Below, one piece after another: positions 1 through 64,000 of a stretch of 64,000 nt of DNA; within the stretch, counting starts at the first letter, position 1; each line of letters opens with the position of its first letter. A program made the position numbers and the translations under genes. This stretch comes from Bacilli bacterium (GTDB taxonomy: Bacteria > Bacillota_I > Bacilli_A > RF39 > UBA660), in NCBI GenBank assembly GCA_017462455.1, contig JAFTRC010000056.1, positions 12,078 through 76,077 on the forward strand, read 5' to 3'. Under the pieces are notes generated by a model, which made no database searches, was not told the DNA's origin, and was given only the letters and a program-made list of their open reading frames with translations.

Positions 1-273
1 AAGTAGGTATTTTTAAAGTTTGCCCGATACTTAAAGCAGTAGAATTAAGATTATTTAAAGCAACTAATTCATTAACAGTGGTATTGTAGGTTTGAGCAAT
101 TTTGTATAAGCTGTCACCACTCTTAACGGTATAAGTATTAGTAGATGAAGTAGGTATTTTTAAAGTTTGCCCGATATTTAAAGCAGTAGAATTAAGATTA
201 TTTAAAGCAACTAATTCATTAACAGTAGTATTGTATCTTTGAGCAATTTTGTATAAGCTATCGCCACTTTTAA
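1..273. repeat. Near-identical 147-bp tandem repeat (two copies) encoding LysM modules of the amidase
   Basis: Positions 1-126 match 148-273 with only a few substitutions. The period of 147 bp equals 49 codons. Confidence 0.9.
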
Positions 274-1023
274 CTATATATACATTTTCTTTAGTTTTTT
301 CTTCTTCAACAGTAGGTATTTTTAATACATCACCTATACTAAGCATAGAACTAGTAAGCCCGTTAGTTTCTTTTAAATCAGCAACACTTACATTGAATTT
401 TTTAGCTATACTCCATAAACTATCACTGCTTTTAACTGTATAGTAATTACCGTCTTCTACAGGCACATAAGTTAAATTTAAGTATTCTATAACAGCTCTA
501 ACAACAGCTTCTGCATAATCTTCCCATCTCGTTTTTAATTGATTTACATCATCACCAGTACTATCTAAAAAGCCATATTCTACAGTAATAGCTTCTGTAT
601 TGCCTGTGTTTCTTTGCATAAAATAATAATCTTTAGCTGTATTACTTGGTAATCTTCTTTGATAAGCCTTTCTTATATTTTGCCCTTCATTTTCTAATTC
701 TGATAAAATTAAATTAGAAAGTGTATCTTTATTTCTAAGCGCATAAATAACTTCGGCACCATCGCCTCCTCCAGCATTTATGTGATTAGAAATAACTAAT
801 ACGTCACTAGTATTACCAAATGCATCAAGAACTCTATTAACTCTTTCAGTTGGACTTAGTGTTTCATCTGTAGTTCTAGTCATCTTAACATCTAGACCTA
901 AATCTTTTAATCTATTATATATATATTCCGATATTTTTAAGGTATATTCTTTTTCTATTATACCATTACCGCTAGCACCAGGATCATTGCCTCCATGACC
1001 GGCATCTATAACTACTTTTGCCA
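1..1023 (-). CDS. N-acetylmuramoyl-L-alanine amidase (Amidase_3-type) with C-terminal LysM repeats; 3' end runs off the window
   Basis: Own minus-strand translation from ATG at 1023 gives MAKVVIDAGHGGNDPGASGNG..., followed by LysM-like modules (YTVKSGDSLYKIAQ.YNTTVNELVALNNLNSTAL.IGQTLKIPT). AGGAGTGA RBS lies upstream. Absent from the ORF track because it is open at the window edge. Confidence 0.85.
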
Positions 1024-1077
1024 TAATATCACTCCTATACTAGTATATTCAAATATAAAAAAAAGGTATTAAATACC

Positions 1078-1458
1078 TTAAATATAATCTAATAATAATG
1101 GGAATAAGAAGAAAATTGCGACAAATATAGCAATAAATAGTATTATAATGAAAGTATAATTAACTCCATTTTTCTTTTCTTCTTTTTTTTCAGGTGTTAA
1201 AGCCTGGGTATTATTAATAAAGTCTTGTTTAGATTGTTCAACAGTAGGAACATTTTGCATTGGTTGTTGAATGACTGTATTAGTTTGAACTGGTTGTTGC
1301 GTTACTTGAGGTTGAACTGTTGGAGTAACTTGTGGTTGAGATTGCACTACTGTTTCAGATTGCTCTAAACCAACAATTGGAATATTTTGCTGAGATACTT
1401 GATTATTATTAATTGGTTGTCCAGTCATTGGATCAAAATTCATTTGATTATTATTCAT
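1078..1458 (-). CDS. Q/P/T-rich protein with C-terminal transmembrane anchor, function unknown
   Basis: ORF track. Low-complexity QPQVTPTVQPQVTQQPVQ region, then a hydrophobic tail FIIILFIAIFVAIFFLFPLLL. Confidence 0.5.
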   Translation of the reverse strand: MNNNQMNFDPMTGQPINNNQVSQQNIPIVGLEQSETVVQSQPQVTPTVQPQVTQQPVQTNTVIQQPMQNVPTVEQSKQDFINNTQALTPEKKEEKKNGVNYTFIIILFIAIFVAIFFLFPLLLDYI

Positions 1459-1472
1459 ATTTTTTTTCCTTT

Positions 1473-2297
1473 CTAAGCTATCGAACTATAAATTGTATTT
1501 GGATTAGGTCTTAATTGCTTTTGATATCCAATATTTTTTTGTTCTGTTATTTCGTTTTCTGGTGAATCATTATCAAATTTAACTACATATTCACCATTTT
1601 CTTTTTCTATTTTCATTATAGTATTTTCTTCATCAACCATAATTCCTTTTTCTAAATCTACTCTTATAACACCTTCAATAGTTTGTTGATAATTATTGGC
1701 AGCTTGAAATAATTCTTTTTGTTCATTATTTAAAAGCTCAAAGTTGATTTCATGTAGATAGTGTAATTTTAAATTTTCTTTTTTATTTTGTTCTAATTCT
1801 TTAAACATATTTTCAGTATTTTGTTTTATATCTGATGTTTGAAAATCTTGCTGTGTTGGTTGTAAATCTTTCATTTGATTTTCAATAGATTTATCTGTTC
1901 TAGAATTATCAATGAAATAGGTTTTATTTTGTCCTTGATATGAAACAAATTGCTTATCTTCTATATCAGTTGTTTTAATATTATCTTTTTCAAAATCTTG
2001 TTTATCTTTAGTAAGGATTCTTAAAGTTTCTAGTATTCTAGTAAAATCTTCTTCATTCAAAGTGTTTCCAAAATGTTTTACAACATTGGTCATATTATTA
2101 TTTTTTAAAAAATCTTGATAACTATTAGTTCTTTTAATAAACTCTTCTAAATTATCATATTTATTTTTGTTTAATAAATCCATTATTTTTCTAGCTATAG
2201 CTAATTCTTGTTCTCTTTTAGCTGGAGTATCGAAAATAGGTTTATATTCTTTAAAATTATATAACATAGAATCCCTCCTATACTTATTCACTTGCAT
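1473..2297 (-). CDS. hypothetical protein
   Basis: 274-aa ORF tightly spaced with the downstream gene. No recognisable motif. Confidence 0.5.
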   Translation of the reverse strand: MQVNKYRRDSMLYNFKEYKPIFDTPAKREQELAIARKIMDLLNKNKYDNLEEFIKRTNSYQDFLKNNNMTNVVKHFGNTLNEEDFTRILETLRILTKDKQDFEKDNIKTTDIEDKQFVSYQGQNKTYFIDNSRTDKSIENQMKDLQPTQQDFQTSDIKQNTENMFKELEQNKKENLKLHYLHEINFELLNNEQKELFQAANNYQQTIEGVIRVDLEKGIMVDEENTIMKIEKENGEYVVKFDNDSPENEITEQKNIGYQKQLRPNPNTIYSSIA

Positions 2298-2327
2298 TAT
2301 AACAGATAAAATTTAAAAAAAATATAG

Positions 2328-2356
2328 AAAAAACTACTTAATTGTAGTTTTTTTTA
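2328..2356 (-). terminator. Rho-independent terminator hairpin downstream of the methyltransferase gene
   Basis: aaaaaactac-ttaatt-gtagtttttt forms a 10-bp stem, and T-runs follow on both strands. Confidence 0.6.
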
Positions 2357-2377
2357 AAGTTATACACCTGTTTTACA

Positions 2378-3574
2378 TTATTTTCTTTTTAAATAAGTAA
2401 CACATTCAACATGTTTAGTATTAGGAAACATATCAAAAGGAGTAATTTCTATTATATTATATTGTTCTTTTAATATGTTTAAATCTCTTACCATAGTCAT
2501 TGGATCACATGATACATAAACTATTTCCTTAGTTTTAAATTTTAAAATATTATTAATAGTTTCTTTATTTAGACCACTTCTAGGAGGATCAACTATTATA
2601 ACATCAGGATTAAAATTTAAATTATGTATTTTTTTACCACTATCTCCACATATAAAATTGATATTATCTAAATTATTAATTTTTTTATTTTGATTCGCAT
2701 CCTTAATAGCATCTTCATTTAACTCAATACCAAGAATATTATTATTTTTACTAACAAATATTCCTATAGAACCAGTCCCACAATATAAATCTAATACTTG
2801 TTTATTGCTTCCTACATATTCTTTTACTTTATTATAAAGTTTTAAACAAGTATTTAAATTTATTTGAAAGAATGAGTCTGGAGATATAATAAATTTATAA
2901 TCATTTAACATTTTATAGATATTCTTATTTCCAAATACATGAATATATTCTTTATTAATTTTTAAATATATGGAATCAGCAATTTCTTTTAAAATATCTA
3001 TATTTAAATTTTTATTAGTTGTATCAATAATAATCATAAGTTCATTTAAACCAACTCTACATGTAATGTTTTTTATATTTTTTAAATCAAGTTTTTTTAA
3101 ATATTTAATAGCTTCATTTATTTTGTTATCGCTTATTAAACATTTATCTATGTTTACAATATCATATGTGTTTTTTTTAAAGAATCCAATATCTTGATTT
3201 ACCTGAAATGTTACTTTATTCCTATAATTTAAATAATTATCGCATTTTACAATTTTATTTATCTTAATATTTAATTTTAGATATCTGTCAACTATGTTTT
3301 TAATTTTATCCTCTTTAAATTTAAGTTGATTTTCATAAGATAAATGCATAATATCACATCCACCACATACTTCAAAGTATGGGCATGGACTATCAATTCT
3401 TATATCAGATTTTTTAATATATCTATCTACATCTGCTTCAATAAATCTTTTATTATCTTTAAGTATTTTTATTTCTACAATCTCATTAGGTAGAGCATTA
3501 TTAACGAAAACAATTTTTTCATTTAATCTACTAATACCTCTACCGTTATGATCAAGTGAATTAATTTCTATCAT
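2378..3574 (-). CDS. 23S rRNA (uracil-5-)-methyltransferase, RumA/RlmD family (TRAM domain + Fe-S Cys cluster + SAM MTase)
   Basis: N-terminal TRAM-like IEINSLDHNGRGISR, Cys cluster CPYFEVCGGCDIMH, SAM motif VLDLYCGTGSIG, and C-terminal FDMFPNTKHVECV. Confidence 0.85.
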   Translation of the reverse strand: MIEINSLDHNGRGISRLNEKIVFVNNALPNEIVEIKILKDNKRFIEADVDRYIKKSDIRIDSPCPYFEVCGGCDIMHLSYENQLKFKEDKIKNIVDRYLKLNIKINKIVKCDNYLNYRNKVTFQVNQDIGFFKKNTYDIVNIDKCLISDNKINEAIKYLKKLDLKNIKNITCRVGLNELMIIIDTTNKNLNIDILKEIADSIYLKINKEYIHVFGNKNIYKMLNDYKFIISPDSFFQINLNTCLKLYNKVKEYVGSNKQVLDLYCGTGSIGIFVSKNNNILGIELNEDAIKDANQNKKINNLDNINFICGDSGKKIHNLNFNPDVIIVDPPRSGLNKETINNILKFKTKEIVYVSCDPMTMVRDLNILKEQYNIIEITPFDMFPNTKHVECVTYLKRK

Positions 3575-3600
3575 AAAACCACCAACACAATTATAACACG

Positions 3601-4221
3601 TTATTTTTTTGATGTGGAGGTTAATTTTAATATATCGTATAGATTTTTATAAGTTTTACTATTTTTAGGTAATTTTTTAATACTATTTAAAATTACTTTT
3701 TTGTTTTCTTCGTGCTTACCAAAGCATTCAAAGTATATATAATCTAATTTTTGGATATCTATATTTTTTAATTCTCTATCTACAAAGTTTTCTTCTTTTA
3801 TTTGCTTTCTTGTTTTAAAAATTGGATTATTTCTTTTTATGATTTCAAAATCTATATTAGTTTCTCTTAATCTATTAACTGTTTCAAGTATTTCTAATTC
3901 TTCTTCTACTGATAAAAATGATTTTCTAATACTTATTCCATCTTCATTAAATTCAATAGCTAGAATATTATTGTGATCTGTTAAAAGAGCACAATAACTA
4001 AGCGAATTATCTTTATTCCATACTTCTGTTTTGTTGTACACACAGTTTATAAAATTTTCATTGACTTTTATTGAGTTATGCACACATTTTTTTAAATTTT
4101 CTTCACTTATTCTAAATATTGGTATCTTTTTTATGTGTATAAGTTTATCATTTTTGTTCCAATCAAAGAAATCGAAAAGCGTACTATTTAAGTTTAAATA
4201 AATATCATAAATATAATTCAT
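3601..4221 (-). CDS. conserved hypothetical protein
   Basis: 206-aa ORF that overlaps the upstream small membrane ORF by 17 nt, suggesting an operon. Confidence 0.5.
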   Translation of the reverse strand: MNYIYDIYLNLNSTLFDFFDWNKNDKLIHIKKIPIFRISEENLKKCVHNSIKVNENFINCVYNKTEVWNKDNSLSYCALLTDHNNILAIEFNEDGISIRKSFLSVEEELEILETVNRLRETNIDFEIIKRNNPIFKTRKQIKEENFVDRELKNIDIQKLDYIYFECFGKHEENKKVILNSIKKLPKNSKTYKNLYDILKLTSTSKK

Positions 4222-4423
4222 TCTTTCCTCCTATAGTTATTGATAAAATCATAAGTATAATACCGAAGAAGAAATTTAAACATTCTATTCTTCTAATTAT
4301 AAAATTAACATATTCAAAAAAATTATACCCAATACTAAATAAATTTAAGTAACAAATCATATATATGGAACCGATTGTAGTTAGTCCAAACCCAAATAGA
4401 AATAAAAATATTTTTAATAACAT
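4205..4423 (-). CDS. small integral membrane protein
   Basis: 72 aa with two hydrophobic helices. Overlaps the next gene. Confidence 0.45.
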   Translation of the reverse strand: MLLKIFLFLFGFGLTTIGSIYMICYLNLFSIGYNFFEYVNFIIRRIECLNFFFGIILMILSITIGGKNELYL

Positions 4424-4507
4424 AAATCCACCTAATAAATTTTATTATATTTTAAATTTTTTATTTATTATTTTAGAAATTTATTATATAATTAAATAGG
4501 TGATTAT

Positions 4508-5305
4508 ATGGAATTATTAAAATATATATTTTTAGGATTTATACAAGGGATGACAGAAACTATACCGGTTTCATCTTCGGGACACTTAATGATTTTTAAA
4601 GAAATAATGAATGTTAATGTTGATTTTGATACTATTGCAATACTTACTAACTTTGGATCTTTAATAGCTATAATTATATTATTTTGGAATGATATAGTTA
4701 AAATTATAAAAGGTTTCTTTAAATATTTAACTAAGAAAGATAAAGAATGTAAAGAAGATTATAAGTATGCTTGGATGATAGTACTTGGATGTATTCCAGC
4801 AGGAATAGGGGGATTATTAGTTAGTTATTTTGATTTATTTGATAAAATAGAAGATAATATTAAAATAGTTGGTGGATCTTTAATAATTACATCTATATTG
4901 TTGTTTGCGATAAGAAACTTTAAAGGTAAAAAAGATGATGGTAAGATAGGGGTTAAAGAAGCTTTAACTGTAGGTTGTTTTCAAATATTAGGGTTATTTC
5001 CTGGAATAAGTAGAAGTGGATCTACTATAGTAGGGGGAATGACTCAAGGTTTAAAAAGAGATACTGCGTTCAAATATTCATTTATGTTATATATACCTAT
5101 GAGTATTGCTGCTATGGCACTTCAAATAACAGATTTAAATATTGAATCAGGTTTGATATTACATTATATATGTTCTGTAGTAGTATCACTTGTAGTAACA
5201 TTACTTGTAACTAAATGGTTTAGAAAAATTGTAAATAATGGAAAATTAATTTATTTTTCAATATATTGCTTTATAGTAGGGTTACTTGTAATATTGTTCT
5301 TATAG
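4508..5305 (+). CDS. uppP: undecaprenyl-diphosphate phosphatase
   Basis: BacA/UppP signature motifs GFIQGMTETIPVSSSGHL and PGISRSGSTIVGG in a polytopic membrane protein. Confidence 0.9.
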   Translation: MELLKYIFLGFIQGMTETIPVSSSGHLMIFKEIMNVNVDFDTIAILTNFGSLIAIIILFWNDIVKIIKGFFKYLTKKDKECKEDYKYAWMIVLGCIPAGIGGLLVSYFDLFDKIEDNIKIVGGSLIITSILLFAIRNFKGKKDDGKIGVKEALTVGCFQILGLFPGISRSGSTIVGGMTQGLKRDTAFKYSFMLYIPMSIAAMALQITDLNIESGLILHYICSVVVSLVVTLLVTKWFRKIVNNGKLIYFSIYCFIVGLLVILFL

Positions 5306-5348
5306 TAATATAATTTAAAAATCAATTGTATAAAAATAAAAGATTGCT

Positions 5349-5957
5349 TTACATTTTAGCAATCTTTTTAACTTTATAAATACCATGACCTGACTTTTCG
5401 ATATCAGCACTTTCTATCTCTAAAGTAGTAGGACTAATATTACCTAAGTTATAGAAGTTTTTTAATGAATTAGTCATTTTCATGTATAAATTAATAGCTT
5501 CATCATTTTTGTTTTCTCTAAGTATGTTTATAACAGGAATAATATATTCATTAAAATATTTTAAAGCTATTTGATATTTTAATGGATCATTATTAAGTGC
5601 TTCTGCAATTTTAGGTCCAACTATATCATATTCAACTAATAATGGTTTGTATTTTTCATCTTTTTGTAATACATTTTTTCTGAATTTTCTCATAGTTTCT
5701 AGGTAATAATTATCATCAGGCATTTCTAATATATTACATAACATGGTGGTTAAATAACATCCGCTGCCATCTGTATGTTCCTTTGAATATCTATATGCAC
5801 TTTCTGCTTCACTAGAACTTCTACTATAGGCTCTACAAAATCTATAACATTCTAAGTCGCAAGCAGAATGTCTTTCTAATCTAGTTTCACACCAAAATTT
5901 ACCATTTAAATCATGTGAAGTTAAATCAAGATAAGTACATTCACTACAATAAGCCAT
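5349..5957 (-). CDS. Cys-rich hypothetical protein
   Basis: N-terminal CSEC...C...C..EC..FC pattern, then GCYLTTMLCNILEMPDDNYYLETMRKFRK. Confidence 0.5.
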   Translation of the reverse strand: MAYCSECTYLDLTSHDLNGKFWCETRLERHSACDLECYRFCRAYSRSSSEAESAYRYSKEHTDGSGCYLTTMLCNILEMPDDNYYLETMRKFRKNVLQKDEKYKPLLVEYDIVGPKIAEALNNDPLKYQIALKYFNEYIIPVINILRENKNDEAINLYMKMTNSLKNFYNLGNISPTTLEIESADIEKSGHGIYKVKKIAKM

Positions 5958-6024
5958 AAAATCTTCACCTCTATTGGTTTTGTATTATAACACATTAACA
6001 ATTAATTTTCAAATTGCTTAAATT

Positions 6025-6873
6025 TTACTTTGATATAAATTTATCTGATTTCTTTTTTACTTTTTGGTATTCATCTTTACTTATTTCTAAACCTAATGAC
6101 ATTCTTTCTTTTAAATTAAGCTTTTCACTTTGCTTTTCTATATAAGACCAATTGTCATATTCAGGATTTAATTTCTCAATATAATATTTAGTTGGTATAA
6201 GCGTAGTTTTGTATCCACTTAAAAGAGTGAGTTTTGATTTCTTTTTTAAATAATTATTTATATTTGTCATTTTAAATTTTTTTACAATAGATAAGCAATT
6301 TATATATGAGCTCAAATTAGCTAACCTTTCTTGAGGAGCTAAATCATAATATTTATAATATAAATTTCTATATTTTATTACCTGAGTTAATAAAATAATA
6401 TTTCTTTTTACAGTTAAGTCATGTGAATTTTTATAAAAGTCTACAATAGCAGTTTCAAATAAACTATATGATTCATTTAAAATATTACTTTCTAAGGAAT
6501 TATTTTCTTTCATTAATTTATCTTGATTTACGTGTTCTAGTTCATGAAGAATTATTAATATTACAGCTAAATATTTATATATTTGTTGTTCATTATCAGT
6601 AAAATTATAATAATTCTTTTTTATTTTTTTAGAGATAGCATCTAAATTTATACTTATATTTTTTGCTTTTGAATTGTATTCTCCTAATGAGTTTAATTTA
6701 TTATCGATTATAAATGCGTTATAGAATTCATTTAATTTAGCATAGTCAATAATAGTATTAATTACCGTTTTTATAAAATAATTATCTACAGGTCTATTCT
6801 TTGAACTATATTCAACTATTAAATTATAAAAAAATTTATTTATATTATCGTCTATTTGCAGCATATAAATCAC
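6025..6873 (-). CDS. hypothetical protein with HExxH zinc-metallopeptidase-like motif
   Basis: ILHELEHVNQ lies at about aa 108. No signal peptide is visible. Confidence 0.45.
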   Translation of the reverse strand: MIYMLQIDDNINKFFYNLIVEYSSKNRPVDNYFIKTVINTIIDYAKLNEFYNAFIIDNKLNSLGEYNSKAKNISINLDAISKKIKKNYYNFTDNEQQIYKYLAVILIILHELEHVNQDKLMKENNSLESNILNESYSLFETAIVDFYKNSHDLTVKRNIILLTQVIKYRNLYYKYYDLAPQERLANLSSYINCLSIVKKFKMTNINNYLKKKSKLTLLSGYKTTLIPTKYYIEKLNPEYDNWSYIEKQSEKLNLKERMSLGLEISKDEYQKVKKKSDKFISK

Positions 6874-7106
6874 CTCGAGTGTTTCTTATTATAACAGAAA
6901 AAAAGAAAAAACGAACTATTTGTTTTATAGTTCGGCTTATTTTTTTTGTGCCCTTTTGGTGGAAGTATAACAACCACTAGGCATAGATTTATAGGTAGTA
7001 ATAACTACTAACTAGTTAAATTATACTATATTTTTGACAAAATGTACCAAAAAACAACAAAATTATTAAAATTTATGATAAAATAAGTATTGTAGGAGGT
7101 AGCTTT

Positions 7107-7331
7107 ATGAGTAAAGAAAAGGCTTTTTATAGTGATAAACCATTATTACAAAGAATAGTTTTATTTTTAGCAGGATTCTGTAATTTCTTAATAGGTTATG
7201 CGTTATATTTTACATTTAAAGATGACAAGTCAAAAGATTGGCAAATAGAATTTATTCAAAGAGGTGCAGCATTTGGTTTGGCATTTACTATAATTGGATT
7301 GTTTCTTAGTTTAATATCTGTTATTTTATAA
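7107..7331 (+). CDS. small two-helix membrane protein
   Basis: 74 aa, GGAGG RBS upstream, two hydrophobic segments. Confidence 0.5.
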   Translation: MSKEKAFYSDKPLLQRIVLFLAGFCNFLIGYALYFTFKDDKSKDWQIEFIQRGAAFGLAFTIIGLFLSLISVIL

Positions 7332-7350
7332 TAACATTTATGACTAAAAT

Positions 7351-7527
7351 AATAAAAGCCGTGGCACGTTTTGCTCGCTTGCGAGTGAAAGTGGCGATAG
7401 GCTTTTTCTTTTATATTCATTACGAAGTTTTGAAAATAAAAACATAATTTTGCTTGGCTTTATGCCTTGCTAAAATTATGCTTAAAAGGGTTTAAAAAGG
7501 GAAATTCCCTTTTTCACACCGTTATTG
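7351..7527. repeat. 177-bp direct repeat, copy 1 (hairpin-rich; pairs with 8242-8418)
   Basis: Nearly identical to 8242-8418 (two 1-nt T-run indels and one substitution seen). Contains hairpins aaaagcc...ggctttt and aaaaagggaaattcccttttt. Confidence 0.9.
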
Positions 7528-7597
7528 GCTCTGCCAATAGCGTAGTGTGTTACTAAAATGGAATTTTAGTTTTATCACACGAGCTGTAGCTAGTTTT

Positions 7598-8125
7598 TTA
7601 AATATCAAAATCTCTATCATCTTTTTCATAATTTTTTGTGTATAAATAATCATTTATTTCATCTTCTCTAGGTGTTTTATCTGCTATATCGTGTAAATCT
7701 TTATTTGTGTATAAATCTAATTTGTGATAATTAGTTATTTCGTCTACAACTTTATCTTTATCATTTTCATTTCCTGATTTAAGTAATTTTCTAAAGAATT
7801 GTTTTAGTGATTGAACTATGATATTTAATAAATTTTTTAATTTGTTTTTTTCTTGTTGTAATTCTTTATTTTTATATTCTAATCTTCTAACCTCATATTG
7901 AATATTTCTTTTTTCATTTTCTAAATCTTTATAAGTTTGTGTATAGTCAGTAAGTTCTTTAAATAGTGCTTGATTTCTAGGCATATCTTTAATAACTCTT
8001 TTTGATGTATTCATAAAGTTATTTAATGTATCGTAAGTGTCTTTATCAATTTTAACTTCTTTACCTGTTATTGTAGGTTTAGAAGTTTTTAATTTTTCTT
8101 GTAGTTCTTCAAAGTCTCTAGTCAT
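7598..8125 (-). pseudogene. coiled-coil ORF, possible C-terminal fragment of a MobV/Pre-type plasmid mobilisation protein
   Basis: Charged coiled-coil sequence (NEKRNIQYEVRRLEYKNKELQQEKNKLKN). The reading frame stays open about 20 codons upstream of the ATG to an in-frame stop. No relaxase N-terminal domain is present. The ORF is bracketed by 177-bp direct repeats. Confidence 0.35.
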
Positions 8126-8241
8126 AAGATAATTTTGTTGTTCTAATCTATTATCTAGTTTTCTTGTGATTTTTTTAAATTCTTTTGTAGATATTCATAA
8201 TGGAAAAAAGAAAAAACAAAATAAGAAAGCAAATAAGAAAA

Positions 8242-8418
8242 AATAAAAGCCGTGGCACGTTTTGCTCGCTTGTGAGTGAAAGTGGCGATAGGCTTTTCTT
8301 TTATTTTCATTACGAAGTTTTGAAAATAAAAACATAATTTTTGCTTGGCTTTATGCCTTGCTAAAATTATGCTTAAAAGGGTTTAAAAAGGGAAATTCCC
8401 TTTTTCACACCGTTATTG
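8242..8418. repeat. 177-bp direct repeat, copy 2
   Basis: Matches 7351-7527. The offset between the copies is 891 bp. Confidence 0.9.
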
Positions 8419-8478
8419 ACAAAATAAAACTACTTTCAATTTAATTTGAGAAAAGTTTTTATATTTTATCTCTAAAAG

Positions 8479-8630
8479 TTCGAGTTTCCTATCAATCTGG
8501 TGCGGTATAACCACAGCTTACGAACGTTGTTCTCTTTCTATTAACATTATAAATTAAATAAATAAAAAAATCAACATATACTATTGATATAAGAATATAT
8601 GTTTGGTATAATGTTAATGGATACATTTGA
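8479..8630. repeat. ~150-bp direct repeat, copy 1, carrying a near-consensus promoter (pairs with 11407-11553)
   Basis: gttcgagt..atcaatctggtgcggta.aaccacagcttacgaa.gttgttctctttct...ttgata.aagaatatatgtttggtataat is shared with the second copy. Confidence 0.9.
8584..8612 (+). promoter_or_regulatory. sigma-A-type promoter, TTGATA-17 nt-TATAAT with extended -10 (TGg)
   Basis: TTGATA at 8584-8589 and TGgTATAAT at 8604-8612. Drives the small hydrophobic ORF at 8689. Confidence 0.7.
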
Positions 8631-8688
8631 AAATATCAGATGTTTTCCCTTTCTATTTATCAATGATAAAGGAAAGGTGGTGATATTT

Positions 8689-8766
8689 ATGACTAAAAGA
8701 GAATTTTCTCAATACGTTATTATATTACTACTATTTGTAGTTGTAATAATATTACTCCTAAAATAG
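8689..8766 (+). CDS. 25-aa hydrophobic peptide MTKREFSQYVIILLLFVVVIILLLK, candidate type I toxin
   Basis: Strong RBS AGGTGGTGA 6 nt upstream of the ATG and a single TM helix with charged ends. The mRNA 5' end and 3' UTR are complementary (see findings). Confidence 0.5.
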   Translation: MTKREFSQYVIILLLFVVVIILLLK

Positions 8767-8910
8767 CAAAAACATCTGAAAACAACAATGGTTGATTTCA
8801 GATGATCCAATTAAGGGATTACATCTGATTCACGCAGTCAAATGTATCCTCTTTTTTATTATATGCAAGTTTCCTTGACATATTTAATATATCATAAATG
8901 TTAGATAAAA

Positions 8911-9786
8911 TCAATTGTTCAATAAATTTTTTATAAAGGTTTTACTTGCAAAAGTTAAAGATATTGATTTATTAGTTGCCAAATATACATTTATATTTGG
9001 TATTTTTCTGTTTATTTTTAATTCTTCTAAATCTTTGAAATTTTTATTTGCTAAATCAATTATAACAAATCCAATGCCTAATCCAATATTAGTAAATTCA
9101 GTTATTAAATCTTGACTAACAACTTCCATTTTTGGAATAAGTTTAACATTATTTTGAAGAGAAATATAATCTAAAAGTTTTCTGCTATTTGATTCTTCTT
9201 TTTGTAATATAAGTGGATAATTATTTAAGTCTTTAAAATCTTTTATATTATCTTTATAAAATAATGGATTATAAATAAATCCTTGTTTTAGTTCTTTTAC
9301 TTTTTTTAAATCTAAATTTTTTTCTTTTATATTACTTTCATTAAATATTACAAAGTCTAACTTTCCTAATTTTAAATCATTTATTAAATTACTGGTTAAG
9401 TCATTTGTAATATGGACGTTTATATTTGGATAATTAGAGTGAAATTTTTTTAAAGCGTCAAGTAAAACTAATTTTGTTAGAGTAGTAGAACATCCTATTT
9501 TTATTTCACCTTTAGATAAATCTTTAAATGATGTAAATTCGTTTTCGGCGTTGTTTATAAGTTCTAGTGCTCCCTTAACATATTCATAAAACATTTTTCC
9601 TTCTTCAGTTAGTTCCATTCCTTTATTACTTCTTAGAAATAACGTTCCACCTAATTGATCTTCAAGTTTCTTTATTGATTGTGATATTGCAGGTTGTGAA
9701 ATATGTAGTTCTTCACTAGCTTTAGTCATATGTTTATTTTTCGCAACTACATAAAAAACTCTATATAATTCTAAATCTATATTCAT
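8911..9786 (-). CDS. LysR-family transcriptional regulator
   Basis: N-terminal HTH MTKASEELHISQPAISQSIKKLEDQLGGTLFLR plus a substrate-binding domain of typical length. Confidence 0.9.
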   Translation of the reverse strand: MNIDLELYRVFYVVAKNKHMTKASEELHISQPAISQSIKKLEDQLGGTLFLRSNKGMELTEEGKMFYEYVKGALELINNAENEFTSFKDLSKGEIKIGCSTTLTKLVLLDALKKFHSNYPNINVHITNDLTSNLINDLKLGKLDFVIFNESNIKEKNLDLKKVKELKQGFIYNPLFYKDNIKDFKDLNNYPLILQKEESNSRKLLDYISLQNNVKLIPKMEVVSQDLITEFTNIGLGIGFVIIDLANKNFKDLEELKINRKIPNINVYLATNKSISLTFASKTFIKNLLNN

Positions 9787-9877
9787 TATAAGCCCTCCTT
9801 ATCAATATCATAACATAAATATATTATACTTATCAATAGTTTAGTGATAAAATGTAAGTGAATGGAGGAACAATATT

Positions 9878-11299
9878 ATGAATTATGAAGTAATTAAAAG
9901 TGAATTTATAAAATTGAAAAAGGAAGAATTAGAATATATTGATAAAATAGCAAAAATCAGTAACAATAAAATACTATCAGAATATGAAAAACTTGAAATA
10001 TATAGAACTCTAAATAATTATAAAGTTAAATTATCAGAAAATTTAAAAGAACTTTTTAAAGAATTTATCAAAGATAAAAAATCTAAAGATTTAAATTATG
10101 AAGAAATAATTATTGAATTTGATATAGATAAAAATTTTTTATCTTCGGTAAAATTTGATTATGAACGACAAAAACAACGTATACTGGGAAAATTAGGAAT
10201 AGATTACAAAACTTTAAACTTTGTATTAACTTTACATGATTTTTTATATATTCGAGAGGGATATATTGGAATTGATTCTGATGTAATACAAAACGAGCAA
10301 AAATTAATAGAAAAGCCAATATACATTTTTTGTGGGATTTATGATGGTCGTGAAGATTGTTATGGACCTTGTTTTGGAGATGAAGAGGGTTATCTTTATG
10401 GAATATACGAAGATATATGTGGTAAATATGGAGATAAAAAAGAAATTCCTAAAAAAGGAATAAGTGAATTTGAAAAGAATAAAATTATTATTCACTCAAA
10501 GAGATATGTATATTCACATGAAATAAAAAAAATATTTAAAGAAGAATTATTAAATACAAAAAACAAAACAATAAATGATTGTGTTAAAGAAACAAAAAAT
10601 AGAATTGAAGAATTGAGTTATGTTAGAAGTCCAGAATATAAAGAAAAAGTACTATTAGATAGAATTAATGAATTATATAAAACAGTTAAAGGAGAATTTA
10701 TACAAAAAGAAATCTTGTATAGTGGTAATTTTCTTGATATTTTAAAAGAAACATATAAATTACCAAATGAAACTACAGTTCAAAAAGAAAAAATAGTAAA
10801 AAATAATGGTAAAAATTCTGTAATAGTAATTTCAATAACTCAAGATAAAGAGTACATAATTACTTTTCAAAATAGAATTAAAGATAAAATAATTGCAGAG
10901 TTTCCATCTGGATACATAGAAAATAATGAGGATATAATAGAAGCTGCAAAAAGAGAATTAAAAGAAGAGACAGGTTATATTACTGATGATTTATTTATAG
11001 TTGATGAAGCCTATACATCACCAGGTATTGATAATTCAATTACATATATAGTAGTAGCTAATAATTGTATTAAATTGGAAGAAAAAAATGTTAATAGTAC
11101 TGAATTTATAAGTTATGGATTATTTAAAGAAAATGAATTAGAATATTTAATAAATAAAAATATAATGAATGGAGCTATGAATAAATTAGCATATTACAAT
11201 TTAATTAATAATGTTGCTGATTGCAATGTCGTTTATGTAAAAAGTAATAAACACGTATATAAGAAACAAAAACAAAAAACAAATCCATTAGATAATTGA
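9878..11299 (+). CDS. Nudix hydrolase fused to an uncharacterised ~290-aa N-terminal domain
   Basis: Perfect Nudix box GYIENNEDIIEAAKRELKEETGY (Gx5Ex7REx2EExG) in the C-terminal third. The N-terminal part has no motif I recognise. Confidence 0.8.
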   Translation: MNYEVIKSEFIKLKKEELEYIDKIAKISNNKILSEYEKLEIYRTLNNYKVKLSENLKELFKEFIKDKKSKDLNYEEIIIEFDIDKNFLSSVKFDYERQKQRILGKLGIDYKTLNFVLTLHDFLYIREGYIGIDSDVIQNEQKLIEKPIYIFCGIYDGREDCYGPCFGDEEGYLYGIYEDICGKYGDKKEIPKKGISEFEKNKIIIHSKRYVYSHEIKKIFKEELLNTKNKTINDCVKETKNRIEELSYVRSPEYKEKVLLDRINELYKTVKGEFIQKEILYSGNFLDILKETYKLPNETTVQKEKIVKNNGKNSVIVISITQDKEYIITFQNRIKDKIIAEFPSGYIENNEDIIEAAKRELKEETGYITDDLFIVDEAYTSPGIDNSITYIVVANNCIKLEEKNVNSTEFISYGLFKENELEYLINKNIMNGAMNKLAYYNLINNVADCNVVYVKSNKHVYKKQKQKTNPLDN

Positions 11300-11406
11300 A
11301 AATAATATAAACATATAAAAAAATTGGTAAATAAATGCTAATTTTTTTATATAACATTATAATTTTGATTTTATTTTTTGGTATTTAAAAACTCGAACTT
11401 CAAAAG

Positions 11407-11553
11407 GTTCGAGTAATTATCAATCTGGTGCGGTAAAACCACAGCTTACGAATGTTGTTCTCTTTCTAAAAACATTATAAATTAATAAAAAAAATCAACA
11501 TATACTATTGATACAAGAATATATGTTTGGTATAATATTGATAGATAAATTTG
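11407..11553. repeat. ~150-bp direct repeat, copy 2 (promoter cassette)
   Basis: Matches 8479-8630. Confidence 0.9.
11508..11536 (+). promoter_or_regulatory. sigma-A-type promoter, TTGATA-17 nt-TATAAT with TGg, second copy
   Basis: TTGATA at 11508-11513 and TATAAT at 11531-11536. Lies upstream of the Bro-N gene. Confidence 0.7.
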
Positions 11554-11588
11554 TCAAACACATAATATGTTAAATTAGGAGGTTTTTT

Positions 11589-12443
11589 ATGAATCTAGAA
11601 TTAAAAGAAGAAAATAAAGATTTAGTTTTGTTTGAAAATAATAAAATAAGAAGACAAGAATATAAGGGGGAATGGTATTATTCTATTGTTGATATTATTG
11701 AAGTATTGACGGAGAGTGTTAATCCAAGAGACTATTGGTATAAAATAAAAAAAAGAATGGAAGAAGAAGAGTTATCTGAACTGTCGACAAATTGTCGACG
11801 TTTGAAAATGTTTGCTAAAGATGGTAAAATGCGTGAAACTGATTGTGCCAACAGGGAAACTATATTCAGATTAATTCAATCAATTCCGTCTCCTAAAGCT
11901 GAACCATTTAAACTTTGGTTTGCAAGATTAGCAGAAGAAAGAATACAAGAGGTTATTAATCCTGAATTGGCTTTTGATAGGGCTAGACAAACGTTTTTGA
12001 AAAAAGGTTATTCTGCTGATTGGGTTAATGCTAGAATTAAAGGAATTCCGGCAAGAAATGAGTTAACTAATGAATGGAAAAACCGTGGTGTAACTGACTC
12101 AAGGGATTTTGCTATTTTAACAGATGAAATTAGCTATGGAACTTTTGGAATAACTACATCTCAACATAAACAATTAAAAAAATTAGATAAAAAGCAAAAT
12201 TTAAGAGATCATATGTCTCCTGTAGAATTAGTATTAACTGCTCTTGGCGAAGTAACAACTACAGAATTGCATAGAGCAAGAGATTCTCAAGGTATGAATG
12301 AATTGATGACAGATGCTTATGATGGAGGAGAAATAGCTTCTATTACTAGGAAAAATATTGAAACTAAAACAGGTAGACCTGTATTAACATCACAAAATGC
12401 AATTGATTTTAAAAAAGAAAAAGAATTAATTCAAAATAAATAA
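11589..12443 (+). CDS. Bro-N domain protein (phage antirepressor/DinD-like family)
   Basis: N-terminal FENNKIRRQEYKGEWYYSIVDIIEVLTES, then PSPKAEPFKLWFARLAEERIQE, which is typical of BRO-N family proteins. GGAGG RBS. Confidence 0.7.
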   Translation: MNLELKEENKDLVLFENNKIRRQEYKGEWYYSIVDIIEVLTESVNPRDYWYKIKKRMEEEELSELSTNCRRLKMFAKDGKMRETDCANRETIFRLIQSIPSPKAEPFKLWFARLAEERIQEVINPELAFDRARQTFLKKGYSADWVNARIKGIPARNELTNEWKNRGVTDSRDFAILTDEISYGTFGITTSQHKQLKKLDKKQNLRDHMSPVELVLTALGEVTTTELHRARDSQGMNELMTDAYDGGEIASITRKNIETKTGRPVLTSQNAIDFKKEKELIQNK

Positions 12444-12450
12444 TTTTATA

Positions 12451-12496
12451 AAAATGCACAATATTTTGGAAATACTGTGCATTTTTATATTTTTTT
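12451..12496 (+). terminator. Rho-independent terminator after the Bro-N gene
   Basis: aaaatgcacaatat / atactgtgcatttt forms a stem with one mismatch, followed by a T-run. Confidence 0.6.
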
Positions 12497-12784
12497 GGAT
12501 AATTCTTCACAATTATTGTGCATTTTACTTTTTTATATTCCTTATTTGCACAACCATTGCAATTATCGAATGTTATTTCTTTTTTAGTAGATTACAGTAT
12601 AAGAATCTTCTTCCTTTTTTAGTTTTAATTTTTAGGTTTATACAATTCATATAAAATCTGCTTTAGCTTACAATTTTGTACTCCAGATGTACTCCGAAGT
12701 ACACGAAATTGACGGAAAATAGAGTACAAATGCGGAATTACGGTAATAAAAAAACCTTATTTTATAAGGGATTAGTGTTTAAAA

Positions 12785-12871
12785 TGGTGCCTGTGGTCGG
12801 ACTCGAACCGACACGATATTGCTATCATTGGATTTTGAATCCAACGCGTCTACCAATTTCACCACACAGGC
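12785..12871 (-). tRNA. tRNA-Leu (anticodon CAA), type II with long variable arm, CCA encoded
   Basis: The reverse complement reads gcctgtg-tggtgaaattggtag...ttgga-ttCAAaa-tccaa...gttcgagtccgac-cacaggc-acca. Acceptor, anticodon and T arms all pair. Length 87 nt. Confidence 0.9.
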
Positions 12872-12917
12872 AGTAATTAAATTATACCACAAATTGATAT
12901 AATTTTATACTATTTTT

Positions 12918-13472
12918 TTAAATTTCTTCTTTATATCTAGATTCAAACAATCCTTCTTCAGTATCTTCTTGTTCTATAGGTTCTATTCTAGGTAAATCTT
13001 CAACACTTCCTAAACCAAAATAATCTAAGAATTTACTTGTTACTTTATATAGTCTAGGTTTACCAGGAGCATCTGATCTACCATCTTCTTCAATAAGCCC
13101 TTTTAAAAGTAATTTTCTAACTACATATGAACTATTAACTCCCCTAATATCATCTACATCTACTCTAGTAATAGGACCATTATAAGCTATAATAGCTAGG
13201 GTTTCTAAAGCAGATTGACTAAGCGGAGCATTCTCTTCAATATTCGTTAATTTTTTATAATAGTTTTTGTGTTCTTGTTTTGTAGTTAATTTAAAGTGAT
13301 TACCTAAAAATTCTATTTGGATACCTCTATCTATATTTTCGTAATCAGTATATAATTCTTTAATAATTTTTTTAGTTTCTTCATTATCAAGTTCAATAAG
13401 TTTAGATATTTCGTCTAAAGTAAGACCATCCTCACCACTTAAAAATAATAATCCTTCTATTATTGCTTTCAT
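12918..13472 (-). CDS. scpB: segregation and condensation protein B
   Basis: IEGLLFLSGEDGLTLDEI N-terminus, overlap with scpA, and typical length. Confidence 0.9.
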   Translation of the reverse strand: MKAIIEGLLFLSGEDGLTLDEISKLIELDNEETKKIIKELYTDYENIDRGIQIEFLGNHFKLTTKQEHKNYYKKLTNIEENAPLSQSALETLAIIAYNGPITRVDVDDIRGVNSSYVVRKLLLKGLIEEDGRSDAPGKPRLYKVTSKFLDYFGLGSVEDLPRIEPIEQEDTEEGLFESRYKEEI

Positions 13473-14200
13473 TTAACACCTTTTTCTTTAATAATAATAT
13501 CTTTAAAATTATTTTCTTGTTCTATTTCTATTTCTTGTTTTCTAGATAGAGCTAAAATAGATAAAAAAGTAACAACAACGTATTCTTTTGTAATAACTTC
13601 AAATAATTCTATAAAATTAACTCTTTTTCTTTCTTTTAATATACTTTTAATTTCATAACTTCTTTTAGAAACACTATATTCTTTAGTAGAAATCTTAGTA
13701 TTTAAAGGTTTATCTAATTCTTTTTGTTCTAAGAATTTAGAAAAAGCTTTAAGTAAATCATTTAAATCAACACCATAATCTATATTTGGATTTTCTTCTT
13801 GATAATCTAATAAATTATTTGGTTCTTTAGTATAAACTTCATGTCTAAATGCTTCTAAATCTTTAAACGTTTCTGTAATATTTTTATATTGTTCATATTC
13901 TAATAATCTTTCAATTAATTTTTTCTTTGGATCTTCTTCAAATTCGTCATCTTCTGCTTGTTCTATTGGAAGAAGTGACGCTGATTTCATTTCTATAAGT
14001 TCAGCTGCCATAACTAAATATTCTGAAGCTATATCTAAATTCATTTGTTCCATTTTTTCTATATAATTTAAATATTGTTTTGTTATTTCATCAATACTTA
14101 TTTCATAAATATTAATATTTTCTTTTTTTATTAAGTGCAGTAATAGGTCTAAAGGACCATTAAAGTTATCTATTGTTACTTCATATGTCATAAGTATCAC
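13469..14200 (-). CDS. scpA: segregation and condensation protein A
   Basis: FNGPLDLLLHLIKKENINIYEISIDEITKQYL signature at the N-terminus. Confidence 0.9.
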   Translation of the reverse strand: MILMTYEVTIDNFNGPLDLLLHLIKKENINIYEISIDEITKQYLNYIEKMEQMNLDIASEYLVMAAELIEMKSASLLPIEQAEDDEFEEDPKKKLIERLLEYEQYKNITETFKDLEAFRHEVYTKEPNNLLDYQEENPNIDYGVDLNDLLKAFSKFLEQKELDKPLNTKISTKEYSVSKRSYEIKSILKERKRVNFIELFEVITKEYVVVTFLSILALSRKQEIEIEQENNFKDIIIKEKGVK

Positions 14201-14254
14201 TCCAAAGATATTATAATAGATTTTAAAAAATAATACAAGTATTCATAAATTTCA

Positions 14255-14283
14255 TTGAGTATTTTTAAGAGATATGTTATAAT
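14255..14283 (+). promoter_or_regulatory. sigma-A-type promoter TTGAGT-17 nt-TATAAT with TGt extension, at the head of the 25-kb locus
   Basis: TTGAGT at 14255-14260 and TGtTATAAT at 14275-14283. An AGGTGA RBS and the ATG at 14310 follow. Confidence 0.6.
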
Positions 14284-14309
14284 TGATTATAGTAAAAGTA
14301 GGTGAAACT

Positions 14310-14375
14310 ATGAAGGGATTTTTTAAATTAATTTTAGTATTTATTTTTTACATTTTTTATTATAGATATTTGTAG
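14310..14375 (+). other. short ORF encoding a signal-peptide-like N-terminus (MKGFFKLILVFIFYIFYYRYL*), out of frame with the large ORF that follows
   Basis: Good RBS (AGGTGA) and promoter. Two T6 tracts at 14344-14349 and 14353-14358. Loss of one T fuses it to the 14386 ORF. Confidence 0.6.
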
Positions 14376-14385
14376 TGTACGTGCT

Positions 14386-16716
14386 GTGGATTATAATGGA
14401 AGCGGTGGTAGTACAAACGGAGGAGGTTCCTTGGGAACGGGATCTTGGAAATTTGGTAAAGGACTTACTGGTATAAAAATTACATTAACTGATGGTCAAA
14501 GAAATAGTGAGAAAAATCCTCTTTGTAGTTTTGATGTAACTAGAGCAGAATTAGAGGATTATTATAATTTTACCGATATTAATAAATGGTGGACTTCATC
14601 TGATTCGGTAAATTCAACTTATTTATATTCTTATTTAAATATTCCATATAGTTCTAATTCTGGTAATTATAATAGTTTATTATGGTTTATTCAAAGTTAT
14701 TGTGCTCCTGTAACAATTACTAACGATACTTTTATTTATATTGAGCCTTTTGCCTCTAAAGGAAATACTCTTTATACGTTACACCAATTATTAATTAATG
14801 GTCCTGAATCAAATGATGGGGCAGCGGCAAGAATTTTAGCTAATGCAGCTTCTACTGGTACTTCTATTGGAGTTTATACAGCTGTAAGTGGTAGTTGCAC
14901 TAAAGATTCTTGGATTGGTGGAAAACGTTGTGGAGTAAATACATATGGCGGAAATGGATATGGTGTTATTGAAATAAAAGCAAGTGAAATTCAAAATTGG
15001 GATCCACCTAAGCCTGTCCCAGACATTCAACCAATAAATATGGTTATAACAAAGCTAGATACAAATGGAAATCCTATTTCAGGAGTTACTTTTACTTTAA
15101 CTTATTTAGCCAATAAAACTACTATGACTGCCACAACTAATTCAGACGGTGTGGTTACATTTAATGATTTGACATCTGCTTATTCGGATAATACAGCTAA
15201 TCCAGTTTATACATTGACCGAGACTGTACCTAGTGGATATAATCCTGAAAGTTCTGTTTTGCATTATGAGGATTATGGTATAGGAAATAGAGCTCCAGAT
15301 GATACTACTAGTACAACATCTGTGTGGAATATATATGTTGTAGATAAAAGTAGGTTTTTAACTGTACAGAATGAAAAAACTTGTATTTCTGAATTTAATT
15401 CAATAGATAAAAATGATTTATCCGAAAGAATTAGATTATATAAAACATATAAAAGTTCTGATAACATGTATTTAAATAATTTGCTTAATTTAAACATAAC
15501 AGATGCTGATACAGCTTGTAGTTATAAAGCTTGTAATCAATCTATTGATTCTGGGTGTTTAGCTATAACCAATGTGACAACAAATCAAAAAGATTTTTCT
15601 TGTTATGATTTTATGGTTAATAATGAAGATATATATTGTTTTTCAAATTTTGATTTACAAAACTTGTTTTCGGGTTCACCAAGTAGAGGAACTTATCAAT
15701 TTGGTCAAAGCAAAACGTTATTTGCTGGGCAACTTATAACAAACTTGCAGAATGCTGCTCAGTTAACCTTAGATATATACTGTTATTCCTCTAATGATGT
15801 AGGCGATTCACTAAATATTAATAAAAAATATAGTGATTTTATTTCAAAGATAACTTTTAAATATGATGATCTGGAATTAGGCTATGAAAATAAAAATAAT
15901 AGTATAGTATTAACAAATAAATCAAGTAATTATGGAGGATATGTATATTCTTCAAACACTACTTCGTATTTTACTTTTCCTAAAGTATATTCTCATATTG
16001 TAGATGGGAAAATAAAATATGATATAACAAATGAAGAAAAGAACTCTGGACGATATAGAGAGTTGGGTTATGGTTTGGCTAGTAAATTAGATGATGTTAT
16101 GAAAAATAATAAAGAAATAGATATAAAATATTCTGTTTATTTTGGGGAAACTGTAACAGTTAGAGATAGTTATAGTAATGTTGGGGATAATGACAAATAT
16201 ACAGATTCTAATTCTTGTAGCTATATTTTGAAAAATAATATAATAGAAAATCCTGGAGACCCAAATAATCCTGAAGAATTAAATCTAGAATTCAGATTAA
16301 TAGATGGTACCATTTCTGATAGTTCTCAATCATCAACTATAAATTTATTTCCCGGAAAATTAGGTAACGGAAGAAAAGTAGGAAGCAATTGGTGTAAACA
16401 TAATATAACGGCTTGTGCTAGTAATGATAAATTTACATATGATGAAATTAATATGGAGCCTGTCACAAATGGAATAAATAGCTATGGTATAAAACCTAGT
16501 GATGGTTCTGCTTATAAAGCTAAGTATACAATAGAACTTGATGCATCAACTATACAAAAAATTAGAACTTATAATGATAGTGTAGGTTATGATGAGTATG
16601 ATTTAACTTGTGATGAGAATGGCAACTGTGAAAAAAGTAAATTTTTAATGGATACTAGTATTTGGAATTCTGATAATTTAGAAATAATTACAGATGAATC
16701 TGCTAGAAGAAGATAG
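14386..16716 (+). CDS. large Cys-containing surface protein with SpaA/Cna-B-type fold region (adhesin-like); apparently frameshifted away from its signal peptide
   Basis: VITKLDTNGNPISGVTFTLT...TTNSDGVVTFNDL...YTLTETVPSGYNPE matches the prealbumin-like SpaA/Cna-B repeat pattern. The GTG start at 14386 has no RBS. Confidence 0.65.
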   Translation: MDYNGSGGSTNGGGSLGTGSWKFGKGLTGIKITLTDGQRNSEKNPLCSFDVTRAELEDYYNFTDINKWWTSSDSVNSTYLYSYLNIPYSSNSGNYNSLLWFIQSYCAPVTITNDTFIYIEPFASKGNTLYTLHQLLINGPESNDGAAARILANAASTGTSIGVYTAVSGSCTKDSWIGGKRCGVNTYGGNGYGVIEIKASEIQNWDPPKPVPDIQPINMVITKLDTNGNPISGVTFTLTYLANKTTMTATTNSDGVVTFNDLTSAYSDNTANPVYTLTETVPSGYNPESSVLHYEDYGIGNRAPDDTTSTTSVWNIYVVDKSRFLTVQNEKTCISEFNSIDKNDLSERIRLYKTYKSSDNMYLNNLLNLNITDADTACSYKACNQSIDSGCLAITNVTTNQKDFSCYDFMVNNEDIYCFSNFDLQNLFSGSPSRGTYQFGQSKTLFAGQLITNLQNAAQLTLDIYCYSSNDVGDSLNINKKYSDFISKITFKYDDLELGYENKNNSIVLTNKSSNYGGYVYSSNTTSYFTFPKVYSHIVDGKIKYDITNEEKNSGRYRELGYGLASKLDDVMKNNKEIDIKYSVYFGETVTVRDSYSNVGDNDKYTDSNSCSYILKNNIIENPGDPNNPEELNLEFRLIDGTISDSSQSSTINLFPGKLGNGRKVGSNWCKHNITACASNDKFTYDEINMEPVTNGINSYGIKPSDGSAYKAKYTIELDASTIQKIRTYNDSVGYDEYDLTCDENGNCEKSKFLMDTSIWNSDNLEIITDESARRR

Positions 16717-16779
16717 TTTTAAAATAAACTATCTTTATTTTTTGTCTAATTTATTATATAATTTATATGATAGAAGGGA

Positions 16780-18354
16780 ATGGATAGTATGATATTAAAG
16801 AAACCTTATGCATTTTTTATTAAGATGTTTAAACCAATTCACCTTATATTAGCTATTTTAACAGCTTATTTAATTTATTTAGATAATAAAATATTAACAT
16901 TTTTTAATGAGTATATATATTCAAATATCAATGTTGTTGGAGAAAATATTAGTGAAAATTTAGTTAATAATTTTCTTTATATAATACCTATAATAATTAT
17001 TGTTTTTTCAATGATTATATTTGGAATAATGTATAATAAAAAGAAACCTACTTTATTTTATATATTTAATATACTAGCATTTATCGTAGTTATAATAATA
17101 AATATATATACAATTAGTTTTATAAATGTATTGGAGAAAAGTGTTGTTTCTATAAAAATGGTTAAATTAATTCATGATTTGGTTGTTATAAATATGGGGC
17201 TATCTAGTTTATCTTTTGTATTTCTTATTATAAGAGGTATAGGTATTAATTTTAAAAAATTTAGTTTTGATAATGATATATCTAAAATGGATATAACTGA
17301 AAGTGATAAAGAGGAATTTGAAGTTAACATAAATATTGATATTGATGAGAAAAAAAGGCAAAGAAAAGAAAAATTTAGAAAGTTAAAATATTCATATGTA
17401 GAAAATAAATTTTTAATTAATTTATGCATTATTATAGTTTTGGTTGTTATAGTGATTGCTACAATATTAATAATAAATTTACGTAATAAAGAAAATGTTG
17501 AGGGTAATATTTATAGTGTTTCTACATTTAATTTTGGAGTAACTTCAACAACTATACTTAATACTGATTATAAAGGTAATACAATAACTGATGAATATTT
17601 AATAGTTGTAGATACTAAACTTATGTCTAATTATTCTGGAAAATCATTATATTTGAAAGATTTTAGTTTGAGAATAGGTGAAGCTATTTTTAAACCTACA
17701 AAGAAGTATTCTGAGAATTTAAAAGATTTAGGAACGCTTTATGATGGACAAAATTTAGAAAATCAATTTAATAATTATTTATTTGTATATGAAATATCAG
17801 AAAAATATATAGAAAGTGATATGTATTTTAGCTATAGTGATCAAGGAAAAAATATAAGTATAAAATTAAATCCTAAAGAAATTATTAGTACTGAAATATC
17901 AGTTACAAAACAAATGAATGAAGAAATATCTTTTGAGGATTCTTTAGGAAATATTAAGTTTAAGATTAATGAATATGAAATTAAGGACAAATATTTGATT
18001 GAGTATAATTATTGCATAAAAGATAATGATTGTTTGTTATCTCGCGAATATTTGAATCCTACAATAAATAAAAACTTTGATAAGACTATATTAAGATTGG
18101 GTGTAGAATATAGTTCAAATACTAATTTAGATATAAATACTTTTTATAAATTTTTCTCACAATTTGGATCTATTAGTTATAAAATAGGTGATAATTGGTA
18201 TGAACAAAGTAGTTCTTTCGAAGAAATAAAAAGTAATAAAGTAAGTGATAAAGTCAATACTTATATAGGTGTAAATGAAGTAATAATGAATGCAGAATCT
18301 ATTAAGTTAGTATTTAATATTAGAGGAGCTAAGTACGAATACGTATTAAAGTAG
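16780..18354 (+). CDS. polytopic membrane protein with large C-terminal extracytoplasmic domain, unknown function
   Basis: About 5 N-terminal TM helices, a charged linker, a further TM helix (LCIIIVLVVIVIATILII), then about 290 aa of soluble domain. Confidence 0.55.
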   Translation: MDSMILKKPYAFFIKMFKPIHLILAILTAYLIYLDNKILTFFNEYIYSNINVVGENISENLVNNFLYIIPIIIIVFSMIIFGIMYNKKKPTLFYIFNILAFIVVIIINIYTISFINVLEKSVVSIKMVKLIHDLVVINMGLSSLSFVFLIIRGIGINFKKFSFDNDISKMDITESDKEEFEVNINIDIDEKKRQRKEKFRKLKYSYVENKFLINLCIIIVLVVIVIATILIINLRNKENVEGNIYSVSTFNFGVTSTTILNTDYKGNTITDEYLIVVDTKLMSNYSGKSLYLKDFSLRIGEAIFKPTKKYSENLKDLGTLYDGQNLENQFNNYLFVYEISEKYIESDMYFSYSDQGKNISIKLNPKEIISTEISVTKQMNEEISFEDSLGNIKFKINEYEIKDKYLIEYNYCIKDNDCLLSREYLNPTINKNFDKTILRLGVEYSSNTNLDINTFYKFFSQFGSISYKIGDNWYEQSSSFEEIKSNKVSDKVNTYIGVNEVIMNAESIKLVFNIRGAKYEYVLK

Positions 18355-18361
18355 GTGAGAT

Positions 18362-19021
18362 ATGAAAAAATATATATTGTTTTTAATTATTGCTTTATTC
18401 ACTTTTTATGATGTTAATGCTTTAAGTTATGGTGGATGTGATTATTCTGTCATATCTAGACTAAAATCTTTAGTTACTAATGTAAATACAACATATGATT
18501 ATCATATGGAAAATAATACTCCTGTTTTTGATTTAACTATAACTAATGTAACTTCAGATATGTATTTTGTTGACAGTATAACTGATAGAACTTATTATTA
18601 TAGTGACACTAATAATGGTGAGATAACTATATATGGATATAATGTTAGTTCTGGAAATTTGAGATTTTATTCAAATGTTGGAGAGTGTTATGGAGTTAAA
18701 TTAGGGACAAAATATTATAATTTTCCTAAATATAATATTTATTATAATAATTCTCTTTGCTCTGATATACCAAATTTTAGTTTGTGTCAAAAATGGATTG
18801 ATGTAAATTACTCATATTCGGAGTTTAAAAAATTAGTTTTAGAGTATAAAAATAAACAAATAGATCAGGAAGAACAAATACAAGTAGAATATCAAAAAGG
18901 TTTATTTGATAAGCTGATAGAGTTTTATGTAAATTATTATTACATTATTTTAGGATTAATTATTATAGTATGTGGAATTGTTATATTTATAAAAAGTAGA
19001 AATAATAAATTTAATTTATAA
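18362..19021 (+). CDS. secreted Cys-containing protein with C-terminal TM anchor, unknown function
   Basis: Signal peptide MKKYILFLIIALFTFYDVNA and C-terminal helix YYIILGLIIIVCGIVIFI. Confidence 0.55.
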   Translation: MKKYILFLIIALFTFYDVNALSYGGCDYSVISRLKSLVTNVNTTYDYHMENNTPVFDLTITNVTSDMYFVDSITDRTYYYSDTNNGEITIYGYNVSSGNLRFYSNVGECYGVKLGTKYYNFPKYNIYYNNSLCSDIPNFSLCQKWIDVNYSYSEFKKLVLEYKNKQIDQEEQIQVEYQKGLFDKLIEFYVNYYYIILGLIIIVCGIVIFIKSRNNKFNL

Positions 19022-19111
19022 ATATTGGTTGTTAAAAAAAATAAAATGTGATAAAATTGTTATGTATAGTAGAGGCTATATTATTTTGCGTATGTATAGG
19101 TGGGTGATAAC

Positions 19112-19513
19112 TTGAAAGAGTCCATGTGGGGATATGCTGTTATTGTTCTTGGTGTGCTTGCAGTTGGAATCATTTGGTTCTTTGCAAATGTTACTAAAAC
19201 GGATCAGCACAATTATAACTTACTCAAAGAAACAGTAGAAGCGGCAATGATAGACTCAGTTGATATATCTTATTATAGGGCTGAAGGTGAAGTTAGGATT
19301 ATAGAAGAAAATTTTGTTGCTAATTTCATTCGTAGATTTGCAGAAAATGCTGATTTATCAAATGAATACAAAATCGAAATATTTGATGTTAATGAAATAC
19401 CACCTAAGGTAAGCTTGAGAATATCAAGTAGAAATAAAACTAGTGCAACAGGCGAAGTTGTGGAATTTAATATAGTTAATAATATAGATGCTATAATAGA
19501 AACAAAATATTAG
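19112..19513 (+). CDS. small N-terminally anchored protein, pilin/pseudopilin-like (probable TTG start)
   Basis: AGGTGGGTGA RBS precedes the TTG at 19112, giving MKESMWGYAVIVLGVLAVGIIWFF. The leader resembles those of the ORFs at 23354, 23623 and 24114. Confidence 0.5.
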   Translation: MKESMWGYAVIVLGVLAVGIIWFFANVTKTDQHNYNLLKETVEAAMIDSVDISYYRAEGEVRIIEENFVANFIRRFAENADLSNEYKIEIFDVNEIPPKVSLRISSRNKTSATGEVVEFNIVNNIDAIIETKY

Positions 19514-19533
19514 AAATAGAAAGAGGTTATATT

Positions 19534-20391
19534 ATGAATAATTTTGTTATAGGTTTAAAAAGATTTTTTACAAATAAGAATGTAGTTACAATATTACTTG
19601 TTTTAGTTATATTGGTAGTTCTTTATTTTGGATATAGTTCAAGTATAAAGAAACAAACTCAACCTGTAAATGTACCTGTGGCTGCTAGAACTATAGGGGC
19701 ACAAACAGAAATTACAAGTGAGGATGTAACTTATAAACAAGTAGCTAGCCGTATGGTTGATACAAATGTTATACGTTCATCTGCTTTAATAATTGGAAAA
19801 TATACTAATGTAAATGTTACAATACCAGAAGGTAGTGTATTCTATCAAGAATGGTTGGCTGAAGCAGAAGATGTTCCTGGAAACTGGATTGAACAATTAG
19901 ATTATGAAAAAGGTGAACTTGGATATTATATGGATGTTACTGTAGAAAGTACATTAGGAAATAATGTTTTACCAAATTCTTATATTGATATGTATATGAA
20001 AGCTACTGATGAAAATGGAACTATTATGTTTGGTAAATTAATGAAAAATGTAAAAGTATTGGTAGTACATGATGGAAGTGGTAAAAATGTATTTGCTAAT
20101 TCAACAGAAATAGGAAGTCCTTCTAAAATAGGATTTGCAGTAAATCAAGATATGTATATATTACTTAAAAAAGCTGATTATTTAAATATTGATTTAGTAA
20201 TTGCACCACGTGGAGCTACTGTTCCAACTGAAGATTATGTAATTGTTACAAGTGCTACTTTAAGAGATTATATAGATGCACAAACTATTACAGTTGAAGA
20301 AGATATTATTGTTGAAGAAATTCCAGAGGATAATACACAAACTAATGATGAGACTGCTACAGATAATCAAAATACAACTGTAACAGAATAG
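19534..20391 (+). CDS. CpaB/RcpC-like Flp pilus assembly protein (N-terminal TM + SAF-like domain)
   Basis: TM helix, then PVNVPVAARTIGAQTEITSEDVTYKQV, as at the start of CpaB SAF domains. Positioned directly upstream of the ATPase. Confidence 0.6.
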   Translation: MNNFVIGLKRFFTNKNVVTILLVLVILVVLYFGYSSSIKKQTQPVNVPVAARTIGAQTEITSEDVTYKQVASRMVDTNVIRSSALIIGKYTNVNVTIPEGSVFYQEWLAEAEDVPGNWIEQLDYEKGELGYYMDVTVESTLGNNVLPNSYIDMYMKATDENGTIMFGKLMKNVKVLVVHDGSGKNVFANSTEIGSPSKIGFAVNQDMYILLKKADYLNIDLVIAPRGATVPTEDYVIVTSATLRDYIDAQTITVEEDIIVEEIPEDNTQTNDETATDNQNTTVTE

Positions 20392-20400
20392 AAGGTTAAA

Positions 20401-21579
20401 ATGCACGATAACATTTTCGAGGGGATGGACTTTGGTCCGTTAAAAGAATATTTAGAAAATGATGATATTACCGATATTTCTTATAGCAATAATGGGCAAG
20501 TGTGGTTAAAAACTTTATCTAAAGGTATATTTAGAGTAGATAATCCTGCAATAAATAATAACTTTATAGAAAAGTTAGCTTTCCAATGTTCGAATGTTAT
20601 GGGTAAAAGTTTCAATGCTGCTCATCCATTTCTGGACAGCGAAAGTGCTGAATTACGTATGAATTTTGTGCACGATTCTATAGCTAGAAATGGTATTGCT
20701 TGCGTTATTCGTAAGACACCGGCTAAGATACGTTTGGAAAGAAATAAAATTTTACAAGAAAAATATGTAACAGAAGATATATTAGATTTCTTAATAACTT
20801 GTGTACATGGGCATTGTAATATAATAGTATGTGGAGAAACTGGTAGTGGTAAAACGGAATTTGTAAAATTCTTAGCTGCTCATACGTATGAAAATGAAAA
20901 GTTAATTACAATAGAAGATACACTTGAGTTACACCTTGATAGAATATATCCTAATCGTGATATAGTAGCTATGAAAACTAATAATATAGCAAGTTATTCA
21001 GATGTACTTGTTACTTGTATGAGACAGAATCCAAAATGGATTTTGTTATCGGAGGTTCGTAGTGCGGAAGCTGTAATGGCTGTTAGAAACTCAATTTCAT
21101 CAGGGCATTACATTTTATCAACAATCCATGCTGATAAAGCTGCTTCTATACCAAACCGTATGTATAGTTTGTTAGAAACCAATCAAGATATAGATCAATT
21201 CTTAAAATCTATTTATAGATATATACAATTAGGTGTATATATACGTGGTTATCAAGATAAAGTAACTAAGAAATTCGTAAGAGAGATAGCTGAAGTTACA
21301 GAATTTTATGTAACAGAAGATAATGAAGCAAAATATAATACTCTTTACAAAAAGACACCAGATGGTGCAATATATAGAAAAAATCCTAGTAAGTATTTAG
21401 TTGAGTACTTAGAAGCTCAAGGAACTAAATTACCTCAAGGATTTATAAAAGCTGAATATGATGAAGATAAAGATGGTGGAGAAAGTGCTGATGAATTAGT
21501 TAAAGATACAATGAATGTTGTACCACCAACTAATACAGTACCACAAACACCTCAACAAAACGAAATAATTTTCGAATAG
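20401..21579 (+). CDS. CpaF/TadA-type secretion ATPase (T2SS/T4SS E family, VirB11-related)
   Basis: Walker A VCGETGSGKTE, Walker B-like KWILLSEVR, and His-box GHYILSTIHA. Confidence 0.85.
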   Translation: MHDNIFEGMDFGPLKEYLENDDITDISYSNNGQVWLKTLSKGIFRVDNPAINNNFIEKLAFQCSNVMGKSFNAAHPFLDSESAELRMNFVHDSIARNGIACVIRKTPAKIRLERNKILQEKYVTEDILDFLITCVHGHCNIIVCGETGSGKTEFVKFLAAHTYENEKLITIEDTLELHLDRIYPNRDIVAMKTNNIASYSDVLVTCMRQNPKWILLSEVRSAEAVMAVRNSISSGHYILSTIHADKAASIPNRMYSLLETNQDIDQFLKSIYRYIQLGVYIRGYQDKVTKKFVREIAEVTEFYVTEDNEAKYNTLYKKTPDGAIYRKNPSKYLVEYLEAQGTKLPQGFIKAEYDEDKDGGESADELVKDTMNVVPPTNTVPQTPQQNEIIFE

Positions 21580-21590
21580 GAGGGGAAAAT

Positions 21591-22493
21591 ATGAATACGA
21601 CTTTACTTTTTATTATAGTTGCTGCACTACTTATATTTTTAATAATATATAGAAGTAGTGTTGGAGAACAAACTTATAAGTATCTTAAGGTACAAGGTGG
21701 TAAATTATATAGTAAAGTTGCTCCTTATACATATAAAGAAATTAGAAAGAAAATTAAAGATTTAGGGCAAGATTATACAGTTCAACAATATATTGGACAG
21801 GTATTGTTGTTTGCGGCTGGTGGAGGTATAATTACATATTTATATTTCTATAACATAATTGTATCTATAATATATGCTGTAGTTGCAGTAACTGTTGTTC
21901 CTTATATTAATTATTTAAGATGTAAAAGACTTTATAGTGAATTTGTTTTTGAACAAATACAAGTTTATACTACTAACGTTATAATGGAATTTGCCACTAC
22001 TCAAAGTTTTGTTAAAGCTTTGGAGGGGGTATATTCTTCTGGAGTTTTAGAAGATCCTGTAAAAGAAGATGTTAAGGCTATGATTGATATGGCATATGAA
22101 AATGGAACTATAAATCAATCATTAGAATATATGAATGAAAAATATGATTATTATATGGTTAGAAATATGCATCAATTATTCCTTCAAATAACAAATGAAG
22201 GTTCTAAGGATGCTAGTGAATCTTTAGAAAACATGTCACAAGACATAGATATGCTTGTTGAAAATGTTTATAGAGATAGACTTGACAGAGCTGCGTTCTA
22301 TAAAAAATTTATTACTTTTGGTTTGATTTTATATTTAATGATAGGTTTAGTACAAATAATGTTAGGTGATACGTATCATCAAATGTTAGACTTGTGGTAT
22401 GTAAATTTATTATTACACCTAATAGTAATAATTAATTCTTACTTCTTATTAGCAGGAACAAAATATTATAATGAGAATGTGGGGGCTGAATAA
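21591..22493 (+). CDS. TadB-like platform membrane protein (T2SS F-family-like)
   Basis: 300 aa with an N-terminal TM, central helices, a helical cytoplasmic region and C-terminal TMs. Position immediately after the ATPase is the main argument. Confidence 0.5.
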   Translation: MNTTLLFIIVAALLIFLIIYRSSVGEQTYKYLKVQGGKLYSKVAPYTYKEIRKKIKDLGQDYTVQQYIGQVLLFAAGGGIITYLYFYNIIVSIIYAVVAVTVVPYINYLRCKRLYSEFVFEQIQVYTTNVIMEFATTQSFVKALEGVYSSGVLEDPVKEDVKAMIDMAYENGTINQSLEYMNEKYDYYMVRNMHQLFLQITNEGSKDASESLENMSQDIDMLVENVYRDRLDRAAFYKKFITFGLILYLMIGLVQIMLGDTYHQMLDLWYVNLLLHLIVIINSYFLLAGTKYYNENVGAE

Positions 22494-23284
22494 TGGAGTT
22501 TTTAATAGTAGCAATCGCAGTAATAATTATATTTATTTATAATAGTATAATAGATACTAAAAGTATTTTAGGACAAGTTAATCCTTTTTTAAGAAAATTT
22601 ATGGAAAAGGATTATGAGTTTTTACTTAGAGTTAAATATAAAGATAAAGACTTAGATGTAAATGCCTTGTTTTCTAGAAGAATAAGAGACGGAGTTTTAA
22701 TAACTATGGTAGTTATATTTATGTTAGCTATTACAGGTTATTTAACTTATATGTATGCGCTTTTAGCATTTGTAGCAGGATTTGTAGTATTTAAAAGTGG
22801 ATATACTAAATTAAAAAATTATTATAAAGCAAGATTACATTATATGGATTCTATGCTTCCATATTATTTAAAGAGTTTGGAAATTTTAGTACAACACTAT
22901 ACAGTTCCAGTAGCTCTTTCAAGAAGTATAGATACAGCTCCTGAAATATTTAGACCTGGTCTTAGAACTTTGGTAGCTAAAATAGATGAAGGAGATTCAA
23001 CTATTCAACCATATATTGATTTTGCTAATGAATATCCAGTTAGAGATTCTATGAGAATGATGAGACTTTTATATAGATTAGGTTTAGGTTCTCAAGAAGA
23101 TAAGCATGAGCAAATAATGATGTTTTCTAGAACAGTATCGTCATTACAAAATAAAGCTCGTGAACAAAAATACAAAGATCGTCTAGAGTCTATGGAAAAA
23201 AGAACCATGATGATGTTATTCGTAACAGGTGGAGGAGTAATTTTAGTTCTATTCCTATCAATGACAATAATGATGGGAATCTAA
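22493..23284 (+). CDS. TadC-like platform membrane protein (T2SS F-family-like)
   Basis: Same architecture as the preceding gene, with start and stop overlapping (ATGA-type junction). Confidence 0.5.
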   Translation: MEFLIVAIAVIIIFIYNSIIDTKSILGQVNPFLRKFMEKDYEFLLRVKYKDKDLDVNALFSRRIRDGVLITMVVIFMLAITGYLTYMYALLAFVAGFVVFKSGYTKLKNYYKARLHYMDSMLPYYLKSLEILVQHYTVPVALSRSIDTAPEIFRPGLRTLVAKIDEGDSTIQPYIDFANEYPVRDSMRMMRLLYRLGLGSQEDKHEQIMMFSRTVSSLQNKAREQKYKDRLESMEKRTMMMLFVTGGGVILVLFLSMTIMMGI

Positions 23285-23353
23285 TTTATTGATAATTAAG
23301 TTTAAATTGTGTTATAATAAAAATGTATAGATAGTGAAAGTAGGTGAGGATGA

Positions 23354-23599
23354 ATGAAAGAAGCAGCAGGAGAAGCAAATATGACAGTAATAACAATAGT
23401 TTTAATCGCAATAGTACTTGCAGTTGGTACAATTATAGTAAATAGAATGATGAATAGTTCTGAAAGAAGTTCTTGTTGTGCGTCAGTTGGTGGAGAAGTA
23501 AATGGTAGAAATTGCCAACTACCTAATGGAACAGTATTACAAGAGAATGACGCTAATAATGCTTATGGTGCATGTTTAGCTGATAATGAACAACAATAA
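23354..23599 (+). CDS. small pilin-like protein (leader MKEAAG + hydrophobic helix + 4-Cys head)
   Basis: MKEAAGEANMTVITIVLIAIVLAVGTIIV. 81 aa with a good RBS (AGGTGAGGA). Confidence 0.55.
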   Translation: MKEAAGEANMTVITIVLIAIVLAVGTIIVNRMMNSSERSSCCASVGGEVNGRNCQLPNGTVLQENDANNAYGACLADNEQQ

Positions 23600-23622
23600 A
23601 ATAATTTAGGAGGAAATAATGT

Positions 23623-24102
23623 ATGAAGGAAAGCGTAGGATATACAGTTACACTAAATATTGTAATAATGTTTATTATAATTGTTTTTGCTTTCCTTTCT
23701 GCAGCTCTTATATATTTTAAAAGCAATAAGATTGGAAATGTTATTGTAAATTCTGTTGAAAAATATGAAGGGTATAATAGCTATGCTATAAGTGAGATAG
23801 ATAAAAATATGAGTTCTTTAGGATATAATAAAGGATCAATTGAAAATTCTTGTGCTAGAAAATCACAAATAAAAGATGGTGACGTTACTTGTAATCTTAC
23901 AACTAATACTTTTGGTAAAGGAGTAAATGGTTATTGTATTTATCTTTGTGAATCTTCAAGTAATGATAAGGATAAAGGTAAGTATTATTATTATAGAATT
24001 AGAACTAATATGATGATTAATATTCCAATAATAAATGATTTATTGAATATTCCAATATATTCTAATACCAATAGGTTATATGATTTTGAAAACAATTTAT
24101 AG
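23623..24102 (+). CDS. TadE-like pseudopilin candidate
   Basis: MKESVGYTVTLNIVIMFIIIVFAF. Paralogous to the next ORF (shared EKY.GY, GY.YC.Y, YYY, IP.I.DL.N.P). Confidence 0.5.
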   Translation: MKESVGYTVTLNIVIMFIIIVFAFLSAALIYFKSNKIGNVIVNSVEKYEGYNSYAISEIDKNMSSLGYNKGSIENSCARKSQIKDGDVTCNLTTNTFGKGVNGYCIYLCESSSNDKDKGKYYYYRIRTNMMINIPIINDLLNIPIYSNTNRLYDFENNL

Positions 24103-24113
24103 GATGTGATATA

Positions 24114-24533
24114 ATGAGAGAGGCAATAGGAAGTAGTTTATTGTTAAATATAGTTGTTGTTTTTGTATCTTTAATAATACTATTTTTTGTTGGTATCTTA
24201 TCTTATACAAAAGCTTATAAAGCTAAAAATAGAATAATTGATGTTATCGAAAAGTATGGAACTTATAGTGAAGTTCCAGAAACTCAAGATGCTAGTGATG
24301 AAATAATTTCTTCATTAAGTGAAATGGGATATCAATTAGGTGCTTGTAAAAACACAAGTGGTAATTTAAATAATACCGGATATAAATATTGTGTATACAG
24401 AATTGAATCTAGTGAAGGATACTACTATAAGGTAACTACTTATATTCAATTTTATTTTCCTATAATAGGGGATTTATTTAATCCACCTGTATCAGGAGAA
24501 ACTAAAATATTAGGTAAGAGTTATAATTATTAA
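24114..24533 (+). CDS. TadE-like pseudopilin candidate (paralog)
   Basis: MREAIGSSLLLNIVVVFVSLIILFF. Paralog of the 23623 ORF. Confidence 0.5.
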   Translation: MREAIGSSLLLNIVVVFVSLIILFFVGILSYTKAYKAKNRIIDVIEKYGTYSEVPETQDASDEIISSLSEMGYQLGACKNTSGNLNNTGYKYCVYRIESSEGYYYKVTTYIQFYFPIIGDLFNPPVSGETKILGKSYNY

Positions 24534-24550
24534 GAAAAGGGGAAATACCA

Positions 24551-25552
24551 ATGAATGTAATTGTATCGAATAAAAATCAATTGTTATTAGAAAATCTTGG
24601 AATAGATATTATAAAAGAAATGAATGGTGAATTTCAAGTAGATGAGATAATTGCAACTTTTCAAAATTTCTTTTATCAAAGAATGATACTTGACATAACT
24701 GCAATTAAGAATTATACTGATATCACTAACTTGCAAAAATTGTCAATTTCTTTAGATATGGAAAAAATTATACTTTTATTAGATGGTACAGAAGCAACTA
24801 GTAATCCTACTTTTATATCTAATTTAGTATCTATGGGAATTTATAATTTTACTAAAAATGTAGAAGGTATTCAGTATTTATATAATACTCCAAATACTTA
24901 TCGAGATGTTGCTCAGTTTCACAGGCTAGATGCTACTTTTGGAAATGCTAATATGGCAAAGCCAAATCCACAAGCTCAGTATATGGCACCTGTAGTAGAG
25001 GAAGCACCTCAACCAGAATTTTATGGTACAAGGGTTATAGGAGTAAAAAATATTACTAAACAATCTGGAGCTAGTAGTTTAGTTTATATGATGAAAAATG
25101 AATTAAGTAAAAATTATAGTGTAGTAGCTATAGAAGTTGATAAGACTGATTTTACTTATTTTAGAGATAAATCACTTGTATCTACTATTACTAGTGAAAT
25201 TGGAAGTGTTATAAATAAACATAAAGATAAAAATGTTATAATTATTGATATAAATAACAGTATAGTGGCTGAAGGCTTTTGCCAAGATGTTATATATTTG
25301 ATAGAACCATCAATAATTAAATTACAAAAACTTATGACTTTGAATGCTGCTGCATTGCAAGGGTTAAAAGATAAAAAGATAGTATTAAACCAAAGTTTAC
25401 TTAGTTCTAGTGAGGTTGCTAATTTTGAATATGAAGCAAGGGTAAAAGTATTTTATAATTTAGTACCTTTAAATGAAAGATCCAAAAACTTACCTGAGTT
25501 AAATAAATTATTAGTTAAATTGGGGTTTAGTAAACAGCAAAGCCTAATGTAG
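24551..25552 (+). CDS. TadZ/CpaE-like protein (receiver-like N-domain + ParA/MinD-like domain with degenerate P-loop)
   Basis: Architecture and position match. GVKNITKQSGASSLVYMM occupies the place of the deviant Walker A (KGGxGKT is not conserved). Confidence 0.45.
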   Translation: MNVIVSNKNQLLLENLGIDIIKEMNGEFQVDEIIATFQNFFYQRMILDITAIKNYTDITNLQKLSISLDMEKIILLLDGTEATSNPTFISNLVSMGIYNFTKNVEGIQYLYNTPNTYRDVAQFHRLDATFGNANMAKPNPQAQYMAPVVEEAPQPEFYGTRVIGVKNITKQSGASSLVYMMKNELSKNYSVVAIEVDKTDFTYFRDKSLVSTITSEIGSVINKHKDKNVIIIDINNSIVAEGFCQDVIYLIEPSIIKLQKLMTLNAAALQGLKDKKIVLNQSLLSSSEVANFEYEARVKVFYNLVPLNERSKNLPELNKLLVKLGFSKQQSLM

Positions 25553-25562
25553 GGGGAAAATT

Positions 25563-26000
25563 ATGAAGAAAAATGTATTAAAAATTTGTTTGTTTTTGCT
25601 AATTAGCTTTATTTTTATTGACTTTGTTGGCGCAGAGACGTATACTAATAACTATACGAAAGGAATAACTAGTTGTGGAAATAATCTTTTAACAGATATT
25701 CCAACTCTAGTACCTCAAATTATTAGTATAATATATACCGTAATACAAATAGCTGTACCTGTTGTTTTAGTTATAATGGGATCTCTTGATTTAATGAAGG
25801 GAATAACAGCAGGTAAAGATGATGAAATAAAAAAAGGTCAACAAATGTTTATAAAGAGACTTATAGCAGCAGCTTTAATATTCTTTGTATTTATAATAGT
25901 TAAATTAGTTGTAAGTTTAGCTAATGATGAATCAAGGACAAAGACTAATAAAATTATGAATTGTGCTAATTGTTTCATAAGAAATGAATGTGGAAATTAG
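25563..26000 (+). CDS. helical-hairpin pilin-like protein, family member A (VirB2/TrbC-like topology)
   Basis: Signal peptide, then the core IQIAVPVVLVIMGSLDLMKGITAGKDDEIKKGQQMFIKRLIAAALIFFVF and the tail CANCFIRNEC. Confidence 0.6.
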   Translation: MKKNVLKICLFLLISFIFIDFVGAETYTNNYTKGITSCGNNLLTDIPTLVPQIISIIYTVIQIAVPVVLVIMGSLDLMKGITAGKDDEIKKGQQMFIKRLIAAALIFFVFIIVKLVVSLANDESRTKTNKIMNCANCFIRNECGN

Positions 26001-26008
26001 GTGATTTG

Positions 26009-26776
26009 ATGAAGAAAAATAAATTAATATTTATCTTAGTTTTTACTGTTGTTATAGTGATGTTTGGGATAGGAAATGTAACTGCAAGAGAAAAATTGAC
26101 TTGTGTTTATGAGCAAATAACACCTGAGAACACGCAAATGATAACGTATGAAGTGCGAACTACATATGAACTTGTATATGAATTGAGTTCGTCAGATAGT
26201 AAGTTGCTTAAAGTTACAGTTTGCCATAAAATTCCTGAAAAGGAAAAATGTATAAAACAATGTGAAAGGGATACAGATTCGGAAACCTGTGCAAAAAATG
26301 TGTGCGTAGATTCTTGTTCTGATGGATCACTAACTGCATTTTCGACTGAACTCAAAGAAGGAGATGATTGTCCTGATATAGGAAGTAATGATTTTTATGC
26401 TAAAATATTAAAATCATATAAGCGTGAGTTTGTTGCTAAAGTAAATTGTGGAAATATAAAAAAAATACCACAAAAAATTCCAAAACTTACGAGTTTGGCA
26501 TTTACAATAATACAAATAGCTGTTCCAATTTTATTAGTTCTAATGGGTTCAATTGATTTATTTAAAGGAATAACAGCTGGTAAAGAAGATGAAATGAAAA
26601 AGGGTCAACAAATGTTTATAAAAAGACTTGTAGTAGGTGCTTTAATATTTTTTGTAATTGCTATAGTTAAATTGTTAGTAAGTGTGGTTGCTAATGCAAG
26701 TGACACTGCTAATATATCTAGCTGCATATCATGCTTTATGAGTAATGATTGTACAGAGTCTGTTGAGGAATCATAA
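26009..26776 (+). CDS. helical-hairpin pilin-like protein, member B, with ~140-aa Cys-rich N-terminal ectodomain
   Basis: Start moved to ATG 26009 (AGGTGA RBS). Core IQIAVPILLVLMGSIDLFKGITAGKEDEMKKGQQMFIKRL and tail CISCFMSNDC. Confidence 0.6.
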   Translation: MKKNKLIFILVFTVVIVMFGIGNVTAREKLTCVYEQITPENTQMITYEVRTTYELVYELSSSDSKLLKVTVCHKIPEKEKCIKQCERDTDSETCAKNVCVDSCSDGSLTAFSTELKEGDDCPDIGSNDFYAKILKSYKREFVAKVNCGNIKKIPQKIPKLTSLAFTIIQIAVPILLVLMGSIDLFKGITAGKEDEMKKGQQMFIKRLVVGALIFFVIAIVKLLVSVVANASDTANISSCISCFMSNDCTESVEES

Positions 26777-26793
26777 AATAAGGAGGAGTAAGG

Positions 26794-27279
26794 ATGAAGA
26801 AGAAAGTTTTATTATTTATTGCAATTTTAGGATTAATTTTATGGGCTAATCCAGTATTAGCTATGGATATTTATTCTTGTGAAAGTTCTATAAAAGGTGT
26901 TTTGATAGATGCAAGAATACCACAAATTGTTAGTACAGTAATTACTGTTATAAAAATAGTGGTTCCTGTATTATTAGTTATTTTTGGTATGTTAGATTTA
27001 ATGAAGGGTATAGTAGCACAAAAAGATGACGAAATAAAAAAAGGTCAACAAATTTTTATAAAAAGATTAATTTCAGGGGCACTTGTATTCTTTGTGTTTA
27101 CGATTGTACAATTAATTATTAGTTTTGTTGCTGAAGATAGTGAGGAAACAAATATAATGACTTGTGCGAAATGTTTTATTAATGGTGATTGTACCTATAG
27201 ATTTGAAAATGCAACATCAAAAAAATGCCCAGATGGTACAATGATAGATGATACGAAGAAATTTTGCATAGAAAAATAA
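26794..27279 (+). CDS. helical-hairpin pilin-like protein, member C
   Basis: Core IKIVVPVLLVIFGMLDLMKGIVAQKDDEIKKGQQIFIKRL and tail CAKCFINGDC, plus an extra Cys-containing C-terminal extension. Confidence 0.6.
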   Translation: MKKKVLLFIAILGLILWANPVLAMDIYSCESSIKGVLIDARIPQIVSTVITVIKIVVPVLLVIFGMLDLMKGIVAQKDDEIKKGQQIFIKRLISGALVFFVFTIVQLIISFVAEDSEETNIMTCAKCFINGDCTYRFENATSKKCPDGTMIDDTKKFCIEK

Positions 27280-27290
27280 TAGGAGGGTTT

Positions 27291-28406
27291 ATGGTTAATG
27301 CTTTAAAAAAAATAGATAAAAAGTTTTTAATTGTGATAGGGTGTATAGTTTTCTTACCTATTGTTGTAATTATATTTTTGGCAATTATACAAGGGTGCTC
27401 TAATTTAAAAACAACACATGCAAAGTATGAGCAAAAGATGATTTCTGCAATGCAAAGTTACCTTGAAGATAAAGATAATAAGCCTACAAAAGAAGGGCAA
27501 TCTGTAACAGTTAAATTATCTAAACTTGTTGACGGCGAATATATAAAATCACCAGAAAAAGCTTTAGGTGATGATACTTGTTCTGGAAGTGTTACAGTTA
27601 GAAAAAATGGTTCTACTGTTGAGGAGAATAAAGGTGGATTTCTTAATTATACTGTTAGTTTAGAATGTGAAAATTATAAAACAAATTCATTAGAAAATTC
27701 ATTAATGAAAGATTTAGTAAGTGTTGGTTCTGGCTTATATAAACAGGGAAATGAATATGTATTTAAGGGTGACGATGTAGATAATTATATAACGTTTTTT
27801 GGAACTAGTTATAGAATAGTTAGTATGGATGATGATGGTATTGTAAAATTACTTAAAGCAGAGAGTGAATCTTCTGAAGATTATTGGGATATTAAGTATA
27901 ATGTAGATACTGGTAGTGCTACAGGGAAAAATATTTACGCTGATAGTGAAATAAATAAAACTTTAATAGAAATTTATAATAATCCTAAAAAATTTAGTGA
28001 AGAGTCAAAAAAACATTTGATTTCTAAAGATATTTGTGTAGGATCAAGAGATATAAATGATTTATCTTTTACTAGTAATCCTGAATGTTCATCTGTATTA
28101 GAAAATCAAGTGGTATCTTTGTTAGGCGTTACTGATTATGCTAATGCTAGTTTAGATCCTGATTGTGTAGATTTAAATTCTAAGTCTTGTAGGAATTATA
28201 ACTATATGAGAAAGTTATTCTTAGATAGTTGGACTTATACGGCTGTATCTAGTAATTCATATGAAGTATATTATATATATAATGGATTAATAAAACATCA
28301 ATCAGCAAATCAATTTGCGTCATATAGTCTAGTAATATATGTAGATGGTGATGAAATATTATCTTCTGGTGATGGCACAGAAAAATCACCTTATGTTATT
28401 AAATAG
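27291..28406 (+). CDS. N-terminally anchored extracytoplasmic protein, unknown function
   Basis: Start moved to ATG 27291 (GGAGGG RBS). TM helix FLIVIGCIVFLPIVVIIFLAII followed by about 340 aa with several Cys. Confidence 0.5.
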   Translation: MVNALKKIDKKFLIVIGCIVFLPIVVIIFLAIIQGCSNLKTTHAKYEQKMISAMQSYLEDKDNKPTKEGQSVTVKLSKLVDGEYIKSPEKALGDDTCSGSVTVRKNGSTVEENKGGFLNYTVSLECENYKTNSLENSLMKDLVSVGSGLYKQGNEYVFKGDDVDNYITFFGTSYRIVSMDDDGIVKLLKAESESSEDYWDIKYNVDTGSATGKNIYADSEINKTLIEIYNNPKKFSEESKKHLISKDICVGSRDINDLSFTSNPECSSVLENQVVSLLGVTDYANASLDPDCVDLNSKSCRNYNYMRKLFLDSWTYTAVSSNSYEVYYIYNGLIKHQSANQFASYSLVIYVDGDEILSSGDGTEKSPYVIK

Positions 28407-28465
28407 TATTGACTTTTAAAGAAACTAAATATATAATTATTTTAGAGATAGGAGGATAATGTATT

Positions 28466-28843
28466 ATGTTTTTAGCAAATTTTGATTTACAAGGACTTTA
28501 TACTTGTGGAGAATTAGGTTTTAATTTTTCAGGAACATTTCCTTATTTAGTACACACTGCAGTTACAATTATAAAAATAGTAGTTCCAATTTTATTAATT
28601 ATATTTGGTATGCTTGATTTAGGTAAAGCTGTAGTTGCTTCTAAAGAAGATGAAATTAAAAAAGGACAACAAACATTTATAAAAAGAGTTATTGCAGCTG
28701 TTATAGTATTCTTTGTAATACAAATAGTTCAATTAATAATTTCATTTGTTTCAAATGGTGATGAAAATATTACAAGATGTTTTAACTGTTTTGTAAATGG
28801 TACTGTTGAACCTGATGAAAATGGTTGTGTAGAAATTAATTAA
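28466..28843 (+). CDS. helical-hairpin pilin-like protein, member D (no obvious signal peptide)
   Basis: Core IKIVVPILLIIFGMLDLGKAVVASKEDEIKKGQQTFIKRV and tail CFNCFVNG. Confidence 0.55.
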   Translation: MFLANFDLQGLYTCGELGFNFSGTFPYLVHTAVTIIKIVVPILLIIFGMLDLGKAVVASKEDEIKKGQQTFIKRVIAAVIVFFVIQIVQLIISFVSNGDENITRCFNCFVNGTVEPDENGCVEIN

Positions 28844-28853
28844 TATTACAACA

Positions 28854-28891
28854 AAAACTACAATTGGTCATTGATTAATTGTAGTTTTTTT
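28854..28891 (+). terminator. Rho-independent terminator separating the two halves of the locus
   Basis: aaaaactacaatt / aattgtagttttt forms a 13-bp stem, followed by a T-run. Confidence 0.7.
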
Positions 28892-28899
28892 GTTATAAT
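28871..28899 (+). promoter_or_regulatory. sigma-A-type promoter TTGATT-17 nt-TATAAT with TGt extension, overlapping the terminator 3' arm
   Basis: TTGATT at 28871-28876 and TGtTATAAT at 28891-28899. Lies upstream of the VirB6-like gene (GGAGG RBS). Confidence 0.55.
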
Positions 28900-28948
28900 T
28901 GTGATATGAGTATGATTGTCTTATTGTGATTTTTAAGGAGGCGTTAAG

Positions 28949-31309
28949 ATGTATACGTTGTCAATAAATATGTGGTTCCAAAAATTAATGAAACAATTCT
29001 TTTTTGGAATAGATCAAATTGTTTATAATTTTATATCTCAAGTATACGATTTGTTAATATCAATAGCAAGGACATCTATACTTTCGCAAGCAGATATATT
29101 AGATATGGCTGATAGAGTTTATAAGTTATTAGCTGTTTTTATGATATTTAAAGTTACTTTTTCTTTAATAACATATGTAGTAAATCCAGATGATTTTTCT
29201 GATAAGAGTAAAGGGGTAGCTAAGTTAGGAACTAATATAGTGATTTCTTTAGCTTTATTAATATTAACTCCATATATATTTAACTATGCATATAGATTGC
29301 AAACAATTATATTAGAAGATAATTCATTAGCTGCTTTGATTTTTGGAGACACTGATAAAGAGGGCAGTAGTGCGAAATTCTTAAATACCGCAGGAGATGA
29401 AATGGCTTTTATAACAATGAGTGCTTTTTTTACACCTAATGTATCGATTGATGAAATTCGAAGTTGTATTGATTTAAAAGACGAATCTGGTGATGGGTTT
29501 AATCCTAATTGTTCTGGGTTAAATAAAGATTATAACGTTATTGATGAAAAAAATAAGAATAACTTAGTCGGTGTAGTTGGAAAAGATAAAACAACAATAA
29601 TTCAGAACTATGTTGCTGGTGTAGAGCATCATAATTTAGGTTTAATGTTTAGAGCAGAAATGGCGGTTGCGACAACTGAAAATGATGAATTTATAATGGA
29701 TTATAAATATATATTCAGTACTATCGTGGGTGTTGTATTAGTTTTATTACTTATAACATTTTGTATGGATGTTGGTTTGCGTAGTATTAAACTTTCTTTT
29801 TTACAATTGATTGCTCCTATTCCAATAATATCTTATGTGGATCCTAAGAGCGGAAAAGATGGGATGTTTAAAAAGTGGTATCAAATGTGTTTTAAAACAT
29901 ATTTAAGTTTATTTATAAGATTATTAGCAATTTATTTTGCTATTTATATCATAAGCAGACTTGATAGTATGGTAGACATAGTTGATGGCTCTGAAGTTAC
30001 AAATTTATTTGTAAAAATATTTATAATTATAGGCGCATTAATGTTTGCTAAACAATTCCCAAAAATACTAGAAGGATTAGGAATTAAGTTAGATGGTGGA
30101 GGATTCACTTTAAATCCTTTAAAGAAATTAGAAAATGATGCTATTGGTGGAAAACAAATCTCAAAAGGAGCAAAAATGGCTACAAGACCTATAAAAGGCT
30201 TGGCTACTGCTGGATTAGTAGGTGGTGCTGCACTTGCTACTGGACAAGGATTTAGAGGCATTGGAAGAGCTTTTTCTGGTGCTATGAAGGGTGAAAAATT
30301 TGGGAAAAATTTTTCTAGTTCATATTCAGCTGCAAGAGCAAGAAAAAAACAAGTTGATGAAATGAGAGCTGATGGTGTAACTCCTGGAGAAGTAAGAAGA
30401 GCAAATCTTTGGAATAAATTTCATGGAACATCTAAAGCTGAACAAGTTCAACAAGTTGAAAATAAAGCTAAAGCTGTGCAATCGTATTATGATAATATAA
30501 AAAACCAAGCTATTGCTTGCGATTCTAATGATAATTCTTATACATATGTAACGGATGAAAATGGTAATAGAGTACGTCGACAAACTAAAAGTGCTAAAAC
30601 ACTTTCGAAAGAATTAGAAGAAATGAAAAAGACTCAAATTAATAGAGATTCTTTTAGAGATATAGATGGAATAAGTGCTCAACAAAAATATCAAGTAGCT
30701 GTTCAAAATAAAGATGATGAAATAGCTGTTGCAAGGCAACAGTTAAATGAGTTGAGAAGTCAAGCAATTGATACATCTAAACCTTTTGCGGAACAAATAA
30801 GAGAACGTGATATACAAAGCAAATTAGAAGAAATAGAAAGATTAGAAAGCGAAAAATCACAAATAAGTGAAGATGATTTTGATGATACTGTAGGAAAAAC
30901 TGCAGATGAACAATATGCTGAAGCAATTGAAAAGCAAAAAGAAACAATAAAAGCCAAAGAAGGAGAACTAGAAGCTAGAATTAATGATTTAGCTAATAAT
31001 AATGTATATTATGAAGATTCAACTGGTGTAGAACATACTGGTACAGGTGTGGATTCAGCGGATAAAGTTATTGAAGAATCAAAAGAAACAATGATTAAAC
31101 TTGCTAAATCTGTTAATGAGACAGGTAAATCTATTGATTCTGAGTTTAAGGATATGTTTGAACCTACTGCTGAAGATATAGAAAATGATAATATCGACGT
31201 TGTTAAGATGATGAAAACTTCAAAAGGTGCGGTTGCTCAAACTACATCTGGTAAAATGTCTGATATTAAAGATGTTGCAAAATATACTAATAAACCAAAA
31301 GGTTCTTAA
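28949..31309 (+). CDS. VirB6/TcpH-like polytopic T4SS membrane protein with long C-terminal coiled-coil/charged region
   Basis: Multiple TM helices in the first 400 aa, a Gly-rich segment, then a charged helical tail. Size and position before the VirB3/VirB4 genes match Gram-positive conjugation loci. Confidence 0.55.
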   Translation: MYTLSINMWFQKLMKQFFFGIDQIVYNFISQVYDLLISIARTSILSQADILDMADRVYKLLAVFMIFKVTFSLITYVVNPDDFSDKSKGVAKLGTNIVISLALLILTPYIFNYAYRLQTIILEDNSLAALIFGDTDKEGSSAKFLNTAGDEMAFITMSAFFTPNVSIDEIRSCIDLKDESGDGFNPNCSGLNKDYNVIDEKNKNNLVGVVGKDKTTIIQNYVAGVEHHNLGLMFRAEMAVATTENDEFIMDYKYIFSTIVGVVLVLLLITFCMDVGLRSIKLSFLQLIAPIPIISYVDPKSGKDGMFKKWYQMCFKTYLSLFIRLLAIYFAIYIISRLDSMVDIVDGSEVTNLFVKIFIIIGALMFAKQFPKILEGLGIKLDGGGFTLNPLKKLENDAIGGKQISKGAKMATRPIKGLATAGLVGGAALATGQGFRGIGRAFSGAMKGEKFGKNFSSSYSAARARKKQVDEMRADGVTPGEVRRANLWNKFHGTSKAEQVQQVENKAKAVQSYYDNIKNQAIACDSNDNSYTYVTDENGNRVRRQTKSAKTLSKELEEMKKTQINRDSFRDIDGISAQQKYQVAVQNKDDEIAVARQQLNELRSQAIDTSKPFAEQIRERDIQSKLEEIERLESEKSQISEDDFDDTVGKTADEQYAEAIEKQKETIKAKEGELEARINDLANNNVYYEDSTGVEHTGTGVDSADKVIEESKETMIKLAKSVNETGKSIDSEFKDMFEPTAEDIENDNIDVVKMMKTSKGAVAQTTSGKMSDIKDVAKYTNKPKGS

Positions 31310-31332
31310 AAATTAAAAGGGTGTGATACTAA

Positions 31333-31653
31333 ATGAATTATTCATATTTAATACCAGCAAACTCAAAAAAGAGTATGCTTATATTTGGGGTATTTAATAC
31401 AGTAGATATGATAATATTTGGTTGTGGGTTAGGAGTGTCTTTGTTATTAATGATGTTCCTTCCTGTTGACCAATTTTGGATTGCTATATTGGCAATCTCT
31501 CCTGGTCTTATAACTGGATTTTTGGTATTACCTATACCGAATTATCATAATGTAAGAACAGTAATAAAGAATGCATGGAATTTTTATACAACAAGACAAA
31601 GATATATATGGAAGGGTTGGTGTTTTGAATATGGCGAAAGAAATAAAAAGTAA
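31333..31653 (+). CDS. PrgI/TcpE (VirB3-like) small T4SS membrane protein
   Basis: 106 aa with two TM helices, directly upstream of and overlapping the VirB4 gene. N-terminus IPANSKKSMLIFGVFNTVDMIIF. Confidence 0.6.
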   Translation: MNYSYLIPANSKKSMLIFGVFNTVDMIIFGCGLGVSLLLMMFLPVDQFWIAILAISPGLITGFLVLPIPNYHNVRTVIKNAWNFYTTRQRYIWKGWCFEYGERNKK

Positions 31654-32170
31654 GTATACTGATGTACCTGTAAAAAATATAGCTAATGGTGTTATTGTGC
31701 TTGATAATAATCAAAAGGTTACTGGAGTTAAAATAATGCCAAGAAATATTTTCATACTTGATCAAAGTATACAAGATGCGATTATAATGAATCTTAAAAA
31801 TGTTTATAATGCTATTGATTATGAATTTTGGATTGTAGTTGCAGATAGACCTGTAGATATAAATGTATACTTATCTCAATTACAACTTTTGTATAATCAA
31901 ATAAATGATACTAAGAAAAGAAAATTGATTTTGGAAGATATTAATAAGGCTAATATGTTTATGAATAATAATGTTGTTGATACAGAATATTTCTTATTAT
32001 TTAAAGATAAAAATAATGATGTATTACAAAAGAGAATTCGTAATCTTATAAATAATTTTGCAAGTGCAGGGTTAACTGCATTTCAAACAAATAATGATGA
32101 TTTAAGAATGATTCTTGATAATTTCTTGAATGGTGGTCAAACTACTACTTTTGGGACGGTGTTAGCATAA
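31631..32170 (+). CDS. VirB4/TcpF-type ATPase, N-terminal segment encoded as a separate ORF
   Basis: The ATG at 31631 gives MAKEIKSKYTDVPVKNIANGVIVLDNN. The TAA stop overlaps the ATG of the next ORF (ATAATG). Confidence 0.55.
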   Translation: MAKEIKSKYTDVPVKNIANGVIVLDNNQKVTGVKIMPRNIFILDQSIQDAIIMNLKNVYNAIDYEFWIVVADRPVDINVYLSQLQLLYNQINDTKKRKLILEDINKANMFMNNNVVDTEYFLLFKDKNNDVLQKRIRNLINNFASAGLTAFQTNNDDLRMILDNFLNGGQTTTFGTVLA

Positions 32171-33954
32171 TGGATATTAGAAGTCAAATTGCTCCAAAGG
32201 GATTGGAGTTTAAACCAAATCAATTTGTTATAAGTGACAAACATGCTTGTATTTTAACTATAATAAGTTATCCTAAGTTTATTTATCCTGGATATTTAAG
32301 TAGTTTAACAAGTATGTCAGGAATAAAGGTAGTAATTAAGCATATACCTCTTCCTTTTAGTAGTATGAGTAAAATGCTTAATAAAGAACTTGCTGATTTA
32401 AAGCAAAGATATCAAGAAGAAAAAGATAAAACTATTCAAGAAAGAATAAGACAAGATTATGAATCATTAGAGATGTTTATAAGTGAATTAGCCGCTAGTC
32501 AATCTAAGATATATGATTTCCAAATGCATGTAATGATAACTGCTAATACTCAAGAAGAATTAGAAGGTAAAAAATTACAAGTAAAAAATTATTTAGAAGC
32601 TATGGAAATGAGAGCAATACCGCTTAGATTTGAACAAGATAAGGTATTAAAATCAATTCTACCAATTTATGAAAAACAAGATATAGAAGATAGAATAGGA
32701 ACTCCTATTCCTTCTCCAACAATAGCTGCTATGTATCCTTTTATATTTGATAGTATTAAAGATCCAGGATTATCTACATTACTTGGTATAGATTTTTCTG
32801 GTGGTGTAATTTTATTTAACCAATTCTTATATCAAATAAAGAAGGAACACAATCGTAATAATGCTAATATGATTATTTTGGGTACTTCTGGTAGTGGTAA
32901 ATCTACTGCAGCTAAGTTGCTTTTAAGAAGTCATATTAGAAATAATAATCAAATAGTAGTTATAGATCCAGAAGGAGAATTAGAAGAAATGACTAGTTCT
33001 TTTGATGGAGATTTTATCAGTTTAGGAAAAGGTGGATCTTTTGGTATGATTAATCCGCTTGAAGTCATAGTAGATGCTGATGAAGAAGAGATGAAACAAG
33101 GATTAGGATATACTGTTTTAACTCGTACTTTACAGACAATAAAAGCATTTTTAAAATACTATGATCCTAGTATTGAAGAAGATGTGGTTAATATGTTTAG
33201 TGAAGTTGTTCAAGAAACATATAAACGTTTTGGTATAGATTTTAATGTAGATTTTACTAAGTTTAAGTCAGAGGATTATCCTACTTTTAAAGATGTATAT
33301 GCAACTATAAAAGGTAGAATTTTATCTATGGCAGAAAAATCTCAAGAAAAAGATGTTCTTGAAAAATTAGAAATAAAAATAAGACCAATAGTTAAAGAAT
33401 TGAAATACTATTTTGATGGACATACAACTATAAAACCAAGAAGTAATTTTATAGTATTTAATATAAGAGAAATTATGAATGCAGATAAAAACATTAGAAA
33501 TGCATTATTCTTCAATATATTAAAATATGCCTGGGGATTAACTTTAGATAGTTCTATAAACACTGTAATGATGGTAGATGAAGCTCACGTATTGCTTAGT
33601 GGAGGAAATACATTGGGAGCAGACTTTTTAGCACAAATTCAAAGACGTGCGAGAAAGTATAATACTGGAACAATTATAATAACACAACAACCAACAGACT
33701 TTAGTGATCCTAGTGTAATAACACAAGGTAAAGCTATATTTGATAATGCTTCTTATTATTTAGTAATGGGATTAAAGAAACAAGCTGTTGATGATTTAGC
33801 TAAATTAATTGACTTAAACGATAACGAAAAAGAAAGTATTAAACAATATCAACAAGGTGAAGCTTTATTCGTTTGTGGAAGCAGGCGTATGAGAATAAAT
33901 GTAATTGTATCAGATGAAGAATTAGAATCATTTGGTAGTGGTGGAGGATTATAA
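32170..33954 (+). CDS. VirB4/TcpF-type T4SS ATPase (main part)
   Basis: Walker A ILGTSGSGKST, Walker B VMMVDEAHVLL, and IIITQQPTDF. Confidence 0.85.
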   Translation: MDIRSQIAPKGLEFKPNQFVISDKHACILTIISYPKFIYPGYLSSLTSMSGIKVVIKHIPLPFSSMSKMLNKELADLKQRYQEEKDKTIQERIRQDYESLEMFISELAASQSKIYDFQMHVMITANTQEELEGKKLQVKNYLEAMEMRAIPLRFEQDKVLKSILPIYEKQDIEDRIGTPIPSPTIAAMYPFIFDSIKDPGLSTLLGIDFSGGVILFNQFLYQIKKEHNRNNANMIILGTSGSGKSTAAKLLLRSHIRNNNQIVVIDPEGELEEMTSSFDGDFISLGKGGSFGMINPLEVIVDADEEEMKQGLGYTVLTRTLQTIKAFLKYYDPSIEEDVVNMFSEVVQETYKRFGIDFNVDFTKFKSEDYPTFKDVYATIKGRILSMAEKSQEKDVLEKLEIKIRPIVKELKYYFDGHTTIKPRSNFIVFNIREIMNADKNIRNALFFNILKYAWGLTLDSSINTVMMVDEAHVLLSGGNTLGADFLAQIQRRARKYNTGTIIITQQPTDFSDPSVITQGKAIFDNASYYLVMGLKKQAVDDLAKLIDLNDNEKESIKQYQQGEALFVCGSRRMRINVIVSDEELESFGSGGGL

Positions 33955-33975
33955 TAATAGTTAGGTGGTGACATT

Positions 33976-36414
33976 ATGCCAGAGGAATATGAAAATTTAG
34001 AAGGACAAGAACAAAGTCCTGAAGCTCAAAGATTATCTGAAGCTCAGATGAAGAAACAGCGTAATGTTGCCAACAATGCTAATAATGTTAAAGCTGCAGC
34101 AGACATCGCTTCAAAGAGTGCTAATCCATATGCTAAAGCTATTGGAGGAGCCGTTAAAGTTGCTGATAAGATTAGTGGTGGAAAAGCTTCTGAAAAATTA
34201 GGTAAAGCCTTGAATACTGCTAATAAATTAACACCTGGTGGAAGAATTGCTCAAGGAATGTTAAATAAAATGAGTGAAAGTGGAACCACAGATAGGATAA
34301 ATAAGGCAGTAAATAAAAAAAATCAGACTAGAACTCAAAATATGGCTAGTATGAAAGGTAGTTCAGAAGTTCCTGGTAAGGATTCTGGAAGTTCATTAGA
34401 TAGAAGAGAAGTAGAAGACAATACATCTGATGTGGGAGAGGTTAATTTAAAAGCAACCGCTAAATTTTTAAAAATTGCTTTTCCAGTGATGATGGCAGCT
34501 GTTGTGTTAGTAGTATTTGTTGGTTTATTTATGATTCCCGCGATGGCTGTTGAAAGTTTATTTGGTATAGGAAGTGCTGATGAAGTTTCAGATTCAGAAT
34601 TTAATGACAAAATGGGTAATGTTAAAGAGAGTGACTTAGAGGAAGATAATGCTAAATCTGATCAAACTTTCGAATATGATTTGTTTATTGATAATGAATC
34701 AACTAAATTTAGGAACTCTAAATTGAAGAAGATAAATAAGTTTAGACAATATAATGAAGCAGATATTGAGGAATTAAAAGATTATTATCCAGATATAGAT
34801 AGTTATGTAGATGAAGCAGGAAATAATATGAATACTGTTTATACTTTTTTCTTTAAACTACATTATTTATATAAACATTATGATAATAAGTATAATGTAG
34901 AATTAGATATGCCTTTATTAATGTCTACTTTGACAGTTAAGGAAAAGGATATGAATATAGTATTTAATTCAAATATTATAGGTTATGGTTACACTCAATA
35001 TAAAGAAGGAGAGAATTATTCTAAATTTTTATATGGAGCTGAACGTATTTATAATTCTACAGAAAAAAATGCTAAATATGATATAGAAGTATTAGCTGAA
35101 AATATGGTATCGCAAGTACCTTATAATGCAGAAGATGAAGAAAATACTTGTACTCAAACAGAAGCAGTAGCTGGTATGTGTTATAAAGTAGATAATGATA
35201 AATATAAGGAATTTTTAAAAACTTTTTTAGCAGAAAAGTATTCTATAGATGATGAAACTCAAGTTAAGGGGCTAATAGTTCAAATTTATGATGTTAAAGA
35301 GCAATATGAGGATTTAGTTGGTGATTACGAGGAACAAGAACCTACAATAAATTCAGCTACTTCTACTACGTATTGGTGGCCAATAGGTAGTAAAGAAACC
35401 ACTGTTGTAGATGGAAAAACATTTGCTACAGGGGATCCGGAAACCACAATTGTAACCTCTCCGTATGGTTATAGATCAGATCCAATAACAGGAGCAAGAA
35501 AGTTGCACACTGGTGTGGATATAGCTGGTGGTAGTGGTTTAGGTAATGTAAATATAATTGCTGCACGTGATGGTGTAGTTGTTTATCCAACAAAAGGTGC
35601 AAATACGTCTTGTCCTTCAAATTATAGTAGTACAAGTTATAATTGTAGTAGTGGGGCATATGGAAATTATGTAATTATTCAACATAGTGATGGTAATTAT
35701 ACTTTATATGGACATTTACATGCCAATACAATAACTGTAACTGCTGGTGATAGTGTAAAGCAAGGTCAAGTTATAGGTAAGATGGGTACTAGTGGATATT
35801 CAACTGGGGCACATTTGCACTTTGAGGTTAGAGAAGGTGCTAATTCATATTATTCAACTGTAGAACCTTTAGGATATATTTCTGCAGAAAATCCACGTAT
35901 TGTATCAACAGGAGGAGAATTTTTATCTTGGTTAAATAGTTGGGAAGGACATTCTCCTATTAGCGGAGATTATTATATTGTAGAAGATATTGGCGATGGA
36001 GTTAGAACTGTTGGCGGTGGTGTTACTTTGGAACACAATGCAGGTAGATTTGCTGCCTATGGAATAGACATAAATGATTATCCAGTAGGAAGCCAAATTT
36101 CTAAGTCTATTGTAGATTCAATACAATTAGAGGAGATAGCTTCTAAAAGAAGCTATATTGAAAATGTATTATCTAATAATTCAATAGTATTAGAAGAAAA
36201 ACAAATTCAGGCTTTAGTTTCACAAATGTATAACTGTGGAAATATAAATGGATTTGTAGCTGCATATAAAGAATATGGAAATACTGATACTTTCTATGAT
36301 AATTGGTTTTTTAGAAATATAATGAGAGGTTCACAGTTTGAAAAGGGGTTAACTCGTAGAAGAAATGCTGAGTGGTCACTGTTTCATGCGGGAGAATATA
36401 TCTATAATGGTTAG
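33976..36414 (+). CDS. membrane-anchored bifunctional cell-wall hydrolase (M23 peptidase + lysozyme-like domain), TcpG/VirB1 analogue
   Basis: M23 motifs HTGVDIAG and GAHLHFEVR. The C-terminal WEGHSP...GGGVTLEHN...QMYNCG resembles phage-type lysozymes. TM helix at about aa 170-195. Confidence 0.8.
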   Translation: MPEEYENLEGQEQSPEAQRLSEAQMKKQRNVANNANNVKAAADIASKSANPYAKAIGGAVKVADKISGGKASEKLGKALNTANKLTPGGRIAQGMLNKMSESGTTDRINKAVNKKNQTRTQNMASMKGSSEVPGKDSGSSLDRREVEDNTSDVGEVNLKATAKFLKIAFPVMMAAVVLVVFVGLFMIPAMAVESLFGIGSADEVSDSEFNDKMGNVKESDLEEDNAKSDQTFEYDLFIDNESTKFRNSKLKKINKFRQYNEADIEELKDYYPDIDSYVDEAGNNMNTVYTFFFKLHYLYKHYDNKYNVELDMPLLMSTLTVKEKDMNIVFNSNIIGYGYTQYKEGENYSKFLYGAERIYNSTEKNAKYDIEVLAENMVSQVPYNAEDEENTCTQTEAVAGMCYKVDNDKYKEFLKTFLAEKYSIDDETQVKGLIVQIYDVKEQYEDLVGDYEEQEPTINSATSTTYWWPIGSKETTVVDGKTFATGDPETTIVTSPYGYRSDPITGARKLHTGVDIAGGSGLGNVNIIAARDGVVVYPTKGANTSCPSNYSSTSYNCSSGAYGNYVIIQHSDGNYTLYGHLHANTITVTAGDSVKQGQVIGKMGTSGYSTGAHLHFEVREGANSYYSTVEPLGYISAENPRIVSTGGEFLSWLNSWEGHSPISGDYYIVEDIGDGVRTVGGGVTLEHNAGRFAAYGIDINDYPVGSQISKSIVDSIQLEEIASKRSYIENVLSNNSIVLEEKQIQALVSQMYNCGNINGFVAAYKEYGNTDTFYDNWFFRNIMRGSQFEKGLTRRRNAEWSLFHAGEYIYNG

Positions 36415-36423
36415 GTGATAAAA

Positions 36424-36951
36424 ATGAGAGATAAGTCTAAATTAACTGCTATTATCTTAGTTATAATTACTATAGTAGTAGTTGTAATATCTTTTTTTAC
36501 AAAAACGAGTGAACAAAATCAAGTTGGAGATATAAATATAGTTACAAATTATAGTAATTTTTATACAGTTGATTCTTGTCTTTATAGAACTGTAACTTAT
36601 ATGTCTTCTAAAGATAAAGAAAGTTTATACCTTATTTTAAGCGATAATTATAAAAAAGAAAATAATATATCAGAGGAGAATGTTATAGATGTAATTGGAA
36701 CTGTTGGAGAAAATTCAACTTTTATAACGAAAAAAATGTATTATCAAGATATTAACGATAATATAACTAAATATTATGTATATGGAATAATTCAAGAAAA
36801 TTATTTATTTGAAGAAGAAACTGTTAAAGAGTTAGAATATATAGATAAGTATTTTATAGTATATTTAGATACAACAAATAAAACATTTTCTATAGAACCT
36901 TATTCTAAAGAGTTATTTGAAAAATTAGGCGGTGATAGTAATGAAGGATAG
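36424..36951 (+). CDS. small N-terminally anchored protein, VirB8/TcpC-sized candidate
   Basis: TM helix LTAIILVIITIVVVVISFF plus about 150 aa of soluble domain. Assignment is by position and size only. Confidence 0.4.
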   Translation: MRDKSKLTAIILVIITIVVVVISFFTKTSEQNQVGDINIVTNYSNFYTVDSCLYRTVTYMSSKDKESLYLILSDNYKKENNISEENVIDVIGTVGENSTFITKKMYYQDINDNITKYYVYGIIQENYLFEEETVKELEYIDKYFIVYLDTTNKTFSIEPYSKELFEKLGGDSNEG

Positions 36952-37411
36952 TCCTATAAAAATATTTATTATTGTTGTTGTATTACTGTCAATATTTACA
37001 GGCGCTTACTTATTAATAAAGCATTTTATTGAAGATGATTCTTTAGAATATGAAGAATATTTAAAAAATTATGAGGTTAACGAGTATATAGCAACATATG
37101 TTACTGATGAAGATATGGCTAGAAGATATTTAAATGATTATATACATAATATGTATTTTGATATAGAATATGCCTATAGTTTATTAGATGAAGAGTATAG
37201 AAATAAAAAATTTGGAAGTTTAGAAAGTTATAAGAATTATGTATATTCTTTAACTTATTCGACATATCAGATGGAGCGTTATTATAAAACTTCAAAAGAT
37301 GGTTATTTGATATTTGGTGTTTATGATAATAATGGAAATATATTTATATTTAAGACAAAAGGAGTTATGCAGTATAAAGTTTATTTAGATGATTATACAG
37401 TAGAAATATAG
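36941..37411 (+). CDS. small N-terminally anchored protein, VirB8/TcpC-sized candidate
   Basis: TM helix IFIIVVVLLSIFTGAYLLI plus about 130 aa. Overlaps the previous ORF. Confidence 0.4.
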   Translation: MKDSPIKIFIIVVVLLSIFTGAYLLIKHFIEDDSLEYEEYLKNYEVNEYIATYVTDEDMARRYLNDYIHNMYFDIEYAYSLLDEEYRNKKFGSLESYKNYVYSLTYSTYQMERYYKTSKDGYLIFGVYDNNGNIFIFKTKGVMQYKVYLDDYTVEI

Positions 37412-37419
37412 GTGATAAG

Positions 37420-39510
37420 ATGAAATTAAGGTTTAGAGCTGATGCTAAAGACGTTATAATATTTTGTATATTTGCAGTAGTATGGTTATTTGTAGTAGCT
37501 TTTGCGGTAGCTAATGTTTCTGCTTTTTTAAACGGAGAATCTTTTACTTTTAATCCGTTTTTAGGATTTTTACCTCAAAATTTGGCAGCAACTTTAATAT
37601 GTTTTGTTGCTGGTATTGTAGCTGCTTTTGTTGGAGTAAAATCAGTTTTCTTTGAAAAGGAAGATGAGAGAGGAATAGGACTTTCTATAGGCCAAAAAAA
37701 AGAAAAAAATTACTCTAGATGGGCAAAAGATAGTGAAATAGAAAAAGGTATAGATGTTAAAGCAGTTGATCCTTTATCTCCTAAAGCGGATGCTGCAGGA
37801 ATTCCTTTAAAAATGACACCTAAAAAAGTATGGGTTGATAATGGTGGATATCATAATCTTGTAATAGGTTCTACTGGTGCTGGTAAAACTCAAACTACAG
37901 TTTTACCTATGGTAAACTTACTTGCTAAGCACGATGAATCTATGATTATAACAGACCCTAAGGGAGAAATTTATGAAAATACTTCTAATTATTTAAAAAG
38001 TTTAGGATATAACATAGTTCTTTTAAACTTTCGTGATCCACAACAGGGAAATGCTTGGAATCCTATGTATTTACCATATTCGTTATATAAAGATGGTAAT
38101 ATAGATAAGTCAGTAGAGTTACTTGAAGATTTAGCTGCTAATATATTAAAAGATCCAAGTGCTAAAGGACAAGACCCTTTCTGGGAAAACACTTCTGCAG
38201 ATTATTTTGCAGGTTTAGCATGTGCTTTATTTGATGATGCTAAAGAGGAAGAAATAAACTTAAATAGTATAAGTTTAATGACAACAATTGGAGAAGAAAA
38301 ACTAGCTAATACAACTTACGTTAAGGATTACTTTAGTTATAAAGATCCAGCAGGAACTGCTTATACTAAGGCTTCATCAACTTTGATGGCTCCAAGTGAA
38401 ACTAAAGGTAGTATTCTATCAGTATTTAAGCAAAAAATACAATTGTTTGCTTCGCGTGCTAATTTATCAGAAATGTTAGCTAATAATGATTTTGATATGC
38501 GTGATATAGGTAGAAAAAAAACAGCTGTATTTATAGTTATTCAAGATGAAAAAACTACTTATCACTCATTAGTTACAATTTTCTTAAAACAATGTTATGA
38601 AACATTAATTTCAGTTGCACAAGAATCTGGCGGAAAATTACCACATAGAACAAACTTTATTTTGGATGAGTTTGCTAATATGCCACCATTAAAAGACGTT
38701 ACAACAATGGTAACAGCTGCTCGTTCAAGAAATATAAGATTTACATTTATTATTCAAAACTTTGCTCAATTATATGAAGTATATGGTAAAGAAAATGGAG
38801 AAACTATCAAAGGTAACTGTGGTAATATAGTTTACTTAATCAGTACAGAGTTATCTGCTTTAGAGGAGATAAGTAAGATGTGTGGTGAAGTTAAATCTAA
38901 AGAAAAAGAAAAGACTTCATCAACGCCTCTTGTTACAGTTAGTGATTTACAAAGACTTAGTCAATGGGAAACAATAATAATAAGACTTAGAACAATGCCT
39001 TTTAAAACAAAATTAACTCCAAACTTCAAAATGAATTGGGGACATAATTTTCCTAAGGCTACTTATCCTCAAAGAGAAAAAAATCCAGTTGAAATATTTG
39101 ATTTAAAAGCTTTTGTAAATAAAAAAAGAGAAGAAAAAATAAATAATATGTTAAATGGAGATTCCCCTGTTGGAGGAGAATCAAAGAGTCCCTTTGGTGG
39201 AGGAGGAATGCCATTTAATCCATTTATGGATTCCGGTAATGCTCCTAAGCCATCAGGTGGTGGCGGATTTAATGTTGATGATTTAGTTAAAAGAATAGAT
39301 GCTAAAATAGCAGAACTTGAAGAAGAAGAAAGACAAGAAAAAGCTAAATTAGAAGCAGAAAATGAATCTAAGGTTGAACCTAAAATAGAAGAATCTAATA
39401 TTGTTTCTTCTGAAAATATTATTAAAAATACTCAAATTAAAGAAGAAAAAACACATAAGAGTGGTATTACAGATGATCAATTTTTTGATGATTTCTTCTT
39501 TGATGAATAA
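37420..39510 (+). CDS. VirD4/TraG-family type IV coupling protein
   Basis: Two N-terminal TM helices, Walker A IGSTGAGKTQT, Walker B NFILDEFANMP, and RSRNIRFTFIIQNFAQL. Confidence 0.85.
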   Translation: MKLRFRADAKDVIIFCIFAVVWLFVVAFAVANVSAFLNGESFTFNPFLGFLPQNLAATLICFVAGIVAAFVGVKSVFFEKEDERGIGLSIGQKKEKNYSRWAKDSEIEKGIDVKAVDPLSPKADAAGIPLKMTPKKVWVDNGGYHNLVIGSTGAGKTQTTVLPMVNLLAKHDESMIITDPKGEIYENTSNYLKSLGYNIVLLNFRDPQQGNAWNPMYLPYSLYKDGNIDKSVELLEDLAANILKDPSAKGQDPFWENTSADYFAGLACALFDDAKEEEINLNSISLMTTIGEEKLANTTYVKDYFSYKDPAGTAYTKASSTLMAPSETKGSILSVFKQKIQLFASRANLSEMLANNDFDMRDIGRKKTAVFIVIQDEKTTYHSLVTIFLKQCYETLISVAQESGGKLPHRTNFILDEFANMPPLKDVTTMVTAARSRNIRFTFIIQNFAQLYEVYGKENGETIKGNCGNIVYLISTELSALEEISKMCGEVKSKEKEKTSSTPLVTVSDLQRLSQWETIIIRLRTMPFKTKLTPNFKMNWGHNFPKATYPQREKNPVEIFDLKAFVNKKREEKINNMLNGDSPVGGESKSPFGGGGMPFNPFMDSGNAPKPSGGGGFNVDDLVKRIDAKIAELEEEERQEKAKLEAENESKVEPKIEESNIVSSENIIKNTQIKEEKTHKSGITDDQFFDDFFFDE

Positions 39511-39532
39511 ACTAATTAACTTTATAAATTAA

Positions 39533-39567
39533 AACCACCCTCATATAATGTATTAGGGTGGTTATTT
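39533..39567 (+). terminator. Rho-independent terminator at the end of the 25-kb locus
   Basis: aaccaccct / agggtggtt forms a 9-bp stem followed by ATTT. Confidence 0.6.
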
Positions 39568-39855
39568 ATGTTTGAAAGCATTTCTGTAACAGAATTAAAA
39601 AAATTAAATAATATAAATTTAATAGATATTAGAAGTATAGAAAAATATAATAATAAACATATATTAAATGCAAGAAATATTCAAATGGAACAACTACTTG
39701 TATATCCTAATAAATATTTAAATAAATATGATAAATATTATATTTATTGCCAAAAAGGAATACAAAGTAGAAAGTTATGCCAAATATTAAAAAATAGTGG
39801 TTATAATGTAGTAAATGTATCTGGTGGGTATGAAGCTTGGGTTTTAAATGAATAA
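39568..39855 (+). CDS. rhodanese-domain protein
   Basis: Active-site loop YCQKGIQSRK and GGYEAW near the C-terminus. Confidence 0.8.
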   Translation: MFESISVTELKKLNNINLIDIRSIEKYNNKHILNARNIQMEQLLVYPNKYLNKYDKYYIYCQKGIQSRKLCQILKNSGYNVVNVSGGYEAWVLNE

Positions 39856-39914
39856 GAAAAAAATCTTATTCATTTTTAGTTTTTTCATGATAAAATATAT
39901 ATAGGGTGATAATA

Positions 39915-40985
39915 ATGGAATATATAATAATATGTTTACTTGTAGTAGTAATTATACTATTAATAATAGTTTTATTTAAAAAGAATAAAAATAAAGAAAC
40001 TGAAGAAAAGATGAATAGGTTAGAAATAAATATAATAAAAGAAATAAGTGATTTTAAAAATGATTTTTCTCGTAGTTTAACTAATGATTTTACTAATCAA
40101 ACAGAAAGACTTGATAATAGATTAAGATTGATAAATGATAAAGTAAATGAAAGATTAGATGAAAATTTTGAAAAAACTAATAAAACTTTTACTAATGTAC
40201 TTGAAAGATTATCTAAAATAGATGAAGCTCAAAAAAAGATAGATACATTATCTGGAGATATAGTTTCTTTACAGGGAGTACTTACTGATAAAAAGACTAG
40301 AGGAATATTTGGAGAAGTTAATTTAGAGCACATACTTTCTAATGTATTTGGTCAGAATAATACTAAAGTTTATCAAATGCAATATACTTTTAGTAACGGT
40401 ACTATTGCTGATTCAGTTTTATTCACACCAGAACCATTAGGTATAATAGCTATAGATTCTAAATTTCCTTTAGAGCACTATCAAATAATGGTTGATAGAA
40501 AAAATAGTAAGGAAGTACGTGATCAAGCAGAAAAAATGTTTAAAGCTGATATGAAAAAACATATAGATGCGATAAGTAGTAAATATATAATTCCTGGTGT
40601 AACAAGTGATCAAGCAATATTGTTTTTACCTGCAGAAGCTATATTTGCAGAAGTTAATGCATATCACACAGAATTATTAGAATATGCTTATAAAAAGAGA
40701 GTATGGATAACAAGTCCTACTACTTTAATAAGTACACTTACAACTATACAAATAATAATAAAGAATATTGAAAGAGATAAGTTTGCTAAAGTTATTCATA
40801 ATGAATTAAGATTACTAGATAGTGAATTTAAACGTTATAAAGATAGATGGGATAAATTATATAGAAGTATAGAAACAGTAAGTAAAGATGTTAAAGATAT
40901 TCATACTACTACTGATAAAATAACTAAAAGATTTAATAGTATTAATCAAGTGGAAATGGGAGAGTTAGATGATAAAGAAGATTAA
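39915..40985 (+). CDS. rmuC: DNA recombination protein RmuC
   Basis: N-terminal TM and coiled coil, then GIFGEVNLEHILSNVFG and IAIDSKFPLEHY. Confidence 0.85.
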   Translation: MEYIIICLLVVVIILLIIVLFKKNKNKETEEKMNRLEINIIKEISDFKNDFSRSLTNDFTNQTERLDNRLRLINDKVNERLDENFEKTNKTFTNVLERLSKIDEAQKKIDTLSGDIVSLQGVLTDKKTRGIFGEVNLEHILSNVFGQNNTKVYQMQYTFSNGTIADSVLFTPEPLGIIAIDSKFPLEHYQIMVDRKNSKEVRDQAEKMFKADMKKHIDAISSKYIIPGVTSDQAILFLPAEAIFAEVNAYHTELLEYAYKKRVWITSPTTLISTLTTIQIIIKNIERDKFAKVIHNELRLLDSEFKRYKDRWDKLYRSIETVSKDVKDIHTTTDKITKRFNSINQVEMGELDDKED

Positions 40986-41559
40986 TATATTACTTATTTT
41001 AATAGCTATAATAGGTAGTTTATATTTTGTTTTTATTAAAGATAATAATATAATATTTATATTAAAAGATATTTCTATAGTATTAACTATAAGTGCTTTA
41101 TATATAGTACAGAAAATATTAAAAATAAAGATACCAGAAGGAATAAACTTTGTTTATATACTATTTATATTCATGGCTCACTTTTTAGGCGTTATATGCG
41201 ATTTATATAGCAAAATATACTGGTTTGACAAGTTTGTACACTTTTTATCTGGATTTGTTGCTGCTTTTGTAGCAATATACTTACTTGTTAAATTTAAAAA
41301 AGATAAAAATATAATATTTTCTATAATATTTATAATATCTTTTTCAGTAATGATAGGATCTCTTTGGGAAGTATTTGAATATTTAGCTAGTTATTATTTT
41401 GAAGTAGATCCTCAAAAAGTAATAGCTACTGGTGTAACAGATACTATGGGAGATATCATAGTAACTCTCTTAGCTTCAATATTAACTTCTATTAGTTATT
41501 ACTTTGAACACAAATATAACTATAATTTATTGATAAAAAAATTTATAAAAATGATATAA
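40969..41559 (+). CDS. polytopic membrane protein (YjdF/DUF2238-like?)
   Basis: Six hydrophobic helices and the segment FVHFLSGFVAAF...GSLWEVFEYL. Confidence 0.5.
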   Translation: MIKKINILLILIAIIGSLYFVFIKDNNIIFILKDISIVLTISALYIVQKILKIKIPEGINFVYILFIFMAHFLGVICDLYSKIYWFDKFVHFLSGFVAAFVAIYLLVKFKKDKNIIFSIIFIISFSVMIGSLWEVFEYLASYYFEVDPQKVIATGVTDTMGDIIVTLLASILTSISYYFEHKYNYNLLIKKFIKMI

Positions 41560-41561
41560 AT

Positions 41562-42923
41562 GAACAGGATAAACGCATGAGTTTTTAAAACTTATGTATT
41601 TTTTAATTGTTTTAATGTTTCTACATCAAGTAACTTAAAAATATTTTCTATTTCGTTTTCAAAAACAAAAGCTATATTTGTTCTAATAATATTTAAGCTT
41701 TTCTTATAATATGTTTGAATAAATTTTAATAATGCCAATGCTATTCTTCTTATTATTCCCAAATTTTTTGCTCCGTTTTTATTAATTGTTTTATTATTAT
41801 CTTCCTTAAAAATTATATCTAATGGTGCATGTAGGTTATTTTCAACTCCCCATTCTGATCTAACACTTCTTGAAAATAACTCTATATCATTTGAGAAACT
41901 AATAATATAATATCTGTCTTCTATTATTATTTTATCTTCTTTTTCAATTGTATTCCTAGCTAATCCGATAGATTTTAGTCCGGGCCACTTTTCTTTTTTA
42001 TTCCTCCATTCAATGTCATTACTCATACAATATTCTCTTGTAATAATTCCATTATGCTCTTTGGAAACAGTCTTTTTATAATTTTCTTTCTTGGCATTTT
42101 CATACAGTTTCTTATCATTAAAATATTCTTTTATTTCTGTATATGTTAATAATTGATTTTCCTTTACTGGCATAACATAATCAGCTTTACCTTTTAATAT
42201 TGCTTTTATTGTATCTACTTGAGTATTTAAGGCATCTGCAGTAACTATACATCCTTCTAATTGCAATTTTTCTAATAGTTTTGGTCCCATTGGGATTTCA
42301 TTACTTTTTTCTGTTATGTAATCTTGAATTAAAGAAAAACCGTAATTGTTTGAGTATACACTCATAGTATTTACAACTGCTTCATCTTTATTAATTCCTG
42401 TACTTCTAACAGAACCTTTTGAGGTTTTCCCATCCATGCTTAGTATATCTCTAGTATTGTTTGCAGTTATTAGATTTATTTTATTTATTAAGTAGTTGAT
42501 TGTATCAGAATATAATGTGTGCGGATTTAAAATAGAAATAACTCTTTGCATAGTATCATGTGAAGGTATTCCATTTGGTAATTCTAAATATTTTCTTAAC
42601 CATTTTTCTTTCTTTTGGGCAAAAGACTCAATTTCAGTCCATTCATCACATTTTGCTAAAACTGCAAATAAAGTAATTAATATAATATCTTCTATTTTAT
42701 ATTTAACATTTGGCTGATATCTAGTATCGTTTTGTTTTTTTACTATAGTTATAATATCTTGTATTCCATCTTTACTTAATTCATCAAAATTTATCTTAAT
42801 CTTATCAAACATTTTACTTAATTCCATTAATTTACTACTTTTTTACTCATACTTTTTATTCCTTTAATACCATTATACACAAAAAAAACACATAAGTTTA
42901 AAAATCATGCGTTTATCCTGCTC
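41562..42923 (-). mobile_element. ISAs1-family insertion sequence with ~28-bp imperfect terminal inverted repeats
   Basis: gaacaggataaacgcatga(g)tttttaaa at 41562-41590 matches the reverse complement of 42895-42923. The 16-bp core caggataaacgcatga is perfect. Confidence 0.85.
41592..42827 (-). CDS. ISAs1-family DDE transposase
   Basis: The N-terminal DTRYQPNVKYKIEDIILITLFAVLAKCDEWTEIESF region is typical of ISAs1 transposases. C-terminal RSEWGVENNLH. Confidence 0.85.
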   Translation of the reverse strand: MELSKMFDKIKINFDELSKDGIQDIITIVKKQNDTRYQPNVKYKIEDIILITLFAVLAKCDEWTEIESFAQKKEKWLRKYLELPNGIPSHDTMQRVISILNPHTLYSDTINYLINKINLITANNTRDILSMDGKTSKGSVRSTGINKDEAVVNTMSVYSNNYGFSLIQDYITEKSNEIPMGPKLLEKLQLEGCIVTADALNTQVDTIKAILKGKADYVMPVKENQLLTYTEIKEYFNDKKLYENAKKENYKKTVSKEHNGIITREYCMSNDIEWRNKKEKWPGLKSIGLARNTIEKEDKIIIEDRYYIISFSNDIELFSRSVRSEWGVENNLHAPLDIIFKEDNNKTINKNGAKNLGIIRRIALALLKFIQTYYKKSLNIIRTNIAFVFENEIENIFKLLDVETLKQLKNT

Positions 42924-43585
42924 TAATATTTTTTCAAATGTTAAACATTAGTTTTAGTATTAGAATTTCTTTATAATTCCTCATTGACAACAGGAACCCA
43001 GTAATAATTTTTTTAAGGTATGTAATATCTTAAAAATAAGATATTACAATAAGTATGGCGAATTATCACTGCCTATTATCAATGATTTGCTTATAAAGAA
43101 ATTATTAGAGTTAGTGGTATCATTTCTACTAATGATATGGTATCATTTTAAAAAAAGATTAGCATAATATCAGGATAAAATTATAAATTAATTTCTAAAA
43201 CTTCGATAGCCCTTTAAAATAAAGGTATGGTTAGATTTTGAAGTCACAAAAACCGTTTGCTAATTTAGCTAATATTACCATCTGAAAATGCAATTTTCAT
43301 ACTAATTCATTCCAAAAATTTAATGTTTAAGTTGAAATCTTTATATTATGTAATATATTTTTATAACAAACATATAAAAAAGAGTTAAATTTAGTGTAAA
43401 ATTTTACATTTTTGCTAATAGATAATGATATGGTTTTTAACATATTGATAGTAAAAAAGCCTTTATTTTATAAGCGTTATATGGATGTCAATATCTAAAA
43501 TTATAATTTTATCGTAACATAATATTTTTTCAAATTGACTTTTAAATAAATGGTTGTTATAATAGACTATGAAAAGAGGAATAAT

Positions 43586-44917
43586 ATGAAGAAAAATTTT
43601 ATTTATATTAGTACGCTATTATTTTCTATGCTTATTAACGTTTCTTTTGCTTATGCTATTCAATGTGATTATTCACCAATTGCAAGTGTAGATGAAGTAG
43701 GAAATTACACAGGACATTTACCTGATTATACTCTTCCTGAGGATTTAAAGTGGATGGAAGAACAAGGTTATTATATTCAACTTGATAGTTACAATTCAGG
43801 AAAAGGGCATCCTGGTGGAGAAGAGGATGTAGAAGGTTGGAGTGAGAGCTCTTGTCCTAATATTATTCGTGTGACAGATGGAGATTGTATATTTTGTGAT
43901 GGTAAGAGATGGTTAGGATATAGTGATTTAGATAGTGCATTAGAAGCTAGCAAGAATGATGCGTATACAGGTTGGTTTAATGATGGGGGAACATATCGTG
44001 ATTATGATACATTTTTTATTTATGATGTGTATTTGAAAGAATTACAAAAAACTGCCACTGATTATGATCACGAGGTTAGTTATACATGTAAATATACTGG
44101 AAAATACTATTTTGAAGTCAAATTCAATAAAGATGGGTATGCTCTTTCTGCAGAGTCAACAATGGAAGATTCTATTAGTTATAACTTTCAATTTGATTTA
44201 TCAGATGCTATGAGAACAACTAAATCAAAAGAAGTAAATAAATGTGAAAACACATATGTGTGCTTATCTAATAGTATTGTATCAAATAATTATGTAGGTA
44301 ATTATTATACAATTTTTGTAGATGAACTTGATTTTGAGGAACATAAATCAGAGTGTAAAGATGATTTGTTTGTTGGAATAATTGCAGATTCAACTGATGA
44401 TTATGATACTGGCTGCAGAACATATGCTACATATATAGAAACATTGGATACTTTTTGGAAAAATTGTGAGAATAATGTTTCATCATGTAAGGATTATAGT
44501 ACTTTAAAAGACAAAGTTTCTAATTTATGTAATAGTCTTACAAAATATGCAGATTATGAAAAGAGTGATTGTTTAAAAAGTTGTTTAAATTTTAAAGATG
44601 ATATTATTAATATTGAGGATACTTCCGAGGATACTGGTTCTTGTGGTTTTTCACAAAGGTTATTAGCCTGGATAGCTAATATTGTGAGATGGATAAAATA
44701 TATAATACCAGTAGCTGTAATAGTGTTAGGTATATTAGACTTTATAAAAGCAGTAGGTGCAGATAAAGACGATGAGCTGAAAAAAGCTCAAGGAAAATTT
44801 ATAAAAAGATTAATAGCTGCAGCTTTAATCTTTATAATACCATTTATAATAGAGTTTGTATTAGATAAAATGGGATTTGGAGAATATATAAGTGGATGTG
44901 GAATTATAGATTTATAA
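43586..44917 (+). CDS. helical-hairpin pilin-like protein, member E, with ~340-aa Cys-rich ectodomain (orphan copy)
   Basis: Start moved to ATG 43586 (signal peptide MKKNFIYISTLLFSMLINVSFAYA). C-terminal core IIPVAVIVLGILDFIKAVGADKDDELKKAQGKFIKRLIAAALIFI. Confidence 0.6.
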   Translation: MKKNFIYISTLLFSMLINVSFAYAIQCDYSPIASVDEVGNYTGHLPDYTLPEDLKWMEEQGYYIQLDSYNSGKGHPGGEEDVEGWSESSCPNIIRVTDGDCIFCDGKRWLGYSDLDSALEASKNDAYTGWFNDGGTYRDYDTFFIYDVYLKELQKTATDYDHEVSYTCKYTGKYYFEVKFNKDGYALSAESTMEDSISYNFQFDLSDAMRTTKSKEVNKCENTYVCLSNSIVSNNYVGNYYTIFVDELDFEEHKSECKDDLFVGIIADSTDDYDTGCRTYATYIETLDTFWKNCENNVSSCKDYSTLKDKVSNLCNSLTKYADYEKSDCLKSCLNFKDDIINIEDTSEDTGSCGFSQRLLAWIANIVRWIKYIIPVAVIVLGILDFIKAVGADKDDELKKAQGKFIKRLIAAALIFIIPFIIEFVLDKMGFGEYISGCGIIDL

Positions 44918-45004
44918 TTCCTTTTTCTTTACACATTTTCTAAAAATTAATTAAAATTTAAATAAATCTATTGAAACTATTATATAAAATAAATTATAAT
45001 ATAA

Positions 45005-47107
45005 TTGGAGGATAATATGGAAGATAAAATTTTAGAAATATTAAGTAGCGATAATAAAGCTTTTGATGTTCATGATATAGAAGCTTTACTAGGTTTTAGT
45101 ACTGCCTGCGAATTAAAAGATTTATTAAAAGAATTAAATAGATTAGAAGATGAATACAAGATATATCGAACTAAAAAAGATAAATATATGTTATTTAGTA
45201 ATAGTAATTTAAAAATTGGTAAATTAATGGGTACTAAGAAAGGTTATGCATTTGTAGATATCGAAGGTGATGAAGATGTATTTATTGCTCAAGATAACTT
45301 AAATGGAGCTATTAATAGTGACCAAGTAATAGTAGAAATAACTTCTAAAAAAGGATTAAGATTAGAAGGTAGAATACTTAAAGTAGTTGAACGAAAGTTA
45401 CAACAATTTGTAGGTAAAGTTTATTTTAAAAAGAATAAGTGCTTAATTGATTTAGATGATAGGAAAGTAAATTTAAATATCATTATTGATGAAGATAAGA
45501 CTTTAGGAGCTGTTAGTGGGCATAAGGTAGTAGTGAGATTGCTTGGTAAAATAGATAATACTAGTTATAAAGGAGCTATTGTAAAAATATTAGGTCATGT
45601 AGATGATCCTGGTGTTGATATATTGAGTATAGCTGCTAAATATGAAATAGAAGAAGAATTCCCTAAAAATGTGGAAGAACAATTAAATAGTATTCCAGAT
45701 CACGTATTAGAAAGTGAATATGAAGGTAGAACTGATTTAAGAGAACAAATGATATTTACTATAGATGGTGCGGATACTAAGGATATAGACGATGCGATTA
45801 GTATTGAAAAGTTAGAAAGCGGTAATTATAAATTGGGAGTACATATAGCTGATGTAAGTTATTATGTAAAAGAAAATACTCCACTAGATGATGAAGCTTA
45901 TAAAAGAGGTACTAGTGTTTATTTAGCTAATACTGTAATACCAATGTTACCTCATCAATTATCTAACGGTATTTGTTCTTTAAATCCTAATGTAGATAGA
46001 TTAGCTATTAGTTGTTCTATGGAAATAGATCCAAATGGAGAAGTAGTAGAATATGATATATTTGAAAGTGTTATTAAATCTAGAATTCAAATGACTTATA
46101 CTAATGTTAATAAGATATTAGAAGAAAACATAGTTGCAGAAGGGTATGAACCTTATGTAGATAGTTTGAGATTAATGAGTGAGTTAGCAGATATACTTAG
46201 AGCTAATAAAGTTAGAAAAGGGTATATTGATTTTGATATAGATGAAGCTAAGATTATAACTGATGAAAATGGTGAAGCTATTGATGTTAAACTACGAGAA
46301 CGCGGAACTGGTGAAAAATTAATAGAAGATTTTATGATAGCTGCTAATGAGACAGTTGCTCGTCATATAACTTATATGGAATATCCATTTATATATCGTG
46401 TACATGGTGAACCAAATGAAGAAAAGATTAATAATTTCTTAAATTTTGTTAGTGTTTTGGGACACAGTGTTCATAAAATGAAGAAAATAACTCCTAAAGC
46501 TATGCAAGAATTATTAGGTGAGTTAAAAGATGTAAAGGAATATCACATCTTGTCACCTCTTTTACTTAGAAGTATGCAAAAAGCTGTATATGATAAAACT
46601 AATATAGGACACTTTGGTCTTGCAAGTAAATGTTATACACACTTTACATCTCCAATAAGAAGATATCCAGATACAACTGTACATAGACTTCTTAGAACAT
46701 ATCTTTTCAACAAAAATATAAATTCAGATACAATAAATTATTGGGAACAAAAATTACCTGTTCTAGCGTTACACACTTCTGAAAGAGAAAGAGCTTCTAT
46801 TGAATGTGAACGTGAAGTGGATGATATGAAAATGGCAGAATATATGGAAAAACATATTGGAGAAGAGTTTACTGGTATAGTATCAAGTGTAATGAGCTTT
46901 GGTATGTTTATTGAACTTCCTAATAAGATAGAAGGTTTAGTGCGTATTGATGACTTAACAGATGATTATTATAGGTATGATGAATCTACATTTGCTTTAG
47001 TTGGAAATAATAATAAACGCGGATATAGATTAGGTGATGAAGTTAAAGTAGTTGTTAAAGCTGCGAGTAAGATAAATCATACTATTGATTTTATACTTAA
47101 AAAGTAG
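45005..47107 (+). CDS. rnr: ribonuclease R
   Basis: RNB motif FTIDGADTKDIDDAISIE and a C-terminal S1 domain EFTGIVSSVMSFGMFIEL. Confidence 0.9.
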   Translation: MEDNMEDKILEILSSDNKAFDVHDIEALLGFSTACELKDLLKELNRLEDEYKIYRTKKDKYMLFSNSNLKIGKLMGTKKGYAFVDIEGDEDVFIAQDNLNGAINSDQVIVEITSKKGLRLEGRILKVVERKLQQFVGKVYFKKNKCLIDLDDRKVNLNIIIDEDKTLGAVSGHKVVVRLLGKIDNTSYKGAIVKILGHVDDPGVDILSIAAKYEIEEEFPKNVEEQLNSIPDHVLESEYEGRTDLREQMIFTIDGADTKDIDDAISIEKLESGNYKLGVHIADVSYYVKENTPLDDEAYKRGTSVYLANTVIPMLPHQLSNGICSLNPNVDRLAISCSMEIDPNGEVVEYDIFESVIKSRIQMTYTNVNKILEENIVAEGYEPYVDSLRLMSELADILRANKVRKGYIDFDIDEAKIITDENGEAIDVKLRERGTGEKLIEDFMIAANETVARHITYMEYPFIYRVHGEPNEEKINNFLNFVSVLGHSVHKMKKITPKAMQELLGELKDVKEYHILSPLLLRSMQKAVYDKTNIGHFGLASKCYTHFTSPIRRYPDTTVHRLLRTYLFNKNINSDTINYWEQKLPVLALHTSERERASIECEREVDDMKMAEYMEKHIGEEFTGIVSSVMSFGMFIELPNKIEGLVRIDDLTDDYYRYDESTFALVGNNNKRGYRLGDEVKVVVKAASKINHTIDFILKK

Positions 47108-47113
47108 GTATTT

Positions 47114-47713
47114 ATGAATAAAGATCAATTAAAACAATTAATGACAAAACAAGTTTTGTCATTAGAAGAAGTAAAGTTTGTTCTTGATTCTTTAGTAAAT
47201 GAAATAAAAAATACTATGAATGTAAATGATTCTAGTACAAGATTGTGTAAAGAAAGTTCAATGGCTTTATGGAAATTGTGTAGTGATATAGGACTTCCAT
47301 ATATTCCTTGTAGTATGAGTGAAATTAATATGTCAGATTTGGAGCACCACTATGGCATAACTGGTTTTAAAACAGAATATGGACAAATCTGTTTTCTGCT
47401 AGATTTGACATATATACAATTTACAGAAGATTTGTACCCTGTAAATGTAGGTGGAATAAATGGAACAAAAGAAGTTTTATCTCCTGGTAATTTTATATCA
47501 GAAGAAAATCAAGAAACTTTAGTTAATTCAGGGTATATAACTCTTACAAAAGAGAATTATGATGATTATTTAAGAAGTTTCATAGAAACAAATAAACTTG
47601 TTAATCAAGTAAATGAAGATTTAATATATGGAAATGCTTATTCATTATTAGGTCAATATCACATAAATTTTGTAGAAAAAGATTATATAAATAATCAAGG
47701 AATAAGTTATTAG
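47114..47713 (+). CDS. hypothetical protein
   Basis: 199-aa ORF immediately after rnr. No motif recognised. Confidence 0.5.
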   Translation: MNKDQLKQLMTKQVLSLEEVKFVLDSLVNEIKNTMNVNDSSTRLCKESSMALWKLCSDIGLPYIPCSMSEINMSDLEHHYGITGFKTEYGQICFLLDLTYIQFTEDLYPVNVGGINGTKEVLSPGNFISEENQETLVNSGYITLTKENYDDYLRSFIETNKLVNQVNEDLIYGNAYSLLGQYHINFVEKDYINNQGISY

Positions 47714-48098
47714 AAGAAATAGACTTATCTCTTTTTATACTAATTTTTTCTTTACAAATGAGATTAAAGTACTACTTATAATTGTTAAAAAATTTAAAAT
47801 GTGTATAAATAAAAATACTTAACATAAAATAATATTTGACATAAATGGTAAAAATTTTCATTAAAATGTTGATTGATTGTTTTTTTGCAATATAATTATG
47901 TTGAGAAAAATGGTAAAAGTGGCAAAAATTCTCATTGGAGATATCAAAGAGATTAAAAGATATATTTATTTAAATTAATAAATAAAAAAGAAAATAGTTT
48001 AGATTTATAAAATATTATCGAGAATATACGCTTAGTTTTCTCGATTTTTTCATATAGATTTTTCTTTAGTAATTTGATACAATAATAATGGTGAGATT

Positions 48099-49223
48099 AT
48101 GAAAAAGAGAAAAGTAAAAAAGAGTGTATATGTTATTTTTTTAATAATTTTGATATTAACAGTAGGAACAGTAACAATATTAAAAAATCAAAGCCAAAAA
48201 AATGTCGAAAAAAGTAAACCAGAAGTAAATGAAAAGACAGATAAAGTGGTAGAAGAAGAACCTAAAAATAAGAAAATGTCTTTAATTGCTGTAGGAGATG
48301 TGCTAATACATGAAAGTGTATATAAGGATGCATATCAAACAGATGGTACTTATAATTTTCACCACATGTTTACTGAAATAGAACCAATAATAAAAAAATA
48401 TGATTTAAAATTCTGTAATCAAGAATCTACAATAGGAGGAAGTACTCTTGGAATAAGTGGGTATCCTAGTTTTAATTCACCTGATGAAATAGGTGATGAA
48501 ATTGTTAATCTTGGGTTTAATTTAATTAGTTTAGCTAACAACCATGTAATGGATAGAGGTGAAAATGCAGTTCTTTATTCCAATAGTTATTGGAAAACTA
48601 AGAATGTAATTACTGCTGGATCCTATTCAAGTATGGAAGAAAGAAATCAAGTTAACGTATATGAACAAAATGGAATAAAATATGCATTTTTAGCTTATAC
48701 AACTAGTTTAAATGGTGGTAATCCTAGTAAAGAATATTATGTTAATATGTATAGTGCTGATAAAGTAAAAACTGATATAGAAGCAGTAAAGAATAGTGTA
48801 GATGTAATAATAGTTTCAATGCACTGGGGAGTAGAATATACAAATACCCCAACAGAAAGTCAACAACAAATAGCTGAATATTTATCTAGCTTAGGAGTTA
48901 ACTTAGTAATTGGACATCATCCACATGTAGTTCAACCTGTAACTTATGTAAATGATACATTGGTAATTTATTCATTAGGAAATTTCATATCTAATCAATT
49001 ATCAATAGGACTTAATCAAGGAATAGGCCTTATGGTAGGAATGGATATAGTAGTAGAAGATGGTAAAGTAACTTTTGAAAATTTATATAAAGAATTAATT
49101 CTTAGCTATGCTTTTCAAAGTACTAATTTTAAAGTAATGCCATTCTCTAAATTAAATAATGATTTATTGAATGATTATGAGAGTGTAAAAACAAAATATA
49201 TGAATATAGTAGAAGGAGTGTAG
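48099..49223 (+). CDS. CapA/PgsA-family metallophosphatase-like membrane-anchored protein
   Basis: MSLIAVGDVLIHESVY, NNHVMDRG, VSMHWGVEYT and GHHPHVVQP. Confidence 0.8.
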   Translation: MKKRKVKKSVYVIFLIILILTVGTVTILKNQSQKNVEKSKPEVNEKTDKVVEEEPKNKKMSLIAVGDVLIHESVYKDAYQTDGTYNFHHMFTEIEPIIKKYDLKFCNQESTIGGSTLGISGYPSFNSPDEIGDEIVNLGFNLISLANNHVMDRGENAVLYSNSYWKTKNVITAGSYSSMEERNQVNVYEQNGIKYAFLAYTTSLNGGNPSKEYYVNMYSADKVKTDIEAVKNSVDVIIVSMHWGVEYTNTPTESQQQIAEYLSSLGVNLVIGHHPHVVQPVTYVNDTLVIYSLGNFISNQLSIGLNQGIGLMVGMDIVVEDGKVTFENLYKELILSYAFQSTNFKVMPFSKLNNDLLNDYESVKTKYMNIVEGV

Positions 49224-49224
49224 T

Positions 49225-50385
49225 ATGAAGAAAAGAAAAGTAAAAAAAGGTAAAGTAGCTTTATTTATATCAATATTTTTAATTATAATAGCTTTATGTG
49301 TAGTAGGAGTGTTATATTTAATTAAATCATCAGATAATTCTAAAAAAACTGTAGAAGAGCCTAAAGAAGAAATAAAGGAAGAAGTAAAAGTAGAAGAACC
49401 AAAAGAAAAAAGAATGTCTTTAGTCGCAGTAGGAGATGCTTTAATACATGCTGCAGTGTACTATGATGCAAGTATAGGTAATGGTAATTATGACTTTAGT
49501 CCTATGTTTACTGAAGTTGCTCCTTTGCTTCAAAATTATGATTTAAAATATTATAATCAAGAAACTATAATAGGAGGTAAAGATTTAGGAGTAAGTCATT
49601 ATCCTAGATTTAATTCTCCTGATGAAATAGCTCTAAATTTAGTTGATATTGGATTTAATTTAGTAAGTTTAGCTAATAATCATACTTTAGATATGAATGA
49701 ACAAGGTGTACTTAACTCAGTTAATTTTTGGAGAAATCAAACTGAAGTAGTAGTAAGCGGTCAATCTGATTCATTTGAAGATAGAAATAATATACAAATA
49801 CATGAACAAAATGGAATAAAGTACGCATTTATTGCTTATACCGACATGACTAATGGTCTAAGCGTTCCAAGCGGTAAAGACTATTTAGTTAATGTTTATA
49901 GTGACGAACAAGCTAAAATAGACATCGAAAGTGTTAGAGATAAAGTAGATGTTGTAATAGTTTCAATGCATTGGGGAGAAGAATATACTCATGAACCAAC
50001 ATATAGACAAAAACAAGAAGCTCAGTATCTATCTAGCTTAGGTGTTGATTTAATAATAGGAGCTCATCCACATGTAATAATGCCTGTAGATTATGTAGGT
50101 GATACATTAGTAATTTATTCATTAGGGAACTTTATATCAGGGCAAAGCCCTTTAGGACTTGCTAAAATAATAGGTCTTATGGTAGGTATGGATATAGTTG
50201 TTAAAGATGATAAAGTAACTTTTGAAAATATCAATTATGATTTATTATATACATACTGTACTAGTAATTATAAAAACTATAAAGTATATCCATTTGATAA
50301 TTTAACTGATGATATTTTATATAACCATGAAGCAATAGAACAAGAATATATGAGCATTGTAACAAGCGAGGTAACTTATGATTGA
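49225..50385 (+). CDS. CapA/PgsA-family protein (tandem paralog)
   Basis: The same motif set (MSLVAVGDALIHAAVY, NNHTLDMN, VSMHWGEEYT, GAHPHVIMP). Confidence 0.8.
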   Translation: MKKRKVKKGKVALFISIFLIIIALCVVGVLYLIKSSDNSKKTVEEPKEEIKEEVKVEEPKEKRMSLVAVGDALIHAAVYYDASIGNGNYDFSPMFTEVAPLLQNYDLKYYNQETIIGGKDLGVSHYPRFNSPDEIALNLVDIGFNLVSLANNHTLDMNEQGVLNSVNFWRNQTEVVVSGQSDSFEDRNNIQIHEQNGIKYAFIAYTDMTNGLSVPSGKDYLVNVYSDEQAKIDIESVRDKVDVVIVSMHWGEEYTHEPTYRQKQEAQYLSSLGVDLIIGAHPHVIMPVDYVGDTLVIYSLGNFISGQSPLGLAKIIGLMVGMDIVVKDDKVTFENINYDLLYTYCTSNYKNYKVYPFDNLTDDILYNHEAIEQEYMSIVTSEVTYD

Positions 50386-50818
50386 GATTAAAAATAAAAA
50401 AGCTAGTTATGACTATTTTATAGAAGAAGAAATAGAATGTGGCATTGTATTGAAAGGTACAGAGATTAAATCTATTAGAGAAGGAAATGCTAATTTAAAA
50501 GATTGTTATGCTATCGTAAGAAATAATGAAGTATTTTTGCTTAATATGTATATTGCTAAATATAATGATGCTAGTATATTTAATCATGATGAAAGACGTA
50601 CTAGAAAACTGTTATTAAATAAAAGAGAAATATTAAAATTAAGAGATAGAGTAGAAATAAGTGGATATACTTTAATACCTATAAAACTTTATTTTAAAGG
50701 AAATAAAGCTAAAATACTTCTTGGAGTAGGTAAAGGTAAGAAAAATTATGATAAAAGAGAATCTATAAAAGAAAAAGATATGAAAAGAGATATAGAAAAA
50801 TTATTAAAAAACAGATAA
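50378..50818 (+). CDS. smpB: SsrA-binding protein
   Basis: NKKASYDYFIEEEIECGIVLKGTEIKSIR and a basic C-terminal tail. Confidence 0.9.
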   Translation: MIEIKNKKASYDYFIEEEIECGIVLKGTEIKSIREGNANLKDCYAIVRNNEVFLLNMYIAKYNDASIFNHDERRTRKLLLNKREILKLRDRVEISGYTLIPIKLYFKGNKAKILLGVGKGKKNYDKRESIKEKDMKRDIEKLLKNR

Positions 50819-50841
50819 AAAGGTTACTACTCGACCTTATC

Positions 50842-51224
50842 ATGGAAAAAATATTAAAAGGATATGTATTTAGACCATATCCAACAGAAAAACTAAAGAT
50901 AAACGAAATGGTACAAAATAAAAATCTTTCTAAAAAAATCTATGATGCATCTTGGTATGAACTAATAAGACAACTAGAATATAAAAGTAAATGTAAAAAC
51001 AAAAAGTTTTACCAAATAGAAACGTATTATCCAAGTAGTCAGATATGTAATAGATGTGGATATCAAGAAAAAAAGATTAAAGATTTAAGTATAAGAGAGT
51101 GGGAATGTCCTAGTTGTACCAATAATAATGAAAGAGATATAATGCTTTTCATTCAAGTATCGACATAATGTTTGAAGGATTGAAAATATATATGAAGAAA
51201 GGCTTAGAACTGCAGTTAAGTTAA
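50842..51224 (+). pseudogene. tnpB: IS200/IS605-family TnpB remnant (internal deletion plus frameshift)
   Basis: The first ~50 nt are nearly identical to the tnpB start at 63861. It then jumps to the C-terminal zinc-finger/RuvC region (SSQICNRCGY...WECPSC...ERD). The frame is lost near 51137-51145, and the shifted frame continues DINAF...IMFEGLKIYMKK to a stop at 51224. Confidence 0.7.
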
Positions 51225-52250
51225 AATTTTGACAATTAATAAATAAGTAGGGTGGCAACCATCCGAAGCTGGTCTATGGAGAAACATGAGTTTCAATCAA
51301 GTAGAAATGTATGACTGTGAAGTCATACCAGTTAAAATTTATTTTGACTTTGTTCTTAATCAATGAGATAATAATATGAAGATAACGTTGTAATTAGTAT
51401 GAGTAGAAGTAAATTTAATAATGACATATATTTAATGTACGAAGCAGAATATAATAAAAATAGCTCATTATATAAATGGAAAAGAAAAAGATGTTATAAA
51501 ATATAAAATTGGAATGAATGTTGATTTATATGTTGAGGAACAGGTTTTTAGCATCTAAATTAAAAGATATATTATCAAGAGAATATTATTCTGATGTAAC
51601 ATACAATAATGATTAAAAAACACTAGTAGTAATACTAGGTAATTATTATTCATTGGGTTATTCCTTTATGATTTTAGTCATGGAATTATAGATATTCCAC
51701 AAGAAACAATCGATAATATTTATGAAGAATTTTCAACTAAATTAAGAGAAACTATAAATAATATAACTACAAAATTATTAGTAAAAACAATTAATGAATT
51801 ATCAAAAGGGCATTTTCCTTCAAAAGAAAATAGTTTGTTAATTTCTAATAATTTGATATTAGGTAATAATTTTACAGTAAAAGAATGCGGTATTAAAAAT
51901 GGTGGGGTAAAATAGTGTTAACATACAAAAATAGTCACTTGACTATTTTTTCTTTGAAAAATGTCAAAATATGTTGACTAGAAATGAATTTTTCTTTATA
52001 ATTTAATTATAGAATAATAGTGGATTAACTATATTTTTTACATACAAGTATGGCGAAAAAATGGTTTTAACAAAATCACCAATAGAGGAAAAAATTAAAT
52101 TATTTAAAAATAATTCAAAAGTAATATTTGATATGAAATATTCTAAAAAATATTTAGGTGAAGAAGTAGAAAAAATTAGATATTAAAATAAAAAAAATAT
52201 GGAGAGATTATCATAATGTAGAAACTTAAATAAAATAGGAGGCAAATATT

Positions 52251-52634
52251 GTGTTAACTTCAGATCAATTAAATAAAATAAAAAAATTACAAGAAAAACA
52301 AAAAAAATATGAACAAGAAATAAACGATAAAAATGAATTAATTAGACGCTATTGTGATAAAACGAGGGAGATAAGAAAACAAATAAATGAATGTTCAATG
52401 AAATTAAGAGAAGCTGAAATTTCATTGAAAGATGGTTTTACTGTAAGTAATAAAAAAGTAGATGATGGAGAACTAGAAAAAATTCGTGATGACTTGGATG
52501 AAATATACAAAAAAATAAGCAAAATAGAGGATAAAGCAATATCTAAATTAGAAGAATCTATAGATTTAATATTCAAAAAAATAGATTCTATAATTCAGGA
52601 AATAAACAATATAATAAAAGAAGGTGTAGGGTAA
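52251..52634 (+). CDS. small all-helical coiled-coil protein (possible secretion partner/targeting factor)
   Basis: 127 aa with GTG start after a GGAGG RBS and heptad-like charged sequence. Stops 5 nt before the hydrolase gene. Confidence 0.5.
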   Translation: MLTSDQLNKIKKLQEKQKKYEQEINDKNELIRRYCDKTREIRKQINECSMKLREAEISLKDGFTVSNKKVDDGELEKIRDDLDEIYKKISKIEDKAISKLEESIDLIFKKIDSIIQEINNIIKEGVG

Positions 52635-52639
52635 AAAAT

Positions 52640-54490
52640 ATGTATTTGAATGAAAAACACTTAAAGCAGACAACGTTCCCATGTTTGAAAGAGGCACAAA
52701 AAATAAGTAAAGAATTAGTATCAAATATTGAAAAAACAAATATTTTTGAAAAAACTGAAAAAAATGATTTAAGCGATAGCTTTTCTAATATATCAACGCG
52801 AATAAAAAATGTATTAGCTAAATTACAAGAAAAAGTAGAAGCAGTAAAAAAAATAGAAGAAAGAGGAAATTCTTCTAAATGGTTAAGTTATTCAACTTTA
52901 GATTTTTTAAACCAACAAAAACAAATGTTGAAAAATAGTAATAATTTACACGAAGAAAATTCAGAAAATAATCCTATAACAGATTATTGTAGCAATACTG
53001 GATGTTTTTCCGATTTTACCGAATATCAACAAATTATGATGACTTATTTTTCAATATTTGAAGAGTGTGATCCAAAGTATTTTGGAAAAACTGTTCAAGA
53101 AATATATGATAGTACGACAGATGAAGTTGAAAAACAAAGAATAAAATCAAGATTGATAGATAATGGTTTTGGGCAAATAACTCTTGTAGAATCTATATCA
53201 GGTGATGATGGCTTTGATGCTATTGTTTTACAGGATAAAAAAGGAGATTATACTATATATTATCCTGGAACAGATGAAGATGAAGATGAAGATATGAAAT
53301 TTGATTTTTCAAAAATCTTTGATTTTTTGATAAATAAAATAAGCGGCAACACAAAATTTCTGACTTCTTTGTTTGGTATTGATATATATGAATTAATGTC
53401 AGAAAGCAATGATATTTATGATTCACAAGTTGATCAAGCCCAAAATCTTGCTTTAAAGTATTTAAAAATAGCTGATAAAAACTCAAAAAAAATTAATTTT
53501 CAAGGTTATTCTTTGGGCGGCGCTTTAGCTGAAGAATCTTATGTATATGCTGTAAAATATATGGAAACTCAAGTAGAGTACTCAGAAATTTTAAAACAAA
53601 TTGATTCAAAATTAGAAACACTTTCTGAAGATACAAAGGAATATGAAAAATTGTTAGAATTAAAAAAAACTATAGAATCTGGTAATTCTTCTGTTGCAAG
53701 TAAGCAATGTCAAGAATTGATTTCAGAACAACTTAATGGAGGATATAGTTATTTTGAGGGAATACTTAATTATATGGGAAATGTAGAATTAGATGAAAAA
53801 GTATGGTGGTCTAGCAAAGACCCTTTGCTAAGTGAATTAGAAAATTATTTAAAAGGCGATGGATTTAATAATACATCACAATATGTAGATAATTTAGGTG
53901 AAATTACTTTATATAATCCATATCATGCTCAATGTGAATCAAGTATTGAAATTTTAACAGAAAGTGGCGATTTAAATCTATATTGTGCAGAAGGTGATAT
54001 GGTTTCTTCAGCATTTAATTATGAAGAATTCTATGATAGTACAACATTTGTTTATACAGATTATGAATCTGCATATGAAGCAAGTAAATCAGAAAAAGTA
54101 AATATTATGACTAAGACGGTTAAGTTTGTTATGCAGGCATTTATTGGCAGTGAATTTCTTTTGGGTTTAGAAACTAATGAACTAACCAATTTATTAACTA
54201 ACTACTCTTTAATTTTTTCTGGGGCGCATAAAATTCATAACTTAGATGCTAATATTGAAAAAGCATTTGACAAAGATGGTTCAGTAAAAACTATAACAGG
54301 AACCGATGTTGTTGATGGAGTAACTTTTTCAGAAATTTCTAAAAGTGTATATGGATTTGACTTAAAAGAAAAATTAAGTGAAACAATTGATATAACAACA
54401 ATCGAATTGGTGGGTGGAGTTTCGGGAGCATATTTTTCTTTACTTATCTATATGAGGAAGCTTTTAATACCATTTTTTAAATCTTTATAA
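52640..54490 (+). CDS. lipase-class alpha/beta hydrolase (DUF2974/Mbeg1-like) with helical N-terminal region, candidate secreted toxin
   Basis: GFDAIVLQDKKGDYTIYYPGTD, then the nucleophile elbow GYSLGGALAE. Downstream are candidate Asp (AEGDMVS) and His (SGAHKIH). Confidence 0.65.
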   Translation: MYLNEKHLKQTTFPCLKEAQKISKELVSNIEKTNIFEKTEKNDLSDSFSNISTRIKNVLAKLQEKVEAVKKIEERGNSSKWLSYSTLDFLNQQKQMLKNSNNLHEENSENNPITDYCSNTGCFSDFTEYQQIMMTYFSIFEECDPKYFGKTVQEIYDSTTDEVEKQRIKSRLIDNGFGQITLVESISGDDGFDAIVLQDKKGDYTIYYPGTDEDEDEDMKFDFSKIFDFLINKISGNTKFLTSLFGIDIYELMSESNDIYDSQVDQAQNLALKYLKIADKNSKKINFQGYSLGGALAEESYVYAVKYMETQVEYSEILKQIDSKLETLSEDTKEYEKLLELKKTIESGNSSVASKQCQELISEQLNGGYSYFEGILNYMGNVELDEKVWWSSKDPLLSELENYLKGDGFNNTSQYVDNLGEITLYNPYHAQCESSIEILTESGDLNLYCAEGDMVSSAFNYEEFYDSTTFVYTDYESAYEASKSEKVNIMTKTVKFVMQAFIGSEFLLGLETNELTNLLTNYSLIFSGAHKIHNLDANIEKAFDKDGSVKTITGTDVVDGVTFSEISKSVYGFDLKEKLSETIDITTIELVGGVSGAYFSLLIYMRKLLIPFFKSL

Positions 54491-54513
54491 AAATATAAAT
54501 ATAGGAGAAAAAT

Positions 54514-54786
54514 ATGAAAGTGAAAAATGAAAAATATTTACCACTAGGAAGTATAGTGTCTTTAAAAAATTCAAAAATAAAATTAATAATAATAGGATAT
54601 TGTAAAAATTTATCTATATATAAAGAAAAAAAATGTGATTATATTGCAACTATATATCCAATAGGGATAATAAATTTAAGGGAAAGTTTGTTTTTTAATC
54701 ATGAACAAATAGATAAAATATTTTATATAGGATATAAAGATGAAACTTTTATAAAAATGAATGAAATGTTGTGGGAATTGGAGTAA
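54514..54786 (+). CDS. DUF4176-like protein
   Basis: KYLPLGSIVSLKNSKIKLIIIGY...DYIATIYPIGI...FFNHEQIDKIFYIGY. Confidence 0.65.
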   Translation: MKVKNEKYLPLGSIVSLKNSKIKLIIIGYCKNLSIYKEKKCDYIATIYPIGIINLRESLFFNHEQIDKIFYIGYKDETFIKMNEMLWELE

Positions 54787-54791
54787 AAAAT

Positions 54792-55361
54792 ATGGAAAAA
54801 AAATTAGAACAAATGAAAAAAAATAGTATTGGAAGTGAAAAGAGAGATAAACTAGTAAGTAATACAAAGAGGATTACTAAAGTAACATTGGGAATGGTAT
54901 TAATGTTAGTAATGAGTTTATCTATGTGTTCTTGTAAAGGAAGATTTCATAATATATCAATAAATTCAGATGGTAAGATAGAAATAGAGGCTACTCAAGA
55001 ATATATAGATTATAATGAAGGTTATGAACTAATTCATTTAAAAATAAAGGATGTAAAAAATATTTTAAAATCTTATAATATTGAATATTATAATGATGAA
55101 ATAGGACCAGTAACAAATGATATAAGTGTATATCAACAAATAAAAGAAATAAAAGAAGAAGATTTGTTTGGATACTATAAGTTATTAGGAAAAGAAGAAA
55201 GTGAAAAAATAATCAAAATCCTTGGATATAAAGATTGGGATGATTATTTAATAAGTCATAGTTATTTAGATGAAAATGGAAATCCTAGCATAGGTATATG
55301 GATTTATGAAATTAGTTTAGAATTAGGTAGACAATATAATGAGGGAGAAAAAACGAGATGA
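54792..55361 (+). CDS. membrane-anchored or lipoprotein-like protein, candidate immunity factor
   Basis: Hydrophobic segment VTLGMVLMLVMSLSMCSCKG with Cys residues at its end (atypical lipobox), then a soluble domain. Confidence 0.45.
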   Translation: MEKKLEQMKKNSIGSEKRDKLVSNTKRITKVTLGMVLMLVMSLSMCSCKGRFHNISINSDGKIEIEATQEYIDYNEGYELIHLKIKDVKNILKSYNIEYYNDEIGPVTNDISVYQQIKEIKEEDLFGYYKLLGKEESEKIIKILGYKDWDDYLISHSYLDENGNPSIGIWIYEISLELGRQYNEGEKTR

Positions 55362-55582
55362 TATTAGATACTGTATTAATAAGTAATGAAGAATATTATG
55401 TAGTGGAAAAATTAAAAGTAAATAGCCAAGAATATTATATATTAGTGAGTGTAGCAGATGAAGAAAATGTTTGTATAAGAAAGAGGATAAATGAATTAGG
55501 TGAAGATTATTTAATTGGATTAGCAGATGAAGAAGAATTTAATTTAGTGATGTATGAATATTTAAAGAAGGTAGAAAAATAA
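55358..55582 (+). CDS. DUF1292-like small protein
   Basis: EEYYVVEKLKVNSQEYYILVS...VCIRKRI...DYLIGLADEEEFNLV pattern. Confidence 0.45.
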   Translation: MILDTVLISNEEYYVVEKLKVNSQEYYILVSVADEENVCIRKRINELGEDYLIGLADEEEFNLVMYEYLKKVEK

Positions 55583-55583
55583 T

Positions 55584-55880
55584 ATGTTAAATAAAATAAT
55601 TTTACCAATTGGTACAATAATAAAATTGATTGAAAGTGATTCTAAAGTAATGATTACTGGATATTTAATGAAAAATAAAAACACCGGATATATATATGAT
55701 TATTGTGGATGTGAATATCCGATTGGAGTAAAAAATAAAGAAAGTAATTTATATTTTGATAAAAGAGATATAAGTAAAATAATAAAAATTGGATATATTA
55801 ATCAAGAATTTTTATTGATAGAAAAAAGACTAAAAAAGGAGAAGAAATATGAATCAAGAAAAATATTTGCCAATAGGTAG
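55584..55880 (+). CDS. DUF4176-like protein
   Basis: LPIGTIIKLIESDSKVMITGY...YDYCGCEYPIGV...YFDKRDISKIIKIGY. Confidence 0.65.
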   Translation: MLNKIILPIGTIIKLIESDSKVMITGYLMKNKNTGYIYDYCGCEYPIGVKNKESNLYFDKRDISKIIKIGYINQEFLLIEKRLKKEKKYESRKIFANR

Positions 55881-56130
55881 TGTTGTATTACTAAAGAATG
55901 CAAAAAAGCAAGTGATGATAACAGGTTTTTTGGCGCGTTCTAAAGAAGAAAATAGTAAAGTATATGATTATATGGGATGCATGTATCCAGAAGGGATTTT
56001 ATCTTCAGAATTTAATTTACTATTTAATCATGATCAAATAGAAAATATATATTATATAGGATATAGTGATAATAATTGGAAAGAGTTAAATGCCAATATT
56101 AAAAAATCTTTTGATGAATCAGAAAAATAA
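55849..56130 (+). CDS. DUF4176-like protein
   Basis: KYLPIGSVVLLKNAKKQVMITGF...YDYMGCMYPEGI...LFNHDQIENIYYIGY. Confidence 0.7.
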   Translation: MNQEKYLPIGSVVLLKNAKKQVMITGFLARSKEENSKVYDYMGCMYPEGILSSEFNLLFNHDQIENIYYIGYSDNNWKELNANIKKSFDESEK

Positions 56131-56893
56131 AAAGGGACTATCGGGAAACTAAATAATTAATTTCTTGATATTTTTTTTGTGTTTAATACTATAAAAAGTT
56201 CTATTTTTCTAGTATCTTCAAGCAAATGTAATGAGGAATTTAGAAAAATAGATAAATTTTTGGAAATTTAAAATGATTCCGGAATAAATGGAATTATTGG
56301 AAAATAAAAAACTAAAGACAGTATATTTCAAAAAGGTCGTAAAGATTATAATTCTTATAATTTGATGTTAACTATAATTTATTGTTTTTCTAATTTTAAA
56401 AGTTCTTTAAGAGAAAATGAAGAACTTTGTATTTATGATATACGTGTAATTTATTTACTGGAACACCGACCACTCAAGCATTCCGTTATACATGACTTTA
56501 TTAATAGATATATAGTTCCATATCAATATAAAATATTTACAATGATAACTCAAACAATTATTAAATAATTAAATTTAGATATATCTAATCAATATCTAGA
56601 TGAAACAAAAATAGAAACATGAGGTAAATATAAACAATTAGAATTAAAATTATATAAATGAAGAATTTATAATATAAGAAAAATAGAATATTAAAGGATG
56701 TTCTGCGTTAGCGTATAATAAAATATAATTTGTAGGTAAAAGTTATTAAAATTTTATAGAAATAATGTTAAGTAGTAAAATATATCAAAAAATTCATAAA
56801 AAAACTGAACTCAAAAGCATAAATACTTGCTTTTTTTTCATATTTAGTATATACTTAAATTGTGATATATGATAACGGAAGGAGATGCTTAAA

Positions 56894-57151
56894 ATGAAAA
56901 TTACGTCAGTCAATGTTCACAAAAAAAATGATGAAACAAGAATGAAAGGAATAGCTTCAGTATTACTAGATGATTGCTTTGTAATTCGTGATATTAGAAT
57001 TATTGAAGGTAAAGAAGGTTTATTTATCGCAATGCCTAGTAGAAAAAATGCAGATGGTGAGTACCACGACATAGCTCATCCAATCAATGCAGAAACAAGA
57101 AAAATGTTTGAAGACGCTATTTTTGAAGAATATAATAAAGTAGAAGAATAA
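56894..57151 (+). CDS. spoVG: septation protein SpoVG
   Basis: MKITSVNVH...FVIRDIRIIEGKEGLFIAMPSRK. GGAAGGAG RBS. Confidence 0.9.
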   Translation: MKITSVNVHKKNDETRMKGIASVLLDDCFVIRDIRIIEGKEGLFIAMPSRKNADGEYHDIAHPINAETRKMFEDAIFEEYNKVEE

Positions 57152-57171
57152 AAACTCGAAAGAGTTTTTTT
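57151..57171 (+). terminator. Rho-independent terminator after spoVG
   Basis: aaaactc-gaaa-gagtttt followed by a T-run. Confidence 0.6.
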
Positions 57172-57214
57172 CATATATATTTGTTTTCTGCATACCATTT
57201 ATTAGGTGATAATA

Positions 57215-57499
57215 ATGGACAAGGATATACTATCTGGTAATCATAGTGTAAGTATAGGGCAAAGAAAAAGTATAAATATAACAGGTGTAAAAAAAATAGA
57301 AAATTTTGATGAGAATGAATTTTTACTTGAAACTAATATGGGTTTTATGTTAATAAAGGGGAGTAGCTTAGAAATAATAAAATTAGACACATATCAAGGA
57401 GATGTATCAATAAAAGGGAAAATAGATAGTTTAACTTATTTAGAAACATCAAAAAAACAAGATAAGCAAGAAAGTGTATTCTCTAAATTATTTAAATGA
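57215..57499 (+). CDS. yabP: sporulation protein YabP
   Basis: HSVSIGQRKSINITGVKKIENFDENEFLLETNMGFMLIKGSSLEI. Confidence 0.8.
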   Translation: MDKDILSGNHSVSIGQRKSINITGVKKIENFDENEFLLETNMGFMLIKGSSLEIIKLDTYQGDVSIKGKIDSLTYLETSKKQDKQESVFSKLFK

Positions 57500-57783
57500 T
57501 AAGTCTTATTCTTCAATTTAAACTAATAATTTTTTCTTTTATATTTGGTTTTTTGTTTTCTGCACTATTAGAATGGTTTAATAAAAAAATATTAAAATGT
57601 AATACATATTTAAAATTATTATATTCCATTCTTTTAGTAATGGGTATGACTTTCATTTACTTTGTTGGAATACAAAAAATAGGAAATGCTATTTTCCATA
57701 TATATTCAATTATAAGTATTGTAGTAGGTTTTGTTTTATATGATATCTTAATGAAGCTAATTGCAAATACACCTAAAAAATGA
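57496..57783 (+). CDS. yabQ: spore cortex biosynthesis protein YabQ-like small membrane protein
   Basis: Three-helix membrane protein overlapping yabP, in the conserved yabP-yabQ-divIC order. Confidence 0.55.
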   Translation: MISLILQFKLIIFSFIFGFLFSALLEWFNKKILKCNTYLKLLYSILLVMGMTFIYFVGIQKIGNAIFHIYSIISIVVGFVLYDILMKLIANTPKK

Positions 57784-57804
57784 TATACTTGTTATGGTGA
57801 TAAT

Positions 57805-58257
57805 ATGCCTAAGAGAAGAATATCTAAAGCTTCTAAAAGAAGACTTACTTTTTTTGGAACAATAAGCGTAGTTGCTATAGTATATTTTATTTTTAGTTTG
57901 ATATACAATATATATACAATATATAATTTGAATTTAGAAAAGAAAGCATTAGATAATAAATATATAGAATTGCAAGCTAAAGCAGAAGAGTTAAAAATAG
58001 ATATAGATAAATTAAATGATCCAGAATATTTAGCTGATTATGCTAGAGAAAATTATGGATATTCAAAACCTGGAGAATATAAGATTCAAATAGAAGAAGA
58101 AATAGAAGAAATAAAAGAGGCTAGTGAACAATTAGAAATATTATCAATTAGTATAAATAAAAATTATGTTATATTAGGTTTAAGTGCTAGTATGTTGTTA
58201 ATTTTTATTTATATATTATCAAAAGGTAAAAAGAAAAAACAAAAGAATAAAAAATAA
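57805..58257 (+). CDS. divIC: septum formation initiator (DivIC/FtsB family)
   Basis: N-terminal TM, coiled coil, and DPEYLADYARENYGYSKPGE. Confidence 0.75.
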   Translation: MPKRRISKASKRRLTFFGTISVVAIVYFIFSLIYNIYTIYNLNLEKKALDNKYIELQAKAEELKIDIDKLNDPEYLADYARENYGYSKPGEYKIQIEEEIEEIKEASEQLEILSISINKNYVILGLSASMLLIFIYILSKGKKKKQKNKK

Positions 58258-58266
58258 AAGGAAGTG

Positions 58267-58809
58267 TTATAGCTTAACATTTCCTTTTTCTTTTTCTAAA
58301 TTATTTCCATCGAAGTAATCTTTGGGTTTATAGTTTTTAATCATTGCTATAAAATTAGAAGGACAAGATTTTACTAATTTATTATAATCTGTAATAATAT
58401 CATTATAATATTTTCTAAGTCCTACTATTTCAGATTCAGATTCCATAAGATTTATTTCTATTCTTACAAATTCCTCATTAGTTTGTAATTCTGGATATTT
58501 TTCTTTAATTGTATGGAATTCATTAATAGCATCATATAAACTTCTATCTAATTCAAAATTGGATAATTTTTTAGATCTAAGTTTTATGATTCCTTCTAAA
58601 ACTTCTTCTTCAGTTTTTGTATTTGCCTTAATAATACCAATAGATTTATTTAATAAGTCAAATCTTTTTCTTAGTACAGCATCTATATTAACATCAGCTT
58701 CATTAATTCTAATTATATAGTCTTGAAAATGATTATAGGTTGCTACTAATAAAATTAGAATTAAACAAATTACGATGACTACTGATAGTATCGTTATGAT
58801 TGTATTCAT
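58267..58809 (-). CDS. lemA: LemA-family protein
   Basis: N-terminal TM, DAVLRKRFDLLNKSIGIIK, and RKYYNDIITDYNKLV. Confidence 0.8.
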   Translation of the reverse strand: MNTIITILSVVIVICLILILLVATYNHFQDYIIRINEADVNIDAVLRKRFDLLNKSIGIIKANTKTEEEVLEGIIKLRSKKLSNFELDRSLYDAINEFHTIKEKYPELQTNEEFVRIEINLMESESEIVGLRKYYNDIITDYNKLVKSCPSNFIAMIKNYKPKDYFDGNNLEKEKGNVKL

Positions 58810-58866
58810 ATTATCACCTTAACCTAATGACATTATAGCAAATTTCGACATTCTAATCAAGAGTTT

Positions 58867-59238
58867 TTAACCTTTTGATGGATAAAATTGTTGAACAGTA
58901 TTTATTTCTTCATCAAATTTAATAAAATTAACATAAATCATTAAAAGTAGATACCAATTTCCTGTATTTGGATCACTTAAAATAATATGATCTCTCCCTG
59001 ATTGCTCTATTATTCCAGTAAATACGCTATCTTTCCATTCTCCTGCATCAGCAAAAGATTGATACACAGTAACTCTTTTCCCTTTATTAACTCTTAATAT
59101 GTTTTCAATATAAGATTGTTCGTCAGGTATATATTCCTGCATATTAGTAGGCGCAGTTGATTGATTAGGTGTAGGAATATTACCTGAATATATTGGCGTT
59201 CCAGGGAAACCATTATTATTTAAATAATTATTATTCAT
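58867..59238 (-). CDS. gerQ: spore coat protein GerQ
   Basis: SYIENILRVNKGKRVTVY...GIIEQSGRDHIILSDPNTGNWYLLLMIYVNFIKFDEEIN. Start moved to ATG 59238 behind a GAGAGGATGA RBS. Confidence 0.75.
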   Translation of the reverse strand: MNNNYLNNNGFPGTPIYSGNIPTPNQSTAPTNMQEYIPDEQSYIENILRVNKGKRVTVYQSFADAGEWKDSVFTGIIEQSGRDHIILSDPNTGNWYLLLMIYVNFIKFDEEINTVQQFYPSKG

Positions 59239-59309
59239 AAAATCATCCTCTCTCTTTAAAATATATTTCAAAAATAAAATAAATATGCTATAATTAATGT
59301 GGTGATATT

Positions 59310-59873
59310 ATGAAAATTAGTATTGGAGTATCAAATAGACATGTTCACTTAACGAAAGAACATTTAAATATACTATTTGGAGAAGGCTATGAGTTACAAA
59401 AAAGAAATGATTTAACTCAGCCAGGACAGTATGCTACAAATGAACTTGTAACAATAAAAACAGATAAATCGCAAATAGAAAATGTTAGAGTTTTAGGCCC
59501 TGTAAGAACATATTCTCAAGTGGAGATAAGTAAAACAGATGCTTATAAATTAGGTTTGAATCCACCAGTTAGAAATTCTGGAGAGTTAGAAGGAAGTAGT
59601 CCAATAACTGTAATAGGTCCAAAAGGACAAGTAGATTTATTAGAAGGATGTATAATAGCTTCAAGACATATACATTTGACTAAAGAGCATTTGAAAATAT
59701 ATGAACTTGAAGGAAAAGAAATGGTAAATGTTAAAATAAGTGGGGAAAAAGGCGGAATACTAGCTAATGTATCTTTAAAAGTTAGTGATGAAGCATTTTT
59801 TGAATTACACTTGGATACAGATGATGCGAATGCTCATTTAATTAAAAATGGAGATATAGGAGAGATTGTATGA
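59310..59873 (+). CDS. pduL: phosphate propanoyltransferase PduL
   Basis: Duplicated motif GVSNRHVHLTKEHLNILFG / ASRHIHLTKEHLKIY. Confidence 0.85.
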   Translation: MKISIGVSNRHVHLTKEHLNILFGEGYELQKRNDLTQPGQYATNELVTIKTDKSQIENVRVLGPVRTYSQVEISKTDAYKLGLNPPVRNSGELEGSSPITVIGPKGQVDLLEGCIIASRHIHLTKEHLKIYELEGKEMVNVKISGEKGGILANVSLKVSDEAFFELHLDTDDANAHLIKNGDIGEIV

Positions 59874-61060
59874 AGAAAAAATTAAGTTTGCTTGTTTTTG
59901 CACTAATAATAAATTTTGTTTTAATTGGTAAGGTATTGGGCGCAAAAGAATATACTTGTACTTATAGTGAAACCGGTTATGCTGATATTTATGAAATGAA
60001 TTTTACTTCAACCCAAAAAAAAATTGAAATGAAATCAATAAAGTCCTTTGAAGGTGAATTAGTTGGTTATAAATTTAATGATCAAGGTTTTTTATTAGAT
60101 GAAGATGGATATTGTCCAAGTTCTATAAATGTTGATGAGACTAATAAAATGATTACTTGGATAGCTAGTTATAAAGGTATATATATACTTTTAAAAAAAG
60201 AAACTTTTGATGATGGTAGTTATAATTGTTATTATTCAGATACTCCAAATGAAATTCAAATAAAATATAGATCTAATAAGGATTTGAAAATTAATATGAT
60301 TGGTTGTACTGCAACTTACAGCAGAGATATTAATTGTATGGATTATGAATTTGATGATCAAGGATATGAGGCAAAAAATGCAGATGGAGCATGTCCAAGT
60401 TCCGTAAATATAGATGTTGCTAATAAGACGATTACTTGGATAGATGATGGAGAAGGTAAATATGTAGTTAATGGTAAAGATGGATTAACTGATGTATCTG
60501 ATGTTTGTAATGAATTAATAAAACCAGATTCTTGTGGAACGGCTAAAGGCGTTTCTTGTGTTTGGAATAAAAAAGAAGTAGGCGGAAAAACTTATGAGTA
60601 TTGTAATGTTGATAATTTATTATATGTAAGTTGTGGGGATGCAAGGGATATACCTATACAAGTACCTGCTTTGATAAGTTTTTTAGTTAATTTATTAAAG
60701 ATAGTTACTCCAATTATATTAATATTTATGGGTATAATAACTCTTGTAAAAGCACTTGCAGCTTCAAAAGAAGATGAAATAAAGAAAGCTCAAGGTTCAT
60801 TAGTTAAAAAATTAATAGCTGCTGCTATGGTATTCTTTGTAGTAACTATAGTACAATTTGTTATATCTTTAGTAGCTGATGCAGAATATGAATCAGATAA
60901 TGGTGAAACAGAAAAAGATAATTTCTCTAGTTGTCTAGAATGTTTCTTAACTAATAATTGTGAAAAAAATGCTTATTATAAAACTAATATATCAGGTAAA
61001 GAATATTGTACTGATTTAGGTAGTGGAAATTTTGACTTATGTCCTGGAGAAGACTTATAA
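59870..61060 (+). CDS. helical-hairpin pilin-like protein, member F, with ~230-aa Cys-rich ectodomain containing an internal duplication (orphan copy)
   Basis: Signal peptide, then the core LKIVTPIILIFMGIITLVKALAASKEDEIKKAQGSLVKKLIAAAMVFFVV and tail CLECFLTNNC. Overlaps the pduL stop by 4 nt. Confidence 0.6.
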   Translation: MKKKLSLLVFALIINFVLIGKVLGAKEYTCTYSETGYADIYEMNFTSTQKKIEMKSIKSFEGELVGYKFNDQGFLLDEDGYCPSSINVDETNKMITWIASYKGIYILLKKETFDDGSYNCYYSDTPNEIQIKYRSNKDLKINMIGCTATYSRDINCMDYEFDDQGYEAKNADGACPSSVNIDVANKTITWIDDGEGKYVVNGKDGLTDVSDVCNELIKPDSCGTAKGVSCVWNKKEVGGKTYEYCNVDNLLYVSCGDARDIPIQVPALISFLVNLLKIVTPIILIFMGIITLVKALAASKEDEIKKAQGSLVKKLIAAAMVFFVVTIVQFVISLVADAEYESDNGETEKDNFSSCLECFLTNNCEKNAYYKTNISGKEYCTDLGSGNFDLCPGEDL

Positions 61061-61096
61061 TAACAATTGACAAATTAGATAATGTGTGCTAATATT

Positions 61097-61124
61097 AAGA
61101 CGTCTAAAAAGACGTCTTTTTTTT
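61097..61124 (+). terminator. Rho-independent terminator
   Basis: aagacgtc / gacgtctt stem followed by T8. Confidence 0.65.
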
Positions 61125-61140
61125 CATTGAAGGTGATTTT

Positions 61141-61995
61141 ATGTCAAAGATAATAACTATTCCATCTAGTATAGAAGAAATAGAAAAAACAAAACATTTA
61201 GTGGATGGATTTATAATAGGTATAAAAGATATGAGTGTTAATACTAATATGTTACTTGAAGATTTATCTATTTTAGATAGTTTAAGAGATAAAGATATAT
61301 TTATAAGTATTAATAAGAATATGCATAATGGAGATTTACCTATAGTAGAAAAATTATTAAATGAATTAAATAATTATGATATTAAAGGTGTTATGTACTA
61401 TGATGTTGCTGTATTAAGTATATATAAGAAATTAGACTTAAATTATGACTTAGTATGGGCTCAAGAACACGCTTCAACTAATTATAATACAATAAATTAT
61501 TGGAATTCATTTGACGTAAAATACACATATATATCAAATGATATAACAGAAGAAGATGTGGTAACAATTTCAAAAAACTGTAAAGCTAAATTAATGGTAA
61601 ATTTGTTTGGATATTTACCAATGTTTGTCTCAAAAAGACATATTGTAAAGAATTATTTAGAATACTTTGATTTAAAAGATGAAAGTAGTGTAAACTATAT
61701 AGAAAAAGAGGATAAAATTTATCCTATAATAGATAATAATATAGGTACTAGTGTATTTTCCTCAAATATATTGAATGGTATAAAATCTTATTTAAATCTT
61801 GATATTGAATATACTGTTTTAAATAGTTTTGGTATAGAATTAGATAAATTTATTGAAGTAATAAATCTATTTAAATCAGTAAATAAAGATAATGTATTAG
61901 AATATGAAGAAAAGATAAATAATATGTTTAGTAATGTTGATAGAGGTTTTTTAGATAAAAAAACTATATACAGGGTGAAGAAGTATGACAAATAA
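61141..61995 (+). CDS. peptidase U32-family protein (YhbV-like)
   Basis: Paired and overlapping with a canonical U32 gene. Similar TIM-barrel-length protein. The motifs are weak. Confidence 0.55.
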   Translation: MSKIITIPSSIEEIEKTKHLVDGFIIGIKDMSVNTNMLLEDLSILDSLRDKDIFISINKNMHNGDLPIVEKLLNELNNYDIKGVMYYDVAVLSIYKKLDLNYDLVWAQEHASTNYNTINYWNSFDVKYTYISNDITEEDVVTISKNCKAKLMVNLFGYLPMFVSKRHIVKNYLEYFDLKDESSVNYIEKEDKIYPIIDNNIGTSVFSSNILNGIKSYLNLDIEYTVLNSFGIELDKFIEVINLFKSVNKDNVLEYEEKINNMFSNVDRGFLDKKTIYRVKKYDK

Positions 61996-63205
61996 AGTAG
62001 AGTTACTTGCTCCTGCAGGAGATTTAGAAAGATTAAAAATAGCTTTAAAATATGGTGCGGATGCAGTATATATAGGTGGACCATTACTAACAATGAGAGC
62101 TAATGCAGTTAATTTTACTATGGATGAGATTAAAGAAGGTGCTAAGTTTGCTCACTCATTAGGAAAAAAGATATATGTTACAGTAAATATAATACCTCAT
62201 AATGAAAATTTAGATGAGATAACTATTTATTTGAAAAAATTAGAAGAATGTAATATAGATGCGATTATAGCTAGTGATCCAGCTGTTATAAACGAAGCAT
62301 TAACTAAAACTAATTTAGAAGTACACTTATCAACCCAAGCTTCTGCTTTAAACACTGAAGCTGTTAAGTTTTGGAAAGAACAAGGTATATCTAGAGTAGT
62401 ATTAGGAAGAGAATGTACAAAAGAAGAGATAAAAGAAATAATTGATAATGTAGATATTGAAATAGAAACATTTATACATGGGGCTATGTGTGCTGGATAT
62501 AGTGGTAGATGTGTTATGTCTAACTTCTTAACAAATAGAGATGCTAATCGTGGTGGATGTAGTCAAATATGTAGATGGGATTTTGATTTATTAAATGAAG
62601 ATAAAGAAAAATTAGAGGGAGATAAGCCTTTTACATTCTGCTCTAAAGATTTATCTATGCTTAAATATTTACCTGAAATGATTGATATGGGAATAACATC
62701 ACTAAAAATAGAAGGTAGAATGAGAAGTGCTTATTATATAGCTACAATAGTTTCAATATATAGAAAAGTTATTGATGAATATTGTAACGATAAAGTTAAC
62801 TACACATATAATAAAGAGTATGAAAGGGTACTTAGAAGATGTGCAAATAGAGATTCTGTCCCACAATTCTTTAATGGTATATATGATTCAAGCTGTAGTT
62901 ATTATAATGGAAGAGTTGAAGTATCTAATCAAGATTTCTTAGGAATAGTATTAGATTATGATAAAGAAAAAAGAATAGCTACTATTGAACAAAGAAATTA
63001 TTTTAAAAAAGGAGATATTGTAGAAATATTTGGGTCAAATCATAATATAATTACATATAAACTAAATAAAATATATGATGAAGATGACAACTTAATAGAG
63101 ATAGTTAGACATCCAAGACAAGTTGTTAAAATAGAGATAGAAGATGCTCTAGAAAAAGATGACATGATAAGAATAAAATGTGTTGACAAAAGTGAAAATA
63201 TGTAG
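61985..63205 (+). CDS. peptidase U32-family protein (YhbU/PrtC-like)
   Basis: ELLAPAGDLERLKIALKYGADAVYIGG and ETFIHGAMCAGYSGRCVMS. Confidence 0.85.
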   Translation: MTNKVELLAPAGDLERLKIALKYGADAVYIGGPLLTMRANAVNFTMDEIKEGAKFAHSLGKKIYVTVNIIPHNENLDEITIYLKKLEECNIDAIIASDPAVINEALTKTNLEVHLSTQASALNTEAVKFWKEQGISRVVLGRECTKEEIKEIIDNVDIEIETFIHGAMCAGYSGRCVMSNFLTNRDANRGGCSQICRWDFDLLNEDKEKLEGDKPFTFCSKDLSMLKYLPEMIDMGITSLKIEGRMRSAYYIATIVSIYRKVIDEYCNDKVNYTYNKEYERVLRRCANRDSVPQFFNGIYDSSCSYYNGRVEVSNQDFLGIVLDYDKEKRIATIEQRNYFKKGDIVEIFGSNHNIITYKLNKIYDEDDNLIEIVRHPRQVVKIEIEDALEKDDMIRIKCVDKSENM

Positions 63206-63248
63206 TATTATTTTGTATGTTTGCGAAAGGTAATAGAGGTGAACGTTT

Positions 63249-63719
63249 ATGGCAGAACAAAAAGAAATATATTTAACTCAAGAAGGGTTAGACGAAATAA
63301 AAAAAGAATTGGATGAATTAAAATTAGTTAAACGTCCAGAAGTTATAAATGCACTTAAGGATGCTAGAGCGCAAGGTGATTTAAGCGAAAATGCTGAATA
63401 CGATGCTGCTAGAACAGAACAAGCAATCGTTGAATCTAGAATAAAAGAATTAGAAGCAATGGTTGAAAGAGCTGTTGTTATAACTAAAGTAGATACTGAT
63501 GTAGTTTCTATTGGTACTAAAGTTACTTTAGAATATGTTGAAGACGAAGAAGAGGAAGAATATTCTATAGTAGGTAGTAGTGAAGCTGATCCATTCTTAA
63601 ATAAAATATCTAATGAATCTCCAATAGCTAAAGCTATTATGGGATTAAAAGTAGGTAGTGTAGTATCAGTTGAAAGTCCAAATGGAAAATATGATGTAAA
63701 GATATTGGCTATTAATTAA
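63249..63719 (+). CDS. greA: transcription elongation factor GreA
   Basis: LTQEGLDEIKKELDELK...DARAQGDLSENAEYDAAR. Confidence 0.9.
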   Translation: MAEQKEIYLTQEGLDEIKKELDELKLVKRPEVINALKDARAQGDLSENAEYDAARTEQAIVESRIKELEAMVERAVVITKVDTDVVSIGTKVTLEYVEDEEEEEYSIVGSSEADPFLNKISNESPIAKAIMGLKVGSVVSVESPNGKYDVKILAIN

Positions 63720-63720
63720 G

Positions 63721-63746
63721 AAAAGTTGTGAAAAGCAACTTTTTTT
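63721..63746 (+). terminator. Rho-independent terminator after greA
   Basis: aaaagttg / caactttt stem followed by a T-run. Confidence 0.6.
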
Positions 63747-63860
63747 ATATACTAGGAAAGTGCTTGGTAAATTTCACAAAAGTTTCACATAAATTATATT
63801 TACAAACATTTGTTCTTTTGATATAATGTTAATACATTAATGATAAAGGGAGTTTGGTAT

Positions 63861-64000
63861 ATGAAAAAAATATTAAAAGGATATATATTTAGATTATATC
63901 CAACAGAAAAACAAATAGAATTGATAGAAAAAAGTTTTGGATGTTCAAGATATATTTATAATTATTTTTTAGGTAAAAATAAAAACTATATAAATAGTTA
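63861..64000 (+). CDS. tnpB: IS200/IS605-family TnpB (OrfB), N-terminal part; continues beyond the window
   Basis: MKKILKGYIFRLYPTEKQIELIEKSFGCSRYIYNYFL is a typical TnpB N-terminus. GGGAG RBS. Confidence 0.75.
   Translation, partial: MKKILKGYIFRLYPTEKQIELIEKSFGCSRYIYNYFLGKNKNYINS

Follow-up and report, generated by a model that had tools for sequence, protein, structure and literature searches.

A cluster of 25 co-directional genes was found at nt 14311-39510, all on the + strand, within the 64-kb window (the whole stretch of Bacilli bacterium DNA that was analysed, 64,000 nt). The start of the locus was read as nt 14311 or 14386 and its end as nt 39510, the first gene being frameshifted. 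A sequence-only reading of the same DNA had listed about 27 ORFs, all on the + strand with short or overlapping junctions, between scpA and a rhodanese/rmuC pair. The ORF listing bore out the strand and the junctions (gaps of -83 to +106 nt across the locus) but gave 25 genes rather than 27; the borders were confirmed by the ORF listing and domain scans, and the Walker motifs quoted in that reading were found in the window translations. Upstream of the locus, the window also contained genes for Bro-N and tRNA-Leu. The flanking features were as follows; the position of the transposase was not kept in related loci.

12918-14200, - strand: scpB/scpA, left border of the locus
14255-14283, + strand: promoter-like site before g01 (TTGAGT, 17 nt, TG-TATAAT), seen in a consensus scan only
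39568-41559: rhodanese, rmuC and DUF2238 genes, right border of the locus
41592-42827: IS4-type DDE transposase, 2 kb downstream of the locus

The locus is predicted to form two transcription units, g01-g17 and g18-g25, split by a conserved terminator/promoter composite. The first of these opens with genes for surface and motor proteins:

14311-16716, + strand: g01, secreted SpaA-domain adhesin-like protein (PF17802 SpaA, 3.5e-8)
16780-18354, + strand: g02, conserved polytopic membrane protein of unknown function with a large C-terminal outside domain
18362-19021, + strand: g03, conserved secreted Cys-containing protein of unknown function with a C-terminal membrane anchor (sequence features)
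19100-19513, + strand: g04, DUF5411 membrane-anchored protein (PF17424, 7e-50)
19534-20391, + strand: g05, CpaB/RcpC-like SAF-domain protein, anchored N-terminally (TIGR03177 CpaB, 1.1e-7)
20401-21579, + strand: g06, CpaF/VirB11/FlaI-family secretion ATPase (PF00437, 2.5e-26)
21591-22493, + strand: g07, first putative platform protein, TadB-like (conservation about 69%)
22493-23284, + strand: g08, second putative platform protein, TadC-like (profile match to pHT-beta)
23354-23599, + strand: g09, small Flp-sized pilin-like protein (N-terminal alignment, 70 loci)
23623-24102, + strand: g10, pseudopilin-like protein of TadE/F size, with N-terminus M(K/R)ExxG and then a hydrophobic helix
24114-24533, + strand: g11, second pseudopilin-like protein, N-terminal pattern as in g10
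24551-25552, + strand: g12, conserved cytoplasmic protein (sequence conservation)

The signal-peptide region of g01 was out of frame in the window, where the intact ORF spanned nt 14386-16716; relative to L001, another metagenome contig with the same locus and a g01 counterpart of 801 aa, the frameshift came from a single additional T within a poly-T run. This gene was poorly conserved, and other large surface proteins took its place in relatives. No family match was obtained for g02 in Pfam/NCBIfam scans; it was present in 65 related loci (29-60% identity), and g03 in 64. The DUF5411 gene, g04, lay immediately upstream of the CpaB-like gene in all related loci compared. The g05 product matched CpaB and, at 4e-6, the FlgA C-terminal domain, both under the family cut-off, and its profile weakly matched the SAF protein of a Mycoplasmatota plasmid. 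The best NCBIfam matches of g06, whose identity across related species was 73-94%, were VirB11 (3e-34) and the TadA conjugation-associated ATPase (7e-27), and PDB matches were to FlaI (4e-18), CpaF (2e-17) and the VirB11 protein HP0525 (6e-16). By these matches g06 is assigned as a TadA/CpaF-type ATPase at the superfamily level only, being equidistant from CpaF, VirB11 and FlaI. The SpaA-fold, CpaB-like and CpaF/TadA-type assignments of the sequence-only reading agreed with the profile searches, the second below cut-off and the third at superfamily level.

Other labels in that reading fared less well. Neither g07 nor g08, named there as TadB/C-like, matched any Pfam/NCBIfam family directly; T2SSF (PF00482) was the most recurrent Pfam family among their relatives, although in just 7 of 113 and with a best E-value of 0.0015, and these labels were not confirmed. 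A weak hhalign match linked g07 to the protein upstream of a T2SSF-annotated gene on the Mycoplasmatota plasmid, and a broadened g08 profile matched the syntenic pHT-beta ORF at 13721-14518 (5e-10) and that at 12891-13721 (2e-3). Relatives of about 500 aa with a g08-like C-terminal half exist and may be g07-g08 fusions. The AF2 model of g08 was all-helical and of low confidence (pLDDT 61), and a fold search on it was uninformative. The TadZ label for g12 was left without support: no match was found in Pfam, NCBIfam or PDB profiles, the AF2 model had a pLDDT of 37, and a degenerate P-loop-like stretch, GVKNxTKQSGA, was noted by eye. Alignment of g09 from 70 loci revealed an invariant N-terminus, MKEAAG|EANMTV, ahead of a hydrophobic helix and a Cys-rich tail; the arrangement is similar to a class-III signal peptide, yet the Flp G/XXXXEY processing motif is absent. 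A processing-site-like N-terminal motif ending in Gly was shared by g09, g10 and g11, and the g11 profile weakly matched a small pHT-beta ORF (14536-14898). No prepilin peptidase (TadV/CpaA) was found among the scanned ORFs of the 64-kb window.

The remainder of the first unit and the unit boundary comprised:

25563-26000, + strand: g13, VirB2-like pilin paralogue a, with signal peptide, two-helix hairpin and Cys-rich tail
25988-26776, + strand: g14, VirB2-like paralogue b, with a Cys-rich N-terminal extension
26794-27279, + strand: g15, VirB2-like paralogue c (PF18895, 6.5e-3)
27264-28406, + strand: g16, membrane-anchored outside protein, in only part of the clade
28466-28843, + strand: g17, VirB2-like paralogue d (PF18895, 3.5e-4)
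28853-28899, + strand: composite terminator/promoter, a hairpin with a 17-bp stem plus a T-run

The four hairpin paralogues, recognised earlier as a four-copy pilin-like family, indeed shared 62-76% DNA identity over 240 nt, and 42 of 92 members of the hairpin family had PF18895 (VirB2-like) as their top family (best E-value 1.4e-6). The best-conserved copy was g17, the sole one in many relatives. The g16 gene was found in 34 related loci, with no family match in Pfam/NCBIfam scans. In the composite, a -35 box (TTGATT) lies in the hairpin loop and TG-TATAAT follows downstream; it was kept at the same place in all 14 relatives checked, the stem arms covarying while the loop and -10 were constant.

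The second unit encoded putative translocon proteins:

28949-31309, + strand: g18, extended VirB6-like channel protein, its C-terminal tail long and coiled/charged (PF19597 TrbL_4, 6e-9)
31333-31653, + strand: g19, small VirB3-like membrane protein (alignment with the fused mycoplasma VirB4 profile over its positions 2-77)
31571-32170, + strand: g20, VirB4 N-terminal-domain protein as a separate ORF (NF045975 positions 105-276, 1e-12)
32170-33954, + strand: g21, VirB4 ATPase (NF045975, mycoplasma-ICE VirB4, 2e-102; CD1110, 2e-51)
33976-36414, + strand: g22, cell-wall hydrolase with a membrane anchor, combining M23 peptidase and lysozyme, VirB1 role (PF01551, 1e-22; PF00959, 3e-5)
36415-36951, + strand: g23, small VirB8-sized protein with an N-terminal anchor
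36932-37411, + strand: g24, small VirB8-sized protein with an N-terminal anchor
37420-39510, + strand: g25, VirD4 coupling protein (PF02534, 3.5e-57; NF045973, CD1115 family, 297 bits)

The VirB6-like, VirB3-like, VirB4, hydrolase and VirD4 assignments proposed previously were all upheld by the profile searches. The g18 product also matched the Mbov_0396 ICE membrane protein (4e-11); the g19 family profile matched pHT-beta DUF5592 (6e-5) and an ORF of the Mycoplasmatota plasmid (2e-10); and g20, the relatives of which are TraC-like, matched the ORF upstream of VirB4 on the latter plasmid. VirB4 (g21), which also matched AAA_10/P-loop_TraG, was 78-97% identical in relatives, and VirD4 (g25) 58-85%. 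The score of g25 against NF045973 exceeded the cut-off of 250 bits, and the protein ends in a conserved acidic/aromatic C-terminal tail, DDQFFDDFFFDE, nearly invariant with one substitution in the last 12 residues among three sequences. The domain make-up of g22 varied in relatives, CHAP and M23 being encoded by separate genes in the related locus L004. The position of g23 holds one to four such small anchored genes in relatives; profile searches gave no sequence match for g23 or g24, so that their VirB8 label, VirB8-like as they are in size and topology, was left without support.

Pfam/NCBIfam scans covered the locus and nearly all window ORFs of at least 80 aa and detected neither a relaxase nor an integrase, rep or par gene, nor was an oriT-like feature observed in the 64-kb window. 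No direct or att-like repeats flanked the locus, no homologue of MobP2 was present in 1.8 Mb of related loci, and no plasmid matched the locus in DNA sequence. The previously claimed absence of such genes and repeats from the locus and its borders is in agreement with these scans. VirB4, VirD4, VirB6- and VirB3-like proteins and a VirB1-like hydrolase, all components of a monoderm conjugative T4SS (MPF_FATA-like, pAW63/pHT-beta subtype), are encoded in the locus, but neither a relaxase nor an oriT was found in the locus or the window, nor MobP2 in the related loci. Features expected of an ICE were also missing, since Pfam scans gave no recombinase, no repeats flanked the locus and the insertion site was constant.

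As to the spread of the locus, at least 582 stretches were confirmed by tblastn in a one-genome-per-species collection. The best 80 of these were all from uncultured gut Bacilli/'Tenericutes' MAGs, and the one named relative, 'Ca. Fimihabitans', is placed in GTDB order RF39. Across several hundred species-level genomes from uncultured gut Bacilli the chromosomal site of the locus was constant, including species with ATPase identities from 94% down to 73%. Full gene order was kept in every related locus long enough to show it, the VirD4-rhodanese-rmuC-DUF2238 junction persisted down to 58% VirD4 identity, and scpA/scpB adjoined the locus in 29 loci. Between species, the ATPase (about 79-82%) and VirB4 (about 80%) were more conserved than ScpA/ScpB (about 60%), and divergence of locus proteins correlated with that of ScpA/B (Spearman 0.51-0.65, 325 pairs), whereas adhesins, pilin copy number and hydrolase domains varied. 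By these sequence comparisons, the motor proteins were shown to be under strong purifying selection and the surface parts to be variable. The constant site, the conservation of the ATPases above that of ScpA/ScpB and the variable adhesins, pilins and hydrolase therefore indicate a vertically inherited, domesticated T4SS rather than an ICE, as the sequence-only reading had suggested.

The tra backbones of pHT-beta/pMG1 (Enterococcus) and pAW63/pXO2/pBT9727 (Bacillus cereus group) were collinear with the locus in module order. The order common to the locus and pHT-beta was surface adhesin, small membrane proteins, CpaF/VirB11 and two membrane proteins of about 270 aa, followed by small pilin-like proteins, VirB2, VirB6, VirB3, VirB4 and hydrolase; the plasmid backbones, like the locus, also encode a two-domain wall hydrolase, small anchored proteins and VirD4, and g08 and g19 showed profile-level homology to pHT-beta ORFs at matching positions. 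The same arrangement, with a recognised VirB11 homologue, has been described for pAW63/pXO2 (PMC1196294). VirB11 is said in a 2025 review to be missing from Gram-positive T4SSs. A Mycoplasmatota plasmid carries both modules, with VirD4, VirB4, SAF, CpaF and T2SSF genes together. However, protein identity to the pHT-beta and pAW63/pXO2 systems was only 20-33%, and those plasmids possess a MobP2 relaxase, oriT and replication/partition genes, none of which was found for the chromosomal RF39 locus. VirD4 is at the end of the locus versus before VirB6 on the plasmids, VirB2-like genes number four versus one, and the CpaB-like gene and g12 were not detected on pHT-beta. Because pHT-beta, pAW63/pXO2 and the Mycoplasmatota plasmid carry both modules, the type of machine is known, if little studied, and the proposal of an undescribed, unprecedented hybrid does not hold, nor does chance juxtaposition of the halves. 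What is new seems to be that such a machine has become fixed, without a relaxase, as a core locus throughout an uncultured lineage.

Three other systems were compared. VirB4 (2e-102) and the VirB6-like protein (4e-11) found their best NCBIfam matches in mycoplasma ICEs (Mbov_0396/0397; CDS5, 13, 15, 16 and 17), and the VirB3-like, N-domain and ATPase parts were collinear with the fused mycoplasma protein, but scores were below the equivalog cut-offs (343 vs 590 bits), VirB4 is split into three ORFs in the RF39 locus, and the locus is not mobile. In PMC12857230 the mycoplasma apparatus is described as lacking components of the VirB1 and VirB8 types, and its listed parts do not include a VirB11/Tad module. 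Tad/Flp loci (tadZABC-flp-tadEF of Actinobacteria/Firmicutes; cpa of Caulobacter) resembled the first unit in the order of ATPase, two platform-like, one pilin-like and two pseudopilin-like genes, with a CpaB-like SAF protein upstream and three small proteins bearing the Gly-ending motif, the Tad order being tadA-tadB-tadC-flp-tadE-tadF. Unlike Tad, the locus lacks the Flp motif; its T2SSF similarity is marginal, no gene was confirmed as TadZ, the ATPase is as close to VirB11 and FlaI as to CpaF, and the window yielded no TadV peptidase. In function, the nearest analogue of the locus is a chromosomal T4SS of Patescibacteria that has a pilin array and no relaxase (Southlakia epibionticum, Se, SEML1_0006-0019; PMC12102498, PMC10633639, PMC12857230). 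Both systems are monoderm, conjugation-derived, chromosomal, lineage-wide and relaxase-less, occur in largely uncultured small-genome lineages and have an array of divergent VirB2-like (PF18895) pilins. They differ in that the latter is from another phylum, the Se system has no recognisable coupling protein and no CpaF/VirB11 module within the cluster, with type IV pili encoded elsewhere, and essentiality has been demonstrated for the Patescibacteria T4SS whereas the RF39 locus is known here from sequence.

Taken together, it is moderately probable that the locus represents a vertically inherited, chromosome-fixed derivative of the pAW63/pXO2/pHT-beta-type conjugation apparatus that has lost its relaxase and mobility genes and would more likely handle a protein or another macromolecule than a mobile element. 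This substrate is preferred because no relaxase was found in the window and because the behaviour of the system is that of a housekeeping trait. An intact and well-conserved VirD4 fits DNA transfer equally well, and the main rival is accordingly a mycoplasma-like chromosomal 'sex' apparatus moving DNA between cells of the clade, with a relaxase elsewhere or an unconventional processing enzyme. The CD1115 family and all plasmid relatives are conjugative, VirB4 and the VirB6-like protein scored best against mycoplasma-ICE profiles, those ICEs are described as driving chromosomal transfer (PMC12857230), and recombination could help small-genome lineages. We nevertheless regard this as possible but unlikely, given that the window showed neither a relaxase nor an oriT-like feature and that no MobP2 homologue was found in the 1.8 Mb of related loci, and since selection stronger than on ScpA/B over hundreds of species would be unusual without direct benefit to the cell.

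It is improbable that a Tad-type adhesion pilus and a T4SS are merely functionally separate neighbours. The conserved composite does split the locus precisely where the pilin genes end and the VirB6-like gene follows, but the halves, whose co-occurrence had been raised as a question by the sequence-only reading, were never apart in more than 80 related loci, their coupling recurs in the unrelated replicons pHT-beta, pAW63/pXO2 and the Mycoplasmatota plasmid, and VirB2-like T4SS pilins sit within the 'Tad' transcription unit. A competence machine for DNA uptake, like Helicobacter ComB or archaeal Ced, is very doubtful. A chromosomal, relaxase-less locus with a pilin array would suit it, and nucleotide scavenging could suit small-genome organisms; however, VirD4 and a VirB11-type ATPase are both present and conserved, and ComEC/ComEA-type genes were not found in the locus. 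To our knowledge, Helicobacter ComB has neither VirD4 nor VirB11. T4SS-based import has precedents (PMC9905601; PMC13395361), and T4SSs without a VirD4-type coupling protein are placed among those taking up exogenous DNA in a figure legend of a FEMS review (PMC12857230). A recently acquired or decaying ICE or plasmid remnant is scarcely tenable and already contradicted: every gene family is one known from conjugative elements, the IS4 transposase and the Bro-N and tRNA-Leu genes lie nearby and g01 is frameshifted, but the same site, flanks and intact genes recur across hundreds of species with divergence tracking housekeeping genes, neither integrase nor repeats were found in or around the locus, and the transposase position is not conserved.

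Under the favoured reading of a domesticated apparatus, the first unit would form the docking side, in which the CpaF/VirB11-type ATPase and the two platform-like membrane proteins may assemble or energise a short fibre of Flp-like and pseudopilin-like proteins and/or VirB2-like pilins, partner specificity possibly coming from the variable adhesins. The second unit would be the translocon: the hydrolase would open the wall, VirB3, VirB4 and VirB6 would form the membrane channel, and VirD4 would pick a cytoplasmic substrate and feed it outwards, presumably a protein or other macromolecule exchanged with a partner cell rather than a mobile element. By analogy, this parallels the role proposed for the essential T4SS of Saccharibacteria. 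The locus belongs to the core gene content of a large clade of gut Bacilli that are uncultured and have small genomes. It probably serves contact with other cells, and we infer that its likely role is contact-dependent export to, or exchange with, partner cells.

The 25 ORFs of the locus (14311/14386 to 39510) were all located on the + strand, with junctions of -83 to +106 nt, and the AT-rich window (22-32% GC) had no break in composition at the locus. It was flanked by the following features.

12785-12871: tRNA-Leu(CAA), left of scpB in the left flank, the only RNA feature found with Rfam and ARAGORN
Left flank, - strand: scpB and scpA
Right flank: the rhodanese gene, rmuC and a DUF2238 gene, in that order
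41592-42827, - strand: IS4-type DDE transposase (DDE_Tnp_1 and DDE_Tnp_1_assoc), beyond the DUF2238 gene

In L092, a locus of a distant relative, a 40%-identical IS4-family transposase was encoded directly after VirD4 (12140-13372); since its position is not conserved, the transposase is unlikely to be part of the system. A Bro-N domain protein, a regulator of the phage/mobile-element type, was encoded just left of scpB (11589-12443), and its gene, which was present in only one related locus besides L001 (another metagenome contig with the same locus), may mark a separate small insertion. A TnpB-like zinc-ribbon fragment (50842-51168) lay just after smpB, near which no tmRNA was detected by Rfam or ARAGORN. 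Nt 52251-56130 contained a gene for a 616-aa protein without family match (52640-54490), followed by small genes, including one confirmed as DUF4176 at 55584, two similar to it by eye (54514 and 55849) and other small ORFs, a layout resembling T7SS/LXG-type polymorphic-toxin and immunity cassettes. Nt 56885-59271 encoded sporulation-associated proteins, with GerQ (spore coat) and DivIC backed by Pfam and SpoVG-, YabP- and YabQ-like ORFs recognized by eye only, a hint of possible spore formation in this small-genome lineage.

Profile searches identified in the locus a SpaA-domain surface protein (g01), DUF5411 (g04), a hydrolase with M23 and lysozyme domains (g22) and VirB4 (g21), as well as a CpaB-like SAF protein (g05) that scored below the cut-off. 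The g06 ATPase fell into the T2SSE superfamily, with VirB11, the "TadA conjugal-transfer-associated" ATPase and TrbB as top models, and was equally close to the solved structures of FlaI, CpaF and the VirB11 HP0525. The g18 product was VirB6-like (TrbL_4 and Mbov_0396 profiles), and that of g25 was a VirD4 of the CD1115 family, scoring above the curated cut-off. The labels CpaF/TadA-type ATPase, VirB6-like, VirB4, M23+lysozyme and VirD4 of the sequence-only reading were thereby backed. In PDB, g05 and the small anchored proteins of g23 and g24 had no match. Consecutive parts of the fused mycoplasma-ICE VirB4 profile (2-77, 105-276 and 295-893) aligned to ORFs 31333, 31571 and 32170, which were thus assigned as VirB3-like (g19), VirB4 N-domain (g20) and VirB4 ATPase (g21), respectively. 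A pseudogene origin of this split was rejected; with the same three ORFs intact in pHT-beta and in every relative, the split is native and not a product of decay.

The four hairpin genes (g13, g14, g15 and g17) were paralogous, sharing 62-76% DNA identity over 240 nt, as expected from the earlier description of four copies of a pilin-like family. PF18895, by far the commonest Pfam family among these proteins, matched 42 of 92 family members (best E 1.4e-6), and the four are VirB2-like. Further proteins, of 208-706 aa, that combine an extensive Cys-rich N-terminal region with a VirB2-like hairpin at the C-terminus were scattered outside the locus (43550-44917 and 59870-61060 in the window) and occurred between VirD4 and rhodanese in some relatives (L090 12015-13871, L092 13587-15707 and L093 12114-15650); these may be pilin-anchored surface or tip proteins.

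Tad loci have the gene order tadA-tadB-tadC-flp-tadE-tadF, which was mirrored here by the ATPase, two membrane proteins (g07 and g08), and one small and two mid-sized pilin-like genes (g09 to g11). The last three all started with a conserved M(K/R)E(A/S)xG ahead of a hydrophobic helix, and in g09 the sequence was nearly invariant as MKEAAGEAN across 70 loci. This N-terminus resembles a class-III (prepilin) signal peptide but has no Flp motif G/XXXXEY. For g07 and g08, designated TadB/C-like on first inspection, Pfam gave one T2SSF match at 0.0037 among distant g08 relatives and subsequently T2SSF in 7 of 113 relatives, a marginal link that is suggestive only. The profiles of g07, g08 and g12 matched nothing in PDB, alignment of g07 and g08 to single plasmid proteins by hhalign was weak or absent, and an AF2 model of g08, built from a shallow alignment (78-100% identity), had a pLDDT of 61 and returned only GPCR/BRIL noise in Foldseek. 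The proposed TadZ identity of g12 was not borne out, the PDB profile search being empty and the AF2 model having a pLDDT of 37. The C-terminus of VirD4 formed a conserved acidic/aromatic tail, recalling the partner-binding tails of other coupling proteins.

Directly 3' of the last VirB2-like gene and before the VirB6-like gene, a strong hairpin terminator with a 17-bp stem and a T-run was observed (28853-28899). Its loop holds a -35-like TTGATT, and TG-TATAAT lies downstream of the T-run. This composite was kept in 14 of 14 relatives, at the same position in the related loci L004-L019, with stem arms covarying between species. The composite argues for two putative transcription units, one with the fibre and docking genes and the other with the translocon; attenuation after the pilin genes is possible. 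At the start of the first unit, g01 was out of frame owing to one extra T in a poly-T run within the signal-peptide coding region (14344-14349 versus L001 3944-3948). L001, found through its identical CpaF protein, had an intact g01 of 801 aa and was otherwise identical over 330 aligned bases; the extra T could stem from an assembly error or from phase variation of the adhesin by strand slippage.

In tblastn searches against plasmids, the ATPase, VirB4 and VirD4 matched the same Enterococcus and Bacillus conjugative plasmids with 27-31% identity. The order of genes in pHT-beta (pMG1 family) was as follows.

First: SpaA-type surface protein, small ORFs, CpaF/VirB11, two proteins of ~270 aa, three small ORFs
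Then: TrbC/VirB2, VirD4, pLS20_p028-family membrane protein, DUF5592, VirB4, two-domain hydrolase, MobP2 relaxase

The CpaF/VirB11-family ATPase, two platform-like proteins and small pilin-like ORFs were encoded inside the tra operon (nt 11474-15585), which also possessed a bona fide TrbC/VirB2 pilin (PF04956, 4e-15). A g08 profile broadened with distant relatives matched the syntenic pHT-beta ORF (5e-10), the g19 profile matched VirB3-like ORFs of pHT-beta and of a Mycoplasmatota plasmid, and the g20 profile matched the ORF upstream of VirB4 on the latter, on which VirD4, VirB4, SAF, CpaF and T2SSF-family genes occur together. The order seen in pHT-beta was tabulated in 2005 for pAW63, pXO2 and pBT9727, with the VirB11 homologue recognized (PMC1196294). 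The joining of a Tad half to a T4SS half, taken at first for an undescribed combination, is thus an already known type of machine, a Gram-positive conjugation backbone that includes a VirB11/CpaF module, shared by all these plasmids. A 2025 reference review regards VirB11 homologues as universally missing from Gram-positive T4SSs (PMC12857230), whereas one lineage of these systems, judging from the genes, does carry VirB11. The pELF paper does not discuss the VirB11 module of pMG1. The enterococcal pMG1/pHT-beta plasmids reportedly mate efficiently in broth (PMC107514), for which this module might account.

What appears to be new is the relaxase-less, lineage-wide chromosomal locus. For VirB4, over 120 clusters with 87-100% identity carried no label other than "Bacilli bacterium", and g08 and g12 each had thousands of "hypothetical" relatives. 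A scan for the ATPase, with one genome per species, yielded at least 582 confirmed stretches, the best 80 of which (73-94% identity) were all from uncultured gut Bacilli/"Tenericutes" MAGs from rabbit, human, mouse, ruminants and chicken, including a 1.2-Mb circular MAG and "Ca. Fimihabitans intestinipullorum". The genus belongs to family CAG-822 of the GTDB order RF39 (PMC8035907), and attribution at the order level is based on this one named relative and on MAG labels. No description of an RF39 T4SS was found in the literature.

All loci long enough had the order g02, g03, (variable large surface proteins), DUF5411, CpaB-like, ATPase and g07-g12, then 1-4 VirB2-like genes, VirB6, VirB3, VirB4-N and VirB4. 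To the right, hydrolase(s), 1-4 small or medium-sized proteins, VirD4, rhodanese, rmuC and DUF2238 were kept down to 58% VirD4 identity, and scpA/scpB adjoined the locus in 29 loci. Mean pairwise identities were 79% for the ATPase, 69% for g07 and 64% for g08, compared to 59% for both ScpA and ScpB, and the ATPase exceeded ScpA in 26/26 loci. Divergence of locus proteins followed that of ScpA/B (Spearman 0.51-0.65 over pairs that are not independent), in a manner consistent with vertical descent and to be read as consistency only. The variable parts were the adhesins, the number and N-terminal extensions of VirB2-like genes, g16 (a membrane-anchored outside protein) and the hydrolase domains (CHAP, M23 and lysozyme). 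Such a pattern is in keeping with a cellular organelle that was domesticated and is under selection, its surface parts diversifying, and not with an ICE, and the same gene order and flanks across relatives uphold the proposal of a domesticated chromosomal apparatus. The ICE reading was rejected on these comparative grounds.

No relaxase, integrase, replication or partition gene was detected in the locus or among nearly all window ORFs of at least 80 aa, and no direct repeats bracketed the locus, in agreement with what had been noted by eye for the locus and its borders. For the MobP2 relaxase of pHT-beta, neither the window nor 1.8 Mb of related loci contained a homologue. Sequence features indicated a signal peptide or membrane anchor on every unassigned locus protein except g12, so a hidden relaxase is unlikely. 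When the whole locus was compared with 72,556 plasmids by megablast, nothing matched, and the locus is not a known plasmid or ICE sequence.

Established by sequence comparison are the parts list, collinearity with conjugation operons, chromosomal fixation and the selection pattern. The first unit would form a docking structure or adhesive fibre, to which the CpaF/VirB11-type ATPase would supply power via the two platform-like proteins; the second would provide a VirB3/VirB4/VirB6 channel across the membrane, with the hydrolase opening the wall and VirD4 feeding a cytoplasmic substrate outwards. Given the lack of a relaxase and the core-trait behaviour of the system, the favoured role is to deliver protein or other macromolecules to partner cells, or to exchange them, upon contact. 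By analogy, the essential, relaxase-less, pilin-array T4SS of Saccharibacteria is proposed to act in contact delivery/exchange (PMC10633639, PMC12102498, PMC12857230). The Patescibacteria T4SS falls into the same evolutionary category, being chromosomal and relaxase-less in a reduced-genome lineage; unlike it, the present locus has VirD4 and carries a CpaF/VirB11 pilin module within the cluster. It is further conceivable, though rather doubtful, that RF39-type gut Bacilli need contact with bacterial or host cells and that their core T4SS is the interaction organelle, with a genuine pilus of VirB2-like and/or Flp-like subunits, a VirB11/CpaF motor and delivery or exchange through VirD4; if true, domestication of a conjugation system in support of a reduced-genome lifestyle would have occurred twice independently, Saccharibacteria being the first case. 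The main rival to macromolecule delivery is chromosomal DNA transfer with a relaxase that is unconventional or encoded elsewhere, in favour of which VirB4 and the VirB6-like protein are akin to mycoplasma-ICE proteins that drive chromosomal transfer (PMC12857230). Retention of VirD4 and of a VirB11-type ATPase makes DNA uptake less likely.

RF39, an order of small-genome gut bacteria, is widespread and has hardly any cultured members. A large secretion and pilus machine that hundreds of species retain at a single chromosomal position, and that is more conserved than the chromosome-segregation proteins, is likely central to the lifestyle of these bacteria and could guide attempts at co-culture. 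The VirB11/CpaF module with its pilin-like genes is integral to one lineage of Gram-positive T4SSs, counter to the recent review, and these Bacilli would join Patescibacteria as a second lineage to have domesticated a conjugation machine without its relaxase. Their many natural variants in adhesins, pilin copy number and hydrolase domains may help in addressing the nature of the Gram-positive T4SS pilus and what VirD4 recognises without a relaxase.

Follow-up and report, generated by a model that had tools for sequence, protein, structure and literature searches.

The closest parallel to the gene array considered here appears to be the pilin arrays of Patescibacteria, where tandem arrays of 2-11 divergent PF18895/VirB2-like genes lie close to virB4, in most cases with no relaxase; in Southlakia the array is essential, and Ca. 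Southlakia epibionticum carries six pilin genes in it (PMC12102498, PMC12857230). In the window, by which we mean the whole 64-kb stretch of DNA that was analysed, tandem divergent two-helix pilin-like genes likewise stand beside virB4 and virB6 of a monoderm MPF-FATA-like T4SS, the setting is chromosomal with no relaxase detected (here among the scanned ORFs, several of which carry no annotation), the hosts are uncultured, have small genomes and also carry type-IV-pilus genes, and the best match is to the same Pfam family. On the other hand, the host belongs to Bacillota (class Bacilli MAGs) and the window copies lie below the PF18895 threshold. Hypervariable heads and enzymes on the module, a fixed paralogue order and a joined Tad-like cluster also set the locus apart, and we did not find the invariant flanking Cys pair, the CxxCF motif or the KxxxAxK[DE][DE]E.KK loop of the window family described for Patescibacteria.

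Three other systems are informative. In the Mycoplasma ICE (Mbov_0395, Mbov_0396, Mbov_0397) a pilin-like protein is followed by a VirB6-like TM protein and then by VirB3/VirB4, as in the window, whose VirB6-like and VirB4-like proteins find their best NCBIfam models in NF045889 and NF045975; unlike the Mycoplasma ICE, the window has no NF045849 match, a VirB4 short of the equivalog cutoff, VirB3-VirB4 in three ORFs and an array in place of a single pilin-like gene. With canonical VirB2/TrbC pilins (T-pilin, RP4 TrbC, F TraA) the family shares the signal peptide, the two-helix hairpin, the short basic loop and a gene position upstream of virB3/virB4. T-pilin and TrbC are head-to-tail cyclised, whereas the ends of the window proteins would be joined by a disulfide; the fused heads and enzymes and the monoderm host are further differences, and no similarity is detected by sequence or profile. 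Finally, the Gram-positive modular type IV pilins (such as Streptococcus sanguinis PilB/PilC) and the disulfide-dependent ComGC resemble the family in concept, with a conserved polymerisation module bearing a grafted functional domain and with extracytoplasmic disulfides in a monoderm, although they are unrelated to it in fold, signal peptide and assembly machine (type IV pilus versus T4SS).

The array and its neighbouring machines

The six copies of the module that the sequence-only reading had counted in the window were all recovered, four of them as array ORFs within 25563-28843 at the positions it had given, all on the forward strand. The first, p1 (25563-26000, 145 aa), consists of a signal peptide, a 13-aa mature N-tail, the module and CANCFIRNEC; it is supported by a Shine-Dalgarno site and by hydropathy, and has positional orthologues in other species. 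In p2 (26009-26776, 255 aa) a signal peptide is followed by a Cys-rich, beta-rich hypervariable head of ~120 aa, the module and CISCFMSNDC; the mechanical ORF starts at 25988, and 26009 is preferred by gene callers and by a Shine-Dalgarno site. A signal peptide, a near-zero head, the module, CAKCFINGDC and a 21-aa Cys-containing tail make up p3 (26794-27279, 161 aa), and p4 (28466-28843, 125 aa), the smallest paralogue, has neither signal peptide nor head and lies directly 5' of the VirB6-like gene. Outside the array, p5 (43586-44917, or from 43550, forward strand, 443-455 aa) has a long head and a single Cys per flank without CxxCF, and the dispersed p6 (59870-61060, forward strand, 396 aa), which has a long head and CLECFLTNNC, is surrounded by housekeeping genes (PTAC, peptidase U32). 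In other species a p5-type gene is found between p4 and VirB6; the p5 of the window is displaced from the array and adjoins an IS transposase (DDE_Tnp_1, 41592-42827, reverse strand).

A gene that the earlier reading had overlooked splits the array between p3 and p4. Its product, u380 (27291-28406, forward strand, 371 aa), is a conserved bitopic membrane protein with a single TM helix at the N-terminus and an extracytoplasmic domain that contains Cys; 45 of 78 loci have it within the array. Its alignment has 32 invariant columns, six of them Cys, and searches of Pfam, PHROG and PDB returned no match. We regard it as a candidate assembly or tip factor.

Downstream, still on the forward strand, lie the genes of a T4SS. 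The VirB6/TrbL-like polytopic membrane protein (28949-31309, 786 aa) matches PF19597 TrbL_4 with 36.1 bits, above the cutoff of 27, and its best NCBIfam model is the Mbov_0396 family (E 4.4e-11). It is followed by a VirB3-like ORF (31333-31653), a VirB4 N-terminal-domain-like ORF (31571-32170) and a VirB4 ATPase (32170-33954), which match positions 2-77, 105-276 and 295-893 of NF045975, respectively; the ATPase scores 343 bits (E 2.2e-102) against this model, below its cutoff of 590, and the VirB4 region has AAA_10 and TraG P-loop matches. The three ORFs at 31333-33954 are a split form of the fused Mycoplasma ICE VirB3-VirB4. A VirB1-like cell-wall hydrolase with M23 peptidase and lysozyme domains (33976-36414, 812 aa) and a VirD4-like type IV coupling protein of the CD1115 family (37420-39510; PF02534, E 3.5e-57; NF045973, 296.7 bits, above the cutoff of 250) follow. 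No relaxase or integrase was matched by Pfam among the scanned ORFs of the 64-kb window, several of which are without annotation, nor were ICE hallmarks found in the window; the locus is flanked by ScpA/ScpB and by rhodanese/RmuC.

Upstream, the array is always directly preceded by u333 (24551-25552, forward strand), a conserved 333-aa protein without a match in Pfam, NCBIfam or PDB, and further by a putative Tad/type-IV-pilus-like cluster (19100-24533, forward strand), which comprises DUF5411, a CpaB-like protein, a PF00437 ATPase (20401-21579), two membrane proteins and three small pilin-like proteins (23354-23599, 23623-24102 and 24114-24533). The array thus stands between two machines, and its assignment to the T4SS over the Tad-like machine rests on family and topology. 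The proposed tie to the adjacent secretion machine held up across genomes: u333, 1-8 module genes (mode 4), VirB6-like, VirB3-like and VirB4-like genes are contiguous in this order in 60 of 78 loci, so that the array is directly upstream of the last three. Sixty loci extend far enough to reach the Tad-like cluster, and in 44 of them it is joined to the T4SS cluster.

This arrangement raises the possibility that the module proteins are pilins or accessory subunits of the upstream Tad/type-IV-pilus-like machine and not of the T4SS, considering that the array starts directly after that cluster, that u333 precedes it and that array and upstream genes lie on a single strand with short gaps throughout. 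We consider this very unlikely. Type IV and Flp pilins are made with a class III signal peptide and contain one N-terminal helix, whereas the module proteins carry leaders of the Sec type (MKK) and two helices; moreover, the Tad-like cluster has three pilin-like genes of its own, the profile matches of the module are to T4SS_pilin and those of the locus to Mycoplasma ICE proteins, and in one locus (L081) the order of the Tad-like genes is changed, yet the array is still directly upstream of VirB6.

The module, its cysteines and its family

The six ORFs share a module of ~110 aa, which consists of a Cys, a TM helix, a basic loop, a second TM helix and a Cys. The loop, KxxxAxK[DE][DE]E[IML]KK[GA]Q..FIKR, and the array tails CANCF, CISCF, CAKCF and CFNCF are exactly as the sequence-only reading had written them. 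CxxCF is present in five of the six window copies, the sixth copy with CLECF, and the fifth, p5, has a lone Cys in its place (..GCGIIDL). What had been missed is an invariant Cys just ahead of helix 1 ([ST]CG). Across 268 copies from 82 loci there is hardly any variation in the flanking Cys, the D..K that ends helix 1 or the KK loop, and p5-type modules carry one Cys per flank and no more. At the DNA level a 240-nt core is repeated four times with 62-76% identity, and the modules of the window paralogues are 40-57% identical to each other. Because the core recurs and a profile built from the six window copies recovers more than 4315 proteins and 9351 clusters (E<=1e-3, clustering at 50% identity), the repeats are not due to chance.

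Judged by hydropathy, every copy has the same topology: a pair of hydrophobic helices, a loop with a net charge of +3, and Cys facing outward. The hairpin was proposed to lie behind a signal peptide; the hairpin is present in all six copies and the signal peptide in five, p4 being without one. An AF2 model is also a helical hairpin (residues 49-82 and 86-120), for which a Foldseek search gave generic helical hairpins only, with no pilin among the matches, and the PDB profile and sequence search with the module gave no match and no pilin. The number of Cys is even in 314 of 343 mature proteins (classes 4, 6, 8 ... 16), and this parity points to disulfides joining both ends of the hairpin.

The module family is very large and unannotated, and its hosts are uncultured gut Bacilli MAGs; no relatives were found in the viral contigs or the plasmids searched. 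Although the module had been thought not to be assignable to any described family, it is better seen as a divergent branch of PF18895 (T4SS_pilin), and the analogous Patescibacteria array has been described (PMC12102498, PMC12857230). All six window copies are below the PF18895 gathering score of 26.6 bits: p1 reaches 16.3, p3 17.0, p4 21.0 and p5/p6 20.3 and 19.6 bits, and p2 has no PF18895 match in the Pfam scan. A p5-type relative in an orthologous array (L032), recovered with the profile of the window copies, scores 31.9 bits, which is above it. PF18895 ranks first among families for 48 of 71 close members (for which hydrophobic-bias matches such as DUF621 come almost as often), for 21 of 30 divergent members and for 24 of 68 long members at E<=1e-3 (best E 2e-9), and its alignments are all in one register, from profile positions 5-12 to 71. 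On profile evidence it is thus the best and most consistent match of the module. The 'pilin' label of PF18895 was itself arrived at by inference, and we know of no PF18895 fibre seen so far.

Homology to canonical VirB2/TrbC, whose topology the earlier reading had invoked, could not be detected: PF04956 (TrbC/VirB2) is absent from every Pfam scan of window copies and relatives, and when the module profile was compared by hhalign with a VirB2-TrbC alignment from Agrobacterium, Sinorhizobium and Sphingobium, the probability was 0.14%. A comparison with Mbov_0395-type proteins (NF045849), also suggested there, returned no match for the array copies at E<=0.1 or for p5 and p6 at E<=0.05, and one relative reached 15.2 bits (E 0.012) against a cutoff of 40 bits.

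Considering that the PF18895 scores in the window are sub-threshold and that several unrelated TM families score similarly, the proteins could be small two-TM proteins of another kind, pilin-like by composition, such as VirB3/TcpE-type, holin-like or bacteriocin-immunity proteins; a precedent exists in TcpD and TcpE, small membrane proteins encoded beside virB4 in Gram-positive systems (PMC12857230). However, a separate VirB3-like ORF (see above) already matches the N-terminus of the VirB3-VirB4 model, and such proteins are not expected to have signal peptides, paired Cys outside the cytoplasm, fused extracellular domains or 1-8 copies in fixed order. The viral contigs and plasmids searched also contained no relatives, and we consider this reading, too, very unlikely.

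Paralogue order, heads and fused domains

The order p1-p2-p3-[371-aa protein]-p4-(p5) is conserved across species. The copies, for which the earlier reading had considered a role as alternative pilins, are not interchangeable; they are old paralogues, and being both ancient and fixed in position they form a set of distinct parts and not a variation cassette. The most conserved is p4, whose module has a median identity of 64% to other species (61-85% by position) compared with 48-54% for p1-p3, and we consider it a candidate major subunit.

The N-terminal parts differ as widely as had been noted, from 11 aa in p4 to 144 aa with 8 Cys in p2, signal peptide included. The heads of the two copies outside the array measure 252 and 360 aa, and heads of up to 589 aa occur in the family. 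That the heads diversify is borne out by a close relative (L086), in which the p2 head contains indels and keeps 38% identity against 79% for the module, while u333 is 96% identical (dN 0.024); in this comparison the heads evolve fast, by indels, and neighbouring genes are 96% identical. Full-length homologues of p2 are 37-49% identical. The AF2 prediction of the p2 head has a pLDDT of 82-94, and the model found no fold match in the PDB.

The idea of cargo-bearing anchors is supported by some relatives, in which the module is fused, at either end, to SGNH/GDSL hydrolase, alpha/beta-hydrolase, dockerin-like or Listeria-Bacteroides repeat domains. Many fused copies are dispersed among housekeeping genes away from any T4SS, and may therefore act without one. 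Heads of up to 589 aa and fused enzymes are a poor fit for every subunit of a helical fibre.

On the one hand, these features could mean that the module is a general surface-display anchor that tethers passengers (adhesins, hydrolases, variable heads) to the cell membrane and never polymerises, its proximity to the T4SS reflecting co-regulation or a static channel role: passengers, enzymes included, are fused at either end, many copies are distant from any T4SS, very large heads would hardly pack densely into a helix, and no structure or sequence links the module to proven pilins. On the other hand, three of the four array copies (p1, p3 and p4) are essentially without passenger and yet most conserved, the array is directly upstream of VirB6/VirB3/VirB4 in most loci, PF18895 is the only consistent family match, and the strictly conserved cytoplasmic loop together with the disulfide staple suggests a specific interaction over simple anchoring. 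We therefore hold the anchor function to be the less probable explanation, albeit one to be taken seriously.

Proposed mechanism and its meaning

We favour, with somewhat more confidence than doubt, the explanation that the six genes encode pilin-like (VirB2-analogous), disulfide-stapled, extracytoplasmic two-helix membrane hairpins from a divergent branch of PF18895, as subunits for the neighbouring chromosomal T4SS, a system similar to the Mollicutes-ICE / MPF-FATA type. According to this explanation, p1-p3, p5 and p6 would be exported by Sec and their signal peptides cleaved, and p4 would be inserted into the membrane without one. Hydropathy and charge support a hairpin whose two ends face outward and whose basic loop (K..K[DE][DE]E.KK.Q..KR) is cytoplasmic. 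As invariance and Cys parity suggest, a disulfide would link the Cys ahead of helix 1 to the one that follows helix 2 and tie the ends, in a covalent counterpart to the head-to-tail cyclisation seen in T-pilin/TrbC; on the same grounds, the second Cys pair of CxxCF-type copies probably forms a small loop. A VirB4 / VirB6-like platform would extract the subunits into a fibre or a wall-spanning stalk, in which the headless p4 may be the bulk subunit and p1/p3 minor subunits. The N- or C-terminal passenger domains borne by p2, p5, p6 and other dispersed paralogues (hypervariable heads rich in beta structure and Cys, and in relatives adhesin repeats and hydrolases of the SGNH or alpha/beta type) would be displayed at the surface, since both termini point outward, and this display could serve contact with or attack on target cells.

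To our knowledge, Gram-positive bacteria are generally said to lack T4SS pilin subunits. The uncultured gut bacterium presented here has, beside a chromosomal T4SS, a conserved set of hairpins that are distantly related to a family annotated as T4SS pilins, with fast-evolving outer domains. A bolder proposal, which we put forward as speculation and think improbable, is that the relaxase-less Tad and T4SS super-locus of gut Bacilli builds a disulfide-cyclised monoderm pilus, a modular display and delivery platform that serves an obligate cell-to-cell lifestyle and not DNA conjugation. If this were true, the super-locus would be a toolkit common to Patescibacteria and small-genome gut Bacilli, by descent or transfer, adhesins and envelope-degrading hydrolases encoded by dozens of dispersed genes would be inserted into the fibre via the common hairpin, and the cell-to-cell lifestyle of these bacteria would be epibiotic or parasitic.

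Module sequence and predicted topology

The charged loop motif K[DE][DE]E.KK[GA]Q occurs in exactly six in-frame copies in a six-frame scan of the window, four of them in the array at 25563-28843 (p1, 25563-26000; p2, 26009-26776; p3, 26794-27279; p4, 28466-28843), one in the ORF at 43550-44917 (p5, 43586-44917) and one at 59870-61060 (p6). ORF calls verified the existence and the description of the four array ORFs reported in the sequence-only reading, which had overlooked an invariant Cys preceding helix 1 and a 371-aa gene (u380, 27291-28406) dividing the array. That observation is confirmed; its interpretation, that the copies are alternative pilin or tip subunits or cargo-bearing anchors of the adjacent machine, is partly supported. 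The aligned module spans about 110 aa with a mean column identity of 54% among the six copies. It begins with [ST]CG and hydrophobic helix 1, which carries an invariant Pro and Gly, and continues through the loop (K..A.K[DE][DE]E[IML]KK[GA]Q..[FL][IV]K[RK]) to hydrophobic helix 2 and a short acidic linker followed by a Cys, the latter being part of CxxCF(x4)C in five of the six copies and a single Cys in place of CxxCF in p5. Shine-Dalgarno sites are found at all six genes. A 240-nt DNA core is present four times, and since these cores are 62-76% identical the duplications are old. The G+C content of the window is 21-32%.

In five of the six copies the N-terminus is a Sec signal peptide of the MKK type whose cleavage site is small-x-small; p4 (125 aa) is without a signal peptide and has no in-frame start upstream of it. 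Hydropathy gives two strong hydrophobic segments in every copy, and the connecting loop holds 6-7 K/R against 3-4 D/E in all of them, so that by the positive-inside rule the loop is predicted to be cytoplasmic and both ends to lie outside. This topology would place the conserved Cys residues and the heads (the parts N-terminal to the module) on the outer face in all copies. The AF2 model from a 71-sequence alignment is a simple helical hairpin formed by residues 49-82 and 86-120 (pLDDT about 75-85). A Foldseek search of the p1 model against PDB returned generic helical hairpins only (E>=1), none of them a pilin, and is therefore not discriminating; PDB sequence and profile searches with the module, u380 and the protein upstream of the array (u333, 24551-25552) gave no match.

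Gene neighbourhood and paralogue order

Searching 82 fetched loci with the window proteins and the module HMM revealed a recurring gene order. It starts with two uncharacterised proteins (524 and 219 aa) and DUF5411, runs through a CpaB-like protein, a PF00437 ATPase, a pair of membrane proteins, small pilin-like proteins and u333 to the module genes, among which u380 is located, and ends with VirB6-like, VirB3-like, VirB4-N-like and VirB4 proteins, an M23/lysozyme hydrolase and a coupling protein. The run from u333 through the module array to VirB6 is contiguous in 60 of 78 loci of other genomes; these 60 hold one to eight module genes (mode four), and 44 of them have the Tad-like ATPase in range. 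In the window, the VirB6-like protein (28949-31309, plus strand) matches TrbL_4 at 36.1 bits (cutoff 27) and the Mbov_0396 family at E 4.4e-11. Three overlapping or adjacent ORFs at 31333-33954 jointly span the fused Mycoplasma ICE model NF045975 as a VirB3-like protein (model positions 2-77), a VirB4 N-terminal-domain-like protein (105-276) and the VirB4 ATPase (295-893; 343 bits, under the equivalog cutoff). They are followed by the cell-wall hydrolase with M23 and lysozyme domains and by a CD1115-type VirD4 coupling protein (296.7 bits, cutoff 250). The cluster has ScpA/ScpB at one end and rhodanese, RmuC, an IS transposase and RNase R at the other, and no relaxase or integrase domain was found in the ORFs scanned within the window. 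The 95-aa rhodanese-domain gene (39568-39855) directly follows the coupling protein here and in another locus (L030); in L044, RmuC and rhodanese adjoin module genes.

When each of the 268 module ORFs of these loci was assigned to its best-matching window paralogue, a conserved order emerged, p1-p2-p3-[u380]-p4, in many species with a long-headed p5-type gene between p4 and VirB6. The headless p4, without signal peptide, is the most conserved (median identity 64% against 48-54% for p1-p3; 61-85% by position). The sequence-only reading had suggested 'alternative' subunits. This possibility, like that of antigenic-variation cassettes, was rejected: the paralogues keep orthologous positions from one species to another, and their DNA identity is no more than 62-76%. 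Judged by these sequence comparisons, the copies are distinct, anciently diverged parts of one apparatus and not interchangeable variants. The usual p5 slot is empty in the window, where 105 bp separate p4 and VirB6, and p5 lies about 4 kb beyond the cluster, with a minus-strand IS transposase (DDE_Tnp_1) next to it (region 41592-44917), which suggests an IS-linked rearrangement. Housekeeping genes (RNase R, PTAC, peptidase U32) surround both p5 and p6. A pair of neighbouring PGA_cap paralogues (CapA-like, capsule synthesis) at 48099-50385, next to smpB, is unrelated to the module.

Several neighbours deserve mention in their own right. The PF00437 ATPase of the Tad-like cluster (20401-21579) matches best, among NCBIfam models, VirB11 and a TadA-family model, both below cutoff. 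After it and two unannotated membrane proteins come three small proteins that look like pilins (23354-23599, 23623-24102 and 24114-24533; 81, 159 and 139 aa), each with a leader M[KR]E[AS]xG and a hydrophobic helix. In related loci the Tad-like and T4SS clusters are regularly found joined, and the Tad-like one resembles the 'pilin-like' cluster of the gut clade TANB77 (PMC11680825). Identity of the module with the TANB77 'pilin-like proteins' was rejected, those being single-helix Tad-type pilins like the small upstream proteins (PMC11680825). The 333-aa u333 always stands immediately 5' of the array, even in L081 where the Tad-like gene order differs; it is highly conserved and has no database match. 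In 45 of 78 loci the array contains the conserved bitopic u380. Six Cys are invariant in this protein, no match to it was obtained from Pfam, PHROG or PDB, and rapid evolution is seen in its N-terminal half, which is 66% identical to that of a relative whose u333 is 96% identical. A PHROGs scan of the unknown neighbours and the long-headed copies gave no match. The conserved super-cluster opens with a 776-aa protein with a SpaA/prealbumin-like fold domain (14386-16716), with the conserved unknowns (524 and 219 aa) coming next. The 776-aa protein is a possible surface adhesin of the same apparatus.

Cysteines and relation to pilin families

In divergent members the near-invariant features are the Cys before helix 1, the D..K ending helix 1, the KK of the loop and the Cys after helix 2. 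The upstream Cys is combined with CxxCF in 208 of the 268 locus copies and with a single downstream Cys in 46; p5-type modules have exactly two Cys, one per flank. With a crude signal peptide removed, the Cys count is even in 314 of 343 database proteins (92%; classes of 4, 6, 8, 10, 12, 14 and 16), against a chance expectation of about half; the sequences are, however, related and hence not independent. The simplest reading of this pattern is a disulfide joining the two outer hairpin ends; copies with CxxCF(x4)C would form a second small disulfide loop, and the heads would contain further pairs. T-pilin and RP4 TrbC are cyclised head to tail, and the proposed Cys staple would be the covalent analogue of that cyclisation. 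At L083 4136-5022 a divergent module gene stands back-to-back with a thioredoxin/PedC-like gene, which may encode an oxidoreductase acting on the predicted disulfides; the window showed no gene of this kind.

The recurring family match is PF18895 (T4SS_pilin), which always covers profile positions from about 5-12 to 71. In the window, five of the six copies have scores of 16.3-21.0 bits, short of the 26.6 bits of the gathering score. Among close relatives PF18895 appears in 48 of 71 and a nematode TM family in 39 of 71, a sign of compositional noise; among deliberately divergent modules PF18895 appears in 21 of 30 and any other family in at most six. A p5-type protein in the orthologous array of L032 reaches 31.9 bits, and 24 of 68 long members match at E<=1e-3 (best 2e-9). 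We therefore treat the family, through this transitive sequence link, as a putative divergent branch of PF18895, the window copies themselves being below threshold. A single-sequence search with the threshold-passing p5-type module gave one match only.

NCBIfam matches of the module are weak only: the N-terminal part of MMCAP2_0566, the Mbov_0395 'pilin-like' model (15.2 bits for the L032 relative) and a CD3337/EF1877 mobilome membrane protein. The matches of p1, p3, p4 and p6 to the N-terminal part of the Mycoplasma MMCAP2_0566 conjugal transfer protein are weak and in register, and the C-terminal part of that model matches the window VirB6-like protein; the hairpin may therefore be fused to VirB6-like proteins elsewhere. 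The sequence-only reading had likened the hairpin topology to that of VirB2/TrbC pilins. At the sequence level, a comparison by hhalign with aligned plasmid genes annotated as VirB2/TrbC (Agrobacterium, Sinorhizobium, Sphingobium and Bradyrhizobium) gave a probability of 0.14%, no detectable relation, and canonical VirB2/TrbC (PF04956) is absent from all Pfam scans. The label 'pilin-like' is thus based on family label, topology and gene position, not on homology to a proven pilin.

Variable heads, distribution and proposed role

Head length ranges from 4 to 589 aa in the locus copies. The 144-aa head of p2 has no BLAST match in 78 other loci; full-length p2 homologues exist at 37-49% identity, in which conservation is confined to a C-x-Y directly behind the signal peptide and a C-P some 25 residues ahead of the module, the interior being rich in indels. 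AF2 predicts a beta-rich domain for this head (pLDDT 82-94), and a fold search of the p2 model against PDB found no match to it (E>=0.4). Comparison with the close relative L086, in which dS is near saturation and dN/dS ratios are rough, bore out the earlier proposal of head diversification most clearly: the alignable part of the p2 head is 38% identical (dN 0.71) and the p2 module 79% (dN 0.115), the protein being 255 aa here and 216 aa in L086. The corresponding values are 96% (dN 0.024) for u333, 88% (dN 0.063) for p1 and 84% (dN 0.110) for p3. In some database members the module is N-terminal, and a Ser/Thr/Asn-rich linker connects it to an enzyme or adhesin domain (SGNH/GDSL hydrolases with GDS...DGLHY, an alpha/beta-hydrolase esterase with GFSAGG, dockerin-like repeats or Listeria-Bacteroides repeats); the two fusion genes examined both stand alone amid housekeeping genes. 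Fusions at either end fit a topology with both termini outside.

These enzyme fusions, together with the large heads and the dispersed copies, speak for the main rival explanation, in which the module is a mere membrane anchor for surface display. That explanation is less easily reconciled with the conservation of bare subunits and of the cytoplasmic loop, and with an array position strictly ahead of VirB6/VirB3/VirB4. The best-supported model, in which we place moderate confidence, is that the modules are disulfide-stapled, PF18895-related hairpin subunits serving the adjacent T4SS. The main subunit would be the headless p4, accompanied by p1 and p3, and the copies with heads would present variable domains for binding or hydrolysis at the cell surface.

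The six-module profile matched more than 4315 proteins in a 90%-clustered database, among which there was no Pfam domain and no name besides 'hypothetical protein'; exhaustive HMMER over 1.84 billion representatives of 50%-identity clusters yielded 9351 matches at E<=1e-3; at E<=1e-10 there were 4681. Relatives are encoded on at least 324 stretches of GTDB contigs (one genome per species) and include one complete chromosome (OW818670.1, 1.49 Mb, with eight module copies in its array). Their record titles name uncultured Bacilli, Bacillota, 'Tenericutes' and 'Erysipelotrichaceae' MAGs, the few with other taxon labels being probably binning errors, and the sources are human, mouse, rabbit, ruminant and other guts. 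A phage or plasmid origin was considered and is not supported, since tblastn of plasmids with p4 and a profile scan of viral contigs found no relatives.

A 2025 survey described VirB2-like (PF04956/PF18895) genes near virB4 in Patescibacteria, in 441 arrays of 2-11 genes with an average identity of 25% and mostly without relaxases, Gram-positive T4SS classes being said to be without virB2 homologues (PMC12102498). According to a December 2025 review, VirB2 and VirB5 are absent from Gram-positive systems except Patescibacteria, and Southlakia has an essential six-pilin array (PMC12857230). In our full-text literature searches no account of arrays of this type from Bacillota came up. The window locus represents the same general solution as the Patescibacteria arrays in a different phylum, Bacillota, and is distinguished by the proposed Cys staple, the CxxCF motif, the fixed paralogue order, the grafted heads and enzymes, and the fusion with a Tad-like cluster.

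The locus thus places in Bacillota an array equivalent to that of Patescibacteria, and even more elaborate, and the question whether pili are built by monoderm T4SSs is widened beyond Patescibacteria. A disulfide staple instead of cyclisation would be a specific, testable solution, and the grafting of hypervariable heads and hydrolases onto a pilin-like module points to a modular design. Most members of this very large family score under the Pfam threshold, which is why it has no name, and a dedicated profile would give names to thousands of 'hypothetical proteins'. The uncultured hosts abound in the guts of humans, mice, rabbits and ruminants, and a conserved contact apparatus could account for their dependence on other cells.

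Follow-up and report, generated by a model that had tools for sequence, protein, structure and literature searches.

Positions 52251-56130 of the window (the whole 64-kb stretch of DNA that was analysed) are occupied by one tight seven-gene operon on the forward strand (Table 1). A preliminary description had seen here a cassette made up of a helical partner, a hydrolase, three DUF4176 genes, a lipoprotein-like gene and a DUF1292-like gene, and this content is confirmed both by the open reading frames, every one of which is present, and by Pfam matches. The gaps between the seven genes are, in order, 5, 23, 5, -4, 1 and -32 nt, the first of these being the 5 nt already noted between the 127-aa and 616-aa frames. 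Upstream of the operon there is a good match to a sigma-70-like consensus; the promoter region as a whole shows no enrichment when compared with shuffles.

Table 1. Features of the cassette and its flanks, in window coordinates.
Feature	Coordinates	Strand	Basis or remark
Left flank: truncated TnpB/Cas12f-like transposon gene fragment, 108 aa	50842..51168	+	Pfam Cas12f1-like_TNB E = 7.8e-15
YukD/EsaB-like T7SS ubiquitin-like gene remnant	51643..51915	+	open frame; no ATG/GTG/TTG start before 51835
Best match to a sigma-70-like promoter ahead of the operon	51974..52002	+	TTGACT-17-TATAAT, 11/12; consensus match only
127-aa two-helix partner protein, candidate Lap-like targeting factor	52251..52634	+	homology to L012 125-aa protein
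616-aa candidate lipase-class toxin	52640..54490	+	N-terminal hairpin, linker, class-3-lipase-like alpha/beta hydrolase, hydrophobic C-terminal tail
Residues 1-76: two-helix N-terminal 'class A' trafficking domain (putative)	52640..52867	+	AF2 and HMM
Residues 118-595: hydrolase domain	52991..54424	+	pLDDT >90 over most of core
Thr211	53270-53272	+	key residue, hydrolase domain
Ser291	53510-53512	+	GYSLGG at residue 289
Residues 305-417: helical insertion after nucleophile helix	53552..53890	+	alignments with relatives
Asp453	53996-53998	+	AEGDMVS at residue 450
His530	54227-54229	+	SGAHKIH at residue 527
Small DUF4176 protein a, 90 aa, candidate toxin chaperone	54514..54786	+	Pfam PF13780 E = 1.7e-21
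189-aa lipoprotein-like protein, candidate immunity protein	54792..55361	+	homologues downstream of lipase in other loci
74-aa acidic DUF1292-like protein, conserved accessory	55358..55582	+	Pfam PF06949 E = 2.1e-05, 25.7 bits vs cutoff 24
Small DUF4176 protein b, 98 aa	55584..55880	+	Pfam PF13780 E = 6.4e-24
Small DUF4176 protein c, 93 aa	55849..56130	+	Pfam PF13780 E = 4.5e-27
Right flank: DUF772 transposase fragment, 68 aa	56362..56568	+	Pfam DUF772 E = 0.0048, below cutoff; weak

The lipase-class core and the Ser, Asp and His motifs previously quoted for the 616-aa protein are all present, and the triad is conserved across a hydrolase family with 83 representatives in a set of 1.84 billion proteins (Ser at 73 of 75 non-gap positions, Asp at 72 of 76, His at 72 of 73). 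Also conserved across the 83 is a Thr211/Asp218 motif (YYPGT...D), which we take to be the equivalent of the RGT...D motif of class 3 lipases. Foldseek returns class 3 fungal lipases as best matches, those of Rhizomucor and Thermomyces at the top (probability 0.8-0.99 but E = 0.04-0.3), with an Enterobacter cloacae T6SS lipase effector among the weaker ones. At the level of sequence, 11 family members match Lipase_3 and 10 match Mbeg1-like; the hydrolase of the cassette itself reaches no Pfam threshold (15.9 bits for Mbeg1-like, where the cutoff is 21.1) and has no sequence match in PDB or NCBIfam. The family is rare and, in the literature searched, undescribed. Among ten aligned relatives, P0005 alone has a shorter version of the insertion that follows the nucleophile helix and the other eight lack it; AF2 predicts its helices with low confidence over residues 365-414. 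Dockerin, LysM or Sec signal peptides occur in some members of the family, and the hydrolase domain is accordingly not bound to a single route of export.

The N-terminus requires a revision: where a helical region of about 170 aa had been proposed, we find a targeting module of approximately residues 1-76 plus a linker, with the conserved hydrolase domain beginning around residue 118 (FSDFTEYQ). AF2 predicts helices at residues 5-32 and 42-75, followed by a low-confidence linker up to about residue 117. An HMM made from the N-termini of five other class A proteins gives residues 1-76 a score of 27.6 bits, compared with 12.8 for the best of 2000 composition-matched shuffles. The same class A domain heads P0077, a non-lipase, glycine-rich membrane toxin with a glycine zipper, and sharing of an N-terminal domain between different types of toxin is a hallmark of polymorphic toxins. 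Class A N-termini and the class B N-termini that head lipases directly after EssC detect each other. As noted earlier, there is no canonical LXG N-terminus: residues 1-76 match neither LXG nor WXG100, none of the toxins of this family matches the Pfam or NCBIfam LXG models, and the domain profile finds only generic coiled coils among PDB sequences.

The 127-aa partner is homologous to a 125-aa protein encoded directly upstream of P0077 in locus L012 (tblastn E = 5.7e-05; E = 1.5e-04 in a second comparison), and a central L-x-G-G-Y/F turn is common to the aligned partner family. Pfam and NCBIfam yield no specific family for the partner beyond coiled-coil noise, comparison of the partner family with WXG100 reveals no detectable relation (hhalign 2.4%), and its profile again retrieves only generic coiled coils from PDB sequences.

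All three DUF4176 proteins match PF13780 far above the curated cutoff and share 38-44% mutual identity, which bears out their earlier description as paralogues. Protein a is 60% identical to its same-position orthologue in L019, protein b 57% identical to the same-position DUF4176 gene product of L010, and protein c 54-71% identical to DUF4176 proteins of the T7SS loci L012, L013, L015, L016 and L019. DUF4176 proteins are T7SSb toxin chaperones, the small ones adjoining immunity genes (PMC12478183). The gene between a and the DUF1292-like frame could start at 54771 or 54792; gene callers on the source contig choose the latter, which gives 189 aa. Its hydrophobic segment does end in cysteine, as had been reported (Cys-Ser-Cys, in an atypical lipobox, LSMCSC), and its homologues carry the canonical lipoboxes LTAC, LVGC and LSGC. 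No Pfam family matches this lipoprotein-like protein, no known immunity family matches its lipoprotein family, and its ectodomain of about 130 aa has no similarity to solved structures. The DUF1292-like frame, likewise present as described and just over the Pfam cutoff, shares its first 4 nt with the end of the lipoprotein gene.

Comparison of loci indicates which of these genes belong together. A lipase followed by a homologous lipoprotein is found in eight of 11 distinct loci (the window, L005, L010, L011, L013, L015, L016 and L019), and in all six that extend far enough (the window, L010, L013, L015, L016 and L019) a DUF1292-like gene comes after the lipoprotein. Judged by this gene order, the DUF1292-like gene is part of the conserved core of the module and no incidental neighbour. 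L019 has the same order as the window (lipase, DUF4176, lipoprotein, DUF1292-like), whereas L010 places DUF4176 after the DUF1292-like gene. In L015 and L016 the lipase, lipoprotein and DUF1292-like genes directly follow EssC (TIGR03928, E = 2e-128), and in L013 the same three are followed by WXG100 and DUF4176 genes. L012 runs EssC, YukD, WXG100, a 96-aa protein, the 125-aa protein and P0077, so that both the hairpin domain (there fused to P0077) and the partner of our cassette recur in it; the window lacks counterparts of the WXG100 and 96-aa YxxxE genes found ahead of the partner gene in L012 and L013. With conserved partners, EssC, WXG100 and DUF4176 neighbours and an N-terminal domain common to P0077, the T7SS-linked polymorphic-toxin reading put forward at the outset is supported.

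A trace of such a locus may survive 335 nt upstream of the operon, where an open frame resembles the 83-aa YukD-like protein of L012 (61.7% identity over 47 aa, tblastn E = 1e-14, extending to 44.6% over 74 aa at 51685-51903). That L012 protein itself lies just under the Pfam YukD cutoff (E = 2.8e-05, 25.2 bits against 27 bits; NCBIfam YukD E = 0.002), and the remnant has no Pfam match. The decayed gene just upstream points to derivation of the cassette from a T7SS locus. In agreement with the preliminary description, tblastn finds no EssC, EsaA, EssB or WXG100 gene in the window, and no T7SS core gene, EssC and EsxA included, is found in the window plus the next 10 kb (about 74 kb of contig). 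The cassette is therefore an orphan and its export here putative: with the secretion genes that probably once preceded it gone, export would need a T7SS encoded elsewhere in the genome.

We suggest, with a probability of about 0.65, that the cassette is an antibacterial toxin-immunity module of the type VIIb-secretion style, separated from its secretion machine. The most likely products of the operon are a lipase toxin that attacks membranes and is fired at rivals via type VII, a protective lipoprotein and helpers; secretion, toxicity and immunity are what we infer from sequence. The 616-aa protein would carry a short two-helix trafficking domain at its N-terminus which, together with the 127-aa partner, would form the export signal for an EssC-type ATPase, while the small DUF4176 proteins might hold hydrophobic or disordered toxin segments in the producer cytoplasm. 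Once outside, the Ser291/Asp453/His530 domain would hydrolyse the membrane lipids of nearby Gram-positive cells, acting on their outer face. The producer might protect itself through the lipoprotein, tethered on the outer face of its own membrane, where it would bind and block the lipase. The acidic DUF1292-like protein would be a conserved third partner, maybe a cytoplasmic inhibitor or adaptor. In this genome the preceding secretion genes would have been lost, leaving the YukD-like remnant alone.

The same ancestry could also have ended differently: deletion of EssC and EsxA may have stranded an unexportable toxin operon, which may be kept just for its immunity gene, like orphan immunity islands, or be decaying. 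A start-less YukD-like gene with no EssC remnant, transposon gene fragments on either side, the loss of the WXG100 and 96-aa genes and the missing core all speak for such a relic. However, all seven frames are intact and tightly coupled, each has a Shine-Dalgarno-like motif, and they lie downstream of the 11/12 promoter match; an identical 616-aa protein occurs on eight contigs and in several samples. A comparable orphan, again with a DUF4176 gene, is the relative P0017, and T7SS toxins like TslA are commonly encoded far from the core locus (PMC10730906). We consider a stranded relic unlikely.

Two further scenarios were considered. Instead of an antibacterial toxin, the hydrolase might be a lipase, secreted or on the surface, that serves nutrition or the use of host lipids, and the lipoprotein its specific foldase or anchor, like Pseudomonas Lif, in place of an immunity protein. 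The dockerin, LysM and Sec signal peptides in the family are typical of extracellular enzymes, the lipoprotein family matches none of the known immunity families, and P0008 and P0015, which have the same N-terminal domain, are surrounded by housekeeping genes and have neither a lipoprotein nor a DUF4176 gene beside them. Yet that N-terminal domain also heads a glycine-zipper membrane toxin, and lipase relatives lie next to EssC, in arrays where toxins are accompanied by helical partners and DUF4176 genes. Lif foldases, moreover, are larger helical proteins, and the small ectodomain resembles no solved structure; we therefore regard this scenario as improbable. The other, raised in the preliminary description, is export by the upstream conjugative type IV/Tad-like machinery, a cluster at about 14.4-41.5 kb (with a T2SSE-type ATPase, VirB4-like ATPase, TrbL, M23 peptidase and VirD4 coupling protein at about 20-39.5 kb) that ends about 11 kb upstream of the cassette. 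Co-occurrence in the window is the sole argument for it, whereas the stretch between contains housekeeping genes, with a transposase, RNase R, two PGA_cap genes and smpB separating the two, no type IV gene lies near the lipase in any of ten related loci with called or inspected genes, and the specific neighbours are all of T7SS type. We find this idea highly improbable.

How does the type VIIb-style module compare with known systems? TslA and TslM of Staphylococcus aureus are T7SS lipases that act from outside the cell, TslA being neutralised by a lipoprotein (PMC10730906, PMC13560087). The TslA/TilA/TlaA1-TlaA2 system (Tsl1, a T7SSb phospholipase; PMC10730906) shares with our cassette a GxSxG Ser-Asp-His lipase, small helical partners alongside, an extracytoplasmic lipoprotein as (here candidate) immunity protein, frequent location away from the T7SS core and membership of polymorphic families. 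It differs in that TslA has an N-terminal lipase and a C-terminal LXG-like targeting domain, the reverse of our N-terminal helical domain and C-terminal lipase; in that TilA is a DUF576 protein, whereas our lipoprotein matches no family; in having two partners rather than one; and in that DUF4176 and DUF1292-like genes are not described for the TslA cassette in the text consulted. The phospholipase TslM (Tsl2, with TlaM and TilM) needs a single helical partner, and our single 127-aa gene might suggest likewise, but the orientation of TslM is again reversed, and a DUF1433 membrane protein provides its immunity (PMC13560087). According to a 2026 paper, lipases with an N-terminal LXG domain are not known. 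The putative export tag here is at the opposite end from that of both type VII lipase toxin families described in the literature searched, and set against TslM (PMC13560087) our family is a candidate for an N-terminal-targeted lipase arrangement.

LXG polymorphic toxins such as TelA and TelB of Streptococcus intermedius, with their Lap targeting factors and their DUF4176 (Ltc) chaperones, resemble the cassette in combining an N-terminal helical trafficking domain with different toxin domains, in having small helical genes directly upstream, DUF4176 genes and downstream immunity genes, and in the EssC/WXG100 linkage of related loci (PMC12478183, PMC10801868). Here, in contrast, the N-terminal domain is only about 76 residues long and is not recognised by the LXG models of Pfam and NCBIfam, the DUF4176 genes belong to the small class and the toxin domain is a lipase. 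In predicted fold and nucleophile elbow our protein agrees with class 3 (fungal-type) lipases and cutinases, while large helical insertions and a different export machinery set it apart from these and from T6SS Tle effectors. The proposed logic of a lipase acting from outside and an extracytoplasmic lipoprotein that inhibits it is nonetheless that of Tle lipases with periplasmic Tli immunity lipoproteins (cited in PMC10730906).

The seven ORFs of the cassette follow one another with intergenic gaps of 5, 23, 5, -4, 1 and -32 nt in order, each start carries a Shine-Dalgarno-like motif, and the promoter-like site TTGACT-17-TATAAT, the best in the region, sits 5' of the first gene. Pfam returned sub-threshold Mbeg1-like and DUF676 matches and nothing else for the 616-aa protein and no specific family for the helical partner or the lipoprotein-like gene, and an NCBIfam search of the cassette proteins added nothing to this. 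Given the ORF layout and the Pfam results, the preliminary description of the cassette as a run of seven genes with three DUF4176-like members and a DUF1292-like one is accurate. The interval separating the promoter-like site from the partner gene contains a 41-aa ORF that begins MVLTKSPIEEKIKLF, similar to the N-termini of the window's partner and of a 125-aa partner protein from a related locus; this ORF may be a duplicated 5' fragment.

Features of the window discussed in the text
Feature	Position	Strand	Basis or context
SpaA-fold surface protein	14386	+	conjugative cluster
T2SSE/Tad-type ATPase	20401	+	conjugative cluster
TrbL/VirB6-like protein	28949	+	conjugative cluster
VirB4/TraG-like ATPase	32170	+	conjugative cluster
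M23 peptidase	33976	+	conjugative cluster
VirD4 coupling protein	37420	+	conjugative cluster
DDE transposase	41592-42827	opposite strand	after conjugative cluster
Two tandem paralogous PGA_cap (CapA-like) genes	48099-50385		just upstream of smpB
TnpB fragment	50842-51168		beside smpB
YukD-like frame, open, without start codon	51643-51915		
Promoter-like site	51974-52002		
41-aa ORF	52061-52186		
Helical protein (partner), 127 aa	52251-52634	same strand as other six ORFs	ORF listing
Large protein (lipase), 616 aa	52640-54490	same strand as other six ORFs	ORF listing
DUF4176 protein, 90 aa	54514-54786	same strand as other six ORFs	Pfam
189/196-aa protein, hydrophobic N-terminal segment ending in Cys (lipoprotein-like)	54792 or 54771 to 55361	same strand	ORF listing
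DUF1292-like protein, 74 aa	55358-55582	same strand as other six ORFs	Pfam
Two further DUF4176 proteins, 98 and 93 aa	55584-55880, 55849-56130	same strand	Pfam
DUF772 fragment, weak	56362-56568		ahead of spoVG
396-aa protein	59870-61060		no Pfam match

The large protein belongs to a small family. A word-indexed protein search returned three proteins, two of them relatives, and gave nothing new when redone with a 41-sequence profile and then with an N-terminal profile; its prefilter seems to be saturated by low-complexity sequences of AT-rich genomes. When 1.84 billion cluster representatives were searched exhaustively with an HMM, 83 members were recovered at E <= 0.001, so the family is rare, and scans of GTDB genomes and JGI metagenomes contributed one locus each. 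At E <= 0.01, Lipase_3 matches 11 of these members and Mbeg1-like 10; cutinase (five members), dockerin (three) and LysM (one) matches also occur, and one member has a Sec-like signal peptide. The window protein itself scores below the curated Pfam cutoff for Mbeg1-like (15.9 versus 21.1 bits) and has no Lipase_3 match. Its catalytic motifs, GYSLGG (Ser291), AEGDMVS (Asp453) and GAHKIH (His530), comprise a GxSxG elbow and follow the canonical Ser-Asp-His order, and across the 83 representatives the three residues are conserved at 73/75, 72/76 and 72/73 non-gap positions, respectively. Thr211 and Asp218, in the motif YYPGTD...D, are conserved to the same degree as the triad; we take this motif to be the counterpart of the RGT...D motif of class 3 lipases.

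An AlphaFold2 model built with the 41-sequence alignment has a mean pLDDT of 77, and most positions within 118-330 and 420-580 exceed 90. The leading Foldseek matches in the PDB are Rhizomucor miehei lipase, feruloyl esterase A and Thermomyces lanuginosus lipase, with probabilities of 0.8-0.99, weak E values of 0.04-0.3 and target TM-scores of 0.35-0.46 for a full-length query that includes insertions. A T6SS lipase effector appears further down the list. Queried with the lipase or a profile of it, PDB sequences gave no match, or only cutinase at E = 0.5, a sub-significant alignment in which the GYSxG and GD-x-V motifs both line up. A helical insertion of 113 residues (305-417) is present in the window protein; in an alignment of ten relatives, P0005 alone has a shorter insert and the other eight have none.

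The hydrolase domain (118-595) is preceded by a helical hairpin (1-76) and followed by only about 20 hydrophobic residues (GAYFSLLIYMRKLLIPFFKSL). Neither Pfam PF04740 nor the NCBIfam LXG models match the window protein at E <= 1, none of the 83 family members has an LXG match at E <= 0.01, and Pfam and NCBIfam likewise find no LXG domain in P0077, P0021, P0002, P0055 or the toxins of locus L015. By model-based tests the cassette's lipase falls outside the LXG family. Searches for an LXG, WXG100 or Lap identity of the N-terminal domain and the partner with Pfam, NCBIfam, PDB profiles and hhalign gave only coiled-coil noise.

The hairpin is a recurrent domain. With an HMM made from five other N-termini of the same type (class A) and no further sequences, residues 1-100 of the window protein reach 27.6 bits, and the best of 2000 composition-matched shuffles 12.8 bits. 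The same domain of about 100 residues heads P0077, a toxin of locus L012 in which it continues into a Gly/Ala-rich hydrophobic region with no lipase; we take that region to be a candidate membrane-active toxin domain. P0077 is 587 aa long (L012 3572-5335), and we suggest its long Gly/Ala-rich stretches as a candidate glycine-zipper, pore-forming toxin. Class B, another type of N-terminus, is found on the EssC-adjacent lipases, an NlpC/P60 toxin and toxins of 880-911 aa at loci L015 and L016. The two classes align in register (hhalign probability 66%, E = 5.6e-05), and the HMM of each detects members of the other. Each combines one putative helical trafficking domain with unrelated C-terminal toxin domains. 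A third type, class C, consists of a short Asn/Lys-rich start, such as MSVNFDN, MNLNFNS or MAVNFINNKNSINIK, for which no hairpin is predicted. Many lipases of the family carry it (P0003, P0004, P0005, P0007, P0018 and the L010 lipase), as does an unrelated 848-aa toxin (L019 52-2598), and it may be another trafficking tag.

The partner, a two-helix protein, is homologous to the 125-aa protein encoded directly before P0077 (tblastn E = 5.7e-05). Pfam, hhalign and PDB profile searches detect no relation to WXG100 or known Lap families, its weak Pfam matches to YwqH-like (E = 0.21) and WXG100 (E = 0.16) not being significant. The window's cassette lacks the second partner of loci L012 and L013, a 96-aa protein whose C-terminus reads YEKLE.

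We compared the neighbourhoods of related genes, which we obtained by exact-protein look-up and collection scans and ordered by tblastn with the window proteins and inspection of ORFs.

Gene orders at the loci compared with the cassette
Locus	Gene order
L010 (uncultured Bacillales MAG)	lipase, lipoprotein, DUF1292-like, DUF4176
L019	toxin, 185-aa, DUF4176, lipase, DUF4176, lipoprotein, DUF1292-like
L015, L016	EssC (C-terminal part, contig-truncated), lipase, lipoprotein, DUF1292-like
L013	lipase, lipoprotein, DUF1292-like, WXG100, 96-aa, 120-aa, DUF4176
L005, L011	lipase, lipoprotein, then contig end
L017/L018	lipase, DUF4176, 113-aa
L007, L009	lipase alone amid unrelated genes
L012	EssC C-terminus (FtsK_SpoIIIE), YukD-like, WXG100, 96-aa ESAT-6-like ending YEKLE, 125-aa helical, P0077, 128-aa, large DUF4176

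Counting the window, a lipoprotein gene follows the lipase at 8 of 11 distinct loci, and a DUF1292-like gene follows the lipoprotein at all six where the sequence extends far enough. From the lipase onwards L019 has the window's order, its three downstream genes being 60%, 38% and 62% identical to those of the window. At L015 and L016 the DUF1292-like gene is followed by WXG-like proteins, helical proteins of 120-160 aa, DUF4176 and more toxins. The large DUF4176 protein of L012, encoded after P0077 and the 128-aa protein, has 256 aa and a Pro/Val-rich tail. Two class A lipases, P0008 (L007 10001-11908) and P0015 (L009), have no lipoprotein, DUF1292-like or DUF4176 neighbour, and one of them has topoisomerase IV/gyrase-type genes on one side and uvrC on the other; the immunity genes of this clade may be located elsewhere, or the clade may have a different role.

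The lipoprotein-like product of the window is the candidate immunity protein. Its hydrophobic segment ends ...LMLVMSLSMCSCKG, an atypical lipobox at positions -1 and -3, and the aligned homologues have the canonical lipoboxes LTAC, LVGC and LSGC. NCBIfam offers a weak match to a mycoplasma lipoprotein family (E = 6.6e-05, far under cutoff). The N-region of the family is unusually long, with about 35 residues ahead of the hydrophobic segment (window 54792-54900; homologues at L010, L013 and L015), and the KNS(I/V)G-x-(E/D)K motif conserved within it is, on sequence, loosely reminiscent of specialised Gram-positive signal-peptide motifs. The 74-aa protein passes the DUF1292 model (PF06949) by a narrow margin (E = 2.1e-05, 25.7 bits against a curated cutoff of 24), and its homologues at L013 and L015 fall under it (22.6 and 17.5 bits). 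Because the DUF1292-like gene is strictly linked and translationally coupled to the lipoprotein gene, we suggest that its product is a third functional partner. The three DUF4176 proteins match PF13780 at 76.5, 84.3 and 94.3 bits (cutoff 25; E = 1.7e-21 to 4.5e-27); with these scores, lengths within 70-130 aa and genes that flank the DUF1292-like gene and the candidate immunity gene, they belong to the small subclass as size classes and gene contexts are laid out in PMC12478183.

How might such a toxin be exported? One route raised in the preliminary description is the type IV/Tad machinery upstream, and the window does contain, at 14386-41559 (+), a long run of genes on one strand of the kind typically seen in conjugative elements of Gram-positive bacteria. 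That cluster is set apart from the cassette by a transposase, RNase R, two PGA_cap genes and smpB, and no type IV genes lie near the lipase at related loci with called or inspected genes, both of which argue against this route. Type VII secretion, the other route proposed there, is supported by the related loci, with their lipoprotein, DUF1292-like and DUF4176 neighbours, their shared N-terminal domain and their adjacency to EssC. The truncated gene before the L015 lipase is EssC (TIGR03928, E = 2e-128, model positions 610-1294 of 1296), its L016 counterpart is 51% identical, and linkage to EssC or WXG100 is seen at L012, L013, L015 and L016. The window itself contains no EssC or WXG100 (EsxA) gene, nor do the next 10 kb downstream, which hold housekeeping genes only and no T7SS core genes. 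Upstream of the cassette, 74 residues encoded at 51685-51903 are 44.6% identical to the YukD-like protein of L012; EssC or WXG100 remnants above noise were not found in 51100-52300. From the YukD-like remnant and the comparative loci we therefore conclude that the cassette was once the substrate end of a T7SS locus, from which the EssC, WXG100 and 96-aa genes are missing. The window's copy is an orphan, and possibly a stranded one, whose continued export would depend on a T7SS elsewhere in the genome.

The cassette is flanked by the TnpB and DUF772 fragments, and a search of its flanks for the repeats, direct or inverted, of a mobile island yielded nothing convincing. We rejected integration at a tmRNA site downstream of smpB: ARAGORN and Rfam found no tmRNA gene anywhere in the window, and no RNA family besides one tRNA-Leu. 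PADLOC returned coiled-coil noise only for anti-phage defence, and PHROGs, searched for a phage origin, matched the DUF4176 genes alone, to a family of unknown function. The TnpB/Cas12f-like fragment directly after smpB (window 50378-51300) is a C-terminal piece of 108 aa, and an intact IS605 OrfB copy lies just past the window end (10613-11764 of contig sequence L020). The PGA_cap products, of 374 and 386 aa, have N-terminal membrane anchors. In the 396-aa protein a signal peptide is followed by two internal Cys-rich repeats and, towards the C-terminus, transmembrane segments; its gene is flanked by one for a PduL-type phosphotransacylase and by two peptidase U32 genes.

The evidence supports the view that the cassette would act as a polymorphic toxin-immunity module of the T7SSb kind, with function inferred throughout, by analogy with LXG/Lap systems (PMC10801868), the DUF4176 Ltc chaperones (PMC12478183), TslA and TslM (PMC10730906, PMC13560087). 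Together, hairpin and partner would make up the signal that directs the toxin to an EssC-type machine for export. The small DUF4176 proteins, speculated to bind membrane-inserting helices (PMC12478183), could shield hydrophobic or disordered toxin segments, candidates being residues 77-117, residues 365-414 and the C-terminal tail, all of low AlphaFold2 confidence. Once outside, the lipase would attack target membranes as TslA does, for which PMC10730906 shows action from outside the cell, and the lipoprotein would neutralise it on the producer's surface.

TslA and TslM carry an N-terminal lipase and a C-terminal LXG-like targeting domain, the opposite of the order seen here, and the immunity proteins of the two systems are a DUF576 lipoprotein or a DUF1433 membrane protein, whereas the window lipoprotein belongs to no Pfam family. 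Because domain order and immunity families both differ, the window lipase is, as judged from its sequence, not of TslA or TslM type. These two are the T7SS lipase toxin families in the literature we searched, and both have the export domain at the C-terminus. PMC13560087, the most recent paper, states that lipases bearing an LXG domain at the N-terminus are not known, and its authors ask whether lipases need to be fused N-terminal to the targeting sequence; we found no counter-example in the literature searched. The present family, with its lipase behind a trafficking hairpin and, at two loci, directly after EssC, is a candidate counter-example, and a concrete one on which the question of N-terminal fusion can be tested. 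We tentatively propose, at somewhat less than even odds, that these are the first forward-arranged T7-secreted lipase toxins, with a short non-LXG hairpin at the N-terminus, one helical partner, a new lipoprotein immunity family and an obligatory DUF1292-like component, which might serve as an anti-lipase in the cytoplasm, for instance, or as an adaptor for export. If so, lipases are not restricted to the reverse arrangement of TslA and TslM, with its C-terminal signal, and the housekeeping-type DUF1292 fold gains a function in toxin systems. T7SSb systems shape how Gram-positive bacteria compete, and to their parts the family would add three new ones: an immunity-type lipoprotein family, a conserved trio of lipase, lipoprotein and DUF1292-like protein, and an N-terminal domain; since current LXG models miss this domain, T7SS toxins are probably under-annotated in low-GC uncultured Bacillota.
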